Assembly: GCF_964213995.1 (NCBI RefSeq)
Contig: NW_027590501.1
Span: 124,001-188,000 of the forward strand
DNA: 64,000 bases
Source of the DNA: Mustelus asterias
Taxonomy: Eukaryota
Reading direction: 5' to 3'
Shown piece after piece: positions 1 to 64,000 of the stretch. The translations under genes were made by a program, and so were the position numbers. The number at the start of each line of letters is the position of its first letter. The first letter of the stretch is position 1. The notes under the pieces were generated by a model. It did not search any database. It saw only the letters and a program-made list of their open reading frames with translations, and had not been told where the DNA came from.

Positions 1-590
1 TTCCGTACCCTCTCCAAAGCCTCCACATCCTTCTGGTAGTGTGGTGACCAGAATTGAACACTAGATTCCAAGTGCGGTTTAACTAAGGTTCTATAAAGCT
101 GCAACATGACTTGCCAATTTTTAAACTCAATGCCCCGGCCGATGAATGCAAGCATGCCGTATGCCTTCTTGACTATCTTCCCCACCTGCATTGCCACTTT
201 CAATGACCTGTGTACCTGTACACCTGGATCCCTCTGCCTATCAATACTCTTAAGGGTTCTGCTATTTACTGTACATATCCCATCTGTATTAGACCTTCCA
301 AAATGCATTACCTCACATTTGTCCAGATTAAACTTAATCTGCCATCTCTTCGCCCAAGTCTCCAACTGATCTATGTCCTGCTGTATCCTCTGCCGGTCCC
401 CATCACTATCTGCAATTCCACTAATCTTTGTGTCGTCCACAAACTTACCAATAAAACCAGTTACATTTTCCTCCAAATCATTTACATATATTACAAACAG
501 CAAAAGACCCAGCACTGAACCCTGAGGAATGTCACTTGTCACAGCCCTCCATTCAGAAATGTACCTTTGCACTGCCAACCTCTGTTTTCT
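1..590 (-). mobile_element. CR1 (HER1-like) LINE RT fragment
   Basis: Reverse complement encodes ...KFVDDTK...YSVQFWSPHYQKD; closely similar to copies at 6430-7385 and 50055-51300. Confidence 0.9.
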
Positions 591-829
591 TCTGACTAAA
601 TATCTCGAAACTTCCTAACACCCTGTCACTCTGTGATCCTTGTGACATTTGAAACCAGGTATTCACAAAAAGACTCAAAGAGCATCAGCCCACTGGAGGC
701 TGAGACCAGCCAGTCCAGCACAAAGAAACCCTCCGACCCTTCCCATTGACCAACTGTGAGAATGAACAAAATGCAGTGCTGGAGGCAACTGAGAGCAGAA
801 ACAATAACAGCAGAATCCAACCCCTGTCA

Positions 830-1588
830 TCACTCGTGAACTTGCTGGTGTCTCAGCAGCTCGGATGAAACTCTGAAACGCTTTCCACACTGAGAGCAGG
901 TGAATGGCCTCTCCCCTGTGTGAACTCGCTGGTGTGTCTGCAGGTCAGATGAGTTCGTAAATCCCTTCCCACACTGAGAGCAGATGAATGGTCTCTCCCC
1001 AGTATGAACTCGCTGGTGTATCTGCAGGTGGGATGACCGAATGAATCCCTTCCCACACTGAGAGCAGGTGAACGGCCTCTCTCCTGTGTGACGTAGCTGG
1101 TGTCTCTGCAGGTCGGCTGACTGAGTGAATTCTTGCCCACACTGAGAGCAGATGAACGGTCTTTCCCCAATGTGAACCCGTTCGTGCGTCCGCAGGTTGG
1201 ATGAGTTCATGAATCCCTTCCCACACTGAGAACAGGTGAATGGTCTCTCCCCAGTGTGAACTCGTTGGTGTCTCTGCAGGCTGAATGACCGAGTGAATCC
1301 CTCTCCACACTGAGAGCAGGTGAACGGCCTCTCCCCAGTGTGAACTCGCTGGTGTGACTGCAGGTTGGATAACCGAGTGAATCCCTCCCCACACTGCGAG
1401 CAGGTGAATGGCCTCTCCCCTGTGTGACGTAGCTGGTGTGATTGCAGGTTGGATACCCGAGTGAATCCCTTCCCACACTGAGAGCAGATGAACGGCCTCT
1501 CCCCAGTGTGGCTGCGCCGATGATCTTCCAGCAGGGATGGGTATCTGTATCCCTTCCCACAGTCCACACATTTCCATGGTTTCTCCAT
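830..1588 (-). CDS. C2H2 zinc finger protein, 9 tandem fingers, no KRAB
   Basis: ATG of MEKPWKC at 1588; 252 aa = 9 x 28 aa with HTGERPF linkers; family splice acceptor near 1940. Confidence 0.9.
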
Positions 1589-2075
1589 GGTGCAGGTGTC
1601 CTTACCTCTCTCTTGAGTGAACAATTCATTGAAACTTCGTCCACACACAGAACAAGATTACAGTCTCTACCCGCTGTGAATGGTGTGATATTTATTCAGA
1701 CTGTGTAACTGGTTAAAGCTCTTTAGTCAGTGCATTGGAACACACTCACTCAAGTGTGGCAGTGTGTTGATGCTTTTTCACTCACACTGACATTTCAAAT
1801 CTTTTCAAATCGACAGACTGGACAATCATTTCTCCTTCTGGATTCAAAGTTCGATGGTATTGAGGTCCCAAGGAATATGACTCTGTCAGATCTAGACGTG
1901 AAGTTTGAGATTTCAGCCTGTGATTCCTCTTTCAATATCCTGTAAAATGAGTTTACAAAAGTCATCAGTGTCAGTACAGGATAGAAATTCAGAACAGACA
2001 ATTTCTATGGAACATTCTTTCCTCTCTCATTCCCCAAAAGCTGTAAATCTCCATCCCACACACTCTCTCCCCATT

Positions 2076-2262
2076 CTCAGCAGGTCTGGTAGCATCTGGA
2101 TGGAGAGAAAAGAACTGATGTTTCAGAGCTTTGACAAAGGGTCATCTAGACAAGAAACATCAGCTCTTTTCTCTCCTTACAGATGCTGCCAGACCTGCTG
2201 AGATTTTCCAGCATTTTCTCTCTTGGTTTCAAACTCCTGCATCCGCAGTAATTTGCTTTTAT
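2076..2262. mobile_element. Palindromic short Penelope-derived element
   Basis: ctcagcaggtctggtagcatctg ... cagatgctgccagacctgctgag inverted arms; related copies near 13843, 22215, 51635, 56560, 63705. Confidence 0.6.
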
Positions 2263-3415
2263 AAGGCTGCAGATACCTCCTCCCAAGTAACATGCGTGTG
2301 CCCAAGACATCACCACTTGTTTCCCTTATTTCTTTAGCACCCATGGTGCTCTCCGCAGTAAACACAGAGGAGAAGTATTCATTAAAAATCTCACCCATCT
2401 CCTGTGGCTCCACACACAGATGGCCATACTGATTTTTAAGGGGACCTATTCTCTCTCTAGCCACCCTTTTACTCTTAATATAGCAAAAGAACCTCTTGGA
2501 ATTTTCTTTAATCTTACCTGCCAGATCTATATCATATAGTCAGAGTGATTCACTTGTCCCCGATTGCCTAAACCCAATGTATGCTTCCTTCTTTTACCTG
2601 ACCAGAGCCTCAATGTCCCTGGTCTGCCAGAGATCCCTAAATTTACCATTCTTTCCCTGCATCTTAACAGGAATATACTGCCCCTGGATTCTTGATATCA
2701 CACTTTTAAAACCTTCCATTTGCCAGTCATTCCTTTCCCTTCAAACAAACTCACCTAATCGACATCTGCTAGATCCTGCCTAATGCCCACAAAAGTGGCC
2801 CTGCTCCAGTTTAGGGCCTTGACCTGTGGACCTGTCCTATCTGTTTTCAGAACTATTTTGAAACTATTGGTGCTCCCAATAGTGCTCCCTGACTGACACT
2901 TCAGTCACTTGCTCCACCTCATTTCTTAACTGTCTAATAGAAAGTGAGTCCAGGAATTGATAATGAAAAATAAGGAGCTGGGAGATGAATTGAACAAGTA
3001 TTTTGCCTCGGTGTTCACAATAGAGGATACAGTTAAAACTCAGAAACAGCTGGAAATCAGAAAACAGAAGTGTGGGATGAACTCTGAAAAAGCACAATGA
3101 CCAGGGAAGTGGTCCTCAGCAAACTGTTGGAGCTGTGGGCTGATGAGTCCTCGGGTCCTGCTGGGCTTCATTCTCAGGTCTTAACAGAGTGAGATAGTTG
3201 ATGTGTTGTTCAATTTTCTAAAATTCCCCATCGGCAATTGGATAAAGGGAAACCGGTGGATGCGCTGTACTTAGATTTCCAGAAGACATTTGATGAGGTG
3301 CCATATCAAAGGTTATTGCAGCAAATAAAAATTCATGCTGTGGGGATGACCATTTGGCGTGGATAGAAGATTGGCTAACAGCAAACAGTGGGCAGAAATG
3401 GATCATTTTCTGGTT
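2263..3415. mobile_element. Degraded CR1 LINE fragments, both orientations
   Basis: Minus strand ERIGPLKNQYGHLCVEPQEMGEIFNEYFSSVF; plus strand AWIEDWLT motif. Confidence 0.75.
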
Positions 3416-3780
3416 TAAGAGAGAGAGAGACCTGGGCCAACCTTTCCAGAGTCTGCAGCCTCCCTGGATTCACTTCCTTTATCTTCAGTTGCTGCAAGTC
3501 CCCAATTTCCCCCAGAATGAGAAAAGAAATGGAAAGGTGGAGAAAAGGAAGTGTTTTACTCACAGATGTCGATGTGTTCAATTTTCTAAAGTTCCCCATC
3601 GGGAATTGGATAAAGGGAAACCTTCCGTCGCCATTACCCGCACTGCGCATGCTTCAGGTCCCGCCCCTCATTCACTCTGATTGGTTGGAGGACCAGCCAC
3701 TCCGCACGGTCCTCCAGCCTCGCCCCCTCTTCCTATTGGTCCGGAGCTGCCGTCAATCAGTGCCCGGGCATTGTGATGTG

Positions 3781-4066
3781 GTAAGAAGTTTAACAACACC
3801 AGGTTAAAGTCCAACAGGTTTATTTGGTAGCAAAAGCCACACAAGCTTTCGAGGCTCTGAGCCCCTTCTTCAGGTGAGTGGGAATTCTGTTCACAAACAG
3901 AACATAAGTTCTGTTTGTGAACAGAATTCCCACTCACCTGAAGAAGGGGCTCAGAGCCTCGAAAGCTTGTGTGGCTTTTGCTACCAAATAAACCTGTTGG
4001 ACTTTAACCTGGTGTTGTTAAACTTCTTACTGTGTTTACCCCAGTCCAACGCCGGCATCTCCACAT
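3781..4066. mobile_element. Penelope-like terminal-repeat insertion forming a perfect palindrome
   Basis: Arms 3781-3903 and 3908-4030, loop ataa; TSD cattgtgatgtg(g) at 3769-3781 and 4067-4079; same terminal sequence starts the Penelope fragments at 24768 and 54390. Confidence 0.85.
3929..3974 (+). ncRNA. Putative minimal type I hammerhead ribozyme (mirror copy on minus strand in left arm)
   Basis: cac-CTGAAGA-a-ggggct/cag/agcctc-GAAA-GCTT-gtg; core boxes, stem II and palindromic AAGCTT stem III as described for Penelope-like elements. Confidence 0.6.
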
Positions 4067-4715
4067 CATTGTGATGTGGAGCATGCGCAGTGTCATTGCT
4101 GGCCTTGGCGCTTGTTTGTCCCGGAGAAGCGGAGTCAGCGTTAGGCGGTGGCTGGGAGGATTTGGAAACACTTTGTGGATCCGCAAACCCTTCAGAATCA
4201 TTGTCAGCTCCCTGGTTTGAAGCTGCGGGGCTTCTCCCTCCCTCCCTCCCGGGAACAGGCCCAGGTTAACGGCCCCATCCTGGCTCAGCCACTGGAGGAT
4301 GGTTCACATCAGAGGATGGGGGAGGGGGACAATAAATAAGAGGTTACACTTTGGCCTCAAATCAATGAGGACTCTGATCTCTGGGAAGGAAGGAAACCCT
4401 GGGAGGTGGGCGGGGAGGATTCACAAACACCCGCTGGAGGCCCCAACACCCCCAGTAAAAAGCTGCAGCTCCCGGGTTTGCAGCTTTTTCCCGGGAGGGA
4501 GTTGGGGAAGTTTTGTGGAGACAATTCCCGGCTGGTTCAGTTAGTGGTTCCTGGAGCTCAGAAACCCTGAGTTAGAATCCTGAACCCCACACTGGGTGGT
4601 TGTTTTATGAAATACTTTTTATTTATTAATCATTAAAATATTAATTTGTTTTGAAAAATAATTTTAAAGCATTTGTGAAAATGCCCATTGAAATAGCAAT
4701 TCTCCCAAAGTATTT

Positions 4716-5044
4716 CATAGAATCCCTACAGTGCTGAAGGAGGTTATTCGGCCCATTGAGACTGCACCAACAACAATCCCACCTAAGCCCTATTCCCATT
4801 ACCCCACATATGTAACCTGCTAATCCCTCGAACCTATTCATCCCAGGACACTAAGGGGCAATTTAGCATGGCCAATGCACCTAACTGGCATATCTTTGGA
4901 CGATGGGAGGAAACCAGAGCATCTGGAGAAAACCCACGCAGACATGGGGAGAACGGGCAGACTCCACACAGACAGTGACCCAAGTTGGGAATCGAACCCA
5001 GGTCCCTGGAGCTGTGAGGCAGCAGTGCTAACCACTGTGCTGCC
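4716..5044 (-). mobile_element. HE1-type tRNA-derived V-SINE with CR1-like tail
   Basis: A/B-box head (gtggttagca, ggttcgattcc), V-domain, ctgtagggattctatg tail. Confidence 0.9.
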
Positions 5045-5997
5045 TACATTGCTGATGAGAATTTTAATTTACTGACTTAGGAATTAATTCTTGGGAATAG
5101 TCATTCTGAAAATGACCATTAAAATGTGTTTAATTTACCCCACTTTGCTCGATTTCAGTTTGCATTTCAAAATTGAATTGAGAATGTCTGGGAGCAAATG
5201 GTAAAATGAGGTTTGAGACACCAGCTGCAATTATTTTCTGTGACTGATGATACCTTTGTGCCTGTGCAGGAGGTAATTCCCCTGCTGTTGTGGCACAAAT
5301 AAAATGGAGCTTTTCCAAGGAACAGGCCCATGTTAATGGTCATCGTGGTGTTTCATTGGTGAGCAGAGCACGTGTGCCCATTGTGGTAACAACAGAGTCA
5401 GTGGGGCTGCACGTCCCCTGACTTGGAAGGAAAATAATTGACTCCTTGATTGTACTCTCAATCTGCACATGGCCTGCAGGACTGAATCCAGCTGGAGGGA
5501 GAGGGAGCTGAGCTCAGAGTGGAGTTGGGGCAATGAGTTTGATTTCAGCTCAGGGACAAGAGAGAGTGTGTGGGATGGGGATAAATGAGACAGAGAAATG
5601 TTTCATGGAAACTGAAATTGTCTGTTCTGAAGCAGTTTTTAAAAACTCTTTGTGCAGGGAACTAGAAGAGGAGGATTCACAGACAGGAAACTCAAACTAA
5701 ACTTCACATCAAAGTCTGACAGAGCCATTGGATTCATCATGACCTAAATATGATTGCTTTTGACAGTGGAGGGATAAATCGTTCCCTGTTTTGTCAGTGG
5801 GAGAAAATTTCAAAATTCAATGTGACAGAAAAAGAACTGAGACACACACATACACCCAAGTGAGAGTGCTCCAGTGAACTGACTGTGGATAGAGCTTTAA
5901 CCAGTTACATAGCCTGAAAAACATCACACCATGGTCTGTATGTGGATGAGGCTTCAACTAATCATCCAACCTAGAGAGACAGAAGGACACCAGCACC

Positions 5998-6430
5998 ATG
6001 GACAAACCGTGGAAATGTGAGGATTGTGGTAAAGGATTCAATTATCCATCCCGGTTGGAAACCCATCGACACGGTCACATTGGGGCTGGGAAAATGGAGA
6101 AACCATGGAAATGTGATGATTGTGATAAAGGATTCAATTATCTGTACTTGCTGGAAAACCATAGACACAGTCACACTGGAGAGAGGCCATCTGTTCTGTG
6201 TTTGGGAAAGGATTCACTATCTCATCCCACCTGCTGTTACACCAGCAAATTCACACTGAGGAGAGGCCGTTCAGCTGCTCTGCCTGTGGAAAGGGGTTCT
6301 CATGTTCATCCAACCTCAGTGCACATCAGCGAGTTCACACTGGGGAGAGATTGTTCACCTGCTCCTTGTGTGGGAAGGATTTTGCTGGGCCATCCAGTCT
6401 TTGGACACAACACCGAATTCACACAGGATA
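5998..6430 (+). pseudogene. C2H2 ZNF pseudogene, frameshifted and truncated by CR1
   Basis: MDKPWKC.../MEKPWKC... fingers, frameshift near 6190, three more fingers in another frame, then CR1 from about 6430. Confidence 0.8.
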
Positions 6431-7385
6431 TATATAATATATATAAATGATTTGGAGGAAAATGTAACTGGATTGATAGGTAAGTTTGCGGACGACACAA
6501 AGGTTGGTGGATTAGCGGATAGCGATGAGGACCATCAGAGGATACAGCAGGATATAGACCAGTTGGAGACTTGGGTGGAGAGATGGCAGATGGAGTTTAA
6601 TCCGGACAAATGTGAGGTAATGCAGTTTGGAAGGTCTAATACAGATAGGAAATATACAGTAAATGGCAGAACCTTTAACAATATTGATAGGCAAAGGGAC
6701 CTGGGTGTACAGGTACACAGATTACTGAAAGTGGCAATGAGGGTGGAGAAGGTCGTCGAGAAGGTATACGGCATGCTTACCTTCATCGGCTGGGGCATTG
6801 AGTTTAAAGATTGGCAAGTCATGTTGCATAGAACCTTAGTTAGGCCGCACGTGGAATATAGTGTTCAATTCTGGTCGCCACACTACCAGAAGGATGTGGA
6901 GGCTTTGGAGAGAGTCCAGAAAAGGATGTTGCCTGGTATGGAGGGCATTAGCTATGAGGAGAGGTTGGGAAACTTGGTTTGTTCTCACTTGAGCGATGGA
7001 GGTTGAGGGGAGACCTGATAGAAGTCTACAAGATTATGAGAGGCATGGAAAGAGTGGATAGTCGGAAGCTTTTTCCCAGGGTGGAAGAGTCAATTACTGG
7101 GGGGAATAGGTTTAAGGTGCGAGGGGTAAAGTTTAAAAGAGATGTACGAGGCAGATGTTTTACACAGAGAGTGGTGGGTGCCTGGTATTCATTGCCGGGG
7201 GAGGTAGTGGAAGCAGATACGGTCTTGACTTTTAAGCGGCGTCTTGACAAGTACATGAATGAGATGGGAATAGAGGGATATGGTCCCTGGAAGGGTCGTG
7301 GGTTTTAGTTAAGTCGGGCAGTATGGTTGGTGCAGGCTCGATGGGCCGAAGGGCCTGTTCCTGTGCTGCAATTTTCTTTGTTCTT
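6430..7385 (+). mobile_element. 5'-truncated CR1 LINE
   Basis: YINDLEEN...KFADDTK RT motif, ORF2 C-terminus, 3'UTR ending tttgttctt. Confidence 0.92.
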
Positions 7386-7899
7386 AGTACACAGGCCAAT
7401 TTATCTTTCTGGGGTCAGTGTGTCTGAGAGGTATGCAACTGGAAAACAATTTCCATTCACCTCCTGCATTGCTGCAGTATATATAGATATTGTTCTCACT
7501 CTGCCAGCAGGGCTGTGGGATTAATTGGACAGATCTTAAAGACAGCCCGACTGGGCAGGATGAGCCAAGTGGTTTCCATCTGTGATGTATCATTCCATAA
7601 AACACAATATTGAGCATCAGGAGAAAGAAAGTGAAAGAAACCAGTCTCTGTGGGATTTCCCCAACCAGTATGAGCACCTTCAGGAGAGCAGAGAGAGAGG
7701 AAACCAGTGGGAAAAGTTTTTAAAATTCAGGGTATTCCCATAGGAGAGCACTGGTTTAAATCAATTTTAGAAATAGAGAATGGCAGCGCACAAATTCCGA
7801 GGAATGCATTTTTAAAAATTAATTGATCTTAATTGCACAAGATAATTTTCTATTATTGTCTTTGATTGACAATGACGTCTTTAATTCCCAGGTGCCCCT

Positions 7900-8300
7900 G
7901 CGGGTGTGAAAGTGTCCTCTTCATTCCACAGGAGCCTATTGCGCAGGCGCGGTGCGAGATCTGGAGCGTGCGCAGTGTCACTTTGCCCAGAGCCCTATGA
8001 ATGCGGGAGATGCTTTTTTCAGCAGGTGAGTCGGTGGGGCTGCGGGAGAAATGGAGCCGGGAGTCGTGGGGTAGGGAGGGAGCTATGGCTTCACAAACAC
8101 CCGCTGTAGGCCGCACGGCCCGAATAAGACCCTGCAGGTCCCGGGTTTACAGCTCCCAGGCTTTTATCCCGGGAGCAGGCCCCGGTTATCGGCCGCCATC
8201 TTGTTTCAGCGGGGAAGGAGAGCGCATGCGCTGCTGTCGGTGGCGGATCACAATGGGCGTGGTTTCAGGGGCTGGTTCAGAACCTCTGTCTTCAGAGGGA
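7900..8300 (+). promoter_or_regulatory. CpG-rich promoter / first exon for ZNF at 9703
   Basis: High CpG, gcgcatgcgc (NRF1-like), cgccatctt (YY1-like), cag|gtgagt donor near 8025. Confidence 0.55.
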
Positions 8301-8303
8301 CAA

Positions 8304-8528
8304 TAGAATCATAGAAACCCTACAGCACAGAAAGAGGCCATTCGGCCCATCGAGTCTGCACCGACCACAATCCCACCCAGGCCCTACCCCCATATCCCGA
8401 CATATTTTACCCGCTAATCCCTCTAATCTACGCATCACAGGGGCAATTTTTTTAGCACAGCCAATCGACCTAACCTGCACATCTTTGGACTGTGGGAGGA
8501 AACCGGAGCACCCGGAGGAAACCCTCGC
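8304..8528 (-). mobile_element. Partial HE1-type SINE
   Basis: Tail and V-domain only; abuts the Tx1 fragment. Confidence 0.85.
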
Positions 8529-8913
8529 AGAGAGGGGTGGGTCAGGATGGCGACCTCCTCGTGAACCTGGGCCTGGCAAAGCGCGCCATTTATAGGTCCA
8601 GGCAGCGGGCGATCGAGGGGGCCGTCCATCCTGACTGTCTGCCCCTCTACTGTGGCTACATTCGCGGCCAGGTGTCCCTGGAGAGGGAACATGCGATGTC
8701 CATGGGCGCGGTTGACGCCTTCCGCCCCCGTTGGGCACTGCAGGGGTTGGGATGTGTTATCGATCCTAATAATCACATTATGATTTGATGTTTTTAAGTT
8801 TCCTTTGTATTTTGATTTTTGTTTGGGCTGCTCCCCCTCCTTTTGGGGAGCTGCCCCTTTTACTTTGTCCTGATTTAACTTGAGTTTGTTTATTTGGTTT
8901 GACCTTAAAAAAA
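8529..8913 (+). mobile_element. Tx1-clade LINE 3' end (ORF2 C-terminus, 3'UTR, A tail)
   Basis: DLLVNLGLAKRAIYRSRQRAIEG...DCLPLYCGYIRGQVSLEREHA...DAFRPRWA resembles Tx1 ORF2 C-termini; T-rich UTR then A7. Confidence 0.7.
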
Positions 8914-9513
8914 GGCCAACATCTGTGAGTAAAACACTTTTTCTTTTCTCCCCCTTTCCATTTCGTTTCTCATTCTGGGGGAAATTGGGGACTTGCAGCA
9001 ACTGAAGGGAAAGGAAGTGAATCCAGTTGGTATGTTCCACACATTGTTAGTCCAGTCAGATAGACATATATCTGTCTGGCAGCCTGCATGGAGATTTCCA
9101 GCTCTCTGTGTCCAGGACAGGAAGCAGTGAGCATGGATCTATCAATCAGCCTCAATCAGAGGGTGAATATTAGATACAGCAGAGTGAGAATGGAGGGAGA
9201 GTGTGTGGGATGGACATTTGCAGCTCTTGGGGAATGAGAGAGGAAAGAATGTTCCATAGAAACTAGAATCGTCTGTTCTCAATTTCTATCCTGTACTGAC
9301 AGTGATAACCTTTGTAAACTCCTTTTACAGGATATCAGAAGTTGAGGATTTTACAGACAGAAATCTCAAACCAAACATCACGTCAACATCTGACAGAGTC
9401 ACTCAATTCATCGGGACCTGAATATCTTCGGTCTTTAAATCCAGAAGGAGAAATGTTTCTCTGTTCTATCGGCTTCAGCAGTCTTTAAACATCAGTGTGA
9501 CTGGAACAGGACT

Positions 9514-9514
<1 letters not shown>

Positions 9515-9545
<31 letters not shown>
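9515..9545 (+). repeat. (CA)n microsatellite expanded in ZNF 5' leader
   Basis: About 15 CA units; paralogs have a short acacac at this position. Confidence 0.95.
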
Positions 9546-9548
<3 letters not shown>

Positions 9549-9702
9549 AACTGAGATTTTCCCATGCAGTGACTGTGGAAAGAGCCTCCCAGTTACACAG
9601 CCTGAAAAAATATTGCACCATCACAGCAGGGCACTATAATCTTGTTCTGTGTGAGACTTCAACTGATGGTCAAACCTGGAGCAACACAAGGACACCTGCA
9701 AC

Positions 9703-10545
9703 ATGGAGAAACCGTGGAAATGTGGGGACTGTGGGAAGGGTTGCAAAACCCCCTCTGAGCTGCAAATTCATCGACGTATTCACACTGGAGAGAAGCCATA
9801 CACCTGTTCTGTGTGTGGGAAGGGATTCACTCGGTTATATCATCTGCAGCGACATCGGTTGGTTCACACTGGAGAAAGAGCATTCATGTGCTTTGAGTGT
9901 GGGAACGGATTCGCTCATTTACCCGATCTGCAGAGACACCAGCGCGTTCACACTGGAGAGAGACCATTCATCTGCTTGGTGTGTGGGAAAGGATTTATGC
10001 AGTTATCCAATCTGTCAAAACACAAAGTCACTCACAGCAATGAGAAACCCTTTAAATGCTCTGACTGTGGAAATGGTTTCAAAAGCTCTCGGGAACTGAC
10101 GATCCACCAGCGGATTCACACTGGGGAGAGACCGTTCAGCTGCTCTCACTGCACAAAGACATTTAGAACATCATCCCACCTGCGGGAGCACCAGCGAATT
10201 CACACCAGGGAGAGACCGTTCACCTGCTCTGTGTGTGGGAAGGGATTCACTCATTCATCCAGCCTGCTGAGTCACAATCTCACTCACACCCAGGAGAGAC
10301 CCTTTAAATGCTCTGACTGTGGCAGTGGTTTCAAAAGTTCTCGGGATCTGGTTATCCACCAGCGCATTCACACTGAGGAGAGACCGTTCAGTTGCTCTCA
10401 CTGCACAAAGAAATTTAGAACATCGTCCAGCCTGCGGGAGCACCAGCGAGTTCACACTGGGGAGAGACCGTTCACCTGCTGTTTGTGTGGGAAGGGATTC
10501 ACTCAGTCATCCAGCCTGCGGAGACACCAGCGAGTTCACAAATGA
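9703..10545 (+). CDS. C2H2 zinc finger protein, 10 fingers
   Basis: Intact 280 aa ORF from MEKPWKC; acceptor ttttacag|g at 9330; internal repeat of a finger block (FKCSDCG/FSCSHCTK). Confidence 0.92.
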   Translation: MEKPWKCGDCGKGCKTPSELQIHRRIHTGEKPYTCSVCGKGFTRLYHLQRHRLVHTGERAFMCFECGNGFAHLPDLQRHQRVHTGERPFICLVCGKGFMQLSNLSKHKVTHSNEKPFKCSDCGNGFKSSRELTIHQRIHTGERPFSCSHCTKTFRTSSHLREHQRIHTRERPFTCSVCGKGFTHSSSLLSHNLTHTQERPFKCSDCGSGFKSSRDLVIHQRIHTEERPFSCSHCTKKFRTSSSLREHQRVHTGERPFTCCLCGKGFTQSSSLRRHQRVHK

Positions 10546-10927
10546 TGACAGGGGTTGGATGCTGCTATTAATCACATCCAGGACTGAACCATGTTCATTC
10601 TGACAGTTGGTGAAGTGGGAGGGTCGGAGGGTTTCTTTCTGCTGGACTGGCCGGTCTCACGACTTTGCTTTTTTGAGCCTGGGAGAGCACATTTCCACTG
10701 AAATGATCCACAAAAGCTGATGAAGGACATTTATTTATCCTGGATAATAAATAATATTTTTCCTACCACCACAGGTAGATCTGAAATAAATACAGAAAGG
10801 ACTGGAAAAATGCATTAGGTCTGGCAACATTTATGGAGAGAGAAACAGTGTTAATATTTCACACTACTGGATTGGGAATCAATCTAGTAAACCTCCTCTG
10901 AACTGCTTCCATGGTATTTATGAAATG

Positions 10928-11240
10928 GGACAGCACGGCAGCACAGTGGTTAGCACTGCTGCATCATAACACCAGGGACCCAGGTTCAATTCCAGCCCGG
11001 GTCACTGTCTGTGTGGAGTTTGCACATTCTCTGCGTGGGTTTCACCCGGGTGTTCCGGTTTCCTCCCACAGTCCAAAGATGTGTGGGTTAGGTTGATTGG
11101 CTATGCTAAATTGACCTTTAGTGTCAGGCGGACTGGCTGGAGTAAATGCATGTGGTTATGGGAATAGGGCCTGGATGGGATGGTGTTTGGTACAGACTCG
11201 ATGGACAGAACGGCCTCTGTCTGTACTGTAGGGATTCTCC
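10928..11240 (+). mobile_element. HE1-type V-SINE
   Basis: tRNA head, V-domain, CR1 tail. Confidence 0.85.
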
Positions 11241-11691
11241 AATCCTTTGTTTAATAGGAGACAAAAACTGCAGCCACTATTCAAGATGCAGTTTCAGCAA
11301 CGCCCTGTATAACTGAAGCAGAACATCTTTACTTCAATGTTCAATTTCTCTCAGAATAAAGGATTGCATTCCATATGTAAGAATTTTGATTTGTTTGAAC
11401 TAAGATTTATGGGGTTCACTTGTTTACAACAACCTCCCTAATCATAACTCACCCAGGTTCCAGTGACTTAACCATATGGCAAGAAAGAACACTTTAAATG
11501 GTGAATTCAGAAAGTTTATTCACCATTAAAAATGTAACAAGTCAGAAAGATAAAAAAGCAAAGTATCGATCAACAGTAAAGGAGAAAGCTTAACTTTAAC
11601 TTCTCTCCATCCCTCTCAGACCAGGACATGAAGTGGTGGCTCTGAGAACATGGATAACTTGTAAAATCAACAGCTCCCAACACCTCTCTGT

Positions 11692-11955
11692 AGGACACAG
11701 TGGTTCGCACTGCTGCCTCACAGCGCCAGAGACCCGGGTTTGAGTTCCGCCTTGGGTCACTGTCTGTACAGAGTCTGCAAATTCCCCCCCTGTCTGTGTG
11801 GGTTTTCTCCCACAGACCGAAGGACTTGCTGGTTAGGTACATTGAGCATGCTAACTTCTCCCTGAGTTTACCCGAACAGGCGCCAGAGTGGCGACTGGGG
11901 GATTTTCAGAGTAACTTCATTGCAGTGTGAATGTGTGACACTAATAAATAAACTT
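11692..11955 (+). mobile_element. V-SINE with alternative (Rex1-like) tail
   Basis: HE1-like head and V-domain; tail ...gtaacttcattgcagtg...tgtgacactaataaataaac. Confidence 0.8.
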
Positions 11956-12281
11956 AAAAAAAACCTTGAATTTTTGAAAACTTTTGCCAAATTGGTTTCT
12001 TGAATCCCCTTTTTTATACTTTCAGAATGTAGAAAGCCCAGCTCAGCCAATTGTTGGGAATTAGCCAATTGGTCGATAACTTGTCAATAATGAAACTGGT
12101 TTGGTTTTTAGCTAGTTGCACATTGTCTGAATTTTAAGACAATTCTTTCTCTCAAACGATATCTCTTAGCTTGGGGTAGCCTGAGTGTCGACCAATAATT
12201 GGTTAACATCAGTCATTCAATGTTGAGACATCTTGAACAGGAGCCGATTCATTCCCTCCAGTCAAGGTTAACAAAGTATTA

Positions 12282-12580
12282 AAGTTTATTTATTACTGTC
12301 ACAAGTAGGCTGACATTAACACTGCAATGAAGTTACTGTGAAAATCCCTTAGTTGCCACACTCTGGCGTCTGATCGGATGCACTGATTGAGAATTCAACA
12401 TGGCCAATCCACCTAACCCACACGTCTTTTGGACTGTGGGAACAAACTGGAGCACCCGGAGGAAACCCACGCAGACACGGAGAGAGCGTGCAGACTCCGC
12501 ATAGTCACCCAAGCCAGGAATCGAACCCAGGTCCCTGGCACTGTGAGGCAGCAGTGCTAACCACTGTGGCACCGTGCCAC
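12282..12580 (-). mobile_element. V-SINE with alternative tail
   Basis: Same structure as 11692, reverse orientation. Confidence 0.8.
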
Positions 12581-13842
12581 GCTAACAAGTCTTGTCTGTT
12601 TTTTTCTATTCTGTTGTCCTCAGAAGGGAACGTCTTATAATCCCCACAACATTTTTACCATTCTTAATGTTTATAATTCTGAAAGTTATAAACTTTTGTG
12701 TTCAAATTTACATTTCCAGCCTTTCTAACATCTGTATTAATGAATCATTTATTCTTTAATTGTCTCTCAATTCAGGCTGTCCATTTAACTAATCTCCTGC
12801 TTTACAATTGTGGGAACTTCAGTCCACAGATAAGGGAGTCAAATGCATTGTTAAAAGCAGAATGTTCTTTATATAAATAAATAACAACGTTTAAAAATCA
12901 TTGGCAAACAAAAGGAAACAGGAGCATTGGAACCAGCCTGGACTTGCAGACTGAAACCCCGCCCAAAGCCCGCATGTGCTCAGAAGGGAGAAAGGTTGAG
13001 AAGAACACTCTGTAACACTTCTCCTCCCCTTAAATTTCAATCCCCCATCAGGACAGAAATACAACAAAGTAATGTCTTTAACAATACGGAAGTCTGTCAG
13101 GAGCTTTGTGGTTGCATTGCAACCTGTACAATACCACTGGTAAATCTTGTAATGGTGTTTCTGGAATGGGAGGTGAAGAGGTAGTTTGAGAATCTGTACA
13201 TGAACATTCCTCTTCCACTCCCACAGCAGAGTCAACTGGCAAAGCTGGAACCATTTCCTGGTGAACATCCACAGCAGCATGACCCTCTGCCATGTTCTCA
13301 GTAATGGTTGCTGATTCTGAAACTGTTCCTGACTCGGGGTCACACCGCAAGTGAATATGGTCTTGGTGGCTATGCTTAAAATTTCCACATTTAACTGGTT
13401 CCCATGAATCCTCAATTATAAAGCAAAATAGACATAAGTTTCTGGGCGATTTAAAAACAAATGAACTGTCTGCTGAAAGGGTTAACTTTTCTACAGAACC
13501 TAAAGGGGTGGGGAGTGAGCAGAAAAAACATGGCACACAATTACGTCACTTTACATAATTTTTAAAATCTTCTCGAACAACAAAACAAACTTAATTTTAA
13601 ACTTCATCGATTATTCTTTTTGTTTTCTTCCTCAACCGAATAATTTTAATTTGATCAGTTTTTGTTTGGGATGGGTCACTTCTGTTCTTTATAAACTGAT
13701 TCACTCGTTTTGTTAGTTCTACATGAGAATCAGAACCCAGCCTTTATCATCCTTATCCTTTTTCTCCCTTTGCCACCACTCCCTCTGTTTTGCGGGAGGG
13801 TCGTGGGGATTCCAATCAGAACTAATCATTTTATCATAACAG

Positions 13843-14015
13843 TAAAATACTGCGGATTCTGGAATCTGAAACAAAAATAGAAAATGCTGGAAAGTCTCAG
13901 CAGATCCGACAGCTTCTGTGGAGAGAGAATAGAGCCAATGTTTCCAGTCTGGGTGACCCTTCATAAGAGCTCTTCTGAAGTGTCATCCAGACTCAAAACA
14001 TTGGCTCTATTCTCT
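13843..14015. mobile_element. Palindromic Penelope-derived short element
   Basis: agagaatagagccaatg ... cattggctctattctct inverted arms; degenerate hammerhead core. Confidence 0.6.
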
Positions 14016-14824
14016 TATCATTGTATCGATAAGTTTCTTACTGTTAGTTTCCAAATGGCAGGTAAGAGACCCATCAGGTCCCCACTCGAGCTCTGATTTT
14101 TCACTGGCCATGCTTGGATAGGATTATAAACATTAGAATCTACTCTCTGAGGTCCGCTTTTCAATCCAGTGCTACTTGGAGTATACCGTCACTTCACCGA
14201 CTATCAGGTCATAAATGTATGATAAAATAATTCAAATAATGCCTGGGAACGCTTTGAACCAACTACCTATCATCGTTCGTTGATTGGTCAGACCCCCTTT
14301 TTACAGATTCAAGTATCTCAGCCGCTGAACACCAGCCGATCCTGGAATAAGTTTAATTCTAATTCATTCTGAGTAAATATTCTCACCAGGTCCTCTGTCG
14401 GGGCCCTGCTAAGCAGCTTTAATGGTCCGTGATTGCAGAAACTGAACAGTCACACGAATGTGGTCAAGATAGTCCAGTCCCAGAATGCCTCACATTCAAT
14501 CTGCAGTCCTTCAATTATAACAGAATATGTGGCTGTCTGTAGCTGCCTCGGCCACGATCAGCGCCAACACTGCCTTCCTGAACTGTTACAATGCCTGAGG
14601 TGTAAGTACACCCACAGTGCTGTTAGGGAGGGATTTCCAGCTACACATTCCAGACTTTCACTAACTGTAGGTGGATACCAGATTGATATATTCCATTCAT
14701 CCACAGCCAAGGTGAGTTATTTCTTTATTGTCCAGGAAAGTATATTCACAATATCTTTAAAACAGAAATTAAACATTCCCATTTAATTTCAGGTATTAAC
14801 ATATTCTGTGAGTTTGTTCTTTAT

Positions 14825-15125
14825 TGTCGATGTCAGGCTGGGGTTGTTTCCCTTGGAGCAAAGGAGGTTGAGGGGAGATTTGATGGAGGTGGACAAGATT
14901 CTGACAGGTTTAGATAAGGTGGACAAAGAAAAGCTGTTCCCATTAGCTGAAGGGACAAGGATGAGGGGGACACAGATTTATGGTTTTGGGTCAGAGAGGA
15001 AGGGGGGATGTGAGGAAGAATATTCTGATGCAGCGAATGGTAATGACCTGGAACTCGCTGCCTACGAGGGTGGAGGAAGTGGAGACAATAAACAATTACA
15101 AAGGAAATTGGATGAACATTTGGGG
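14825..15125 (+). mobile_element. CR1 3' fragment
   Basis: LGLFPLEQRRLRGDLMEV motif. Confidence 0.8.
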
Positions 15126-15322
15126 GGTTTCAAACAGAAATGCTGACTAAATATCTCTTAACCTCCGAGCACCAGCCACTGGAGGCAAAGTCGTGAGACC
15201 TGCCAGTCCAGCAGAAAGAAACCCTCTGACCCTCCCCATTGACCAACTGTGAGAATGAACAAAATGCAGTCCTGGATGTAATTGAGAGCAGAAACAATAA
15301 CAGCAGAATCCAACCCCTGGAA

Positions 15323-15829
15323 TCACTCGTGAGTTTGTTGGTGTCTCAGCAGGTGGGATGAGACTCTGAATCCCTCCCCACACTGAGAGCAGGTGAACGG
15401 CCTCTCCCCAGTGTGAACTCGCTGGTGTTTCTGCAGCCTGGAAGAGTTTGTGAATCCCTTCCCACGCTGAGAGCAGGTGAACGGCCTCTCTCCATTGTGA
15501 ACTCGCTGGTGTTTCTGCAGGGTGGTTGAACGAGTGAATCTCTTCCCACACTGAGAGCAGGTGAACCGCCTCTCCCCAGTGTGAACTCGCTGGTGTCTCT
15601 GCTGGTTGGATAACTGACTGAATCTCTTCCCACACACAGAGTAGGTGAAGGGCCTCTCCCCAGTGTGAATTAGTTGGTGTGTCCGCAGTTCGGATGACTG
15701 AGTGAATCCCTTTCCACACACACAGCAGCTGAAGGGCCTCTCCCCAGTGTGACTGCGTCGATGAATTTCCAGCCGAGATGGGCACATGTATCCCTTCCCA
15801 TAGTCCCCACATTTCCACGGTTTCTCCAT
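15323..15829 (-). CDS. C2H2 ZNF, 6 finger units of which 3 lack a Cys; possibly decaying
   Basis: Open 168 aa frame from MEKPWK; CGDYG, YSVCG and CSQRG variants. Confidence 0.75.
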   Translation of the reverse strand: MEKPWKCGDYGKGYMCPSRLEIHRRSHTGERPFSCCVCGKGFTQSSELRTHQLIHTGERPFTYSVCGKRFSQLSNQQRHQRVHTGERRFTCSQCGKRFTRSTTLQKHQRVHNGERPFTCSQRGKGFTNSSRLQKHQRVHTGERPFTCSQCGEGFRVSSHLLRHQQTHE

Positions 15830-16534
15830 GGTGCGGGTGTCCTTGTGACTCTGTAGTTTAAACAATCAGTTAAATCTCACACAGAACACGGGTACAATCT
15901 CTCCCCGCTGTGAATGCTGCGATGTATTTTCAAGCTGTGTAACTGGTTAAAGCTCTTTCCACTGTGCACTGGAGCACTCTGACTCAGGTGTGTGTGTGTG
16001 TGTCTTGCGGATTTTCCAGTCACACAGATGCTTAAAATCTTCAGAAGCAGACAGAACAGAGAAACATTTCCCCTTCTAGATTCAAAGGTCAGTGATATTC
16101 AGGTCCCGATGAATTGAGCGATCCTGTCAGATGTTGATGTGACATTTGGTTTGAGATTTCTGTCTGTAAGTTCTCACCTTCTGATATTCTGTAAAAGGAA
16201 TTTACAAAAGTCATCAGTGTCAGTACAGGATAGAAATTCAGAACAGACAATTCTAGTTTCTATGAAACATTCTTTTCTCTCTCATTCCCCAAAAGCTGTA
16301 AATCTCCATCCCACACACTCTCCCTCCATTCTCACTCTGCTGTATCTAATATTCACCCTCCCAATTCTCCTGAAGGTGCTGATTGAGGCAGATTGACAGA
16401 TCCATGCTCACTGCTTCCTGTCCTGGACACAGAGAGCTGGAAATCGCCATGCAGGCTGCCAGACAGATATATGTCTATCTGACTGGACTAACAATGTGTG
16501 GAATGTACCGACTGGACTCACTTCCTTTCCCTTC

Positions 16535-18430
16535 AGTGGCTAAGGATGGACAAGTCACCAGGACCCAATGAACTGCACGCTAGCTTTTTAATGGAGGTTG
16601 CTGAAGGGATAGTGGAGAATTCTGTTGAAATTTTTCGTAACTTGCTAGATTCCGGGAAAGTATCGGAAGATTGGCAATCAGCCAATGTGACTACCTTGGT
16701 CAAAAAAGGAGAAAGGCAGAAGGCAGGGAACTATAGGCCAGTTAATTTAACATCTATTATTGGCAAGACGCTGGAGTCAATAATCAAAGAGCAAATAGCC
16801 AATCATTTAGGAAAGCTGAATATAATCAAACCTCGTCAACATGGTTCTATGAAAGATAAATCATGTTTGACAAATTTGCTTGAATTGTTTGAGGTTGTAA
16901 GAAGGAGGGTAGATCGAGAGAAATCTGTGCTTGTAGTTTATTTAAAAAGGGCGCCACAGCAGCACAGTGGTTAGCACTGCTGCTTCACAGTGCCAGGGAC
17001 CCGGGTTCAATCCCGGCCTTGGGTGACAGTCTGTGTGGTGTATGCGCATTCTCTCCATGTCTGTGTGGATTTCTGAGTTCTCCAGGTTCTTCCCACAGTC
17101 CAAAGATGTGCGGGTTAGATTGAATGACCATGCTAAATTGCCCCTTTGTGTCCCAATAGATGTGGATTAGTGGGGTAAAAATGTAGGGCTACAGGAATCG
17201 GGCCTGGGAAAGATGAGTCGAGCGTTGGGGAAGATGCAATAAAGTCACCCCTGTCTTCAAAACCTGGCAAATGGAGTTTAAAGTGGGGAAGTGTGAGGTC
17301 ATGTATTTCAGTAGGAGGAATCAACAGGAAGATTATCTAAATGGGGAGAGGCTGCCGGTGAGTGAAGTACAGAGGGACCTTGGTGTTCTTGTGCATGAAT
17401 CGGGCGGCACGGTAGCACAGACGGGCGACACGGTAGCACAGTGGTTAGCACTGCTGCTTCACAGCTCCAGGGTCCCGGGTTCGATTCCCGGCTCGGGTCA
17501 CTGTCTGTGTGGAGTTTGCACATTCTCCTCGTGTCTGCGTGGGTTTCCTCCGGGTGCTCCGGTTTCCTCCCACAGTCCAAAGATGTGTGGGTTAGGTTGA
17601 TTGGCCAGGTTAAAAATTGCCTCACAGTCCTGGGATGCGTAGGTTAGAGGGATTAGCAGGTAAATATGTGGGGGTAGGGCCTGGGTGGGATTGTGGTCGG
17701 TGCAGACTCGATGGGCCAAATGGCCTCCTTCTGCACTGTAGGGTTTCTATGATTTCTAGGTCACATTCAGTCTGTTTCTCTCTATGAATCACAAAAAGCG
17801 AGCAGGCAGGTCCCACACGAGTTAAGAAGGAAAATGGCATTTTGGCTTTTATTGCAAAGGGGTTGGAGTTTAAAAACAGGGAGGTTTTGTTGCAACTGTA
17901 CAGTGTGTTGGTGATGCCTCACCTGGAATAGTGCATACAGTTTTGATCCCCTTATCTAAACAAGGATATAGTAATATTGGACATAGTCCAAAGGAAATTC
18001 ACCAGGCTAATTCCTGGGATAGGAGGGTTGTCCTATCACGAGGGAGTAAATTGTCAAGGTCTGTGTTCCTTGAAGGTTTGAAGACAAAGGAGTTATTGAA
18101 ACATTTCAGATCCTGAGGGGGCTTGACAGGGTAGATGGTGAGATATTTTCAAACAAAATAAAGGGTCAGTCATTTAAAACTGAGGTGTGCAGGAATTTCT
18201 TCTCACAGAGGATGATGAAGCTCTGGAATTCTCTGCCCCAAAGGGTGGTGGAGGCTGGATCGTTAGAAGTATTTAAAGTGGAGGTGGATACATATTTGAT
18301 AGATCGGGGAATAGAGGGCTATGGGGAAATGGCACAGTAAAGGAGTTGAAACCAGCATCAGTCAGCTATGGTCGGATTGAATGGCGGGACAGGCTTCAAG
18401 GGCCTGGTGGCCGCTCCTGCTTCTATTTCT
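16535..18430 (+). mobile_element. CR1 fragments with two nested HE1 SINEs (16950-17230, 17402-17755)
   Basis: KSPGP...NYRPVNLTSIIGK...SCLTNLLE RT-region motifs; SINE heads, the second with a duplicated 5' end. Confidence 0.85.
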
Positions 18431-19200
18431 CGTGATCAGTTGCTGCAAGTCAACAATTTCTCCCAGAATGAGAAACAAAATGGAAAGGGGGAGAAAAGAA
18501 ACTGTTTTACTCACAGATGTTGAAGACAGAAGGAAGTTTGAGCCTGTCTGAAGCTCAATCTTCATTCAGAGAGAAGCAGCAGCAGCTTTGCTGGGCAGGA
18601 GTGAGCAGCTGAACAAGCTCATTGTGCAACTTCCGCATTCAGACAATGGGGGAGCTCTGATTGGCTGGAGGACCCGAGTACTGCCGGTCCTCCAGAGTTC
18701 CCATTGGTCAATCCCACGCAGACAGACAATGAGGGGCGGAGCCCCACGTGGGGGTGGGCGGGACTTTGTCCTCCAGCCACGCTGAGCTGTTGTCCAATGG
18801 GAAAGGCTGGAAGACCCGGACAGACAATGGTCAGTGCGCCGGCTGTGTCCCGGGCCCCGCCCCACACCCGCACATGCGCATTCCCCCAAAACCCGCACAT
18901 GCGCATTTCTGATTCACTTCCGCTCACCAGCTCTGGCCAATAGGAAGACTTGGAGGACCGGAAAGACCGTGGTCCTCCAGCCAATCAGAGCGCAGGCTTT
19001 GTGTGAATGAAGATTGAGCTTCAGACAGACTCAAACTTCCTTCAGTCTCAACCTAAAAGAGGCCAACATCTGTGAGTAAAACACTTTCTTTTCTCATTCT
19101 GGGGGTAATTGGAGAATTGCAACAACTGAAGGGAAAGGAAGTGAATCCAGGGAGGGTGCAGACTCAGGAAAGGTTGGCCCAGGTCCCTCTCTCTCTTAAA
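18430..19200. promoter_or_regulatory. Bidirectional CpG-island promoter with inverted-repeat first exons
   Basis: Mirror-image exon-1/donor modules (about 18497-18568 vs 19003-19090), mirrored ctctgattggctggaggacc CCAAT motif, GC boxes, cgcacatgcgca x2. Confidence 0.75.
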
Positions 19201-19204
19201 GAAA

Positions 19205-19740
19205 TTTAAGAGAAACATAGAAGATAGGAGCAGGAGGAAGCCATTTGGCCCTTCGAGCCTGCTCTGCCATTCATTAAGATCATGGATGATCAAGCAACTC
19301 AATAGTCTAATCCTGCTTTCTCCCCATAACCTGTGATCCCATTTGCCCCAAGTGCAAAGGATATTTACCAGGCTGATTCAGGGAATGGCGGGACTGATGT
19401 ATGAGGCGCTTTTGAATACATTCAATGTTTTGGCATCAATTACTTCCTGTGGTCATGAATTCCACAGGCTCACCACTCTTTGGGTGAAGAAATGTCTCCT
19501 CACCTCCGTCCTAAATGGTCTACCCTGAATCCTCAGACTGTGATCCTTGGTTCTGGACTCCCCCACCATCAGAAACATCCTCCCTGCATCTATCCTGTCT
19601 CGACCTGTTAGAATTTTATAAGTCTCTGTGAGATCCCCCCTCATTCATCTGAACTCCAACGAAAACCATCCTAACCTCGTCAGTCTCTCCTCATACATCA
19701 GTCCCGCCATTCCCTGAATCAGCCTGGTAAACATCCTTTG
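19205..19740 (-). mobile_element. CR1 3' fragment containing a short inverted duplication
   Basis: MRGDLTETYKIL motif; 19355-19405 is the reverse complement of 19689-19740. Confidence 0.8.
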
Positions 19741-21399
19741 ATCCCTCAGCTTGACACATTTATTTGTCTGTCTAAAAGGATGGTCTTTTTTCTAATGTTC
19801 ACAATTAAAGGGAAGCTTTCCCCAGGAGATGGCTGACATTTACGTTAATATAGGACAGAGATCGGTCTGGTGTTGTTATCTGGTACCCAGATTAGATATA
19901 TTATTTATGTTTCTGTAATAAAATACTTTTATTATTATTTCTTGCATTGTAATATAATGCTGGAGCGATGTTATACATTTCCAGTCATAAAGCCCATTAC
20001 AGCACAGAAGAAATCCATTCGGTAACTCGAGTCCATGCTGACTCTCTGTATAACATTCCAGTCCCATTCCCACTCTCTATCCCCATTCTCCTGAAAGTTT
20101 ATTTCCTTCAAGTGCCCATCCACTTTCATTTTTAACTAGAATCCATAGATATGGATGGAGATTTACAACTTTTTGGGAATGAAATAGGAAAGAATGTTCC
20201 ATAGAAACTAGAATTGTCTGTTCTGAATTTCTATCCTATACTGACTGTGATGACTTTTGTAAACTCATTTCACAGGATTTTGAATGAGGAATCACAGGCA
20301 AAAATCTCAACCGTCACATCTAGAAAGAGTCATATTCCTTGGGATCTGAATATCTTGTAATATGGAACTGTAGCTACGTTATATATTTCCAGACAACTCT
20401 TCCCTCAGAGGGTTGTTAGTCTTTTGGATTTCTCTTCCACAGGAACCAGTTGAGGATGAGGATCATTGAATATATTCCAGTTAGACAGATTTTTGACTGA
20501 CAAGGGTGTCAAGGGTTATGGGGAACAGACAAGAGGATGGAGCAAAAGCTAATATGTGGGGGGATTTCTTCACTCAAGGATGTGGTAAAGCTTTGGAATT
20601 CTCAACCCCTGAGGACAGTGAAACCTCAGTCATTAACTATTTTCAAGAGAGAGATTGATTGGTTTCTAGATATTGAAGATATCAAGGGATATGGATTTAG
20701 TGTGGGGAGAATGATGCTGAGGTAGATGAACAAATTATCTCATTGAATAGTTTAAAAGGCTCGATGGGCCAAATGGCCGACTGCAACTCCTATTTGTTAT
20801 GGTCTCTGTGTCCAGGACAGGAAGCAGTGAGCATGGATCTGTCAATCAGCCTCAATCAGCACCTTCAGGAGAATTGGGAGGGTGAATATTAGATACAGCA
20901 GAGTGAGAATGGAGGGAGAATGTGTGGGATGGAGATTCACAGCTTTTTGGGACTGAAATAGGAAAGAATGTTCCATAGAAACTAGAATTGCCTGTTCTGA
21001 ATTTCTATCCTGTACTGACACTGATGACTTTTGTAAACTTGTTTCACAGGATATTGAAAGAGGAATCACAGGCCGAAATCTCAAACGTCACGTCTCGATC
21101 TGACAGAGTCATATTCCATGGGAGCTGAATATCATCGGACTTTGAATCTCGAAGGAGAAATTATTGTCCAGTTTGTCGATTTGAAAAGAGTTCGACCATC
21201 AGTGTGACTGGAAAAGCACAACACACTGCCACACTCGAGTGAGAGCGTTCTAGTGCTCGGACTAAAGAGCTTTAACCAGTTACACAGCCTGAATAAATAT
21301 CACACCATTCACAGCAGGGAGAGACTGTACCCGTGTTCTGTGTGTGGACAAGGCTTCAACTGATTGTCCACCCAAGAGAGAGGTCAGGACACCTGCACC

Positions 21400-22074
21400 A
21401 TGGAGAAACCATGGAAATGTGTGGACTGTGGGAAGAGATACAGATCCCATTCTCAGCTGGAAACTCATTGGTGCAGCCACACTGGGGAGAGACCATTCAC
21501 CTGCTCTCAGTGTGGGGAGGGATTCAGTCATTTATCCAGCCTGCAGTCACACCAGCGAGTTCACACTGGGGAGAGGCCGTTCACCTGTTCTCATTGTGGG
21601 AAGGGATTCACTTGTTCATCCCACCTGCGGAGGCACCAGCGAGTTCACACGGAGGAGAGACCATTTACATGTTCTCAGTGTGGGAGGGGATTCACTTGTT
21701 CATCCCACCTGCAGACACACCAGCGAGTTCACACTGGGGAGAGGCCATTCAGCTGCTCTCATTGTGGGAAGGGATTCACTCAGTTATCCAACCTGCGGAA
21801 ACACCAGCGAGTTCACACTGGGGAGACGCCATTCAGCTGCTCTCATTGTGGGGAGGGATTCACTTGTTCATCCAGCCTGCGGAGACACCAGCGAGTTCAC
21901 ACTGGGGAGAGACCATTCACCTGCTCTGATTGTGGCAAGGGATTCAGTCAATCATCCAACCTGGTAAAGCACCAGCGAATTCACACTGGGGACAGGCCAT
22001 TCACCTGCTCCGTGTGTGGGAAGGGATTCACTCAGTCACCTCACCTGCTGAAACACCAACATGTTCACGAGTGA
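21400..22074 (+). CDS. C2H2 zinc finger protein, 8 fingers
   Basis: ATG of MEKPWKC at 21400; acceptor tttcacag|g at 21049; upstream flank closely paralogous to the gene at 830-1588. Confidence 0.9.
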
Positions 22075-23094
22075 CTGCAAGGACTGAATTTTGCTGTTAA
22101 TCACATCGAGGTCCGAACCATTTTCATTGGTGTCTGTTTCTGCTGATGTTAATAAACCCTGGCCCAGTTGTAAGATTTGTATTGTGGGTTGTCTTGTCTG
22201 AGTCCTGAACTCGTAAATAAAAACAAGAAGTGCTGTAAAAACTCAGCAGGTCTGACTCTCTGGAGAGAGAAACAGAGCTAATCTTTTGACACTGAAGAAG
22301 AGTCACATTCAACTGAAAACATTAACTGTTCCTGTCTTTACAGATTCTGTCAGACGTACTGAGATTTTGCAGCAACTTATGTTTTTAGAATGACGGTGAA
22401 TGCTGGATACATGAATCAGAGATTGGTGTAAAACTGGGATCTGCTCCTAAATCAAAGTGAAACAGCAGGTTAAAGTTTCCAGTCTGAAAAGTACTCTGGT
22501 TATTATACTATATCTACCATTTTAAGGCTGGTTTTAACTCATTTAAAATAAACCTATTTAAAATATATTTGTTAAAGTCAGTATTAAAATACGAGTTGGA
22601 TGAGTTCACAGGAGCCTGTTAACCACAGGGACAATTATTCAACAAACATTGTCTGTCCAGACAGAGAAGAAGCTGCAGTTTGTTTGCAGGAATTCCCTGT
22701 TTTATTGATGTGTGTGTGTTAGACATCAGGACAACTAAAACTACACAAACCTGGACATCAATGGTGATCTGATTGACAGTTACTCTGGGAATCACTCCCA
22801 CTGTGAAACTTCAGCACTGACACTGCTGAATGTTGTCGGCTCAGGGAGTGGGGCCTCCAGGAGTGGACTGTAAAAAAGCTGGGTTTCAGTATCCTGACTA
22901 ATATATGGTGAGGAACCAGAAAAATCCTCACTGAGGAACTGCCTGGGGTTTAACCAGTGTAGGTTCAGGGGCGAATGATTCCTGACTCCCTGAAATGTCT
23001 GATATTGAACCCAGTTTGGAACAAGATTCATTCAGTTTCCAGGAGAATAGGCACAAATATCACCCACAACTGAGAGAGAGAAAAACAGCCACCT

Positions 23095-23870
23095 TGATCA
23101 ATGACTTGGATGAAGCCAGAATTGATGATACAAAGAGAGGTAGAAAAGCAAGTTGTGAGGTTATTACAAAAAATCTATAAGGGACACAGATAAGTTACCT
23201 GAATGGACAGAAAAATGGCAGATGGAGTATAGTGCAGGAAAGTGGGAGCTTTTCCACTTTGGCAGGAAGAATAGAGAAGCAAAAAATTGTTTAAATGTAC
23301 AGAAACTGAAGAATACTGCCGTAGAGAGGAATCTGGGTGTCCTTGTACATGAATCGTGAAAAAATAGGATGAAGGTACAGCAAGTAAAGAAGGCGGCAAA
23401 TGGAGTGTTGGACTTTACTGCAAGGGGGTGGAGTTTGAAAAAGGGAACTTGCTGCACCTACACAGGACATTGCTGAGATAGCAGCTGGAATACTGTGTAC
23501 GGTTCTGGTCTCCCTACTGATGGAATGACATGTTTTCATTGGAATGAGTTCAGAGAACGTTCACCAGGCCCATTCCTAAGATGAAGGTGTTGACTTTTGA
23601 GGAAAGGTTGTGAAGGTGTAGGGGAGAATTCTCCCATCCCACCCACCACAGGAATCGTAGCAGGCCAGGGGGTGGACCACACAAAGGACCTTTGACCTCG
23701 GGGCAAGTGATGCCGCAGAATCCAACTCGTCTTTTGGGGAAGGGTTGCACCTATACTCATTAGGTTTGGAAGAATGAGCAGTGAACATTCTGAAACCTAT
23801 AAGATTCTCATGGACAGTTGACAGGCTAGAGGCCAAGAGGATGATTCATGAAGGAGTCTTGAACTTGGTG
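23095..23870 (+). mobile_element. Degraded CR1 fragment
   Basis: INDLDE...DDTK, WQMEY remnants. Confidence 0.7.
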
Positions 23871-23964
23871 CCATAGATCTACAAGGAAGCCAAGGGTATT
23901 GTTTTAGCCCTTACAGACACCAATACTTTATCCTCAGTTTTAGTCAGGTTAGTCAGAGGTTTAG

Positions 23965-24060
23965 TCAGGTGTGGTGAAAGCTTCAACCAATCATCTGGCC
24001 TTTTGGAACATAATTTGCAGTCACAGGGAGATGCCATGGAAATGTGGGGATTGTGGGAAG
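23965..24060 (+). pseudogene. Single ZNF relic cut by CR1
   Basis: ...HREMPWKCGDCGK then the CR1 aacataagaa tail. Confidence 0.55.
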
Positions 24061-24767
24061 AACATAAGAACTAGGAGCAGGAGTAGGCCATCTGGCCCCT
24101 CGAGCCTCATGGCTGATCTTTTTGTGGACTCAGCTCCACTTACACGCCTGCTCACCATCGCCCTTAATTCCTTTACTGTTCAATAATTTATCTATCCTTG
24201 CCTAAAAACATTCAGTAAGGTCGCCCCAACTGCTTCACTGGGCAGGGAATTTCAAAGATTCACAACCCTTTGTGTGAAGAAGTTCCTCCTCAACTCAGTC
24301 CTAAATCTGCTTCCCCTTATTTTGAGGCTATGCCCCCGAGTTCTAGTTTCACCCGCCAGTGGAAACAACTTCCCTGCTTCTATCTTATCTATTCCCTTCA
24401 TAATCTTATATGTTTCTATAAGATCTCCCCTCATTCTTCTGAAATCCAATGAGTATAGCCCCAGTCTATTCAGTTTCTGCTCATAAGCCAACCCTCTCAA
24501 CTCCGGAATCAACCTCGTGAATCTCCTCTGCACCCCCTCCAGTGCCAGTATATCCTTTCTCAAGTAAGGAGACCAAAACTGTACACAGTATTCCAGGTGT
24601 GGCCTCACCAGCACCTTATACAGCTGCAACATAATCTCGCTGTTTTTAAACTCCATCCCTCGAGCAATGAAGGACAAAATTCCATTTGCCTTCTTAATTA
24701 CCTGTTGCACCTGCAAACCAACTCTTTGAGATTCCTGCACAAGGACACCCCTGTCCCTCTGCACAGC

Positions 24768-25478
24768 GTAAGAAGTCTCACAACACCAGGTTAAAGTCCA
24801 ACAGGTTTATTTGGTAGCAAATACCATAAGCTTTCGGAGCACTGCGCCTTCGTCAGATGGAGTGGAAATGTGCTCTCAAACAGTGCAAACAGACAAAATC
24901 AAGTTGCAGAATACTGATTAGAATGCGAATCCTCCAGCCAGCCAGGTCTTAAAGGTACAGACAATGTGGGTGGAGGGAACAGTAAACACGGGTTAAAGAA
25001 ATGTGTATTGTCTCCAGACAGAACAGCTATTAAGATTCTACAAGCCCAGGAGGCAAGCTGTGGGTGTTACTGATAATGTGACATAAATCCAACATCCCGG
25101 TTTAGGCCGTCCTCATGTGTGCGGAACTTGGCTATCAGTTTCTGCTCAGCGACTCTGCGCTGTCGTGTGACGTGAAGGCCGCCTTGGAGAACGCTTACCT
25201 GAAGATCCAAGGCTGAATGCCCGTGACTGCTGAAGTGCTCCCCCACAGGAAGAGAACAGTCTTGCCTGGTGATTGTCGAGCGGTGTTCATTCATCCGTTG
25301 TTGTAGTGTCTGCATTGTTTCCCCAATGTACCATGCCTCGGGACATCCTTTCTTGCAGCGTATCAGGTAGACAACGTTGGCCGAGTTGCAAGAGTAGGTA
25401 TCGTGTACCTGGTAGATGGTGTTCTCACGTGAGATGATGGCATCCGTGTCAATGATCCGGCACGTCTTGCAGAGGTTT
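24768..25478 (-). mobile_element. Penelope-like element 3' part (GIY-YIG endonuclease end plus terminal repeat)
   Basis: RMNEHRSTI...PVGEHFS..H....L.VSVLQ...RR.AEQKLI.KF.T...GLN is a typical Penelope GIY-YIG C-terminus. Confidence 0.88.
24824..24860 (-). ncRNA. Putative minimal hammerhead ribozyme in Penelope repeat
   Basis: ccat-CTGACGA-a-ggcgc/agt/gctcc-GAAA-GCTT-atgg with stem I ccat/atgg. Confidence 0.65.
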
Positions 25479-25544
25479 GTTTGAGGTCATTAGGTTACAT
25501 TGAAGCTTCATATGTTTCATATGAAGCAATTTTTAAAAGCAGTA

Positions 25545-25581
25545 TCTCGGCCTTTTGGCTAAGATGCAAATGAGATCAAGT
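25545..25581 (+). ncRNA. U2 snRNA 5' fragment (not a full gene)
   Basis: tctcggccttttggctaagat is a 21 nt match to U2 stem-loop I, followed by gcaaatg and agatcaagt. Confidence 0.7.
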
Positions 25582-27049
25582 CATAGAGGAGGAAGTGCTT
25601 TCCCTCCTCCAATCAGCTTGGCCTCTGCACAGTAGCACGCTGCAATTTTTTCCCATTTAAATAGTCCATTTTGCTGTTATTCCTACCAAAATGGATGACC
25701 TCACATTTACCAACATTGTACTCCATCTGCCAGACCCTCGCCCACTCACTTAGATTATCTATATCCCTTTGCAGACTTTCAGCATCCTCTGCACACTTTG
25801 CTCTTAGTGTCATCTGCGAATTTTGACACACTACACTTGGTCCCCAACTCCAAATCATCTATGTAAATCGTAAACAATTGCGGTCCCAACACTGATCCCT
25901 GAGGCACACCACTAGTCACTGATCTCCAACCAGAAAAACACCCATTTACCCCCACTCTTTGCTTTCTGTTAGTTAACCAATCCTCTATCCATGCTAATAC
26001 ATTACCCGTAACACTGTGCACCTTTATCTTATGTAGCAGTCTTTGGTGCGGCACCTTGTCAAATGCCTTCTGGAAATCCAGATACACCACATCCACAGGT
26101 TCCCCATTGTCCACTGCACATGTAATGTTCTCAAATAATTCCACCAAATTAGTCAAACATGACCTGCCCTTCATGAACCTATGCTGTGTCTTACCAATGG
26201 GACAATTTATATCCAGATGTCTCGCTATTTCTTCCCTGATGATAGATCCAAGCATTTTCCCTCCTACAGAAGTTAAGCTAACCAGCCTATAGTTACCTGC
26301 CTTTTGACTACCTCCTTTTTTAAATGTTTGCGATTTTGTGAAACCTGTTTTTGTTGTCTGAGCTGACTGGAATTAGAGCCAGAGCAGGAGTAATCCAGGG
26401 GAATGATTTGGAGATAAAGGAAAATCCAGCAGATGCTGGAATTCTGAATAAAACAGACTTGCTGAGTTTATCCAGCATTTTCTCTATTTATTATAATGAT
26501 TTTGGGACCTGGGTTTGAATCCCACCACGTTTCAACAAAAATATTGATGAGCATGAATTAATTGTTGTAAAAACACATCTGGTTCTCTAATTCCCTTCAA
26601 GGAAGGAAATCTGCCGCCCTGATCCAGTCTAACCGACATGTGACTGGATTCACAAACAATTCAAGGGCTGACTGGGTAAACAGGGAATGTCACCATCAGA
26701 AAAACAGAGCCCCCTGGAGGGCAGAAGGGTTAGGACAGGTTACGGAGAGGTTAAAACTGTCATCATTGAGAACAACACAGACTTTAACGGAACAACTGGT
26801 CCCAAAAACAATCTCTTGTAGTTAGTGTGGCAGGGTGTGGTGAATCAGGTTTAAAAAGAGTCAAATTATATATGTTTTCTAGTTTGGACAACCACATTTA
26901 AATCTGGGACTCGGATGAGGATATGAATTGGTGTTTGGTGGTAAGATCTAAATCTGTGTATTACGCCGTGAAGCCTTAAACCCAGAGTGAGAATATTTCA
27001 AACCAGGGTTCAAAATAAATGGCTGTGGATGGTGAATTCACTCTCAAAA

Positions 27050-27637
27050 GAAAACAAAGAAAATTACAGCACAGGAACATTCCTTCGACCCTCCAAGCCT
27101 GCACCAACCACGCTGCCCGACTGAACTGAAACCCCCTACCCTTCTGGGGACCATATCCCTCCATTCCCATCCTATTCATGTATTTGTCAAGACGCTCCTT
27201 AAAAGTCACAATTGTATCTGCTTCCACTACCTCCCCCGGCAGCGAGTTCCAGGCACCCACCACCCTCTGGGTAAAAAATCTGCCTCGTACATCTCCTTTA
27301 AACCTTGCCCCTCGCACCTTAAACCTATGCCCCCGAGTAACTGACTCTTCTACCCTGGGAAAAAGCTTCTGACTATCCACTCTGCCCAAGCCCCTCACAA
27401 TCTTGTAGACTTTGTCAGATCGCCCTCAACCTGCGTCGTTCCAGTGAGAACAAACCAGGTTTCTCCAACCTCTCCTCATAGCTAATGCCCTCCATGCCAG
27501 GCAACATCCTGGTAGATCTTTTCTGTACCCTCTCCAAAGCCTCCACATCTTTCTGGTAGTGTGGCGACCAGAATTGAACACTATATTCCAAGTGCGGCCT
27601 AACTGAGGTTCTATAAAGCTGCAACATGACTTGCCAA
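27050..27637 (-). mobile_element. CR1 3' fragment
   Basis: WQVMLQLYRT..RPHLEYSVQFWSPHYQKD; same subfamily as 50055-51300. Confidence 0.9.
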
Positions 27638-28902
27638 AAGGCCCGCAGAAATTCTGTCTTGGGAGGAACTACTGGAAAAAATAAATCATCCTGTACATGG
27701 GAGAGACAGAAACTGTGAGGACCATCTCCTCCAATCACAGATTCTGTCTCTCCTGATGTTGCTACATCTGCAGAGACAGTCTCAAACTGGAGGAACAGCT
27801 TTGCCACCTATTTTGAGAAAAGAAGTTCACTGACTCAGCAGCCTATCGGTGATGTGTGGAGGAGTTGTGTCTTCCTGCTACAGAACTAGTTTCATAGCAG
27901 TGTGAGCCTCAAAAGGAATGATCCGACCATCGGCAGAGCTTTCCCCATTCTGCTGAACAAGTCTCGATTATTTTTATATATCTCAGGAGGTGGGGTTTAC
28001 AGCTCAGGAATTTGAGTAAACAGATATTGTGAACGTACTTACAATCACTTGGGTCGTCACATTAGAAATTGAGATCCATTCATCCAGGTTCATATTCTTA
28101 ACTGCTTTTATTTGCAGTTTAACGTTCACAGACAACATCCAGAATCCCCGGTCAGAGCTGATCTCAGCTGGTGTAGTGAGGTTATTGATGGGTTATCAAT
28201 GTAAATCCACACACAATGAAGATCAGAATCGGGAGAGATTTTTCCTGCTCCACCGTCTGAACCAGTAAACATCTGATTCAGTTACCTTGTGTCAAATAGT
28301 TAGAATTCTCATTTTGGAAAGAGAGTATGGGAGTATTTTTAAAACAAGTTAACAAAAAATATCATTCATAGATTCCAATTTAAAAGATTTAATATATACA
28401 CAGTCTTCAGTATTTGTGCTATCTTATTCAAAGAAGTAAACTAACAGAAACACAAAAGGTAATGTTACTACGTGACTACATCACTAATAAAGGAGTTACT
28501 GAGAATGGAAAACGATGCCCTGGAAACCAAAAAATAGCCCTTAAAAATCAAAGAGTAGCTTTCCAGAAAATCTCAATACAAGCATTGAAAATAAATACTT
28601 TGTGCCCTGCAGATGGATCTTTCAGAGAATGAATTGTAGATTTTGCCCCAAAGATCAAATTAGAATTGAAGCAAAAGTTTTTAATTTTATTCTCAACAGG
28701 TTCCTGTGAGAGTTCTTCAGTTAAGAGGGAAGATCACAGGTGTTGCTTTTAAAAAGTGACATTGCAGCCCCGAAAATCAGTGACATTTCCAGAATATTAA
28801 ATTCCAACTAGTTATAGGGTTTGTTCACATCAGCAGAAATAAAATATTGTCAGACTGTCAATACTGAACAGCAGCAAAAACAGCAAAATCCAACCCCTGC
28901 AG

Positions 28903-29823
28903 TCACTTGTGAACTTGTTGATGTCTCAGGAGCCATTGTGACTGAGTGAATCCCTTCCCACACACAGAGCAGTTGAATGGCCTCTTAGTGTGAGTGCGTT
29001 GGTGAGCCAGCAGGTTGAAAGACTTTGCGAATCCCTTCCCACACACGGAGCAAGTGAATGGCCTCTCCCCTGTGTGAACTCGCTGGTGAGCAGAGAGGTT
29101 GGATGGCCGATTGAATCCCTTCCCGCACACGGAGCATGTGAATGGTCTTTCTGCAGTGTGAGTGCGTCGGTGAGCAGTGAGGTTGGATGACTGCCTGAAA
29201 TTCTTTCCACAGTCAGTGCAGCTGAATGGCTTCTCTTCAGTGTGAATTTTCTGGTGTCTCAGCAGGGTGGGTAAAACTGTGAATCCCTTTCCACACAAAA
29301 AGCAAGTAAACGGTCTCTCCCCAGTGTGAATTCGCTGGTGTGCAATGAGGGAGGATGCCTGTCTGAAACTCCGTCCACAGTCAGTGCAGCTGAATGGCTT
29401 CTCAATGTGAACTCGCTGGTGTGACAGTAAGTGGGATGACCCAGTGAATCCCTTCCCACAGTCAGAGCAGGTGAACGGCCTCTCCCCAGTATGAACTCGC
29501 TGGTGTGACAGCAGGTGGAATGACTGAGTGAATCCCTTCCCACACACGGAGCAGATGAATGGTCTCTCCCCGGTGTGAGTGCGTTGGTGCACAGTGAGTG
29601 CTGAAGAATGCCTGAACCTCTTCCCACAGGAGGTGCAGGTGAATGGCTTTTCCTCAGTGTGAATTCTCTGGTGAGACCAAAGGCCAGATGACTGAATGAA
29701 TCCCTCCCCACAGACAGAACAGGTGAACGGTCTCTCACCAGTGTGACTGCGCCGATGGTTTTCCAGCAGGGAAGGGTAACTGAATCCTTTCCCACAGTCC
29801 CCACATTTCCACGGTTTCTCCAT
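28903..29823 (-). CDS. C2H2 zinc finger protein, 11 fingers
   Basis: Intact 306 aa ORF from MEKPWKC. Confidence 0.92.
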   Translation of the reverse strand: MEKPWKCGDCGKGFSYPSLLENHRRSHTGERPFTCSVCGEGFIQSSGLWSHQRIHTEEKPFTCTSCGKRFRHSSALTVHQRTHTGERPFICSVCGKGFTQSFHLLSHQRVHTGERPFTCSDCGKGFTGSSHLLSHQRVHIEKPFSCTDCGRSFRQASSLIAHQRIHTGERPFTCFLCGKGFTVLPTLLRHQKIHTEEKPFSCTDCGKNFRQSSNLTAHRRTHTAERPFTCSVCGKGFNRPSNLSAHQRVHTGERPFTCSVCGKGFAKSFNLLAHQRTHTKRPFNCSVCGKGFTQSQWLLRHQQVHK

Positions 29824-30419
29824 GGTGCTGGTGTCCTTATGTTTCTCCAGGTTAAACGATCAGTTGAAGCCTCATCCACACACAGAACACGTGTACAGTT
29901 TTTCCTTGCTGTGAATGGTGTGATGTTTTTTAAGGCTGTGTAACTGGATAAAGCTCTTTCCACAGTCAACTCACTGAAACACTCTCACTCGGGTGTGCGC
30001 GTATCTTGGTGCTTTTTCAGTCACACTGATGTTTGAAATCTTCTCCTCCAGACAGAAGACAAACATTTCTCCTTCCACGTTCAAAGTCTGAGGATATTTA
30101 AGTCCAAGTGAATCGAGACTCTGTCTGATTTTGATGTGATGTTTCTTCACCTCACCTGTAAAAGGAGTTTACAAAATTAATCACTGTCAGTCCAGGATAG
30201 AAATTTTGAACAGACAATTCTAATTCTCTGGAACATTTCTTCCTCTCTTGTTCCCCAAATCAATAAATTCCTGTCCCACAAATTCTCCCTCGGCTTAAAT
30301 CCAAACCCATCTCACCATTTCTTTTCTCCACTCCCAGTTTTCTCCCTCCCTCTCCTCTGTCTGGGTTCAGTTCTCCAGCTCCTGTCTGCAGACTGACAAT
30401 AAAACCAATGGGTCTTATT

Positions 30420-31430
30420 GGGGGTGTTGGGGCCTCCAGCGGGTGTTTGTGAATCCTCCCCGCCCACCTCCCAGGGTTTCCTTCCTTCCCAGAGATCAGA
30501 GTCCTCATTGATTTGAGGCCAAAGTGTAACCTCTTATTTATTGTCCCCCTCCCCCATCCTCTGATGTGAACCATCCTCCAGTGGCTGAGCCAGGATGGGG
30601 CCGTTAACCTGGGCCTGTTCCCGGGAGGGAGGGAGGGAGAAGCCCCGCAGCTGCAAACCAGGGAGCTGACAATGATTCTGAAGGGTTTGCGGATCCACAA
30701 AGTGTTTCCAAATCCTCCCAGCCACCGCCTAACGCTGACTCCGCTTCTCCGGGACAAACAAGCGCCAAGGACAGCAATGACACTGCGCATGCTCCACATC
30801 ACAATGCCCGGGCACTGATTGACGGCAGCTCCGGACCAATAGGAAGAGGGGGCGGTGCTGGAGGACCGAGCGGGAGCGGCTGGTCCTCCAGCCAATCGGA
30901 GTGAATGAGGGGCGGGGCTGGAGTAAATATTTCAGCACCGGGTGAAGCGCTGGAGCCGGCGGTTGGAGTTTGGGGAGGATTCGCAAACCCTTCAGAATCA
31001 TTGTCAGCTCCCTGGTTTGCAGCTGCGGGGCTTCTCCCTCCCTCCCGGGAACAGGCCCAGGTTAACGGCCCCATCCTGGTTTGGGAGCTGGAGCATGCGC
31101 AGTGCCTGCGGCAGACGGTAAGGAGCTCGAGCGAGCGGGTTTTAAATGGAGATTTTTACAAAGACCGAGTGCAGATCCAGAGCCTGAAATAAAACCGGAA
31201 ACATAAATGGAGTTTGCGGGTGGATGGTGAGGCTTTATAAACACCCGGTGTCGGCCACAGTCCCTCAATTTGCGAAGCAAATTCCTCAGACCTTCTGATG
31301 GTTTCAGGCCGGAGTTCAAATCCGCCATCTTTATAAAGGTCCGTGTACTGCAAAGCGCATGCGCATCCGCCATCTTTATTGAGGTAAATTGGAACAACGC
31401 ATGCGCAGCCACCGTATTTGTTGAGGGTGA
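30420..31430. promoter_or_regulatory. Bidirectional CpG-island promoter between ZNF 28903(-) and 32819(+)
   Basis: CCAAT, GC boxes, gcatgcgca x3, cgccatctt x2; about 100 bp inverted repeat 30590-30691 / 30982-31079. Confidence 0.75.
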
Positions 31431-31566
31431 AACCAAATGAATAACCCACAGGGAACAAAAAAAATCAGAGTTTGATTTCATAACAAAATCGATGTGTTGT
31501 TGTAAAACCGGAAGTTAGGGTTACAGCCAACAACAACTTCTATTTATATAACACCATTAATATCAG

Positions 31567-32370
31567 GGTGGTTAGCACTGCTGCCTCACAGCTCCAGGGA
31601 CCCAGGTTCGATCCCAGCTTTGGGTCACTGTCTGTGCGGAGTTTGCATGTTATCCCTGTGACTGTGGGTTTCCTCTGGGTGCTCCGGTTTCCTCCCACCG
31701 CCCAAAGATGTGACGTTTAGGGGAATTGGCCATGCTATATTGCCCCTTCGTGTCCAAAGATGTGCGGGTAAGGGGGATTAGTGGGGTACAGATCAGGGGT
31801 AAAATATTCAGAGTCAGTGTAGACTTGATGGGCTAAATGGTTTCCTTCTGCACTGTAGGAATTCTTTGAGAAGTCATCCTTGTGCACTGAAGGTCTAGTC
31901 ACTAATGGTGGAGTGATTAAAATAGGGAATGTGCAGGAAACCAGAATCAGCACAGTGTTAGAGGTGATTCCAGAGATAGGAACAGGCCTTGGAGTGATTT
32001 GTACAAATTAGTTGTAAGGATGCATGAAAAATACGCATTTCATTTGGATCTCATAGAATTCTACAGTGCAGAGGGAGGCCATTTGGCCCATTGAGTCTGC
32101 ACTGACCACAATCCCACCCAGGCCCTATCCCCATTACCACATGCATTTATCCTAGCTAGCCCCCCTGATACTCAGGGGTAATTTAGCATAGCCAATCTAT
32201 CTAACCCGCACATGTTTGGACTGTGGGAGGAAACCAGAGCACCTGCAGGAAACCCATGCAGACACGGGAGAACATGCAAACTCCACACAGACAGTGACCC
32301 AAGCTGGGAATCAAATCGGGTCACTGGGGCTGTGAGGCACAGGGCTAACCACTGCGCCACCATGCCGCCC
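31567..32370. mobile_element. Two HE1-type SINEs (31567-31865 plus; 32052-32370 minus)
   Basis: tRNA head, V-domain, CR1 tail. Confidence 0.85.
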
Positions 32371-32818
32371 TCTGCTCAGGGAAGAGGGAGAGTGTATGGG
32401 ACAGATTTACTGTTTTGGGGAACAAGAGCAGAAAAGTTGTTCCTTAGAAATTAGACTTGTCTGATCAGAATTTCTATCCTGGACTGACAGTAGTTTTGTA
32501 AACTTCTTCTTTTGCAGGATATTTGATGGGGAAGATTTACAGTCAGAAAAATTGAATCAAGATTTAACAGTCGCTCAATTCACCAGCACCTGAACACGAT
32601 CAGCCTTTGAATGTGGAGTGCGGGAAAAGATTTCAAACATCAGTGTGACTGGAAAAGCACCGAGACAGACACACACCCGAGTGAGAGTTTTCCAGTGAAC
32701 TGACTGTGGAAAGAGCTTTAACCAGTTACACAGCCTGAGAAAACATCACACCATTCATAGCAATGTGAATCTGTGCATGTGTTCTGTGTGTGGACGAGGC
32801 TTCAACTAATCACTCAAT

Positions 32819-33352
32819 ATGGAGAGACATGATGATACTGACATCATAGAGAAACCGTGGATATGTGGGGACTGTGGGAAAGCATTCACTTGCCCATCCA
32901 AACTGGAAACTCATCGACGCACCCACACAGGGGAGAGACCCTTCACGTGTCCCGTGTGTTGGAAGGAATTTACTCAATCATCCTGCCTAACATTACACCA
33001 GCGAGTTCACACTGGAGAGAGACCATACACTTGCTCTGTGTGTGGGAAGGGATTCGTCCAGATGTATAACCTACAATTACACAGGAGAGTTCACACTGGA
33101 GAGAGGCCGTTCACCTGCTCCGTGTGTGGGAAGCGATTCATTAATTCATCCAACCTTGTGACACACCAGCGAGTTCACACTGAGGAGAGGCCATTCAGCT
33201 GCACTGACTGTGGAAAGAGCTTCAGACATTCATCCAGCCTCAAAGCACATCAGCGACTTCACACTGGGGAGAGACCATTCACCTGCTCAGAGTGTGGGAA
33301 GGGATTCACTACCTCCTCCCACCTGGTGACACACCAGCGACTTCACGAGTGA
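32819..33352 (+). CDS. C2H2 zinc finger protein, 6 fingers
   Basis: 177 aa ORF; acceptor tttgcag|g at 32517. Confidence 0.88.
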
Positions 33353-34779
33353 ATGCAGGGAGTGGATTCTGCTGTACCTGCTGCTGTTAATCACATCCAG
33401 GAGTGAGCCACATTCATTCTGACATTTGAGGTTTGTTTCTGCTGATAATAATCCCTGTAGCTGGGCTGGAGTTTAATATTCTCGATCGAGAGCTGATTGT
33501 GTTTTTGGGGTTGCCATTTCCCTTTAAGAACCACTGTCTGTGATCTTTCCCCATCATTCAGGAACTCTCGTCACCGATTCTTCACAGTACAGAAAGAAGC
33601 CATTCAGCCCACCAAGTCTGCACTGGCTCACTGAAAGAGCCTTATCCCATTCCCCTGCCATACTTCTGTAACCTTGCACACTCTTTCTTTTCAGATAACA
33701 ATCCAATTCTCTTTTGAGTACCTTGATCAAACCTGCCTCCACTGCTCTCACAGGACGTTTATTCCAGACTCCAACCACTCACGAGGTGAAAATAATTTTC
33801 CTTGCATCACTTTGACTCTGTTTTCCCCATTAACGTAGGTCTGTGCCCTCTAGTTCTTGATGTTCTCTTGGTGGGAACATTTTCTCACTATTTCACCTGC
33901 CCAATTCCTCAGGATCTTGAATACCTGTATCAATCTCCTCTCGACCATCTTCAATCAGACAATTAACATTTATTTCTTCTGATGTTAATCTCTAACTGAC
34001 CTGGAATTTAATATTCTGAAATCTGTTAAATAAATCAGCTTTGTTCCAAACACACGGTGTGTTAAATCCTTGATTTCTCCAGGATAAGAGATTAATTGAT
34101 ATCTTGTTACTGACTTCTGTTTTTTGGTTCTTTTCTCCTTTTAACTCCAGATTATTTCAGTCTCAGACCTTCAGTTACACTCATTTTTTTAAAATTTGAC
34201 TTATTATTGTATTAGCATAAAATGAAAAGTATTAGCATAAAATGAAAAGTATTGTTTCTTATCATGGACAAGTCCCAGCTCCCTATACTTTCTAGAATGT
34301 CTCTCCCAGCCTTGAGATCTAGGGAAGTTTTCAGTATTTAAAAACAGAAAATACTGGAAATTATAATCCATACTTTTCCAAGTGTCAGTTGATTGTGTCC
34401 CAGATTATTGGCTTTTCCCCACTGCTGATGTTAAGCTGATTGTTCTGTAATTGCTGTGTTTTTGAACAGGGATGTAACATTTACATTCTCTGTCCTTTGT
34501 CACTACGACTCTATAAGGATTGGAAGGTTGTGGCCAGAGCCTCCACAAGCTCCATGTGAAGGACAGTGTGTGTCAGAGTGCAGCAGTCCCTCAATGTCAG
34601 ACTGCAGTGTCAGCCTAGATAATGTGCTCAGCTTGATGAGTATTTCCTGTTGTTATTGATGTGGATCATTCAGAAACAATGGACTCTGATGATGTCATCC
34701 AGTCCTGCTGCGATGATGTCATAGAGACTATTACATCACAGCAGAGCCTTAGTAGTGAAAACAGTTTTGTTCCAGATGA

Positions 34780-35710
34780 GAGGTGATGGCCCAATGGTAT
34801 TATCCCGAGACTTAATCCATAAACTTAGCTAATGTTCTGGGGACCGGGTTCAAATCCCACCACAGCAAGTGGTGTAATTTGAACAAAGAACAAGAAAAAA
34901 GAAAATTATAGCACAGGAACAGGCTCTTTGGCCCTCCAAGCCTGCACTGATTATGCTGCCCGTCTGAACTAAAAAGGCCTCTGGGGACCATATCCCTCTA
35001 TTCCCATTTTATTCATGCATTTGTCCAGTGTCCCTTAAAAGTCACTATCATATCTGCTTCCACTACCTCCCCCAGCAGCGAGTTCCAGGCACCTGCCACT
35101 CTTTGTAAAAAAAAACTTGCCTCGTACATTTAATTCAATAAAAATAATTGAATTCAATAAAAAAAAATCAGAATTAAGAATCTACTGCTGACCATGAAAC
35201 CATTGTTAATTGTCAGAAAAAAACCATTTGGTTCAGTAAAGCAAAAAGTAAAGTTTATTTATTAGTCACAAGTAGGCTTACATTAACAGTGCAGTGAAGT
35301 TACTGTGAAATTCCCCTGGTTGCCACACTCCAGCATTTGTTCGAGTCAATGCACCGAACCAGCATGTCTTTCAGACTGTGGGAGGAAACCGGAGCACCCG
35401 GAGGAAACCCACGCAGAGAACATGCAAACTCCACACAGACAGTGACCCAAGCCGGGAATCGAACCCGGGTCCCTGGCGCTGTGAGGCAACAGTGTTAACC
35501 ACTGTGCCACCCCATGAATGTCCGTTTGGGGAAGGAAATCTGCTGTCCTTACCTGGTCTGGCCTACATGTGACTCCAGAGCCATAGCAATGTGACTGACT
35601 GTCAACTGCCCTCTGAAATGGCCCAGTGAGCCACTCAGTTCGATGGTAACTAGGGATGGGCAATAAATGCCGGCCATGCAGTGACGCCCATGTCCCACAA
35701 ATGCATAAAA
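34780..35710 (+). mobile_element. SacSINE1/DeuSINE-like element with nested CR1 tail and V-SINE (35250-35512, minus)
   Basis: ggaaggaaatctgc...ggcctacatgtgactccag core and gggcaataaatgc tail; related to 63340-63695 and 26490-26700. Confidence 0.65.
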
Positions 35711-35846
35711 AATCCTCTCAGTTTAAATTCACACAGCCATTCTGTCTCCTTTTGTAATTACCACTCACTTCACCCGTTTAAAAAAATGGACGTCAATGAA
35801 CAGAATTCATTCCTGGATGTGATTTACAGTAAAATCCAGTCACTGA

Positions 35847-36884
35847 TTATTTGTGAACTCGCTGGTGACTCATCAGGGTGGATGAGCGAGTGAATCTCTT
35901 CCCACACACGAAGCAGGTGAATGGTCTCTCCCCAGTGTGAATTCGCTGGTGTCTCTGCAGGGTGGCTGATTGAGTGAATCTTTTCTCACACTGCAAACAG
36001 ATGAATGGCTTCTCCCCAGTGTGAACCCGCTGGTGTGCAGTCAGTTGACATAATTGTCTAAACCCAGTCCCGCGGTGAGAGCACCTGAACGGTCTCTCGT
36101 CAGTGTGAACAAGCTGAAGGCGCATCAGGTCCACAGAACCTTTATAGCATTTCTCACAGTCAGCACATTTAAAAGGTCTCTCGTCAGTGTGAACTCGCTG
36201 GTGTTTCAGCAGAGTGGACGAATCGCTGAATCCCTTCCCACATTTGGAGCAGGTGAATGTTCTCTCCCCTGTGTGAACTCGATGGTGTTGTAGAAGCCCT
36301 GATGATCGAGTGAATCTCTTCCCACATTTGAAACAGATGAATGGCTTCTCCCCAGTGTGAATTCGCTGATGTGCAGTGAGTTCAGATGATTGTCTGAACC
36401 CAGTCTCGCAGTGAGAGCATCTGAAGGGTCTCTCGTCAGTGTGAACAAGCTGATGTCGCATTAGGTTCTGAGAACTTTTATAGCACTTCCCACAGTCCAG
36501 GCATTTAAATGGTCTCTCATCAGTGTGAACTTGCTGATGTTTCAGCAGAGTGGATGAATCAGTAAATCCCTTCCCACACTTGGAGCAGGTGAATGGCCTC
36601 TCCCCAGTGTGAACTCGGTGGTGTTGTTGCAGCCCAGATGATCGAGTGAATCCCTTCCCACACTCAGGACAGGTGAATGGCTTCTGCGCATTATGAACAC
36701 GCTGGTGCCTCAACAGGTTGGATGACCAAGTGAATCCCTTCGCACACTCAGGGCAGGTGAATGGCCTCTCCCCAGTGTGACAGGGCTGATGAGTTTCCAG
36801 CTCAGACAGGGATCTGAATCCCTGCTCACAGTCCCCAGATTTCCACGGTTTATCTACACTGTGAACATTGCTGTTTTCTTGCAT
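35847..36884 (-). CDS. C2H2 ZNF, 12 finger units (3 degenerate); exon interrupted upstream by ERV
   Basis: First host ATG (MQENSN) at 36884; the 5' part of the exon lies at 43453-43519 beyond the provirus. Confidence 0.85.
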
Positions 36885-36903
36885 GTTAAAAACCCGATGA
36901 TAT

Positions 36904-37730
36904 TGTTGTAGGGAAATATCCCTTACCAGTGCAGAATAGAAGTTGAGTCGCAAATCAAGGTTCAAAGCGTGTCTTTATTGTACAATTACTGGGATCCCAG
37001 GGAGACCCCCGTAGCCAGCTCAGAAACAGTGGCTTGGCCACGTTGATCTCAATTAAATCACATCAGCTCTGGATCTTTATAGGGATCCAAAATTCGCGCG
37101 GGAACATTTGATTATGCCTTTTTTTACACAATGTATAAAGTGGTCTGTCAGTTTCAAAAGTCCCTAGGAAGTTTCATGGATTAGCATTTGTATGGTGTGT
37201 GTTCGTGTTAATGGGATTACTTGGTCCTGCCCCGGTGTCTAAATGCGTTTCCCATTACTATCTCTATGTGTCTTCTTATTTAAATTGGTCCTATTGTTCC
37301 GTGTCTGTGTTTCCTGCTTGTGAGATTGAGTGTTAATGTCATCCTGTCCTGTTGGGTGTCTGGGGTATTTCATTCTTAACCTTTTATCCTTATCTCTTAG
37401 TTTATCAGATTTTTATGTCTGCCTTGGCCGAATTGGTAATATTTCAGTGATAGCTTGGTTTTGATAACCCACTCTCTGTCTCGTTTCATAGGGATCTTGA
37501 TCTTCCTTGGCCAGTTTAAAATGCAGCTATGCGCTGTTGCTAGGCAGATTAGGGATCTTCCGTAGTTTCTGAAATTCGTGAGTCTCTCAGCTGTGCAGGG
37601 GGAGACCCGATTGAATATCCATCCGGGGGTGCCCCTCTGCATTGTTGGCCCGTTATGAGTGGTGCCAATTAGTCCAATAAAAATATGTTTGATGATGCAA
37701 ATATGGTTTTCTGGAAAATTTCCTCCTTCA
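36904..37730 (-). repeat. 3' LTR
   Basis: Direct repeat of 42626-43452; minus-strand TATAAA at 37076-37081 and AATAAA at 36974-36979. Confidence 0.97.
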
Positions 37731-37742
37731 GTCCCTCCTCTC
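37731..37742 (-). other. Polypurine tract
   Basis: GAGAGGAGGGAC immediately before the LTR TG. Confidence 0.9.
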
Positions 37743-37785
37743 GTCCAAGGGGTGCCATTCATGGCTGACCCCCCATGGACGACCT

Positions 37786-38529
37786 TCAGAGGAACAGTGA
37801 TTTGTACAGCTGTTGTCCTTGCCGTTGTTCCTCCTCTTCTGGGTCGTTGTTAAGTTCTTGCATCTGGATACTGGCAGTGGGTAGCATTCTTGATGTAATA
37901 TTTGCACATATCACTTTAATACAGGTTAGGCCAAGGCAGAGTGTGAACAGGATGGCTACTACTAGGATTAATCCCTTCATAATATATGCTCCCCAAACTG
38001 TGTTAAACAGCCATCCTAACCACCCATCAGTCCCTGTTAACCCCTGTTTAAAGTTATCCAATTGCTTTTGTATCCCGGACATGGCTGCTGTTATGTTTAG
38101 TGTCTTGTCGTGTACGTATGTGATGCATTTTTCCTTGATGATGGTGCATACCCCCCCTTGTCTGGCTAGCTGATAGTCCACCGCATATCTCGTTTGTTGT
38201 GTGTATAGTCTGAGTTCTGCGAGTTCTTGGTCAATTGCGCCTAATGCTTGTAGGGTGTTGTTTCCTAAAATGGTCAGTCCACATATGAAGAAGTTCCTAT
38301 TACTGGCACTGATCACCCCTGCGGCGCCTCCCAGGGATAGTGTCCCCAGAAATCCATATCCTAAAGAAGACCCTAGTGTGACAGGGGCCTGCCAGTCGGA
38401 GCAAAATTCTGCGCTGATGGCCCTGGTCACTATGCGTTTTTGGACATGCCCTTCGCTTGGGCATGGAACCGTGAGAGGTCTGATTGTCCCTACGGAAAAG
38501 AACCTTGGAGGCCTGTCTGTGGCCGTCAT
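37786..38529 (-). CDS. env: ERV env C-terminal part (SU end and TM)
   Basis: KRIVTR cleavage site, Gly-rich fusion peptide, heptad repeat, immunosuppressive-domain-like QQTRYAVDYQLARQGGVC, CX6C, hydrophobic TM helix. Confidence 0.9.
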   Translation of the reverse strand: MTATDRPPRFFSVGTIRPLTVPCPSEGHVQKRIVTRAISAEFCSDWQAPVTLGSSLGYGFLGTLSLGGAAGVISASNRNFFICGLTILGNNTLQALGAIDQELAELRLYTQQTRYAVDYQLARQGGVCTIIKEKCITYVHDKTLNITAAMSGIQKQLDNFKQGLTGTDGWLGWLFNTVWGAYIMKGLILVVAILFTLCLGLTCIKVICANITSRMLPTASIQMQELNNDPEEEEQRQGQQLYKSLFL

Positions 38530-39257
38530 ATATACATTTTTAAATAAAACACGTACCCGTCTTTAACCCGATAACATGCATTACCCCGGTGTCGTTTGAC
38601 CGCATGGCCCCATCTTGTGGAACCTTCCCTCCCCCTGGACTGTCCACTTGATTGTACCTCTTGGTGAGAATCAAATGGATATGTCCCTGAGGCTGAGCTT
38701 ACGTGGGTGCTGTTGCACTTGCCACACATAAGCTGCCTACCCGCGGTGACTGCAATGCATTTTTGTTGCTTGCAGTCACAAGTGAAGTGTCCTTCCCGGA
38801 CCCGGCACTCCTGGAGAGCACAATGTGCCTCAGCGCACGAATCATTTTTAGGGACAAAGGCATGCACGCACCCCCATCCCTCTCCCTTAAAACATTGTGG
38901 GTAGTTCCCAAGTGTCTCCTCCGGTTGGGGTCCCGTCCCCCTTAGAATTCCCGGCTCAGTGAGCTCTACACACCTTCCTTGTATCCCTTGCTTAAAGTAC
39001 CCAATATGTTCTTTGCAGGGTGCCCCCGATGTGTCAATAGTGAATAACTCTTGTGGGAGCCACCCTGGTGTTGCGATGAATAGGGAGTTTACTGATCGCG
39101 CTGAGGGGTAACAAGCGGTCCTATTCCCATAGATCTGGATGTGTGTTTTCAGGAATAGGTTTCCTTCCATGATTGGTGGTTCTGCTCCCCTAACCCCCAT
39201 GTGTTGGAGTGTATTTACAATGGTCAGGGTTATTATCAGATATGTCCCTGTTCCCAT
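38526..39257 (-). CDS. env: ERV env N-terminal part (signal peptide and Cys-rich SU)
   Basis: MGTGTYLIITLTIVNTLQ signal-like start, many Cys, NDS/NST sequons; overlaps the TM ORF in the -1 frame. Confidence 0.85.
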   Translation of the reverse strand: MGTGTYLIITLTIVNTLQHMGVRGAEPPIMEGNLFLKTHIQIYGNRTACYPSARSVNSLFIATPGWLPQELFTIDTSGAPCKEHIGYFKQGIQGRCVELTEPGILRGTGPQPEETLGNYPQCFKGEGWGCVHAFVPKNDSCAEAHCALQECRVREGHFTCDCKQQKCIAVTAGRQLMCGKCNSTHVSSASGTYPFDSHQEVQSSGQSRGREGSTRWGHAVKRHRGNACYRVKDGYVFYLKMYI

Positions 39258-39414
39258 ATCGCTCTTTTTTTTTTTTTCAACAGTATTTTACAATTACAGT
39301 ATATACAGAAAATAAACAGGCAATTAAATTAAAAGTAGTTGGTTCCGACGTCTTGATAGTAGATCTGGTCCTGGTTCCTGTGGAAGTTGAATGAGCAAAA
39401 CGGTATCTTTTAGT

Positions 39415-39717
39415 TCATTTGTCCTCATATAGTTTCAATTGGGTCCAGTGTTTCCAGACCCCCTGTCCCCTTATATCTATACAGGCACAGGTATCTCCGC
39501 TAATAATGACCTCGTAAGGTCCGTGCCATCTTGGGGCAAATCCTGGTTTTGCAGGAAGCACTTTTGTTAATACCCGGCTCCCGGCTTTTGGGACTTCTGG
39601 TAATATTTCTGAGTCCCCCTCTGCGTCGACCTGTGCCTGATTAGAAATTACGGACCGGCGCATCCCCTTCAATTGGGTGCTAAGGTCTCGGATGTATTGT
39701 CGGATACATCCATTCAT
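39415..39717 (-). pseudogene. pol: Integrase C-terminal (GPY/F) remnant of pol
   Basis: G.RVL.K...PRWHGPYEVI...WKHWTQLK motif directly upstream of env. Confidence 0.85.
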
Positions 39718-40940
39718 TTGTATGTAGTCTTATCAAAAGACATCGCTTTCCCCATTAAAATCACATGCCATACAGCTCCGATCTTTATATGATGTACTCT
39801 TACATTATCTCTAATTTGATCATTTGTTTGCGTGCAAGCGCTACACCACAGTACTTCACAAAATAATTATGTCTTTATCAATGCCCAATATAGTATATGA
39901 ATATATCATACAAAGTTGGTTAAGGCTTTTCAGGATTTGATGTTATTCTTGTGTCTATATGGCAGTGCTATACTGTATAATAAAAATAATCAAGCGGCAG
40001 TTGTATCATACCACTTTACACATCGTACCCGTGATATCCAAACCCTTTTAATTTAAGCCGTTTCTTTTTTTAAACTGAGCTCCAGATCGAAACCCCCGCA
40101 CTCTAGGAAAAGTAACAGGCGCCGAATCAAAATCAAAGCAGGTACAATACATACCAGTTATTTGATTAGGAACATTTTGGTTTCTTAACTGGCTAGGTTT
40201 TAAGCTTTGCAGTGCTTTTATATTTGGCAAACCTTGAACCTTGATGGCTCATGAAATTCCGACGGCAGTACATAATTTTAAACTAGTTCAGAATACTAAA
40301 CTATCTGACGTTCGCAAATCGCGATATTCTGCGATTAATACTGTATTTCACTGACTTGATATACTTTAAACTAATTCATAGACCTCAGTCTTTTGTTCCT
40401 GCTTTTCTACCTTTCCACAAAATAACTTATTTTCTTCTCTTAACTCCTCAACTAACTCTTATAATTTCTACTTCAAGACAAAGGAAAGAGCACATGCTTC
40501 CTTCCAAGGTTTAAATCCTTTCTTAACATTAAAACAAACAACAACAAAGCATCCACGCAACCACTTTGTTTAAACACACACACACACACACATGGAAGCT
40601 TCCAAAAGTCATTCCACAGTACATCCTTTTTCATTCAAACTTATCATTTCAGACTGGGATGAGTGTAAAACATTCAAAGAGAATACAGAACATTGATTAA
40701 GACAATCGCTTTTATTCTTCTTTCTTCCAAACTGTAATTGACTCAAAGCAGAAGTAAATTCAAGAAATCCTATCACTTGAATCTTTACAGTTTTAACACT
40801 CTCCCAGCCCCCCTGAGGCTAAACCAAGGTGCAATGTACTGCACCCACTGCCTGTAGCAAACATTCCACAGGAACAAAGAGCTCCCTGCTCTCAATCTAA
40901 TTACAACAACAACCACCTACATTCGACAAGCTACCAGATC

Positions 40941-41483
40941 TCACAAACACACTGAAATACAAAAACTAAGATCTCTCCTATCCATCTGCTGCCTTTCCCC
41001 TGGCGTAAAAGGCTTATAGGTTGCCTTTGGTTGTGCTAACGTCCCTCCTCTCGTGACTGGCGCTAGATTATAATTGTCTATGTTTTCTTTTGATGCTGGA
41101 GTGGCTGTATGTTTCTGCACTGACTCGTATGGGCGCCGAGGGTCCGTTTCCTCTGATCTCTGCGTTATCTCCGCAGTGTGGTTTCTGTATTCTAATTCCC
41201 TCACTCTCTCCTGTAATACTTTAATTTGCTCTGTCTCTTTGTGTCTCTCCTCCATAGAGGCATTTACTTCCTCAATTAGTCCAGCTAACTGGGTCACTAA
41301 TATTACTCCCATTACTTTTGTTTTGTCCCGTTTAACTCCGTCTACCCACTTTCTTTGATCTTCTAAAGTTTGTGATGCGTTCCACCCGTTCCGTTTCATC
41401 TTTGCAACAATCGCTTCTCTGGCTAACAGATACTTCAAAATGAGAGCTACTGCAGTTTCTCCCTTAACAACGTGGTCTGCCAT
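40941..41483 (-). CDS. gag: Truncated gag-like ORF (N-terminal domain and coiled coil)
   Basis: First long ORF after the PBS and leader; ATG MADHVV at 41483; ends soon after YKPFTPGER (capsid-start-like); identity inferred from position. Confidence 0.65.
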   Translation of the reverse strand: MADHVVKGETAVALILKYLLAREAIVAKMKRNGWNASQTLEDQRKWVDGVKRDKTKVMGVILVTQLAGLIEEVNASMEERHKETEQIKVLQERVRELEYRNHTAEITQRSEETDPRRPYESVQKHTATPASKENIDNYNLAPVTRGGTLAQPKATYKPFTPGERQQMDRRDLSFCISVCL

Positions 41484-42601
41484 TTTTCTGTCTAGCAGTC
41501 CTGCAACCCCCGTATGCTGGCTGCTACAGTAAAAGTGCCTCAACTCTCTCCCTTATCTCCTGTCACTGATACTGCCCCAGCACCGTCTGTATTGCTGTAG
41601 GTTCTCGTAGTGAGGTTCCAGTGGGTCTCTTTCCCCTGGGCTCCCCCAACTATTCCTGACACCTCACGCTTGGACTATTTTGTGTTGTCTTATTGGGATG
41701 TGTGCTGGTTGTTTAGTGGGTTTGTCCGCCCCTGTTCCCAGCCCCTCTAAGTACAACGCCTCCCGCTCGGCCACCACCCCCACTAGCAGGGTTGATCCGT
41801 TACCCCAAAACCGGGTATCCTGCTATGGGCTGTGGTGTTCCCTACAGACGAACAAGGTTATCAAACTCCGCCCGGGTCCCTAATGGATCCTCCGTCGTCG
41901 TGTCTCTTGGTCAGGATGGATCGGGTCCCCTTTTCCTCAACACTTACACACATGTATTCTGTTATCAAAGCCCCTGTTATAGTTAGTAACTGTATCGACT
42001 CTGAGGTTGTTCGTCCCTTCAGAGTCAGTGTTGTTACCCGATTTACACTGTCCGTGCCTTGCACCCTGAGTGCCTGTGCCTCTTAGCGCCCGCTTCAAAA
42101 CCCAACCTTAGCGTGGGAGATTTCTCCTCTTAACGTCCAGTTTAGGGTAGGGCACCTTGAGTCAAGCACTCCCTTGTCCTATTGCCTTGGCACAGACAGC
42201 GGTTTCATTTACAATCCTGGGTTAGTTACACCAATTAGTTCTGCATGCGGTACTTATCTTTATATTAGTCTTAATTCCTGTTATCAAATAGCCCAAAACC
42301 TGTTATCTTTACCTCTGGTCCTTTACTCCTATTAAAGTTAAAAGTTACTTACCTTTTTCCACGCGGTCGTTCTGACCTGTACCTCTTTAGTGCGGACTTC
42401 TGTTTCAATTTAAAAACTTAGGCAAGATTATACAGTTCTACAAGACAACAATACTTAAAACAGACAAACCCTAACCCTTAAAGGTACCTCACTTTGAACG
42501 GAGACCTGCACTCGCCTTTGACTGCTCTGGATTTGTATCAGATTCGTTTAAATTTGATCCCGACTTTCAAACTGTGGCCATCAGTCAGAAGTCAGATATC
42601 A

Positions 42602-42622
42602 AATCCTGCCGTGACTACGCCA
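42602..42622 (-). other. Primer binding site, tRNA-Ser, with 2-nt insertion
   Basis: TGGCGTAGTC-AC-GGCAGGATT versus the tRNA-Ser(AGA/TGA) complement TGGCGTAGTCGGCAGGATT. Confidence 0.85.
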
Positions 42623-42625
42623 TTT

Positions 42626-43452
42626 TGTTGTAGGGAAATATCCCTTACCAGTGCAGAATAGAAGTTGAGTCGCAAATCAAGGTTCAAAGCGTGTCTTTAT
42701 TGTACAATTACTGGGATCCCAGGGAGACCCCCGTAGCCAGCTCAGAAACAGTGGCTTGGCCACGTTGATCTCAATTAAATCACATCAGCTCTGGATCTTT
42801 ATAGGGATCCAAAATTCGCGCGGGAACATTTGATTATGCCTTTTTTTACACAATGTATAAAGTGGTCTGTCAGTTTCAAAAGTCCCTAGGAAGTTTCATG
42901 GATTAGCATTTGTATGGTGTGTGTTCGTGTTAATGGGATTACTTGGTCCTGCCCCGGTGTCTAAATGCGTTTCCCATTACTATCTCTATGTGTCTTCTTA
43001 TTTAAATTGGTCCTATTGTTCCGTGTCTGTGTTTCCTGCTTGTGAGATTGAGTGTTAATGTCATCCTGTCCTGTTGGGTGTCTGGGGTATTTCATTCTTA
43101 ACCTTTTATCCTTATCTCTTAGTTTATCAGATTTTTATGTCTGCCTTGGCCGAATTGGTAATATTTCAGTGATAGCTTGGTTTTGATAACCCACTCTCTG
43201 TCTCGTTTCATAGGGATCTTGATCTTCCTTGGCCAGTTTAAAATGCAGCTATGCGCTGTTGCTAGGCAGATTAGGGATCTTCCGTAGTTTCTGAAATTCG
43301 TGAGTCTCTCAGCTGTGCAGGGGGAGACCCGATTGAATATCCATCCGGGGGTGCCCCTCTGCATTGTTGGCCCGTTATGAGTGGTGCCAATTAGTCCAAT
43401 AAAAATATGTTTGATGATGCAAATATGGTTTTCTGGAAAATTTCCTCCTTCA
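42626..43452 (-). repeat. 5' LTR
   Basis: 827 bp; TATAAA 42798-42803, AATAAA 42696-42701 (minus strand). Confidence 0.97.
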
Positions 43453-43689
43453 ATATTCAGACCCTGATGTGATGTTTGGTTTCAGTTTCCCTGACTGCAA
43501 ATCTTTCCCTTCTAACGCCCTGTGAAACTGATTTAAAACAGAAAAAAGGGAGTGAGAGAGAACTCACAAAAACAGAAAGGCAGGTTGTGAAACTGAGCTG
43601 GTTTTAGCGCCAATTTCCCACCCCCTCCCCGAATCCTTTGATTCCCTGAAAGATCTCTCCAGCTCTGGGCTAGAATTTTCCTCCATTTT

Positions 43690-46600
43690 AATCCTGGGAA
43701 AACTGCAGTTATTGTCACCGCTCTCTGCTACAAATTCTACCCATTGACTCCATCCCTCTCCTCGGAAACTGTCTGAGACTGAGCCAGACTGTTCACAACC
43801 AGAGCAAAATATTTCACCCAACCTGAGAATCTGACCACAAATCCACATCATTACCAAGACCAGTTCCACCTCAGTAACATCACCCAACTCCAGTCTCCTC
43901 TCAGTTCATCTGCTGCTGAAACCGTCACCCATTCCTTTGTTTTGAGTTGATTTGATTTATTATTGTCACATGCATTAGTATACAGTGAAAAGTATTGTTT
44001 CCTGCGTGCTATACAGACAAAGCATACCATTTATAGAGAAGGAAATGAGACTGTAGTGCTACAGTCATAGCTAGGGTGTAGAGAAAGATCAACTTAATGC
44101 AACGTAGGTCCATTCAAAAGTCTGATGGCAGCAGGGAAGAAGCTGTCCTCGAGTCGGTTGGTATGTGACCTCAGACTTTTGTATCTTTTTCCTGACGTAA
44201 GAAGGTGGAAGAGAGAATGTCCGGGGTGCATGGAGTCCTTAATTATACTGGCTGCTTTAGCAAGGCAGCAGGAAATGTAGACAGAGTCAATGGATGGGAG
44301 GCTGGTTTGAGTGATGGATTGGGCTACATTCACGACATTCTGTAGTTCCTTGCAGTCTTTGGGCCGAGCAGGAGCCTTACCAAGCTGATGCTAATGCTTT
44401 CTATGGTGCATCTGTAAAAGTTGGTGCGAGTCATAGCTAACATGCCAAATTTCATAAAGTCATAGAGGTTTACAGCATGGAAACAGGCCCTTCGGCCCAA
44501 CTTGTCCATGCTGCACTTTTTTTAAAAAACCCTAAGCTCGTCCCAATTGCTCACATTTGGCCCATATCCCTCTTTCCCCATCTTACCCTGTAACTGTCTA
44601 AACGTTTTTTAAAAGACAAAATTGTACCCACCTCTACTACTACCTCTGGCAGCTTGTTCCAGACACTTTGCCCCTCTGGATCCTTTTGTATCTCTCCCCT
44701 CTCACCTTAAACCCATGCCCTCAGGTTTTAGACTCCCCTACCTTTGGGAAAAGATATTGACTATCTAGCTCATCTATGCCTCTCATTATTTTATAGACCT
44801 CTATAAGATCACCCCTCAGCCTTCTATGCTCCAGAGAAAAAAAGTCCCAGTCTATCCAGCCTCTCCTTACAACTCAATCCATCAAGTCCCGGTAGCATCC
44901 CAGTAAATCTCTTCTGCACTCTCCTAGTTTAATAATATCCTTTCTATAATAGGGTGACCAGAACTGAACACAGTATTCCAAGTGTGGCCTTACCAATGTC
45001 TTGTACAACTTCAACAACTCCTGTATTCAATGTTCTGACCAATGAAACCAAGAATGCTGAATGCCTTCTTCACCACTCTGTCCACCTGTGACTCCACTGT
45101 CAATGAGCTATGAACCTGTACCCCTAAATCTCTTTGTTCTGTAACTCTCCCCAATGGCCTACCATTAACTGAGTAAGTCCTGCCCTGGTTCAATCTACCA
45201 AAATGCAATACGTCGCATTTATCTAAATTAAACTCCATCTGCCATTCGTCGGCTCACTGACCCAATTGATCAAGATCCCGTTGCAATCAGAGATAACCTT
45301 CTTCACTATCCACTATGCCACCAATCTTGGTGTCATCTGCAAACTTACTAACCATGCCTCCTATATTCTCATCCAAATCATTCATATAAATGACAAATAA
45401 CAGTGGACCCAGCACCGATCCCTGAGGCACTCCGCTGGTCACAGGTCTCCAGTTTGAAAAACAACCCTCGACAACTACCCTCTGGCTTCTGTCATCAAGC
45501 CAATTTTGTATCCATTTAGCTCCCTCACCCTGGATCCCGTGAGATTTTCCTTCATCTTCTGAGAAAGTAGAGATGTTGGTGGGCTTTCTTAACTATAGTG
45601 TTGACTTGGGGGGACCAGGACAGGTTGTTAATGATCTGGGCACCTGAAAACATGAAGCTTTCGACCATTTCTACTTCATCCCCGTTGATGTAGACAGGAC
45701 ACGTTCTCCACTATGTTTCCTTATGTCGATGGCAATCTCCTTCATTTCTGTTTACAATGAGGGGGAGATTATTGTTACCGCACCAGTTCACCAGATTCTC
45801 TATCTCATTCTTGTACTCTGTCTCGTCGTTGTTGGAGATACGACCCACTACGGTGGTGTCACCAGCAAACCTGAAAATCGAGTTGGAGGGAAATTTGGCC
45901 ACACAATCATAGGTGTATAAGGAGTATAGTAAGAGCTGAGAACACAGCCTTGTGGGGCATCGGTGTTGAGGATGATCGTGGAGGAGGTGTTGTTGCCTAT
46001 CCTTACTGATTGTGGTCTGTGGGTTAGGAAGTTCAGCATCTAGTCGCAGAGGGAGGAGCCGAGCCCAGGCCACGGAGTTTGGAGATGAGTTTCGTGGGAA
46101 TAATGATGTTGAAGGCTGAACTGTAGTCAATAAATAGGAGTCTGACATCGCTGTCTTTGTAATCTCGATGTTCCAGGGTTGAGTGCAGGGCCAGGGAATT
46201 GGCATCTGCTGTGGACTTGTTGGGCGGTAGGCGAACTGTATTGGATCCAGGCAGTCCGAGAGGCTAACCTTTTGAAGCACTTCATAATGATGGATGTTAG
46301 ACCCACCGGACGAGAGCCATTAAGGCACGCTGCTTGGCTTTTCTTTCGTACTGAGATGATGGTCATCTTCTTGAAGCAGATAGGGACCTCAGATTGTTGT
46401 AAAGAGAGGTTGATGATGTCTGCGAATAGCCCCACCAGCTGATCCATGCAGGATCTGAGTGCTTGTTACCATTAGACTTAATCATTCTAACACATCCCTG
46501 GCCGGTCTCCCTCACTCAACCTGTCTATTAACTTGAGGTCATCACAATTCTGCTGCCCACGTGTTTACTCATTCCAAATCTTGTTCACCCACCACCCCTG

Positions 46601-47030
46601 TGCTACAAAGGCTCCTGTTTATGAATCAACATTTTAAATTTCTCATCCTTGTTCTCAAGTACCTCCATGGTTTCACCCCTCCCTATCTCTGTAATCTCCT
46701 CTCGCCTCACAACCCTCCAATATCTCTGCATTCCTTTCATTCCGGCTTCCTCAGCATTCACAGTTTTAATCACTCCATCATACGTGTCCGCACTCCCAGT
46801 TACCAAGGCCATAATCTTTGGAATTTCCCCCTAAACTGCTCCCCCTCTGTATCATCCTTCCCCCCCCCCTTTAAGATACTCATTAAAACTACCTCTTTAA
46901 CCAAGCCTTTACCCATCCACCCTCATGTCTGCTCACATGACTCTATGTCAAATGTTGCTTTATAACACACCTGAGAAACGCCTCAGAATGCTCCAGTACA
47001 TGAAAGATGCTGTATAAATACACATTGTAA
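43690..47030. mobile_element. Nested LINEs: L2-like (+) containing Rex1-like (-, about 43940-46465) containing CR1 (-, about 44457-45545)
   Basis: Rex1-type RT motifs FADIINLSLQQSEVP...RPVGLTSIIMKCF, PQGCVLS; CR1 MEFNLDKCDVLHFGR; L2-like sequence resumes after 46465. Confidence 0.75.
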
Positions 47031-47174
47031 TTATTGATTTGGAGATGTATCACTGTCCCTTCATCATCACTGGGTGAATAGCCTGTAACTCTTGACCTAA
47101 AGGGGAGCACCTTCACCACATGGACTGCAGCTGTTCAAGAAGATAAAACATAATCTTCTCCACAGGTAATTTCA

Positions 47175-47477
47175 GAGAAACCCTACAGTGCAGAAAGAGG
47201 CCATTCGGCCCATCGAGTCTGCACCAACCACAATCCCACCCAGGCCCTACCCCCATATCCCTACATATTTTACCCGCTAATCCCTCTAATCTACGCATCC
47301 CAGGACACTCAGGGGCAATTTTATTTTAGCAGAGCCAATCAACCTAACCGGCACATCTTTGGACTGTGGAAGGAAACCAGAACACCCAGAGGAAACCCAC
47401 ACAGACACGAGGAGAATGTGCAAACTCCGCACAGACAGTGACCCAAGCCAGGAATCGAACCCAGGTCCCTGGAGCTG
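47175..47477 (-). mobile_element. HE1-type V-SINE
   Basis: Near-consensus copy. Confidence 0.9.
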
Positions 47478-47719
47478 TGAAGCAGCAGTGCTAACCACTG
47501 TGCTACCGTGCCGCCCGTTTTGGGGATGGAAAATATTTTCTGTTGGTCTTGTTAGTGAAAAGACAGGGTAGTGGGATGAGCTGATTCCCTTGTAGAGAAC
47601 CAGCAAATGCATGATGGGTTAGTCATTTTCTGTAGTGTAATAATTCAATGTTTCTGTGGCTTAATGAAAAAGAGACCAATTCTGGAGGCCAGGAACTAAC
47701 TTCTGGAATCAATGCCCAC

Positions 47720-48180
47720 TGCCTCCAATCGAGGTGGCGGCTGCACATGCGCCCTGTTGCCCATTGCCCCCTATAAAGATGGCCACCGTCCTGCTGTCCA
47801 TTGCCCCCAATAAATATGGCGGTCACGCTGCCCATTGTTCTCGAAAGATGGAGGCTGCAAAATCGGTCAGGCAGGGCCTCGGGCGTCTTATTTGTGGTTT
47901 GAAGCTAATATCCGACGTTTATGAAAGCTCCGCTTCCTATACCGGGTGCTTATGAGTCCTCCCTTTTGACTCTCAGGCTCCATTTAACCTCACTCACCCG
48001 GTGTCTCCAATCAGTTTCTACTCTCCCTGCTGCTCCGACACCACCCCATCCGACCACTGCCTACACCGCACTGCGCATGCTCCAGTCAGAGAGGCACTGA
48101 GTCTGCGCAATGATCTCCAGTATTGAAGATAGGGTATCGTCACCCTCTCGGTGCACGCTGGGTAATGGCACCGCCATTGC
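47720..48180 (-). promoter_or_regulatory. Probable promoter / first exon of the ERV-interrupted ZNF
   Basis: CpG-rich, actgcgcatgctc motif, YY1-like aagatggc repeats, minus-strand donor cgg|gtgagt near 47997. Confidence 0.55.
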
Positions 48181-49109
48181 CACTTGATATTGTCAAATAC
48201 AAATACATCTTTTGTGGTCCATGATCATAATGACTGGCCTGGCCGAGAATGGCTTACTCCTGTTCCTATTTTCTATGAAAATATATTTAAACAGGCTTAT
48301 TTTAAATTAATTAACACCTTCCTTGAAATAGTGTGCACAATCATTTGTCAGTCTGGGAATTTAAACTTGCTCTTTCACTTTCAGTCAGGAACACGTCCCA
48401 GTTTCACACTAAACTTTGATTTGACAGCATGTTTCCAGCCTTCACCGTTGTTCAAAATTGTTGCAAACTCTCGGCAGCTGTGACGGTATTTGTAAAGACA
48501 GAGTCAATGTTTCCAGTCCAATATGACTCTTCAGTTCCAAAACATTAGCTCTGTTTCTGCAGAGATGCTACCAAACCTGCTTTGTTTTTATTTCCGATTT
48601 CCAGCATCTGTAATATTTTGATTTTCTTTCACAATTGTTCACCTGACTCGAAACATAGTTATAAAAGAGTCTTCTGTTCCATGTTTAGGAGCTCTGGACT
48701 ATAGAAAAGAGCAGTTGGGACACATTTCTTACACACCTCAGGATTAACCCACTTTGCTGTCAGTGAAGAGAGATGAGAAAGTCCAAAGTGCTGTTTGTCC
48801 CTCTCAGTGTGACCCTATGGCAGGAACAGACTGCAGTTCTGTTCCTGCTGTGTGAACCTCCCCCAGATTGCCCCTTCTGAGCTCCAGCCGGCAATGTTAA
48901 ACATTCAGCTGGGAAAGACGAACATCTGCAACTATGTATTCAAATATCACTGTTTTATTTCACATTTATTTAGAATATTAAACTCCAGTCCAGTTACAGG
49001 GATTATTAACATAATCAGAAACAAACTCCAAATATCAGAATGAACATAGTCCAGTCCTGAATGTGATTCACAGCAGCAGCAATAACAGCAGAATCCAGCC
49101 CCTGTAGTA

Positions 49110-49800
49110 ACTTATGAACTTGCTGGTGTGTCAGAATGTGAGGTAACCGAATGAATCTCTTCTCACATGGAGCAGGTGAACAGCCTGTGAATGTGTTTGT
49201 GTATCAGCAGATACATTTTGCATTTAAATCTCTGCTCACAGTCAGAAGTTTGAAAAAGTTCCTTATCAGTGTGAACAAGTTGATGTGCAGTGAAGTGGGA
49301 TGACTGAGTAAATCTCTTGCTAAACATGGAGCAAGTGAACAGCCTCTCCCAGAGTGAGTGCACTGGTGGACACTGAGTTCACATGTCCAGCTGAACCCAG
49401 TCCCATAGTGAGAGACTCTGGATGGTCTGCTGTCAGTGTGAACCTGCTGATAGCACATCAGATTCATAGAAATTTTAAAACATTTCCCACAATCCAGACA
49501 TTTGAAACACATTCCATCAGTGTGAACTCACTGGTGTGTTAACAAAACGAATGAATCAGTGAATTGCTTCCCACACATGGAGCAGGTGAATGACCTCTCC
49601 CTGGTGTGAACTCTCTGCTGTTGCTGCAGGATGGACAATCGCTTGAACCTCTCCCTGCACTGAGAGCAGATGAGTGGAGTGGAACGGACTGAATACACTG
49701 GTGAACCATCAGTGAATGTGGGTTTTTAAAGCTCCTGTCACAGTCTCAGCATTTAAATCCTCTCTCTTCAGTATGAACCCACTGGTGTGTGTGGAGACTG
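49110..49800 (-). pseudogene. Degenerate C2H2 ZNF pseudogene
   Basis: Finger remnants in several frames ([26 protein letters not shown]) with indels; family 3'UTR at 49000-49110. Confidence 0.85.
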
Positions 49801-50054
49801 GATGGAGAAAAGTGGGCGTTCGGGGCTCAGACAAGAGGGATGTTTAGAGACAGTTTGGCCCATTGGGCTAATGGAATGGAGCAAAGCAACAGAGACAGCT
49901 GATTGGATTATCTCAATCTTCAGTGACAAAGTACTTCCATGAGCTCCTCACACTTGTTGTTGGAGGTGAGGATAGAGGAAACAGGGGAGAGCCCTTCAAA
50001 AGGAACTGACTTGTATTAGAGTTATTAAAAATATTCACGATGTGAATATTTTTC

Positions 50055-51300
50055 GAACTTGATCGAGTTTTTCGAGGAAGTGATGAAGATGATTGATGAG
50101 GGTAGGGCAGTGGATGGTGTCTACATGGACTTCAGTAAGGCCTTTGACAAGGTCCCTCACGGCAGACTGGTGCAGAAAGTGAAGTCGCATGGGATCAGAG
50201 GTGAGCTAGCGAGGTGAATACAAAACTGGCTCGGTCAAAGAAGACAGAGGGTAGCAGTGGAAGTGTTTCTGAATAGAGGGCTGTGACAAGTGGTGTTCCT
50301 CAGGGATCAGTGCTGGGACCTTTGCTGTTTGTAATATATATAAATGATTTGGAGGAAAATGTAACTGGATTGATTAGTAAGTTTGCGGACGACACAAAGG
50401 TTGGTGGATTTGCAGATAGCGATGAGGACCATCAGAGGATACAGCAGGATATAGATCAGTTGGAGACTTGGGCGGAGAAATGGCAGATGAAGTTTAATCC
50501 GGACAAATGTGAGGTAATGCATTTTGGAAGGTCTAATACAGATAGGAAATATACAGTAAATGGCAGAACCCTTAAGAGTATTGATGGGCAAAGGGATCTG
50601 GGTGTACAGGTACACAGGTCATTGAAAGTGGCAATGCAGGTGGAGAAGGTAGTCAAGAAGGCATACGGCATGCTTGCCTTCATCGGCCGGGGTATTGAGT
50701 TTAAAAATTGGCAAGTCATGTTGCAGCTTTATAGAACCTTAGTTAGGCCGCACTTGGAATATAGTGTTCAATTCTGGTCGCCACACTACCAGAAGGATGT
50801 GGAGGCTTTGGAGGGGGTACAGAAAAGATTTACCAGGATGTTGCCTGGTATGGAGGGCATTAGCTATGAGGAGAGGTTGGAGAAACTTGGTTTGTTCTCA
50901 CTGGAATGACGGAGGTTGAGGGGCGACCTGATAGAAGTCTACAAGATTATGAGAGTCATGGACAGAGTGGATAGTCAGAAGCTTTTTCCTAAGGTGGAAG
51001 AGTCAATTACTAGGGGGCACAGGTTTAAGGTGTGCGGGGCAAGATTTAAAGGAGATGTACGAGGCAGATTTTTTACACAGAGAGTAGTGGGTGCCTGGAA
51101 CTCGTTGCCGGGGGAGGTAGTGGAAGTGGATACGGTAGTGAGTTTTAAGGGGCGTCTTGACTTTACATGAATAGGATGGGAATAGAGGGATATGGTCCCT
51201 GGAAGGGTAGGAGGTTTTAGTTCAGTCAGGCAGCATGGTCGGTGCAGGACCATGGAGGGCAGAAGGGCCTGTTCCTGTGCTGTAATTCTCTTTGTTCTGT
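50055..51300 (+). mobile_element. Young 5'-truncated CR1 LINE
   Basis: [26 protein letters not shown] motifs and 3'UTR. Confidence 0.95.
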
Positions 51301-51329
51301 AAACATTTCTCTGGATATTTAAATAAAAA

Positions 51330-52620
51330 GAGTTATCCAAGTGAATGTTGGTCCAAGAGAAAGTGACTCTGGGGAATTAATAATGGAAAGTGAGGAGATG
51401 GCAGATGAATTCAACAGGTACTTTGTATCAGTCTTCACTATAGTTTAGTACTCTACCCGATAGTATCGAGGATAGAAGTAATATCTCATCAGGGTGTGGA
51501 AGGGAGAGAGGAACTCAGGAAAACTGCTGTCACTTATGAAGTGGTACTGAGCAAATAGTTGGAGCTGTCGGCTGACAAATCCCGGACCCTGATGGACTTC
51601 ATTCTCGGCTCTGAAAAGAAGCAGCTCGTCAGATAAAAGCAAAGTATTGCAGATACTGAAAATCTGAAATAAAAACAGCAAATGCTGGAAAGACTCAGCA
51701 GGTCTGGCAGTACCTGTGGAGGGAGAAACAGAGTTGACATTTCGAGGCCACATGGCTGTTCTTTAGCTGAAGAGGGGTAGAAATGACTGGTGAGATAGTT
51801 GATGCATTGTTTTAATTTTCCAAAATTCCCCGGTTTTGGTGGAAGTTCCATTAGATTAGAAAGTAGCAAATGCAGCTCCTTTATTCAAAGAAGGAGAGAG
51901 ACAAAAAGCAGGAAACTACAGGACAGTTAACTTAACATGCCAGAGGAAAAATGTTAGAAGCTATTATTAAATACGTTACAGCATGGCAGTGAGATAAAAT
52001 CAGGCCATGAAGAAGAGTCAACGTGGTTTTGAGAAAGGGAAATCATATTCAACCTATTTTCTCAGTTCTTTGAATGAGTCACATGTGCTGTGGATAAAGG
52101 GGAACCAAAGGTGCAGAAAGGTGAATGTACTGAGATTTCCAGAATGCATTTATAAGCTATCACATCAAAGGATATTGTGGAAAATAAAAGCTCCTAGTGG
52201 GGCGGGGGGAATGGTAACATATTGGCACGGAAAGGAGATTGGGTAGTTAACAGGAAACAGGATTGGCATAAATGGGTCTTTTTCTAGTTGACTGGATGTG
52301 ATGAGTGGTGGGCCACGGGTCAATGCTGGGACCTCAACCTTTTTACCATTTATATAAATGACTCAGATGAAGGAATTGAAGGTATGGTTGCTAAATTTGC
52401 CTGTTCAGGTACACTGAATTTGGGAGAATTTAGCATGGGCAATGCACCGAACCAGCACATCTTTTGGAATGTGGGAGGAAACCAGAGCACCCGGAGGAAA
52501 CCTACGCAGACACGGGGAGAACGTGCTGACTCCACAAGACAGTGACCCAAACCGGGAATCGCACCCAGTCCCTGATGCTGTGAGGCAGCAGTGCTAGCCA
52601 CAGTGCCACCATGCCACCCA
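51330..52620. mobile_element. Old CR1 fragments with short Penelope-derived insert and partial V-SINE (52400-52619, minus)
   Basis: Degenerate CR1 RT motifs; SINE head and V-domain. Confidence 0.7.
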
Positions 52621-52689
52621 GTTGGACTGAACAATGTTCATTCTGAGAGTCAGGTTTTGTTTCTGACAGTAATAACCATCCGAACTCAA

Positions 52690-54100
52690 CTGGATAAATA
52701 TGAAATTAATCAACTTTTTTTCAAAATTATTCTTCTGGATTTTTTCTTTTGGAGAGCGATTACACTATTTCTGCTGTGAAATGAGAACTATTGTCATTCT
52801 CCATCCATTTCAGGAAGCCTCATCCAGGATTTTAGCTATTGTGTCTGCATCATTTTTACAAACAGGAAAGGTTTCAATCCACCAGGTAAACATAGCTGTA
52901 ATTAGCAGGATATACCAGTCTCCTCTTAGTGTGGAGAGTGGGCCTGTATAATCAAGCTGCAGTGTTTCCCAGGGAACATCAATAATGTGGAACATGTTAA
53001 TTGGGACAATGCATTTTGCAGAATCTGATTAGTTTGAACACATGAGGCACAGCTTCAGGTGCTGATGGACATTCTGATACATCCTCAGCCACTGATAGTA
53101 TGATCATGTTGTATAATATTGAGGAGTCAAAAAACAAGAAATACGCCTTGCTTTGATCCATCAAATATACTAATCCCTTTCTAAGCCATCGAGTTGTGAC
53201 TGAAGTCAAAGTTAAACCATATTTGTGAAAGAAAACTTCATTGTGTCAGATGAGTGAGTCCTTACTTGCTGTGAATGATGAGGGAAAGTTTTCTCTATGG
53301 TGCCAACCCTTTTTACCCACAGTCATCTTAGGTCAGTGTCCTGACAAGTTTTTAAATGACATATAACTGGAGTCTGTCGTACCGGTCCCAATGATTGTGT
53401 TTTGGGTGGATCCCATGGAATCTCCTCGAGAGCAGCTTTCCTGGTGAGTCAGTCTGCCTGGTTATTACCATCACTCCCTTCACTAACTCCTGCTGCTGAT
53501 CCACCTTCACCTGGCAAATAGCAATTTATCCTGGACATCCAGTAACATTCCCAATCATTCAGAGTTTGGAGTGGTGAGCAGTGGTTTCCTTTCTGCTGTG
53601 GAGAAGCTGTGTTTCCTCCCCCAGAGGGGTAGGTTTTCTGAGGGAATTACAACCAACGTAGCTTTCAGAATATTTGGTGATTATATCGGTAACAGTTTGA
53701 AGGGCTGTGACCGCAATAACCTCAGAGTTCTGGGCTAACTGTTGCGATTGTGGTGGATATTTAGTAAGGATACTACAATTGTTGTGGAGAATCAAACACA
53801 CAGCTCCACTCTGATACAAACCTTGTTCATAAAACCAACACCTGATCGCATAAACCCCAGTGCAATGTAATAGTTATTTGTCTTTAACAGGTCCATTGGA
53901 CATGACCGCTTTTGCCTGACTGAGACGTAGGATTCTTTCATACTGAAACATCCCAGCCAAGTAATAATTATGAAGATTCAGGACGTGAATGCTTTTTCTT
54001 TGTAATTCCATAATTCAACCATTGGCCCTTTAGGATAATGTCACTGCAGTATTTGGGGTCTGCAGAAATATACAATTAAACTCTGCCAGGCACTTTATCT
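52690..54100 (-). pseudogene. pol: Degenerate retroviral-type pol relic (RNase H and integrase core)
   Basis: PWETLQLDYTGPL...WIETFPV integrase motif; AQNSEVIAV.AL and GNNQAD RNase H-like motifs. Confidence 0.7.
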
Positions 54101-54389
54101 GCTCAATGGGCACTTTATATCTTCTCAATGAATTAGGCAATCAATCTTTCCACAGGGCTGATTGTGTCTGAGAACTATCCGACTGGAAAACTTTTTCCAT
54201 TCAGGCCTCAGAATACTACAGCAGATATACATTGTTCTGGCTGTGGAATTAATTGGATAGATCTTCCAGAGAGCCAGTACAGACATAATGAGCCAAATGG
54301 TTTCTATTTGTGCTGTATCATTCTGTAAAAGAGTGAATAATCAGCATCAGGGACAGAGAGAGGAACCAGTGACTGTGCGATTGAACCCA

Positions 54390-54977
54390 GTAAGAAGTCT
54401 GACAACACCAGGTTAAAGTCCAACAGGTTTATTTGGTAGCACAAGATTTCGGAGTGTTCCTTCTTCTTCAGGTGAGTGAAGAGTTCTGTTCACAAACAAG
54501 GCATACATCGAGACAGACTCAATTTACAAGATGATGGTTGGAATGCGAGTCTTTACAGGTAATCAAGTCTTTACAGGTATAGACAATGTGAGTGGAGAGA
54601 GGGTTAAGCACAGGTTAAAGAGATGTGTATTGTCTCCAGCCAGGACAGTTACTGAGATTTTGCAAGTCCAGGCAAGTCGTGGGGGTTACAGATAGTGTGA
54701 CATGAACCCAAGATCCCGGTTTAGGCCGTCCTTGTGTGCGGAACTTGGCTATCAGTTTCTGCTCAGCGACTCTGCGTTATCGTGTATTGTGAAGGCTGCC
54801 TTGGAGAACGCTTACCCGAAGATCAGAGGCTGAGTGCCCATGACTGCTGAAGTGTTTCCCGACAGGAAGAGAACACTCCTGCCTGGTGATTGTCGAGCGG
54901 TGTTCATTCATCCGTTGTCGTAACATCTGCATTGTCTCCCCAATGTACCATGCCTCGGGACATCCTTTCCTGCAGCT
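54390..54977 (-). mobile_element. Penelope-like element 3' fragment
   Basis: Homologous to 24768-25360; degenerate hammerhead at 54440-54478. Confidence 0.88.
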
Positions 54978-54979
54978 TA

Positions 54980-56320
54980 TAAGAACATAAGAACATAAGA
55001 AATAGGAGCAGGAGTAGGCATCTAGCCCCTCGAGCCTGCCCCGCCATTCAATACGATCATGGCTGATCTGAAGTGGATCAGTTCCACTTACCCGCCTGGT
55101 CCCTATAACCCCTAATTCCCTTACCGATCAGGAATCCATCTCTCCGTGATTTAAACATATTCAACGAGATAGCCTCCACCACTTCAGTGGGCAGAGAATT
55201 CCAGAGATTCACCACCTCTGAGAGAAGAAGTTCCTCCTCAACTCTGTCCTAAACTGACCCCCCTTTATTTTGAGGCTGTGCCCTCTAGTTCCAGCTTCCA
55301 GGGCGGCACGGTAGCACAGTGGTTAGCACTGCTGCTTCACAGCTCCAGGGTCCCGGGTTCGATTCCCGGCTTGGGTCACTGTCTGTGTGGAGTTTGCACA
55401 TTCTCCTCGTGTCTGCGTGGGTTTCCTCCGGGTGCTCCGGTTTCCTCCCACAGCCCAAAGATGTGCGGGTTAGGTTGATTGGCCAGGTTAAAAATTGCCC
55501 CTGAGATGTGTAGGTTAGAGGGATTAGTGGGTAAAATATGTGGGGGTAGGGCCTGGGTGGGATTGTGGTCGGTGCAGACTCGATGGGCCGAATGGCCTCC
55601 TTCTGCACTGTAGGGTTTCTATGATTCTATGATTCTATGATTCCTTTCTAAGTGGAAAGAATCTCTCCACTTCTACCCTATCCAGCCCCTTCATTATTTT
55701 ATATGCCTCTGTACGATCACCCCTCAACCTTCTAAACTCCAACGAGTACAAACCTAATCTGCTCAATCTCTCCTCATAATTTACACCCCTCAACTCCGGT
55801 ATCAACCTGGTGAACCTTCTCTGCACTCCCTCCAAGGCCAATCCTTTCGCAAGTAAGGGGACCAAAATTAGGAGCAGAAGGAGGCAAGTTCAGCCCTTCG
55901 AGCCTGCTCCGCCTTTCAATCAGGTCATGGCTGATCTCTCCCTGGTCTCAAATCCACTTCCCCACCTGTTCCCCATATCCATCTTTCCCTTTCTTTTTAT
56001 CAGAAATATGTCTATCTTCCTCTTGAAACAATTCAATGATTCAGACACCACCTCGCTATGTGGCAGCGAGTTCCACAAATTCACCATCCTCTGAGAAGCT
56101 CCTCATCTCAGTTTTAAATCTATAGCCTCGCAACCTATACCTGTGACCTCTTGTTCTAGATTGTCCCATAAGAGGAAACATTTGCTCTACATTTACTTTA
56201 TCAATCGCTTTTAACATTTTATGTCCTTCGATTAGATCCCGCTCATCCTTCTAAACTCCAGCGAGTATAGTCCAAACTGCTTAATCTCTCCTCATTTGTC
56301 ATCCCCTTCATCCCCAGAAT
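54980..56320 (-). mobile_element. CR1 3' fragments with nested HE1 SINE (55301-55641, plus)
   Basis: (aagaacat)n tail, ALEGVQRRFTRLIP motif. Confidence 0.85.
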
Positions 56321-56923
56321 AAATACTCAATTAACTGTTTGTCGATTCAATCAGGCTTAAGTGTTGAATGATTCTTCTGAGTTCATTCTCCCAAACAGTT
56401 CCTTTACCACAACCATTACCTCTCCCTTTGCCTTTTGTTCCAGGATGTTTTTGTCATTTATTCTCATCCGACCTCTAACCAATCCCTAACTTTCCATTTT
56501 GTTCCACCTGACCCTCCTCCATTTCTCACCAGAATCAAACCCATCACATTTCTCCCTCTCTTTAGTTCTGAGGTAGAGTTACATTGGACATGAAACGTTA
56601 ACTCTGTTTCTCTCTCCACGGATGCTGCCAGACCTGCTGTGTTTTTCCAGTTCTTTCTGTATTTACTTTCGATCTACCTGTAGTGATGGGAAAAACATTA
56701 TTTACCACCGAGGATAAAATAAATGTTTTTCAACAGCATTTGTGAATCCTTTCGGTGGAAATGTACTCTCTCAGGCTCAAAGAAATTTAGCCCACTGGAA
56801 GCAAAGTTGTGAGACCGGCCAGTCCAGCAGAAAGAAACCCTCCGACCCTCCCACTTCCCAAACTGTCAGAATGAACATGGTTCTGTCCTGAGTGTGATTA
56901 ACAGCAGAATCCAACACCTGTAA

Positions 56924-57514
56924 TCACTTGTGAACTCGCTGGTGTGTCCGCATGTTCGATAATTGAGTGAATCCCTTCCCACAATCAGAGCAGGTGAACG
57001 GCCTCTCCCCAGTGTGAACTCGCTGGTGTCTCCTCAGGTCAGATGAATCACTGAATCGCTTCCTGCATTGGGAGCAGATGAACGGCCTCAGCCCAGCATG
57101 AACTCGCTCGTGTTTCCTGAGGTCAGACGAATGACTGAATTGCTTCTCACATTCAGAACAGGAGAATGGCTTCTCCCCAGTGTGAACTCGTTTGTGCGTC
57201 CGCAGGATGGATGAATTACTGAATTCCTTCCCACACACAGACCAAGTGAATGGTCGCTCCCCAGTGTGAATTCGCTGGTGTGACTGCAGGTGGGATAACT
57301 GGGTGAATCCCTTCCCACAATTAGGACAGACAAATGGTCTCTCTCCAGTGTGAATTCGCTGGTGTGTCTGTAAAATGGATGAATTACTGAATCCCTTCCC
57401 ACAAACAGGGCAGGTGAACGGCCTTTCCCCTGTGTGACAACGTCGATGAATTTCCAGGTGACTCGGGCAACAAAAACGTTTCCCACAATCCCCACATTTC
57501 CATGGTTTCTCCAT
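56924..57514 (-). CDS. C2H2 zinc finger protein, 7 fingers (one with C>W)
   Basis: ATG of MEKPWKC at 57514; open frame. Confidence 0.88.
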   Translation of the reverse strand: MEKPWKCGDCGKRFCCPSHLEIHRRCHTGERPFTCPVCGKGFSNSSILQTHQRIHTGERPFVCPNCGKGFTQLSHLQSHQRIHTGERPFTWSVCGKEFSNSSILRTHKRVHTGEKPFSCSECEKQFSHSSDLRKHERVHAGLRPFICSQCRKRFSDSSDLRRHQRVHTGERPFTCSDCGKGFTQLSNMRTHQRVHK

Positions 57515-58589
57515 GGTGTCAATGTCCTTGTGTCTCTCCAGGTTTGACAATCAGTTGAAGCCTCGTTCACACATACAACCAGTGTGCAGTCTCTCCCTGC
57601 TGTGAATGGTGTGATGTTGCTTCAGCCAATGTAACTGATTAAAGATCCTTTCACAGTCACTGCATTGTACACTCTCACTCAGGTATCATTCTCTGTACTG
57701 TTCCAGTCACACTGATGTTAAAATCTTTCACAGCAGACAAAAAGGACAAACATTTCTCCTTTTAGATTCAAGATTGATGATATTCAGCTCCCGATGAATG
57801 GAGTGACTCTGTCAGATCCTGATGTGCTATCTGCTTTGAGAGTTCTGTCTGCGATATCTCCTCCCCTAATATATTGTAAAAGAGTTTACAAACGTAATCA
57901 GTGACAGTACAGAATAGAAATTCAGAACAGAATTTTAATTGCGAAGGAACATTCATTCCTCTCTCATTTATCGAAGGCCGTAAATATCTGGACCACACAC
58001 TCTCTATTCACATTCTGCTGTATTTAATACATACCCAATAACACAATGATGTATAATTATACAGTTCTCTATTACATGATTAGAGATACATAGGGCTGTG
58101 AGGAAGTATTTTATTTCGACAGCTAGTGTTGCTGACCTGAAACTCTCTGCCTACCAGCTTGATGGAAGCAGAGAAGGTGAATAATTTCAGAATGAAATTG
58201 GGGGGGGGGCACTTGAAGGAAATAACCTGTAGGGGGACTGGGGATGTAGAGAAGGAATGGGAGTGACTGGATTGTCCTACAGAGTGTTAGCATAGGCTCA
58301 AATTACTGAATGGACACCTTGTGTCGTAATGACGCTGACTGGAAATGCATATTGTAGCTACAGTAGGATAATACAAGATTAGAAATAATTAATGTATTTT
58401 GTTACAAATAATATATCTAATCTGTACCATATTACAAGACTAGACGTATCTCTGTCCTATCTTAATTTAAATGTCAGCCTATCCTGGAGAAACCATCTCT
58501 TTAATTGTGAACATTAGGAAAGAGACCATCCTTTTACCCAGACAAATAAATGTGTCAGACTGAGAGAGCGAAAGGATGTCAATGTCTTG

Positions 58590-59355
58590 AAGAGAGAGAG
58601 ACCTGGGGCAACCTTTCCAGAATCTGCAGCCTCCCTGGATTCACTTCCTCTCCCTTCAGTTGCTGCAAGTCCCCAATTTCCCCCAGAATGAGAAAAGAAA
58701 TGGAAAGGGGGATGAAAGAAAGTGTTTTACTCACAGATGGTGGCGACAGGAGGAAGTTTCAGTCTGTTGTGCACCTCAATCTGAGTATCACAAAGCCCGA
58801 TTGGCTGAAGGACCAGAGTCCTTCCGGTCTTTTCCCATTGGCCAACACCTCAGCACGAAGGTCAGAAGGCGGGCTGCCCCGCTCATGCGCAGTGTCGCCT
58901 CTCCACTGGACATGCGCAGTCCCAGGCCGGGGGGAGGGGGTGATCACCAAGAGGCTTCTCGCTCTGGCCGGAGCCGCCAGCCGGTTGCCTGGAAACCTTG
59001 GCTGGAGGAGGTGCAGGGGGAGGGGAACAATGGGTGGGGGCGGGACTTCCGTGTCCGCGCGCCCGGGCCTGCGCACTGGCACCCCATGACGTCATTGTGG
59101 AAGAGACTGATTCCTGTTGGCTGATTCAGGCAGGGCTCCATTGTGACGTCACAATGCGGAAGCTCGATTGATTCAGATTCAGACTCAAACTCCCTCCTCT
59201 GGGCAACATCTGGGAGGAAATCAATGTTTCCCCCTTTCCATTTCTTTTCTCATTCTGGGGGAAATTGGGGACTTGCAGCAACTGAAGGGAAAGAAAGTGA
59301 ATCCAGGGAGGCTGCAGACTCTGGAAAGGTTGGCCCAGGTTTCTCTCTCTCTTAA
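58590..59355. promoter_or_regulatory. Bidirectional CpG-island promoter flanked by inverted intron-1 modules
   Basis: 58590-58712 is an inverted copy of 59228-59355; CCAAT, catgcgca x2, two TGACGTCA sites, gacttccg ETS-like site. Confidence 0.78.
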
Positions 59356-59708
59356 AGACATTGACATCCTTTGCAATGTTCCACAGGAACTAGAATTGTC
59401 TGATCTGAATTTCTATCTTGTTCTGACAGTGATGACTTTTGTAAATTCTTTTTACAGGATATTAGAAGGAGATGATTTGCTGATAGAAATGTCAAGATCT
59501 AACATTCACTCAATTCATGGGAGCTGAATGTCATCGGTTTGAATCTGGAAGAAGAAACGTTTATCTGCTTGAGTTGGGTGAACCATTGGTGTGAACAGAA
59601 AAGCATCGAGGCCCGTGCAACCCGAGTGACAGTGTCCCAGTCCCGAGTGACAGTGTTCCAGTGCACATATTGTGAAAACTGCAGGAGAGACAGAAAGACA
59701 CTCAGATC

Positions 59709-60689
59709 ATGGAAAAAGCATGGAAATGTGAGGACTGTGAAAAGTCATTCCGTTCCCCATCAGTGCTGGAAATTCATCGACGCAGTCACACCGGGGAGAG
59801 GCCATTCACCTGCTCCAATTGTGGGAAAGGATTCACTCGGTTATCGATCTTGCTGACACACCAGCGAGTTCACACCGGGGAGAAGCCATTCACCTGCTCT
59901 GATTGTGGGAAGGTATTCACTCAGTCATCGCACTTGCTGATACACCAGCGAGTTCACAATGGAGAGAGGCCATTCACTTGCCCCGTGTGTGAGAAGGGAT
60001 TCAGCGATTCATCCACACTGCAGACACACCAGAGAGTTCACACTGGGGAGAGGCCATTTATCTGCTCCATGTGTGGTAAAGGATTTGCTCAGTCATCCAA
60101 CCTGTATTCACACCAGCGAGTTCACACCGGAGAGAGGCCATTTCCCTGCTGTGTGTGTGAGAAGGGATTCAGTAACTCCGCCAACCTGCTGAGACACCAG
60201 CAACTTCACACTGGGGAGGCTTCCTTCACCTGCTTTGAGTGTGGTAAAGGATTCAGTGATTCATCCAACCTATTTTCACACCAGCGAACTCACACTGGGG
60301 AGAGGCCATTCACCTGCTTTCTGTGTGGAAAGGGATTTAGTCAGGCATCCAGTCTGCAGACACACCAGCGAGTCCACACCGGGGAGAGGCCGTTCACCTG
60401 CTCAGTGTGTGGCAAGGGATTCAGTGATTCGTCCAACTTTATTTCACACCAGCGAGTTCACACTGGGGAGAGGCCATTTAACTGCTTTGTGTGTCAGAAG
60501 GGATTCAATCGATTATCTAACCTGCTGACGCACCAGCGACTTCACACTGGGGAGAGGCTGTTTGCCTGCAATGAATGTGGAAAGGGATTCACACGATCAT
60601 CCCACCTGCTGAGACACCAGCGAATTCACAAACGATTACAAGCATTGGATTCTGCTGTTATTGCTGCTATTAATCACACCCAGAACTGA
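59709..60689 (+). CDS. C2H2 zinc finger protein, 11 fingers, C-terminally extended
   Basis: Intact 326 aa ORF; acceptor tttacag|g at 59457. Confidence 0.92.
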
Positions 60690-61567
60690 ACCACGTTCAT
60701 TCTGACAGTAGGTGAAGTGGGAGGGTCGGACGGTTTCTTTCTGCTGGACTGGCCGGTCTCATGACTTTGCTTCCAGTGGGCTGATGTTCTTTGAGCCTGG
60801 GAGAGCACATTTCCACTGAAATGATCCACAAAAGCTGATGAAAGATATTTATTTTATTCTGGATAGTAAATAGTGTTTTTCCTAACGCTACAGGTAGATC
60901 TAAAATAAATACATTTGTCTCTGTTCCATTGAGTCTACAGCACAGGGCCAGGCCAGTTGGCTCAATTGGTCTGTGTCAGTATTTATGCTCCACATGAGCC
61001 TCCCCCTCGTCATCTCCCCCCATCAGCATATCCTTCTATTCCTTTCTCCCTCAGGTATGTATCCAGCTTCCCCTTCAATGTATTCATGCTGTTCACCTCA
61101 ACCACTCGCTGTAATAGTGAGTTCTACAGTCTCACCACTCGCTGGTAAAGAGGTTTCACATTAAATCCCTATTAGATTATTGAATCTCTGAAAATGCACA
61201 CAGCATTTATAACAAAAAGGATGAATTGTCAGCGCGGATAGAGATAAATGTGTGTGTCCTGATAGACATTACAGAGACTTAGTTGAAAGGTGACCTAGGC
61301 TGGGATCTAAATATTGAAGGGTATTTGACATAATGGAATGGCAGGAAGCTAGGAAAAGGTGATAGGATCTCTCCCATTAATTAACGATGACATTAGTTCA
61401 GTACAGAGCTACCACCTTAGCCTGAAAGATCAGGATGAAGGATCGGTTTGGGTCAAGATAAGAAATGGTAAAGGTGTGAGGTCTCTTGTGGGAGTATTTA
61501 ATGGGCCCCTTACCTATGTTACACTGAACTGATTTTTTTATTTTGAACATGACACTATAATAGTATA

Positions 61568-61867
61568 TTTATTTACTAGTGTGACAAACAGGCTTACATT
61601 AACACTGCAATGAAGTTACTGTGAAAGTCCTTTAGTTGCCACAACCCAGCGCCTGTTTGGGGAGACTGAGGGAGAATTTAGCATGGCCAATGTGCCTTAC
61701 CAGCACGTCCTTTGGACTATGGGAGGAAACCGGAGCACCTGGATGAAACCCACGCAGACACGGGGAGAACATGCAGACTCTGCACAGACAGTCACCCAAG
61801 CCGGGAACTGGCCATGGGTCCCTGGTGCCGTGAGGCAGCAGTGCTAACCACTGTGCCACCGTGCCGC
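61568..61867 (-). mobile_element. V-SINE with alternative tail
   Basis: Same structure as 11692. Confidence 0.82.
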
Positions 61868-62489
61868 ACTAAGATACTATATTGCACTGCACATAAATAA
61901 AATAAACACCTGATCAAAAAGGACTAGGAAAAAGTATAAACTTATAAATCTCAACTCCTTTTCACAAATACAGATCAAATACTTCATCATTCCCATTTCC
62001 CAGTCACATAATTTTCTAATTATTGTGATTATTCAAATAGTATTTCTATTAAACTCATAGATAATACCATTATTTAATTCCATGACTTTATATAAACTAA
62101 CATTTGAAGCTTATACATTGTTTTAAAGCTGTATTTACACATATTTTCAAATCTTCACCCAAAGCATTCCAAAGATTCATCCACAAACTGAAATATACAC
62201 AGACTTCAAAGTTGTACAAACATAACATTTTTTAAACTTGTTTTTTTCTATTTAATTCATGATCATCATCCCTTAAAGTCAACAGTTTCTTTGCAAATTT
62301 TCAGGCAAAGATTCATTTTTTGCTTCATCCAAAATCATTGCAGTTTTCAGTTCAACTGACTTCCTAAACTTTAAAACCTGGACATTTTATAAACAATTTG
62401 TTGCTAAGTTCTTGAAAATTCACTTTATTACTATTCATTTGGCTTTTTTCTGTAACATGTAGATCGGATTAATAAAGTTAAAGTTTGAT

Positions 62490-62786
62490 GTTTATTTATT
62501 AGTGTCACAAGTAGACTTACATTAACACTGAAATGAAGTTAATGAAAATCCCCCAGTCACCACACTCCGGCACCTGTTCAGCTACACTGAGGGAGAATTT
62601 AGCATGGCCAATGCACCTAACCAGCACGTCTTTCGGACAGTAGGAGGAAACCGGAGCACCCGGAGGAAATCCACGCAGGCGCAGGGAGAACGTGCTGACT
62701 CCACACAGTGACCCAAGCCAGGAATCAAACCTGGGTCCCTGGCACTGAGAGGCAGCACTGCTAACCACAGTGCCGCCATGTCGCCC
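62490..62786 (-). mobile_element. V-SINE with alternative tail
   Basis: Same structure as 11692. Confidence 0.82.
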
Positions 62787-62877
62787 AAATATTCATGCTT
62801 TATAACGTTTCCCCAAACCTCTGAAGAATCATTTCAAATGAACAATACAAAATATGCAATGACTGCAGATCCAATAT

Positions 62878-63215
62878 GGGCGGCACGGTAGCACAGTGGT
62901 TAGCACTGCTGCTTCACAGCTCCAGGGTCCCGGGTTCGATTCCCGGCTCGGGTCACTGTCTGTGTGGAGTTTGCACATTCTCCTCGTGTCTGCGTGGGTT
63001 TCCTCCCGGTGCTCCGGTTTCCTCCCACAGTCCAAAGATGTGCGGGTTAGGTTGATTGGCCATGCTAAAAATTGCCCCTTAGGGTCCTGAGATGTGTAGG
63101 TTTGAGGGATTAGCGGGTAAATATGTAGGGATATGGGGGTAGGGTCTGGGTGGAATTGTGGTCGGTGCAGACTCGATGGGCCGAATGGCCTCCTTCTGCA
63201 CTGTAGGGCTTCCAT
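62878..63215 (+). mobile_element. HE1-type V-SINE
   Basis: Near-consensus copy with CR1 tail. Confidence 0.9.
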
Positions 63216-63339
63216 TATAAATTTAGTTTTACTCAGAATTTCAATACTCTTTGATTATTTTGTTTTAATATATTGTATATGTGGTTCCCAACAAAATATA
63301 TGGTCTAGGAGAACACCCAGAACTATATTTCCATATTGG

Positions 63340-63695
63340 GGAGGCGATGGTGTAGTGGCAGTGTCACAGGACGAGTGGCCCAGAGACTCAGGGTAATGCT
63401 CTGGGGACCCAGGTTCGAATCCTATTGTGGCAACTGGTGAAATATAAATTAGATGAAAATCTGGGATTAAATGTCTAATGATGATTAGAAATTATTGTCG
63501 ATTGTCATAAATGCCCATCTGGTTTATTGATGTCCTTTAGGGAAGCAAATCTGCCAACCTTATCTGGTCTGACCAACATGTAACTCCAGATCCACAGCAA
63601 CATGGTTACCTTTAATTGCTCTCTCAGATCAAGGACAATTAGGAATGAGCAATAAATGCTGTCCCAGTGACACCCACATCCCATGAATAAATAAA
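63340..63695 (+). mobile_element. SacSINE1/DeuSINE-like element
   Basis: tRNA-like head (ggtgtagtgg...ggttcgaatcc), conserved core, gcaataaatgct tail. Confidence 0.65.
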
Positions 63696-63724
63696 TGTTG
63701 ACATTGTCTGTGGGGAGAGAATAG

Positions 63725-63762
63725 AGCCAACGTTTCGAGTCTAGATGACCCTTCATCAGAGG
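63725..63762 (-). ncRNA. Putative minimal hammerhead core in short Penelope-derived element
   Basis: CTGATGA-a-gggtc/atcta/gactc-GAAAC-GTT; stem I weak in this copy. Confidence 0.55.
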
Positions 63763-64000
63763 GGTCTGACCCCTCTTCTATTTTTGTAAATGTTGACATT
63801 GTTTATTATATTAACCAAGGGATTTACTTCACCAAATAACATAAACTTCGTTCCACTCAGAGTCGGTCACAATTCATTTTTGACAAACAATATTTTTATT
63901 TTCTCCAATTCAGCACTAACAATTTCAATAAGCTCTTGAAGATCCCACCCAGAATAAAACATATTGGCATCATCTGCAAACAAAACTAATTGTAATAACT

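Follow-up and report, generated by a model that had tools for sequence, protein, structure and literature searches.

A large shark C2H2 zinc-finger family with predicted finger-only products, likely two-way promoters and head-to-head partners that change

What is a vertebrate zinc-finger (ZNF) family whose genes stand head to head and seem to carry no effector exon, and is the gene pair what is being copied? This question is raised by a 64,000-nt stretch of the Mustelus asterias genome (contig NW_027590501.1; hereafter, the window), for which the original prediction listed four divergent pairs, all of which are indeed there (830-/5998+, 15323-/21400+, 28903-/32819+ and 56924-/59709+, numbered as pairs 1 to 4; Table 1). 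The MEKPWKC start described for most of them is seen in five of the eight paired genes, the others having MDKPWKC, MEKAWKC or one further start. Gene 5998+ carries a frameshift and is interrupted by a LINE, and gene 15829- has lost a cysteine in three of its fingers, which leaves pairs 3 and 4 as the only ones with two intact members. Three unpaired loci beyond that first list were also found (9703+, 35847- and the decayed copy 48972..49757-), with an island of its own at each of the solo loci 9703+ and 35847-. The surroundings of these genes are full of LINEs and SINEs and include one young provirus. Exact MEKPWKC starts number 2,800 genome-wide (start 21-mers; control 0), and the family appears to comprise thousands of gene copies with predicted finger-only products. 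The reading that we favour, at a probability of roughly 60%, is that of a large shark C2H2 family with likely finger-only proteins, whose start was likely derived from a finger linker, with likely two-way TATA-less promoters, copied in multi-gene blocks and likely exchanging partners by recombination at promoter-side modules.

Table 1. Features located in the window (positions relative to its first nucleotide).
Feature	Position	Strand	Basis
Finger-only ORF, MEKPWKC start, 9 fingers; pair 1 left, intact	830..1588	-	ORF list, finger count
Acceptor module (tttt/acag^gatat) of gene 1588-, at the head of its fossil-coding leader (~350 nt)	1890..2067	-	module match
Exon-1/donor module with catct^gtgagt, predicted donor; pair 1 left	3426..3572	-	module match
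Pair 1 promoter island: NRF1, CCAAT, GC boxes; palindromic repeat inserted at 3781-4066	3561..4236		island scan
392-nt promoter/exon-1 block with CCAG^GTTAAC site	4067..4458	+	sequence comparison
Broken ZNF copy, pair 1 right: frameshift; LINE cuts in from ~6430	5998..6450	+	ORF/repeat comparison
Island 5' of solo gene 9703+: promoter-like part, SINE and Tx1 sequence	7876..8801		island scan
Tx1-type 3' fragment (~400 nt, 88%) ending directly on exon-1 target CCAACATCTGTGAGT	8527..8921	+	sequence comparison
Solo finger-only ORF, MEKPWKC, 10 fingers	9703..10545	+	ORF list
MEKPWKC ORF, pair 2 left, decaying: 3 canonical fingers, others without a Cys	15323..15829	-	ORF list
Pair 2 probable two-way promoter: donor modules back to back, 18558-18402 (-) and 19014-19188 (+); island 18671-19046	18402..19188		modules, island scan
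Block part, at least 49 kb in total, ~5.5 kb of it beyond the window; collinear at 95-99% on C115 and C471, without provirus	20459..64000		contig comparison
Exon-2 leader, pair 2 right: decayed acidic spacer and three dead fingers, non-coding	21050..21399	+	leader comparison
Finger-only ORF, MEKPWKC, 8 fingers; pair 2 right, intact	21400..22074	+	ORF list
Finger-only ORF, MEKPWKC, 11 fingers; pair 3 left, intact	28903..29823	-	ORF list
Pair 3 probable promoter: 392-nt block (minus) and 125-nt mirrored copy (30977-31097, 90%); without catct^gtgagt	30415..31236		sequence comparison
Finger-only ORF, 6 fingers, start other than MEKPWKC; pair 3 right, intact	32819..33352	+	ORF list
Solo ZNF ORF, second start class; provirus in its leader	35847..36884	-	ORF list
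Decayed ZNF copy with numerous stops and frameshifts	48972..49757	-	sequence comparison
Finger-only ORF, MEKPWKC, 6 canonical fingers; pair 4 left, intact	56924..57514	-	ORF list
Pair 4 probable two-way promoter: modules back to back, 58768-58597 (-) and 59175-59344 (+, GT lost); island 58876-59226	58597..59344		modules, island scan
Finger-only ORF, MEKAWKC, 11 fingers; pair 4 right, intact	59709..60689	+	ORF list

That the predicted products consist of fingers alone is supported, at the level of sequence, by both the leaders and the ORF ends. The leader is open into the fingers in none of 85 genes, 69 of the 85 have an in-frame stop no more than 12 codons from the ATG, mismatches fall evenly on the three codon positions (0.177/0.175/0.179, i.e., no codon periodicity), 72 of 386 leader indels are divisible by three, and there are about three upstream ATGs per leader; since this fossil coding leader is closed in 85/85 genes, the products look finger-only. 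The ORFs have six residues ahead of the first Cys in 62 of 80 cases and end one residue past the last His in 51 of 80, and ACC precedes the ATG in 51 of 70. The ancestor would seem to have had a longer coding region (the spacer and three more fingers), which may have decayed to the 5' leader, with new ATGs recruited twice, once in the T-M-EKPW class and once in the MEGKSTVHSGEK class. The absence of effector coding sequence, also part of the original prediction, held as well: no KRAB, SCAN, BTB or ZAD match was seen in the 141 frames scanned out of 170 upstream sense frames of at least 42 aa, the scan leaving aside 26 provirus frames, three SINE frames and whatever lies 5' of the provirus. A genome-wide PF01352 (KRAB) search gave 0/76 candidates and, being without a positive control, is not counted as absence.

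The cyprinid FiNZ-ZNF genes and the shark family are both independent KRAB-free lineage-specific expansions with repeat-rich clusters and a two-exon layout, but in FiNZ genes the upstream exon codes for a conserved acidic domain of 28 aa (PMC10547256), whereas the shark upstream exon looks non-coding. Tetrapod KRAB-ZNF clusters, numbering hundreds of genes rather than thousands, have a KRAB exon, unlike the shark family with its closed leader (PMC10547255, PMC10547256); the two have in common that C2H2 arrays, each on a single exon and with linkers of the TGEKP type, are grouped in tandem clusters. It might be argued that a short FiNZ-like domain is hidden on an upstream exon splicing near the ATG, or that a minority of members is full-length, as the leader reads like a decayed spacer (so that the ancestor had an upstream coding exon), the FiNZ length falls under our 42-aa cut-off, and some annotated shark/ray models (P0091 and P0059) show acidic N-terminal extensions in the spacer frame. 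We consider this highly improbable, given the stops so close to the ATG, where the consensus has no pyrimidine tract either. An exon joined at the shared acceptor would meet stops or frameshifts before the fingers, which is an indirect test with respect to a FiNZ-like exon. The P0091 extension was rejected as a conserved effector, being a singleton that apparently runs on across the acceptor region: it had no relatives among 158 candidates and no Pfam domain, and its two own-genome matches that include the spacer both stop ahead of the fingers. A weak search with the window spacer (X at stops) found no longer protein that might represent an intact long ancestor.

With 200-nt windows and thresholds of 0.55 (GC) and 0.6 (CpG o/e) as minimum values, each pair surrounds the one CpG-rich island claimed for it (at 30636-31236 for pair 3), pair 2 having an extra island over an intronic SINE. 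The splice modules proved less uniform than had been proposed (^ stands at the junction). The common donor catct^gtgagt holds for four of the eight paired genes (3568-, 18519-, 19067+ and 58739-), the fifth exact site in the window belonging to a solo gene (8920+); of the remaining four, 59709+ has lost the GT of its module, and 5998+, 29823- and 32819+ use another one, CCAG^GTTAAC, at 4265+, 30608- and 31061+. The acceptor module is found at all eight paired genes, the exact ag^gatat at just four. Over 18440-21400, contigs presumed to be RNA-derived (four sets, other organisms, unstranded) extend across the leader and the first exons of either side and leave the promoter centre (18737-18934) nearly empty, a pattern that is given no weight as evidence. 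In one contig from a related organism, the acceptor is spliced to a position some 76 nt downstream of catct^gtgagt, so that this site may be neither the sole nor the main donor.

The idea of a shared two-way promoter is, in turn, favoured by spacing and motifs. Divergent first-exon spacers (n=12) measure 393-761 nt at GC 0.53-0.63, and all 12 of these tight spacers contain the motifs sought (NRF1-like 21 vs 0.9, CCAAT 42 vs 10, ETS 28 vs 2.3, with counts inflated by paralog kinship), the motif scan giving no TATA in any of the 12; they are likely bidirectional TATA-less promoters. Human bidirectional promoters resemble them in being shorter than 1 kb, GC-rich and TATA-less, with NRF1, NF-Y and GABP motifs, but join mostly unrelated genes conserved as pairs, whereas the shark spacers have paralogs on both sides and changing partners (PMC3082894). 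The exon-1 modules are 96-99% alike, as opposed to 74-83% for the genes. The 392-nt block at 4067-4458, which is 99% identical to 30806-30415 and has at least 39 other genomic copies, was considered as a free mobile element and rejected: 26 of its top 30 copies are followed by a ZNF leader at no more than 1.5 kb, and the block is therefore read as part of the gene. No Rfam match was found for it within the window.

The head-to-head order exceeds chance in a regional sample of 129 loci (1.46 Mb, 124 adjacencies), with 46 such adjacencies against 31.7+/-2.9 expected from shuffling (0/20,000 shuffles), 30 against 16.1 within 7 kb (again 0/20,000), and 29 against 19.6 in three regions not picked for pairs, although the shuffle p-values, like the motif counts, are too favourable, since paralogs are not independent. 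Donor modules lie less than 1.5 kb apart in 12/25 divergent, 0/20 convergent and 0/21 tandem adjacencies, and in 6/24, 0/24 and 0/49, respectively, among the first 100 genome-wide matches, a sample partly overlapping the former. This strong bias is a feature of the shark family when set against tetrapod KRAB-ZNF clusters; the words “head-to-head”, “bidirectional” and “orientation” are absent from the main text of PMC10547255. As the promoter would be two-sided, a gene landing on its free side may have been kept more often.

Could the pair, then, be a co-regulated two-gene cassette, multiplied and retained as one within a KRAB-free defence system, as was originally proposed? Besides the orientation bias, whole pairs recur at 98-99% identity, and paired genes are more often intact than unpaired ones (34/60 vs 24/69, p=0.014). 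However, the copies turned out to be multi-gene blocks: two whole copies traced outward lie in blocks of at least 49 kb (a size read from two contigs; C118, C89 and C173 are more segmental copies) that hold several pairs and solo genes and have an edge cutting through pair 2. Among 40 candidates scored for each, pair 3 has nine whole copies (98-99%) and 17 left-half-only matches, and pair 4 has five whole copies (four at 98-99%, one at 94%) and 27 half-copies, which have other partners, as do the 17, and begin at the left donor module, with a break point near 58,730-58,745. Older copies keep the promoter and one gene while the other gene changes, genes 95% alike have partners only 74-76% alike, both partners are intact in just 11 of 30 close pairs, and 69 of the 129 loci (vs 60) lie outside a close pair, all of which makes a stable cassette quite unlikely. 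Partner co-phylogeny was at 4/44 against 2.9+/-2.3 (p=0.33; low power, 22 pairs from 1.46 Mb), with some noise in the nearest-neighbour partner calls from the 11 leaders, of 109, that are incomplete. Pairing does leave some trace, as four pairs have an old common architecture, i.e., one gene class facing the 392-nt-block class. The head-to-head pair is, thus, likely no fixed unit, its partners being exchanged, and the near-identical exon-1 modules may be the points of exchange and conversion.

The same modules are an insertion target of a retrotransposon, whose RVT_1 match and RVT_1 plus zf-RVT clusters indicate an L1/Tx1-type ORF2, and which we provisionally take, from its ORF2 start, to be Tx1. 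On-target ends number 55 against ~202 ends, i.e., an on-target share of ~23-27%, as the 202-end pattern omits ends with C at one flank position; in the 1.46-Mb sample, 17 of 30 Tx1-type ends are on target, at lengths from 28 to >3,000 nt, and an 11-nt 3' stub lies within the pair 2 promoter at 19052-19062. That all copies would be on target was rejected, 91 of the first 100 listed being dispersed, and segmental duplication may have carried along some of the on-target copies. The threshold in use for target specificity is >20% of ends on one target (PMC4494074), and the element exceeds it with independent 5' truncations. Like the target-specific Tx1-clade elements (Tx1L, Keno, Kibi, Koshi and Tx1-Mar with SINEU), it is of the non-LTR kind, keeps a constant 3' junction, has copies truncated at the 5' end and forms tandem stacks at a single site; the targets named for those elements, however, are snRNA genes, microsatellites and transposons (PMC4494074), and here a protein-coding gene family is hit in its first-exon module. 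Such insertions, the likeness of the modules and the upstream ATGs would also suit a role in RNA or chromatin, in which two-way promoters trap retrotransposons and yield small RNAs, the proteins being secondary, but clear protein-level selection and the lack of Rfam matches in the window leave this reading very little probability.

Across 22 independent paralog pairs, pN/pS is 0.11 for the Phe, 0.26 for the Leu, 0.37 for the linker and 0.66 for the contact residues (pooled, 0.66 vs 0.34 elsewhere); the finger frame and structural residues are under purifying selection, and 526 distinct fingerprints occur among 1,242 fingers. It is conceivable that the expansion is mere birth and death with no transposon role, the proteins being made and loosely constrained and most copies being redundant by-products of a duplication-prone region: just 58 of the 129 loci are intact, contact pN/pS in aggregate stays below 1, and LINEs, SINEs and the young provirus crowd the region. 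Clear purifying selection on the frame and structural residues, next to contact residues varying twice as fast as the rest, speaks against it, as does the correlation of ZNF with retroelement numbers across animals, whatever the accessory domain (PMC10547256), and we hold it to be unlikely. For FiNZ, knock-down evidence exists, and positive selection was found in four of seven clades (PMC10547256), in contrast to the aggregate value obtained here.

For the favoured finger-only family, an anti-transposon role is plausible; in KRAB-ZNF proteins, such a role consists in transposon binding and silencing that depends on TRIM28. The human ZNF146/OZF (Only Zinc Fingers) and ZNF507 also have fingers and no other recognisable domain and bind LINE-1, but are single conserved genes as opposed to a family of thousands (PMC8896011); the likeness is architectural, the shark side being a genomic prediction. 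As loss of ZNF146 did not de-repress L1 in HEK293 cells, where ZNF507 is likewise dispensable for L1 silencing, the closest precedent binds without proven silencing (PMC8896011). By analogy, the shark proteins might bind young repeats sequence-specifically and act by occupancy or finger-bound partners, without a fused repressor domain, a proposal that we rate somewhat short of even odds. More doubtful is the full scenario, in which the shark lineage would have lost an ancestral effector exon and built a ~3,000-member finger-only defence repertoire on interchangeable two-way promoter cassettes, homogenised while finger arrays re-pair, with retrotransposons answering by first-exon insertion, duplicating the splice site and riding the promoters of their repressors. 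A literature search whose reach excluded subscription papers, Repbase and Dfam found no published description of this family: sharks are absent from the main text of PMC10547256 (its supplementary ORF counts may include them), zinc fingers go unmentioned in what was available of the zebra-shark genome preprint (10.1101/2022.10.17.512540), and the accessible part of the whale-shark paper mentions just the loss of KRAB-box families in cartilaginous fishes (PMC8455134).

Across animals, large ZNF families go along with transposon load; KRAB and FiNZ, the two well-studied vertebrate cases, carry an effector exon. The family described here, besides being a retrotransposon insertion target, shows head-to-head order upheld while partners change, and, as a third vertebrate lineage with thousands of apparently effector-free members, would let one test whether binding alone, or finger-bound partners, suffices.

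Of what the original prediction had described, the four divergent zinc-finger (ZNF) gene pairs (830-/5998+, 15323-/21400+, 28903-/32819+ and 56924-/59709+, named by window coordinate and strand; pairs 1-4) stood, accompanied among the 11 ZNF loci of the window by two solo genes, 9703+ and 35847-, plus one decayed locus at about 49 kb, while the single donor module said to be common to all paired genes did not: the window has five exact catct|gtgagt sites, which serve just four of the eight paired genes. The family is large: the exact 21-mer for the MEKPWKC start occurs 2,800 times in the 3.68-Gb assembly (control, 0), of which the window is G000:C469:124001-188000, and a donor-module 18-mer 897 times. 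The nearest named relatives, by identity, of the 59709+ protein are shark proteins (70-73%), and the source is accordingly treated as a shark.

The head-to-head arrangement exceeds chance in a 1.46-Mb sample from four contigs, window included, in which 129 loci were called from finger arrays and a leader profile (the leader being the stretch between the exon-2 acceptor and the ATG): the 124 adjacencies comprise 46 head-to-head, 42 tail-to-tail and 36 tandem ones, against 31.7+/-2.9 head-to-head after strand shuffling, with 0/20,000 shuffles reaching 46 (p-values here are optimistic because the paralogs are related), and 30 head-to-head adjacencies fall within 7 kb where 16.1 are expected. Three of the regions, holding 80 loci, had been picked solely by start-codon density, and there the values are 29 vs 19.6 and, within 7 kb, 14 vs 7.2 (p=0.0014). 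Close pairs take in 60/129 loci, and donor modules less than 1.5 kb apart are always back to back (12/25 divergent, 0/20 convergent and 0/21 tandem adjacencies).

The 12 tight spacers between such modules (393-761 nt, GC 0.53-0.63, CpG o/e 0.43-0.77) were scanned with motif patterns: all contain NRF1-like, CCAAT and ETS (CCGGAAG) matches, well in excess of what dinucleotide-shuffled sequence yields, and 0/12 contain TATA. A two-way promoter shared by the paired genes, as had been proposed, is thus well supported at the sequence level. PMC3082894 describes the same motif set for human bidirectional promoters.

That the pair is itself the unit of amplification, in turn, found no support. Among 40 scored candidates each, pairs 3 and 4 have nine (98-99%) and five (94-98%) other whole copies, which, traced outward on two contigs, belong to one collinear block of at least 49 kb (95-99%) that takes in pairs 3 and 4, the two solo loci on the minus strand and the right-hand gene of pair 2, and whose left edge cuts through pair 2. 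The same searches returned 17 half-copies of pair 3 (left gene and promoter only) and 27 of pair 4 (promoter and right gene, 86-93%), the latter breaking at the left donor module, with left leaders, where listed, just 73-76% alike and four of the breaks adjoining ends of a Tx1-type retrotransposon. In the 1.46-Mb sample, recent duplicates mostly span one gene or a gene and its promoter, and the relative closest to a gene has, in 4/44 cases vs 2.9 expected, a partner that is one of the three closest relatives of that gene's partner. On this reading it is blocks that amplify, and genes would acquire new partners where the conserved modules undergo exchange or conversion. An inverted duplicate carrying one ZNF gene is listed in the table.

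At least two types of first-exon module exist, catct|gtgagt and CCAG|GTTAAC, the latter serving 5998+, 29823- and 32819+ and located inside a 392-nt promoter/exon-1 block, whose seven full copies in the 1.46-Mb sample are 96-99% identical, with the attached leaders compared at 74-83%; genome-wide there are 1,019 candidates, and the 40 scored, picked for identity, are all at least 99% identical. Three different downstream junction classes accompany this block, and a CRE-containing tandem repeat lies farther upstream. The splice path from first-exon module to acceptor is predicted; a single contig, taken from a presumed RNA run of a different organism, connects position 19148, some 76 nt past the named donor, with the acceptor. 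The first-exon module also holds a conserved upstream ATG, whose frame of about 21 codons would end just within exon 2 if transcribed, and leaders carry about three additional ATGs; translational control by upstream ATGs is possible.

What at first looked like variant first exons turned out to be 3' ends of this non-LTR, Tx1-type element, which encodes a zinc-knuckle ORF1 and an endonuclease-RT ORF2. Its exact 3' ends are on target at CCAACATCTGTG in 55 of about 202 genomic cases, the remainder being dispersed, and 17/30 ends in the 1.46-Mb sample, of many lengths, sit on the module. Three short copies are flanked by a 15-nt target duplication that copies GTGAGT, so that the Tx1-type copy would come to lie within intron 1. 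At the same ZNF site another 3' end, belonging to a 1.9-kb element, is stacked in tandem. A tandem element ending in ...AAAAAGAAA (period 1.4-2.1 kb, 221 ends) is stacked on the ZNF target on one contig and elsewhere uses a different target, TCCYTGATTGAG, within 168-nt repeats on C19. A provirus with an env-like frame matching TLV_coat occupies the leader of gene 35847-; it is missing from both segmental copies and was therefore inserted after the duplication, and is evidently young.

Coordinates of promoter, exon and repeat features (G000, genome assembly; C, contigs; L, loci)
Feature	Position	Remark
392-nt promoter/exon-1 block	window 4067-4458 and 30415-30806; L141-L170	near-identical across otherwise diverged genes
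Palindromic repeat insertion, pair 1 promoter	window 3781-4066	250-nt arm, 99% self-inverted; duplicated CATTGTGATGTGG on both flanks
Conserved upstream ATG (TGAATGAAGATT), example	window about 19008-19071 +	
Duplicated second acceptor module and leader start	window 20153-20323 +	within intron of gene 21400+
Tx1-type 3' fragment, 400 nt	window 8527-8921	
Tx1-type stub, 11 nt	window 19052-19062	
Full Tx1-type copies	G000:C12:54519850-54541000 (L089-L092); C23:11307488-11315008	three in tandem on C12
AAAAAGAAA element stacked on ZNF target	G000:C71:13573638-13583032	
Other AAAAAGAAA element sites	C19:82812974-82832933; C13:31835402-31841679; C26:13561941-13568051	
tRNA-Gly-like sequence (judged by eye)	G000:C469:260250-260340 (L020)	directly before Tx1 stub and donor module
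Provirus	window 36900-43452	LTRs 36900-37730 and 42622-43452, 99.9% alike
8.2-kb inverted duplicate	G000:C71:6507318-6515473 and 6569652-6577808	98.5%

The predicted absence of any effector domain fared well, finger-only products being well supported by what the leaders contain. In consensus, the translation of the 350-370 nt from acceptor to ATG reads as a spacer, acidic and some 40 residues long, plus three dead fingers, with the start codon at the Gly position of a TGEKP linker (ACC-ATG-G context in 51/70) and a second start class using an earlier ATG, at MEGKSTVHSGEK, derived from the same spacer. None of 85 leaders opens into the fingers (69 have a stop no more than 12 codons from the ATG), mismatches are equally frequent at the three codon positions, and 72/386 indels are multiples of three; the leader is no longer coding, so an exon spliced to the shared acceptor cannot add a domain. 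Pfam searches of 141 of the 170 upstream frames gave finger remnants and weak chance matches and nothing else, and most ATG ORFs stop one residue past the last His.

An ATG ORF with at least five fingers is present in 80/129 loci of the sample, 58 being fully intact (34/60 paired vs 24/69 unpaired genes, p=0.014), and both partners are intact in just 11/30 close pairs. In 22 close paralog pairs, each independent of the others, the Phe has a pN/pS of 0.11, the Leu 0.26, linkers 0.37 and contact positions 0.66 (Cys and His, invariant by construction, were excluded as evidence); contact residues change at about twice the rate of the remaining positions, in aggregate not above neutrality. This constraint on structural residues argues that finger-only proteins are likely made.

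As to their function, finger-only ZNF146 and ZNF507 bind LINE-1 and are dispensable for its silencing in HEK293, according to PMC8896011, and PMC10547256 reports that FiNZ-ZNFs repress young elements and that ZNF number tracks retroelement number, whatever the accessory domain. By analogy, the shark proteins might bind repeats, acting through occupancy or finger-bound partners, a tentative reading to which we give slightly under even odds. Shark ZNF ORFs may already be counted in the species tables of PMC10547256. Judged by the membership criteria for KRAB and FiNZ genes, the shark family belongs to neither and is therefore a variant of lineage-specific tandem-ZNF expansion.

What the first reader, a model, noticed from the sequence alone, without database searches (positions are those of the whole stretch)
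35847..43519. Young ERV inserted in sense inside a ZNF exon, decapitating it and placing an LTR promoter in front of the fingers
Seen: removing the provirus and one ATAT restores an open frame from the acceptor at 43519 ([31 protein letters not shown]...). Native transcripts now meet the 5' LTR AATAAA. The 3' LTR TATA (37076-37081) lies about 190 bp upstream of ATG 36884 with all 12 finger units downstream, and the LTR end is stop-free in that frame. Inference: either knockout of a candidate repressor by a retrovirus, or the ZNF is now expressed whenever this LTR family is active, a potential feedback sensor.
Basis: partly seen in the sequence, partly recalled or inferred. Interest (0 to 1): 0.75.

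Follow-up and report, generated by a model that had tools for sequence, protein, structure and literature searches.

The report
Young retrovirus inside redundant zinc-finger gene
A very recent, defective retrovirus copy sits just in front of the start codon of one of 38 near-identical zinc-finger gene copies in a probable shark genome; it likely switches off that one spare copy by chance, and nothing seen shows that it works as a virus-sensing switch.

Summary
The anatomy is real: a 6,549-bp sense provirus (36904-43452, identical 827-bp LTRs, ATAT duplication) splits a zinc-finger exon, and 37 other copies of the gene show the empty site. The interpretation mostly fails. The gene is probably not decapitated: the 82 nt before ATG 36884 behave as 5' UTR (predicted exon 1 has no open in-frame ATG), so the whole 345-aa frame lies downstream. 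The protein has no KRAB or other Pfam effector domain. It is one of 38 copies at 97-100% identity; 36 of 36 others examined are open with 10-11 fingers, while this copy alone has lost two zinc ligands (9 canonical fingers, not 12). The provirus is one of roughly 450 near-identical copies (no RT motif in 7 of 7 examined), with no sign of concentration at zinc-finger clusters; about 0.8 sense hits upstream of some ZNF start are expected by chance, 0.015-0.05 this close. LTR-driven expression is possible by geometry (classic promoter insertion) but unshown; read data were inconclusive. ERV-ZNF feedback is already proposed for mammals. The scan had no nearby note; on other DNA it noted finger-only shark ZNFs with non-coding first exons. 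Verdict: ordinary, interest 0.2.

The parts
47998..48070 (-). Predicted non-coding exon 1 of the ZNF gene (donor CGG|GTGAGT after 47998; 5' end not determined)
   Evidence: found in 9 of 13 fetched paralog stretches; in-frame TAG in this copy; no open in-frame ATG in 400 nt above the donor. Splicing to 43519 is inferred, not seen
43457..43519 (-). 5' part of the coding exon, after the acceptor; likely 5' UTR (the 'ALEGKDL...' frame)
43453..43456 (-). Target-site duplication ATAT, upstream copy
42626..43452 (-). 5' LTR, 827 bp; AATAAA at 42696-42701
42603..42622 (-). Primer-binding site complementary to the 3' end of tRNA-Ser(AGA), with a 2-nt insert after 10 matching bases
42347..42355 (-). 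Full-consensus splice donor AAG|GTAAGT, likely the proviral major donor
   Evidence: 9 of 9 consensus positions; use not shown
40941..41483 (-). 180-aa frame, by position a probable gag remnant; no Pfam family above cut-off
39415..39729 (-). Remnant of the integrase C-terminus; the rest of pol is absent
   Evidence: IN_DBD_C E 0.038, MLVIN_C E 0.041, both below cut-off; no YXDD motif in the internal frames
37786..39287 (-). env, broken into two frames (38526-39287 and 37786-38562)
   Evidence: TLV_coat E 3.3e-8; TM matches filovirus GP2, syncytin and MLV TM structures
37731..37742 (-). Polypurine tract
36904..37730 (-). 3' LTR, identical to the 5' LTR; TATAAA 37076-37081, AATAAA 36974-36979, donor-like CTG|GTAAGG 36921-36929
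36900..36903 (-). Target-site duplication ATAT, downstream copy
35847..36884 (-). Whole ZNF reading frame, 345 aa, fingers only: 1 degenerate unit, 9 canonical fingers, 2 fingers broken by private changes (H256L at 36118, C271R at 36074)

Best explanation
A member of a very young, high-copy, RT-lacking ERV family landed in sense, likely by chance, in the probable 5' UTR of one of 38 near-identical finger-only ZNF copies, and likely silences only that spare copy. Shown: the insertion, its youth (0 of 827 LTR differences), the empty site in 37 other copies, the whole ORF below the provirus, two private zinc-ligand losses. Inferred: the native transcript (exon 1 spliced to 43519) would run into the 5' LTR and end at its poly(A) signal, about 6 kb short of the ORF; the loss would be buffered by the other copies, so the allele would drift. 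Any RNA from the 3' LTR or read-through past it would be a by-product and would encode a 9-finger protein with no effector domain.
For: 37 of 37 other copies empty; 36 of 36 examined open, 317-345 aa, 10-11 fingers. Family under purifying selection: of 72 variant alleles outside the window's two private ones, 32 are synonymous (21.7% expected) and 1 hits a ligand (11.3% expected; rough P 0.002), whereas 2 of 2 private changes of this copy hit ligands. 773 exact LTR-start matches, about 450 elements by scaling from C1+C2; 0.25 per Mb on C1+C2, which hold 1 of 2,932 ZNF-motif matches, against 0.21 genome-wide, so no sign of ZNF targeting. Expected chance sense hits: 0.8 in the 4.5 kb above some ZNF start, 0.015-0.05 in the untranslated part of a coding exon. 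UTR reading: no open in-frame ATG above the exon-1 donor here or in 8 of 9 paralog stretches; the homologous exon start has in-frame stops in 4 of 4 other window ZNF genes where it was found; an NCBI-annotated basking-shark relative starts MEGKSSVHS, Met-to-Met with MQENSNVHS.
Against: No transcript of this copy was seen, so truncation is inferred. A hit this close to a ZNF start is a 1-5% event for this family alone (target sizes are my assumptions). The 27-codon segment is open in 32 of 36 close copies and stays in frame across a 6-nt deletion in two 87% paralogs; 1 of 9 paralog stretches (L108) has an open in-frame ATG in exon 1; an unseen coding exon in the 4.5-kb intron is not excluded. 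The best alignment to the basking-shark protein is one finger out of register (68%); the Met-to-Met one is weaker (39%). The order of ligand loss and insertion is unresolved (P about 0.15). Some of the 38 copies may be uncollapsed alleles.
Confidence: 0.7

Rival explanations
1. Promoter swap without function: the 3' LTR (or read-through from the 5' LTR) makes a translatable mRNA of the whole ZNF frame whenever the LTR is active, but it is an unselected by-product.
For: Sense LTR; TATA 192 nt above ATG 36884; no ATG in the LTR below 37063; A at -3 of the ATG; whole ORF. Initiation in the downstream LTR is documented for ALV at c-myc (PMC3186009, passages).
Against: Own AATAAA about 100 nt below the TATA box and a donor-like site 23 nt before the LTR end (13 sites of 7 or more of 9 lie on the element, so that match alone is weak). 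The 5' LTR is intact; suppression of a downstream LTR by the upstream one is recalled, not from a call.
Confidence: 0.17
2. True decapitation: the ALEGK... segment codes and is fed by an unseen coding exon, so the insertion removes an N-terminal part.
For: Segment open in 32 of 36 close copies and in two 87% paralogs with a frame-keeping 6-nt deletion.
Against: No open in-frame ATG at exon 1 here or in 8 of 9 paralog stretches; 4 copies have a 2-nt shorter segment with an open ORF (probably one event); stops in 4 of 4 other window genes; no Pfam family on the 42-aa start.
Confidence: 0.07
3. Selected feedback sensor: LTR activity switches on a ZNF that binds and dampens the same ERV family.
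For: Geometry as above; such loops are proposed for human HERVs and KZFPs (PMC7577720, Discussion), and knock-down of fish ZNFs derepresses LTR elements (PMC10547256, passages).
Against: 1 of 38 copies carries the LTR; that copy is the most damaged in finger count of the 37 examined; no effector domain; the gene copies (4-22 differences in about 1,038 bp) are more diverged than the best-matching LTRs (0-2 in 826), which suggests that the array predates this burst; no binding evidence.
Confidence: 0.05
4. Assembly chimera.
For: Unplaced 294-kb contig in a repetitive array; no junction-bridging contig among the 32 pieces listed of 397.
Against: Exact 4-bp duplication as in 6 of 6 other copies, TG...CA ends, and two LTR variants shared by both LTRs and by only one other element among the 30 LTR loci compared.
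Confidence: 0.01

Closest known systems
Retroviral promoter insertion (ALV at c-myc; PMC3186009, passages read)
   Same: Sense provirus above an intact host reading frame, with the downstream LTR placed to start host transcripts.
   Different: Germline, not somatic; target is a redundant ZNF, not a proto-oncogene; no transcript shown.
ERV insertions in young mouse KZFP clusters (PMC12575710, passages; review PMC13709654, passages)
   Same: Segmentally duplicated ZNF array with a new ERV in one duplicated block only (their Fig. 4d legend names such a MERVL-int case).
   Different: Probable shark; finger-only genes without KRAB; the ERV has not been copied along with the block; no enrichment of this family at ZNF arrays seen.
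HERV-KZFP negative feedback loop (PMC7577720, outline and Discussion read)
   Same: Idea that ERV regulatory DNA beside ZNF genes ties their expression to ERV activity.
   Different: There it is many old, mostly enhancer-type elements and KRAB proteins with expression data; here one brand-new insertion, no KRAB, no expression or binding data.
Chondrichthyan ERVs (CmiERV; PMC4422223, abstract only)
   Same: ERVs in cartilaginous fish.
   Different: [quoted passage not shown] Genus cannot be set without RT.

Membership tests
Endogenous retrovirus (provirus) | Paired LTRs with TG...CA ends and a short target-site duplication | tested here: met
   827-bp identical LTRs, ATAT duplication; 4-bp duplications in 6 of 6 other copies
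Endogenous retrovirus (provirus) | tRNA primer-binding site and polypurine tract | tested here: met
   PBS matches tRNA-Ser(AGA) genes of the genome, with a 2-nt insert; purine tract 37731-37742
Endogenous retrovirus (provirus) | Retroviral env with gamma-type TM | tested here: met
   PF00429 E 3.3e-8, above cut-off; syncytin and MLV TM among the PDB matches; the gene is in two frames
Autonomous ERV / named genus (gamma, epsilon) | Reverse transcriptase | tested here: not met
   No YXDD-like motif in the window copy or 6 of 6 others; only an integrase C-terminal remnant. Genus not assignable
KRAB-ZNF repressor | KRAB or other effector domain N-terminal to the fingers | tested here: not met
   Only zinc-finger-type and spurious Cys/His families among the best 25 of 31 listed; none on the 42-aa start of the empty copy; exon 1 appears non-coding
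Promoter insertion | Sense LTR above an intact host ORF | tested here: met
Promoter insertion | LTR-initiated or read-through transcript of the host gene | tested here: inconclusive
ERV-ZNF feedback loop | The ZNF binds and represses the ERV that drives it | not testable with these tools
   needs a binding or reporter assay
ERV-ZNF feedback loop | LTR-ZNF linkage retained and the ZNF kept intact | tested here: not met
   1 of 38 copies filled; two private ligand losses. The insertion may be too young for retention to show

The most novel reading that the evidence does not exclude
A promoter swap caught at birth: because these shark ZNF genes keep their whole reading frame in one exon behind a non-coding leader, an LTR landing there rewires an intact finger-only protein to ERV activity in one step. 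If this copy is expressed from the LTR and its fingers bind the family, it would be a newborn KRAB-free ERV feedback sensor in a cartilaginous fish, with 37 unrewired sister copies as built-in controls.
Probability: 0.05. Interest if true: 0.65.

Novelty: new member of a known kind. Interest (0 to 1): 0.2.

Why it matters
As it stands, little: it is one recent insertion among hundreds, in one of dozens of spare gene copies. Its small value is as a natural experiment: a filled copy with two private marker variants beside near-identical empty copies lets allele-specific RNA data test directly whether a new LTR can take over a shark ZNF. It also marks a very recent ERV burst in a probable shark genome. 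If the feedback reading held, it would extend ERV-ZNF loops to KRAB-free vertebrate ZNFs.

Tried and rejected
No RNA holder was listed for the stretch; this says nothing on expression. Contigs of 4 runs laid on 43100-43800: no piece bridging the 5' junction among the 32 listed (365 not shown), one X1 contig running from the exon start into the ZNF as an empty site, no loose end joining the acceptor to exon 1 among the rows shown (35 not shown); contigs drop rare variants and the run kinds are not on record, so this is no evidence either way. Exact look-up of 10 ZNF proteins found 0 of 10. A protein search with residues 1-66 gave 7 hits, 1 from a shark. The env search gave 3 unnamed relatives. 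Timing ligand loss against the insertion was not significant (0.15). C333 as a plain allele: identity is 99.3-99.9% over about 19 kb upstream and 99.6% in the ORF, falls to 96-98% further down, and no match of 600 bp or more was found beyond the window's end, so a recent duplicate is more likely; not settled. ZNF targeting by this ERV: host flanks of the 30 LTR loci showed fingers only at this locus, plus one chance-like motif. Literature searches (listings only) showed no paper on an ERV in a shark ZNF gene; the library lacks most subscription papers. No supplements were read. Finger-target prediction was not attempted.
Full report
Observation. On the minus strand a 6,549-bp element occupies 36904-43452. 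Its LTRs (42626-43452, 36904-37730) are identical over 827 bp, end TG...CA, and are flanked by ATAT on both sides. A primer site at 42603-42622 matches tRNA-Ser(AGA) genes of the same genome apart from a 2-nt insert, and a purine tract precedes the 3' LTR. The window is G000:C469:124001-188000 of a 3.68-Gb genome; a shark is likely from the run labels and the basking-shark protein match.

The provirus. Inside lie a 180-aa frame without a Pfam match above cut-off (probable gag remnant, by position), an integrase C-terminal remnant (two weak matches, E about 0.04) and an env in two frames whose TM part matches PF00429 at E 3.3e-8. No YXDD-like motif occurs in this copy or in 6 of 6 others; all six have identical LTR pairs and 4-bp duplications. 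The genome holds 773 exact matches to the LTR start; on C1 and C2, 91 matches make 53 elements, which scales to about 450. It is a very young, apparently non-autonomous family; the genus cannot be set without RT.

The host gene is one of many. The upstream flank matches 38 places at 94-100% and the downstream flank the same 38 at 97-100% (40 candidates scored in each, so a lower bound). At all 37 other places the flanks abut with a 4-bp overlap: empty sites. Loci were fetched for 36 of the 37; all 36 have an open frame of 317-345 aa with 10-11 canonical fingers, the window copy has 9. H256L (36118) and C271R (36074) are absent from 34 of 34 distinct paralog sequences. Across the family, 32 of 72 other variant alleles are synonymous (21.7% expected) and 1 of 72 hits a zinc ligand (11.3% expected), so the family is constrained while this copy looks released; two private changes both hitting ligands has a neutral chance of 0.013 (alleles are not independent events and the test is after the fact). 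Whether decay came before the insertion is open (0.15). The closest copy, on C333, differs at 4 of 1,038 coding and 10 of 5,048 upstream bases, but the two contigs are not collinear beyond about 27 kb: probably a recent duplicate, possibly an allele.

Not decapitated. The only exon-1 candidate found ends at 47998 and was matched in 9 of 13 paralog stretches. Spliced to 43519, it puts a TAG in frame in this copy, and no open in-frame ATG lies above the donor here or in 8 of 9 paralog stretches; L108 is the exception. The homologous exon start carries in-frame stops in 4 of 4 other window ZNF genes where it was detected. An NCBI-annotated basking-shark relative begins MEGKSSVHS, Met-to-Met with MQENSNVHS, although its best alignment is one finger further in. 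Against this, the segment is open in 32 of 36 close copies and in two 87% paralogs across a 6-nt deletion, and no cDNA was seen. On balance the provirus sits in the 5' UTR, 19 nt before the native start, and the protein is fingers only. Earlier notes of this scan on other DNA say the same of shark ZNFs (unchecked notes); none concerns this place.

Chance. A first-finger motif occurs 2,932 times. LTR density on C1+C2, which hold 1 of those matches, is 0.25 per Mb against 0.21 genome-wide: no sign of preference for ZNF arrays. With 450 elements, about 0.8 sense insertions are expected within 4.5 kb above some ZNF start, and 0.015-0.05 within the untranslated part of a coding exon (target sizes assumed). 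The tight placing is uncommon but not striking for a genome-wide scan.

How it likely works. Inferred: the native transcript enters the 5' LTR 67 nt after the acceptor and would end at AATAAA 42696-42701, about 6 kb before the ORF, so this copy likely makes no native mRNA. The 3' LTR could start a translatable RNA (no ATG in the LTR below 37063), as in ALV promoter insertion (PMC3186009, passages), but that RNA would hold its own AATAAA and a donor-like site. Read data did not decide: no RNA holder was on record, and contigs laid over the 5' junction showed no bridging piece among the 32 of 397 listed. With 37 other copies, loss or leak from this one is most likely neutral (0.7); unselected LTR-driven expression 0.17; true decapitation 0.07; selected feedback 0.05; artefact 0.01.

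Comparison with what is known. New ERVs in single blocks of duplicated ZNF clusters are described in mice (PMC12575710, passages; PMC13709654, passages). ERV-driven ZNF expression as a feedback loop is proposed for humans (PMC7577720, outline and Discussion). Zebrafish ZNFs repress LTR elements (PMC10547256, passages; that text does not contain the word 'shark'). Shark ERVs are known (PMC4422223, abstract). Searches listed no paper on this event in a shark; no supplements were read. It has the layout of promoter insertion, with the transcript unproven; it fails the KRAB-ZNF test and lacks every functional mark of a feedback loop.

Verdict. Observation partly confirmed, interpretation partly supported; a new member of a known kind; interest 0.2. 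The boldest reading left, a newborn KRAB-free feedback sensor, has probability about 0.05 and would deserve 0.65.

Noticed in passing
G000, genome-wide: A very recent ERV burst: 773 exact LTR-start matches, mostly paired; LTR pairs identical in 7 of 7 elements compared; two size classes (about 6.55 and 6.9-7.0 kb; 4 of 6 copies have about 417 more bases at window position about 39706); no RT motif in any of the 7.
   Followed up: partly
35847-36884 and L032-L090: A ZNF subfamily of 38 copies at 97-100% identity, mostly on small scaffolds, under purifying selection; fingers 2-5 look internally duplicated as fingers 6-9; a 317-aa variant lacks one finger (4 copies).
   Followed up: partly
window 35500-62800 against C333: A block of about 27 kb shared at 99% or more, with sharp falls in identity on both sides: recent duplication or gene conversion within the ZNF arrays.
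   Followed up: partly
36921-36929 and 42643-42651: Donor-like CTG|GTAAGG in U5, 23 nt before the LTR end; if used, an LTR leader could splice to the acceptor of a neighbouring ZNF gene. 7 of 9 consensus only.
   Followed up: no
L097, L098, L103, L104: Four of 13 paralog stretches lose similarity near the SINE at window 47000-47170 and show no exon-1 match within the DNA fetched: rearranged or differently promoted copies.
   Followed up: no
49100-49760 (-): A decayed zinc-finger unit with stops, about 1 kb above the predicted exon 1.
   Followed up: no
48070-48080 (-): GCATGCGCAGT just above exon 1, resembling an NRF1-type promoter motif (label recalled, not from a call).
   Followed up: no
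43100-43452: Runs X1, X4 and X5 (33-67 million letters, kind not on record) cover the U3 part of the LTR; if they are RNA, the family is transcribed.
   Followed up: no
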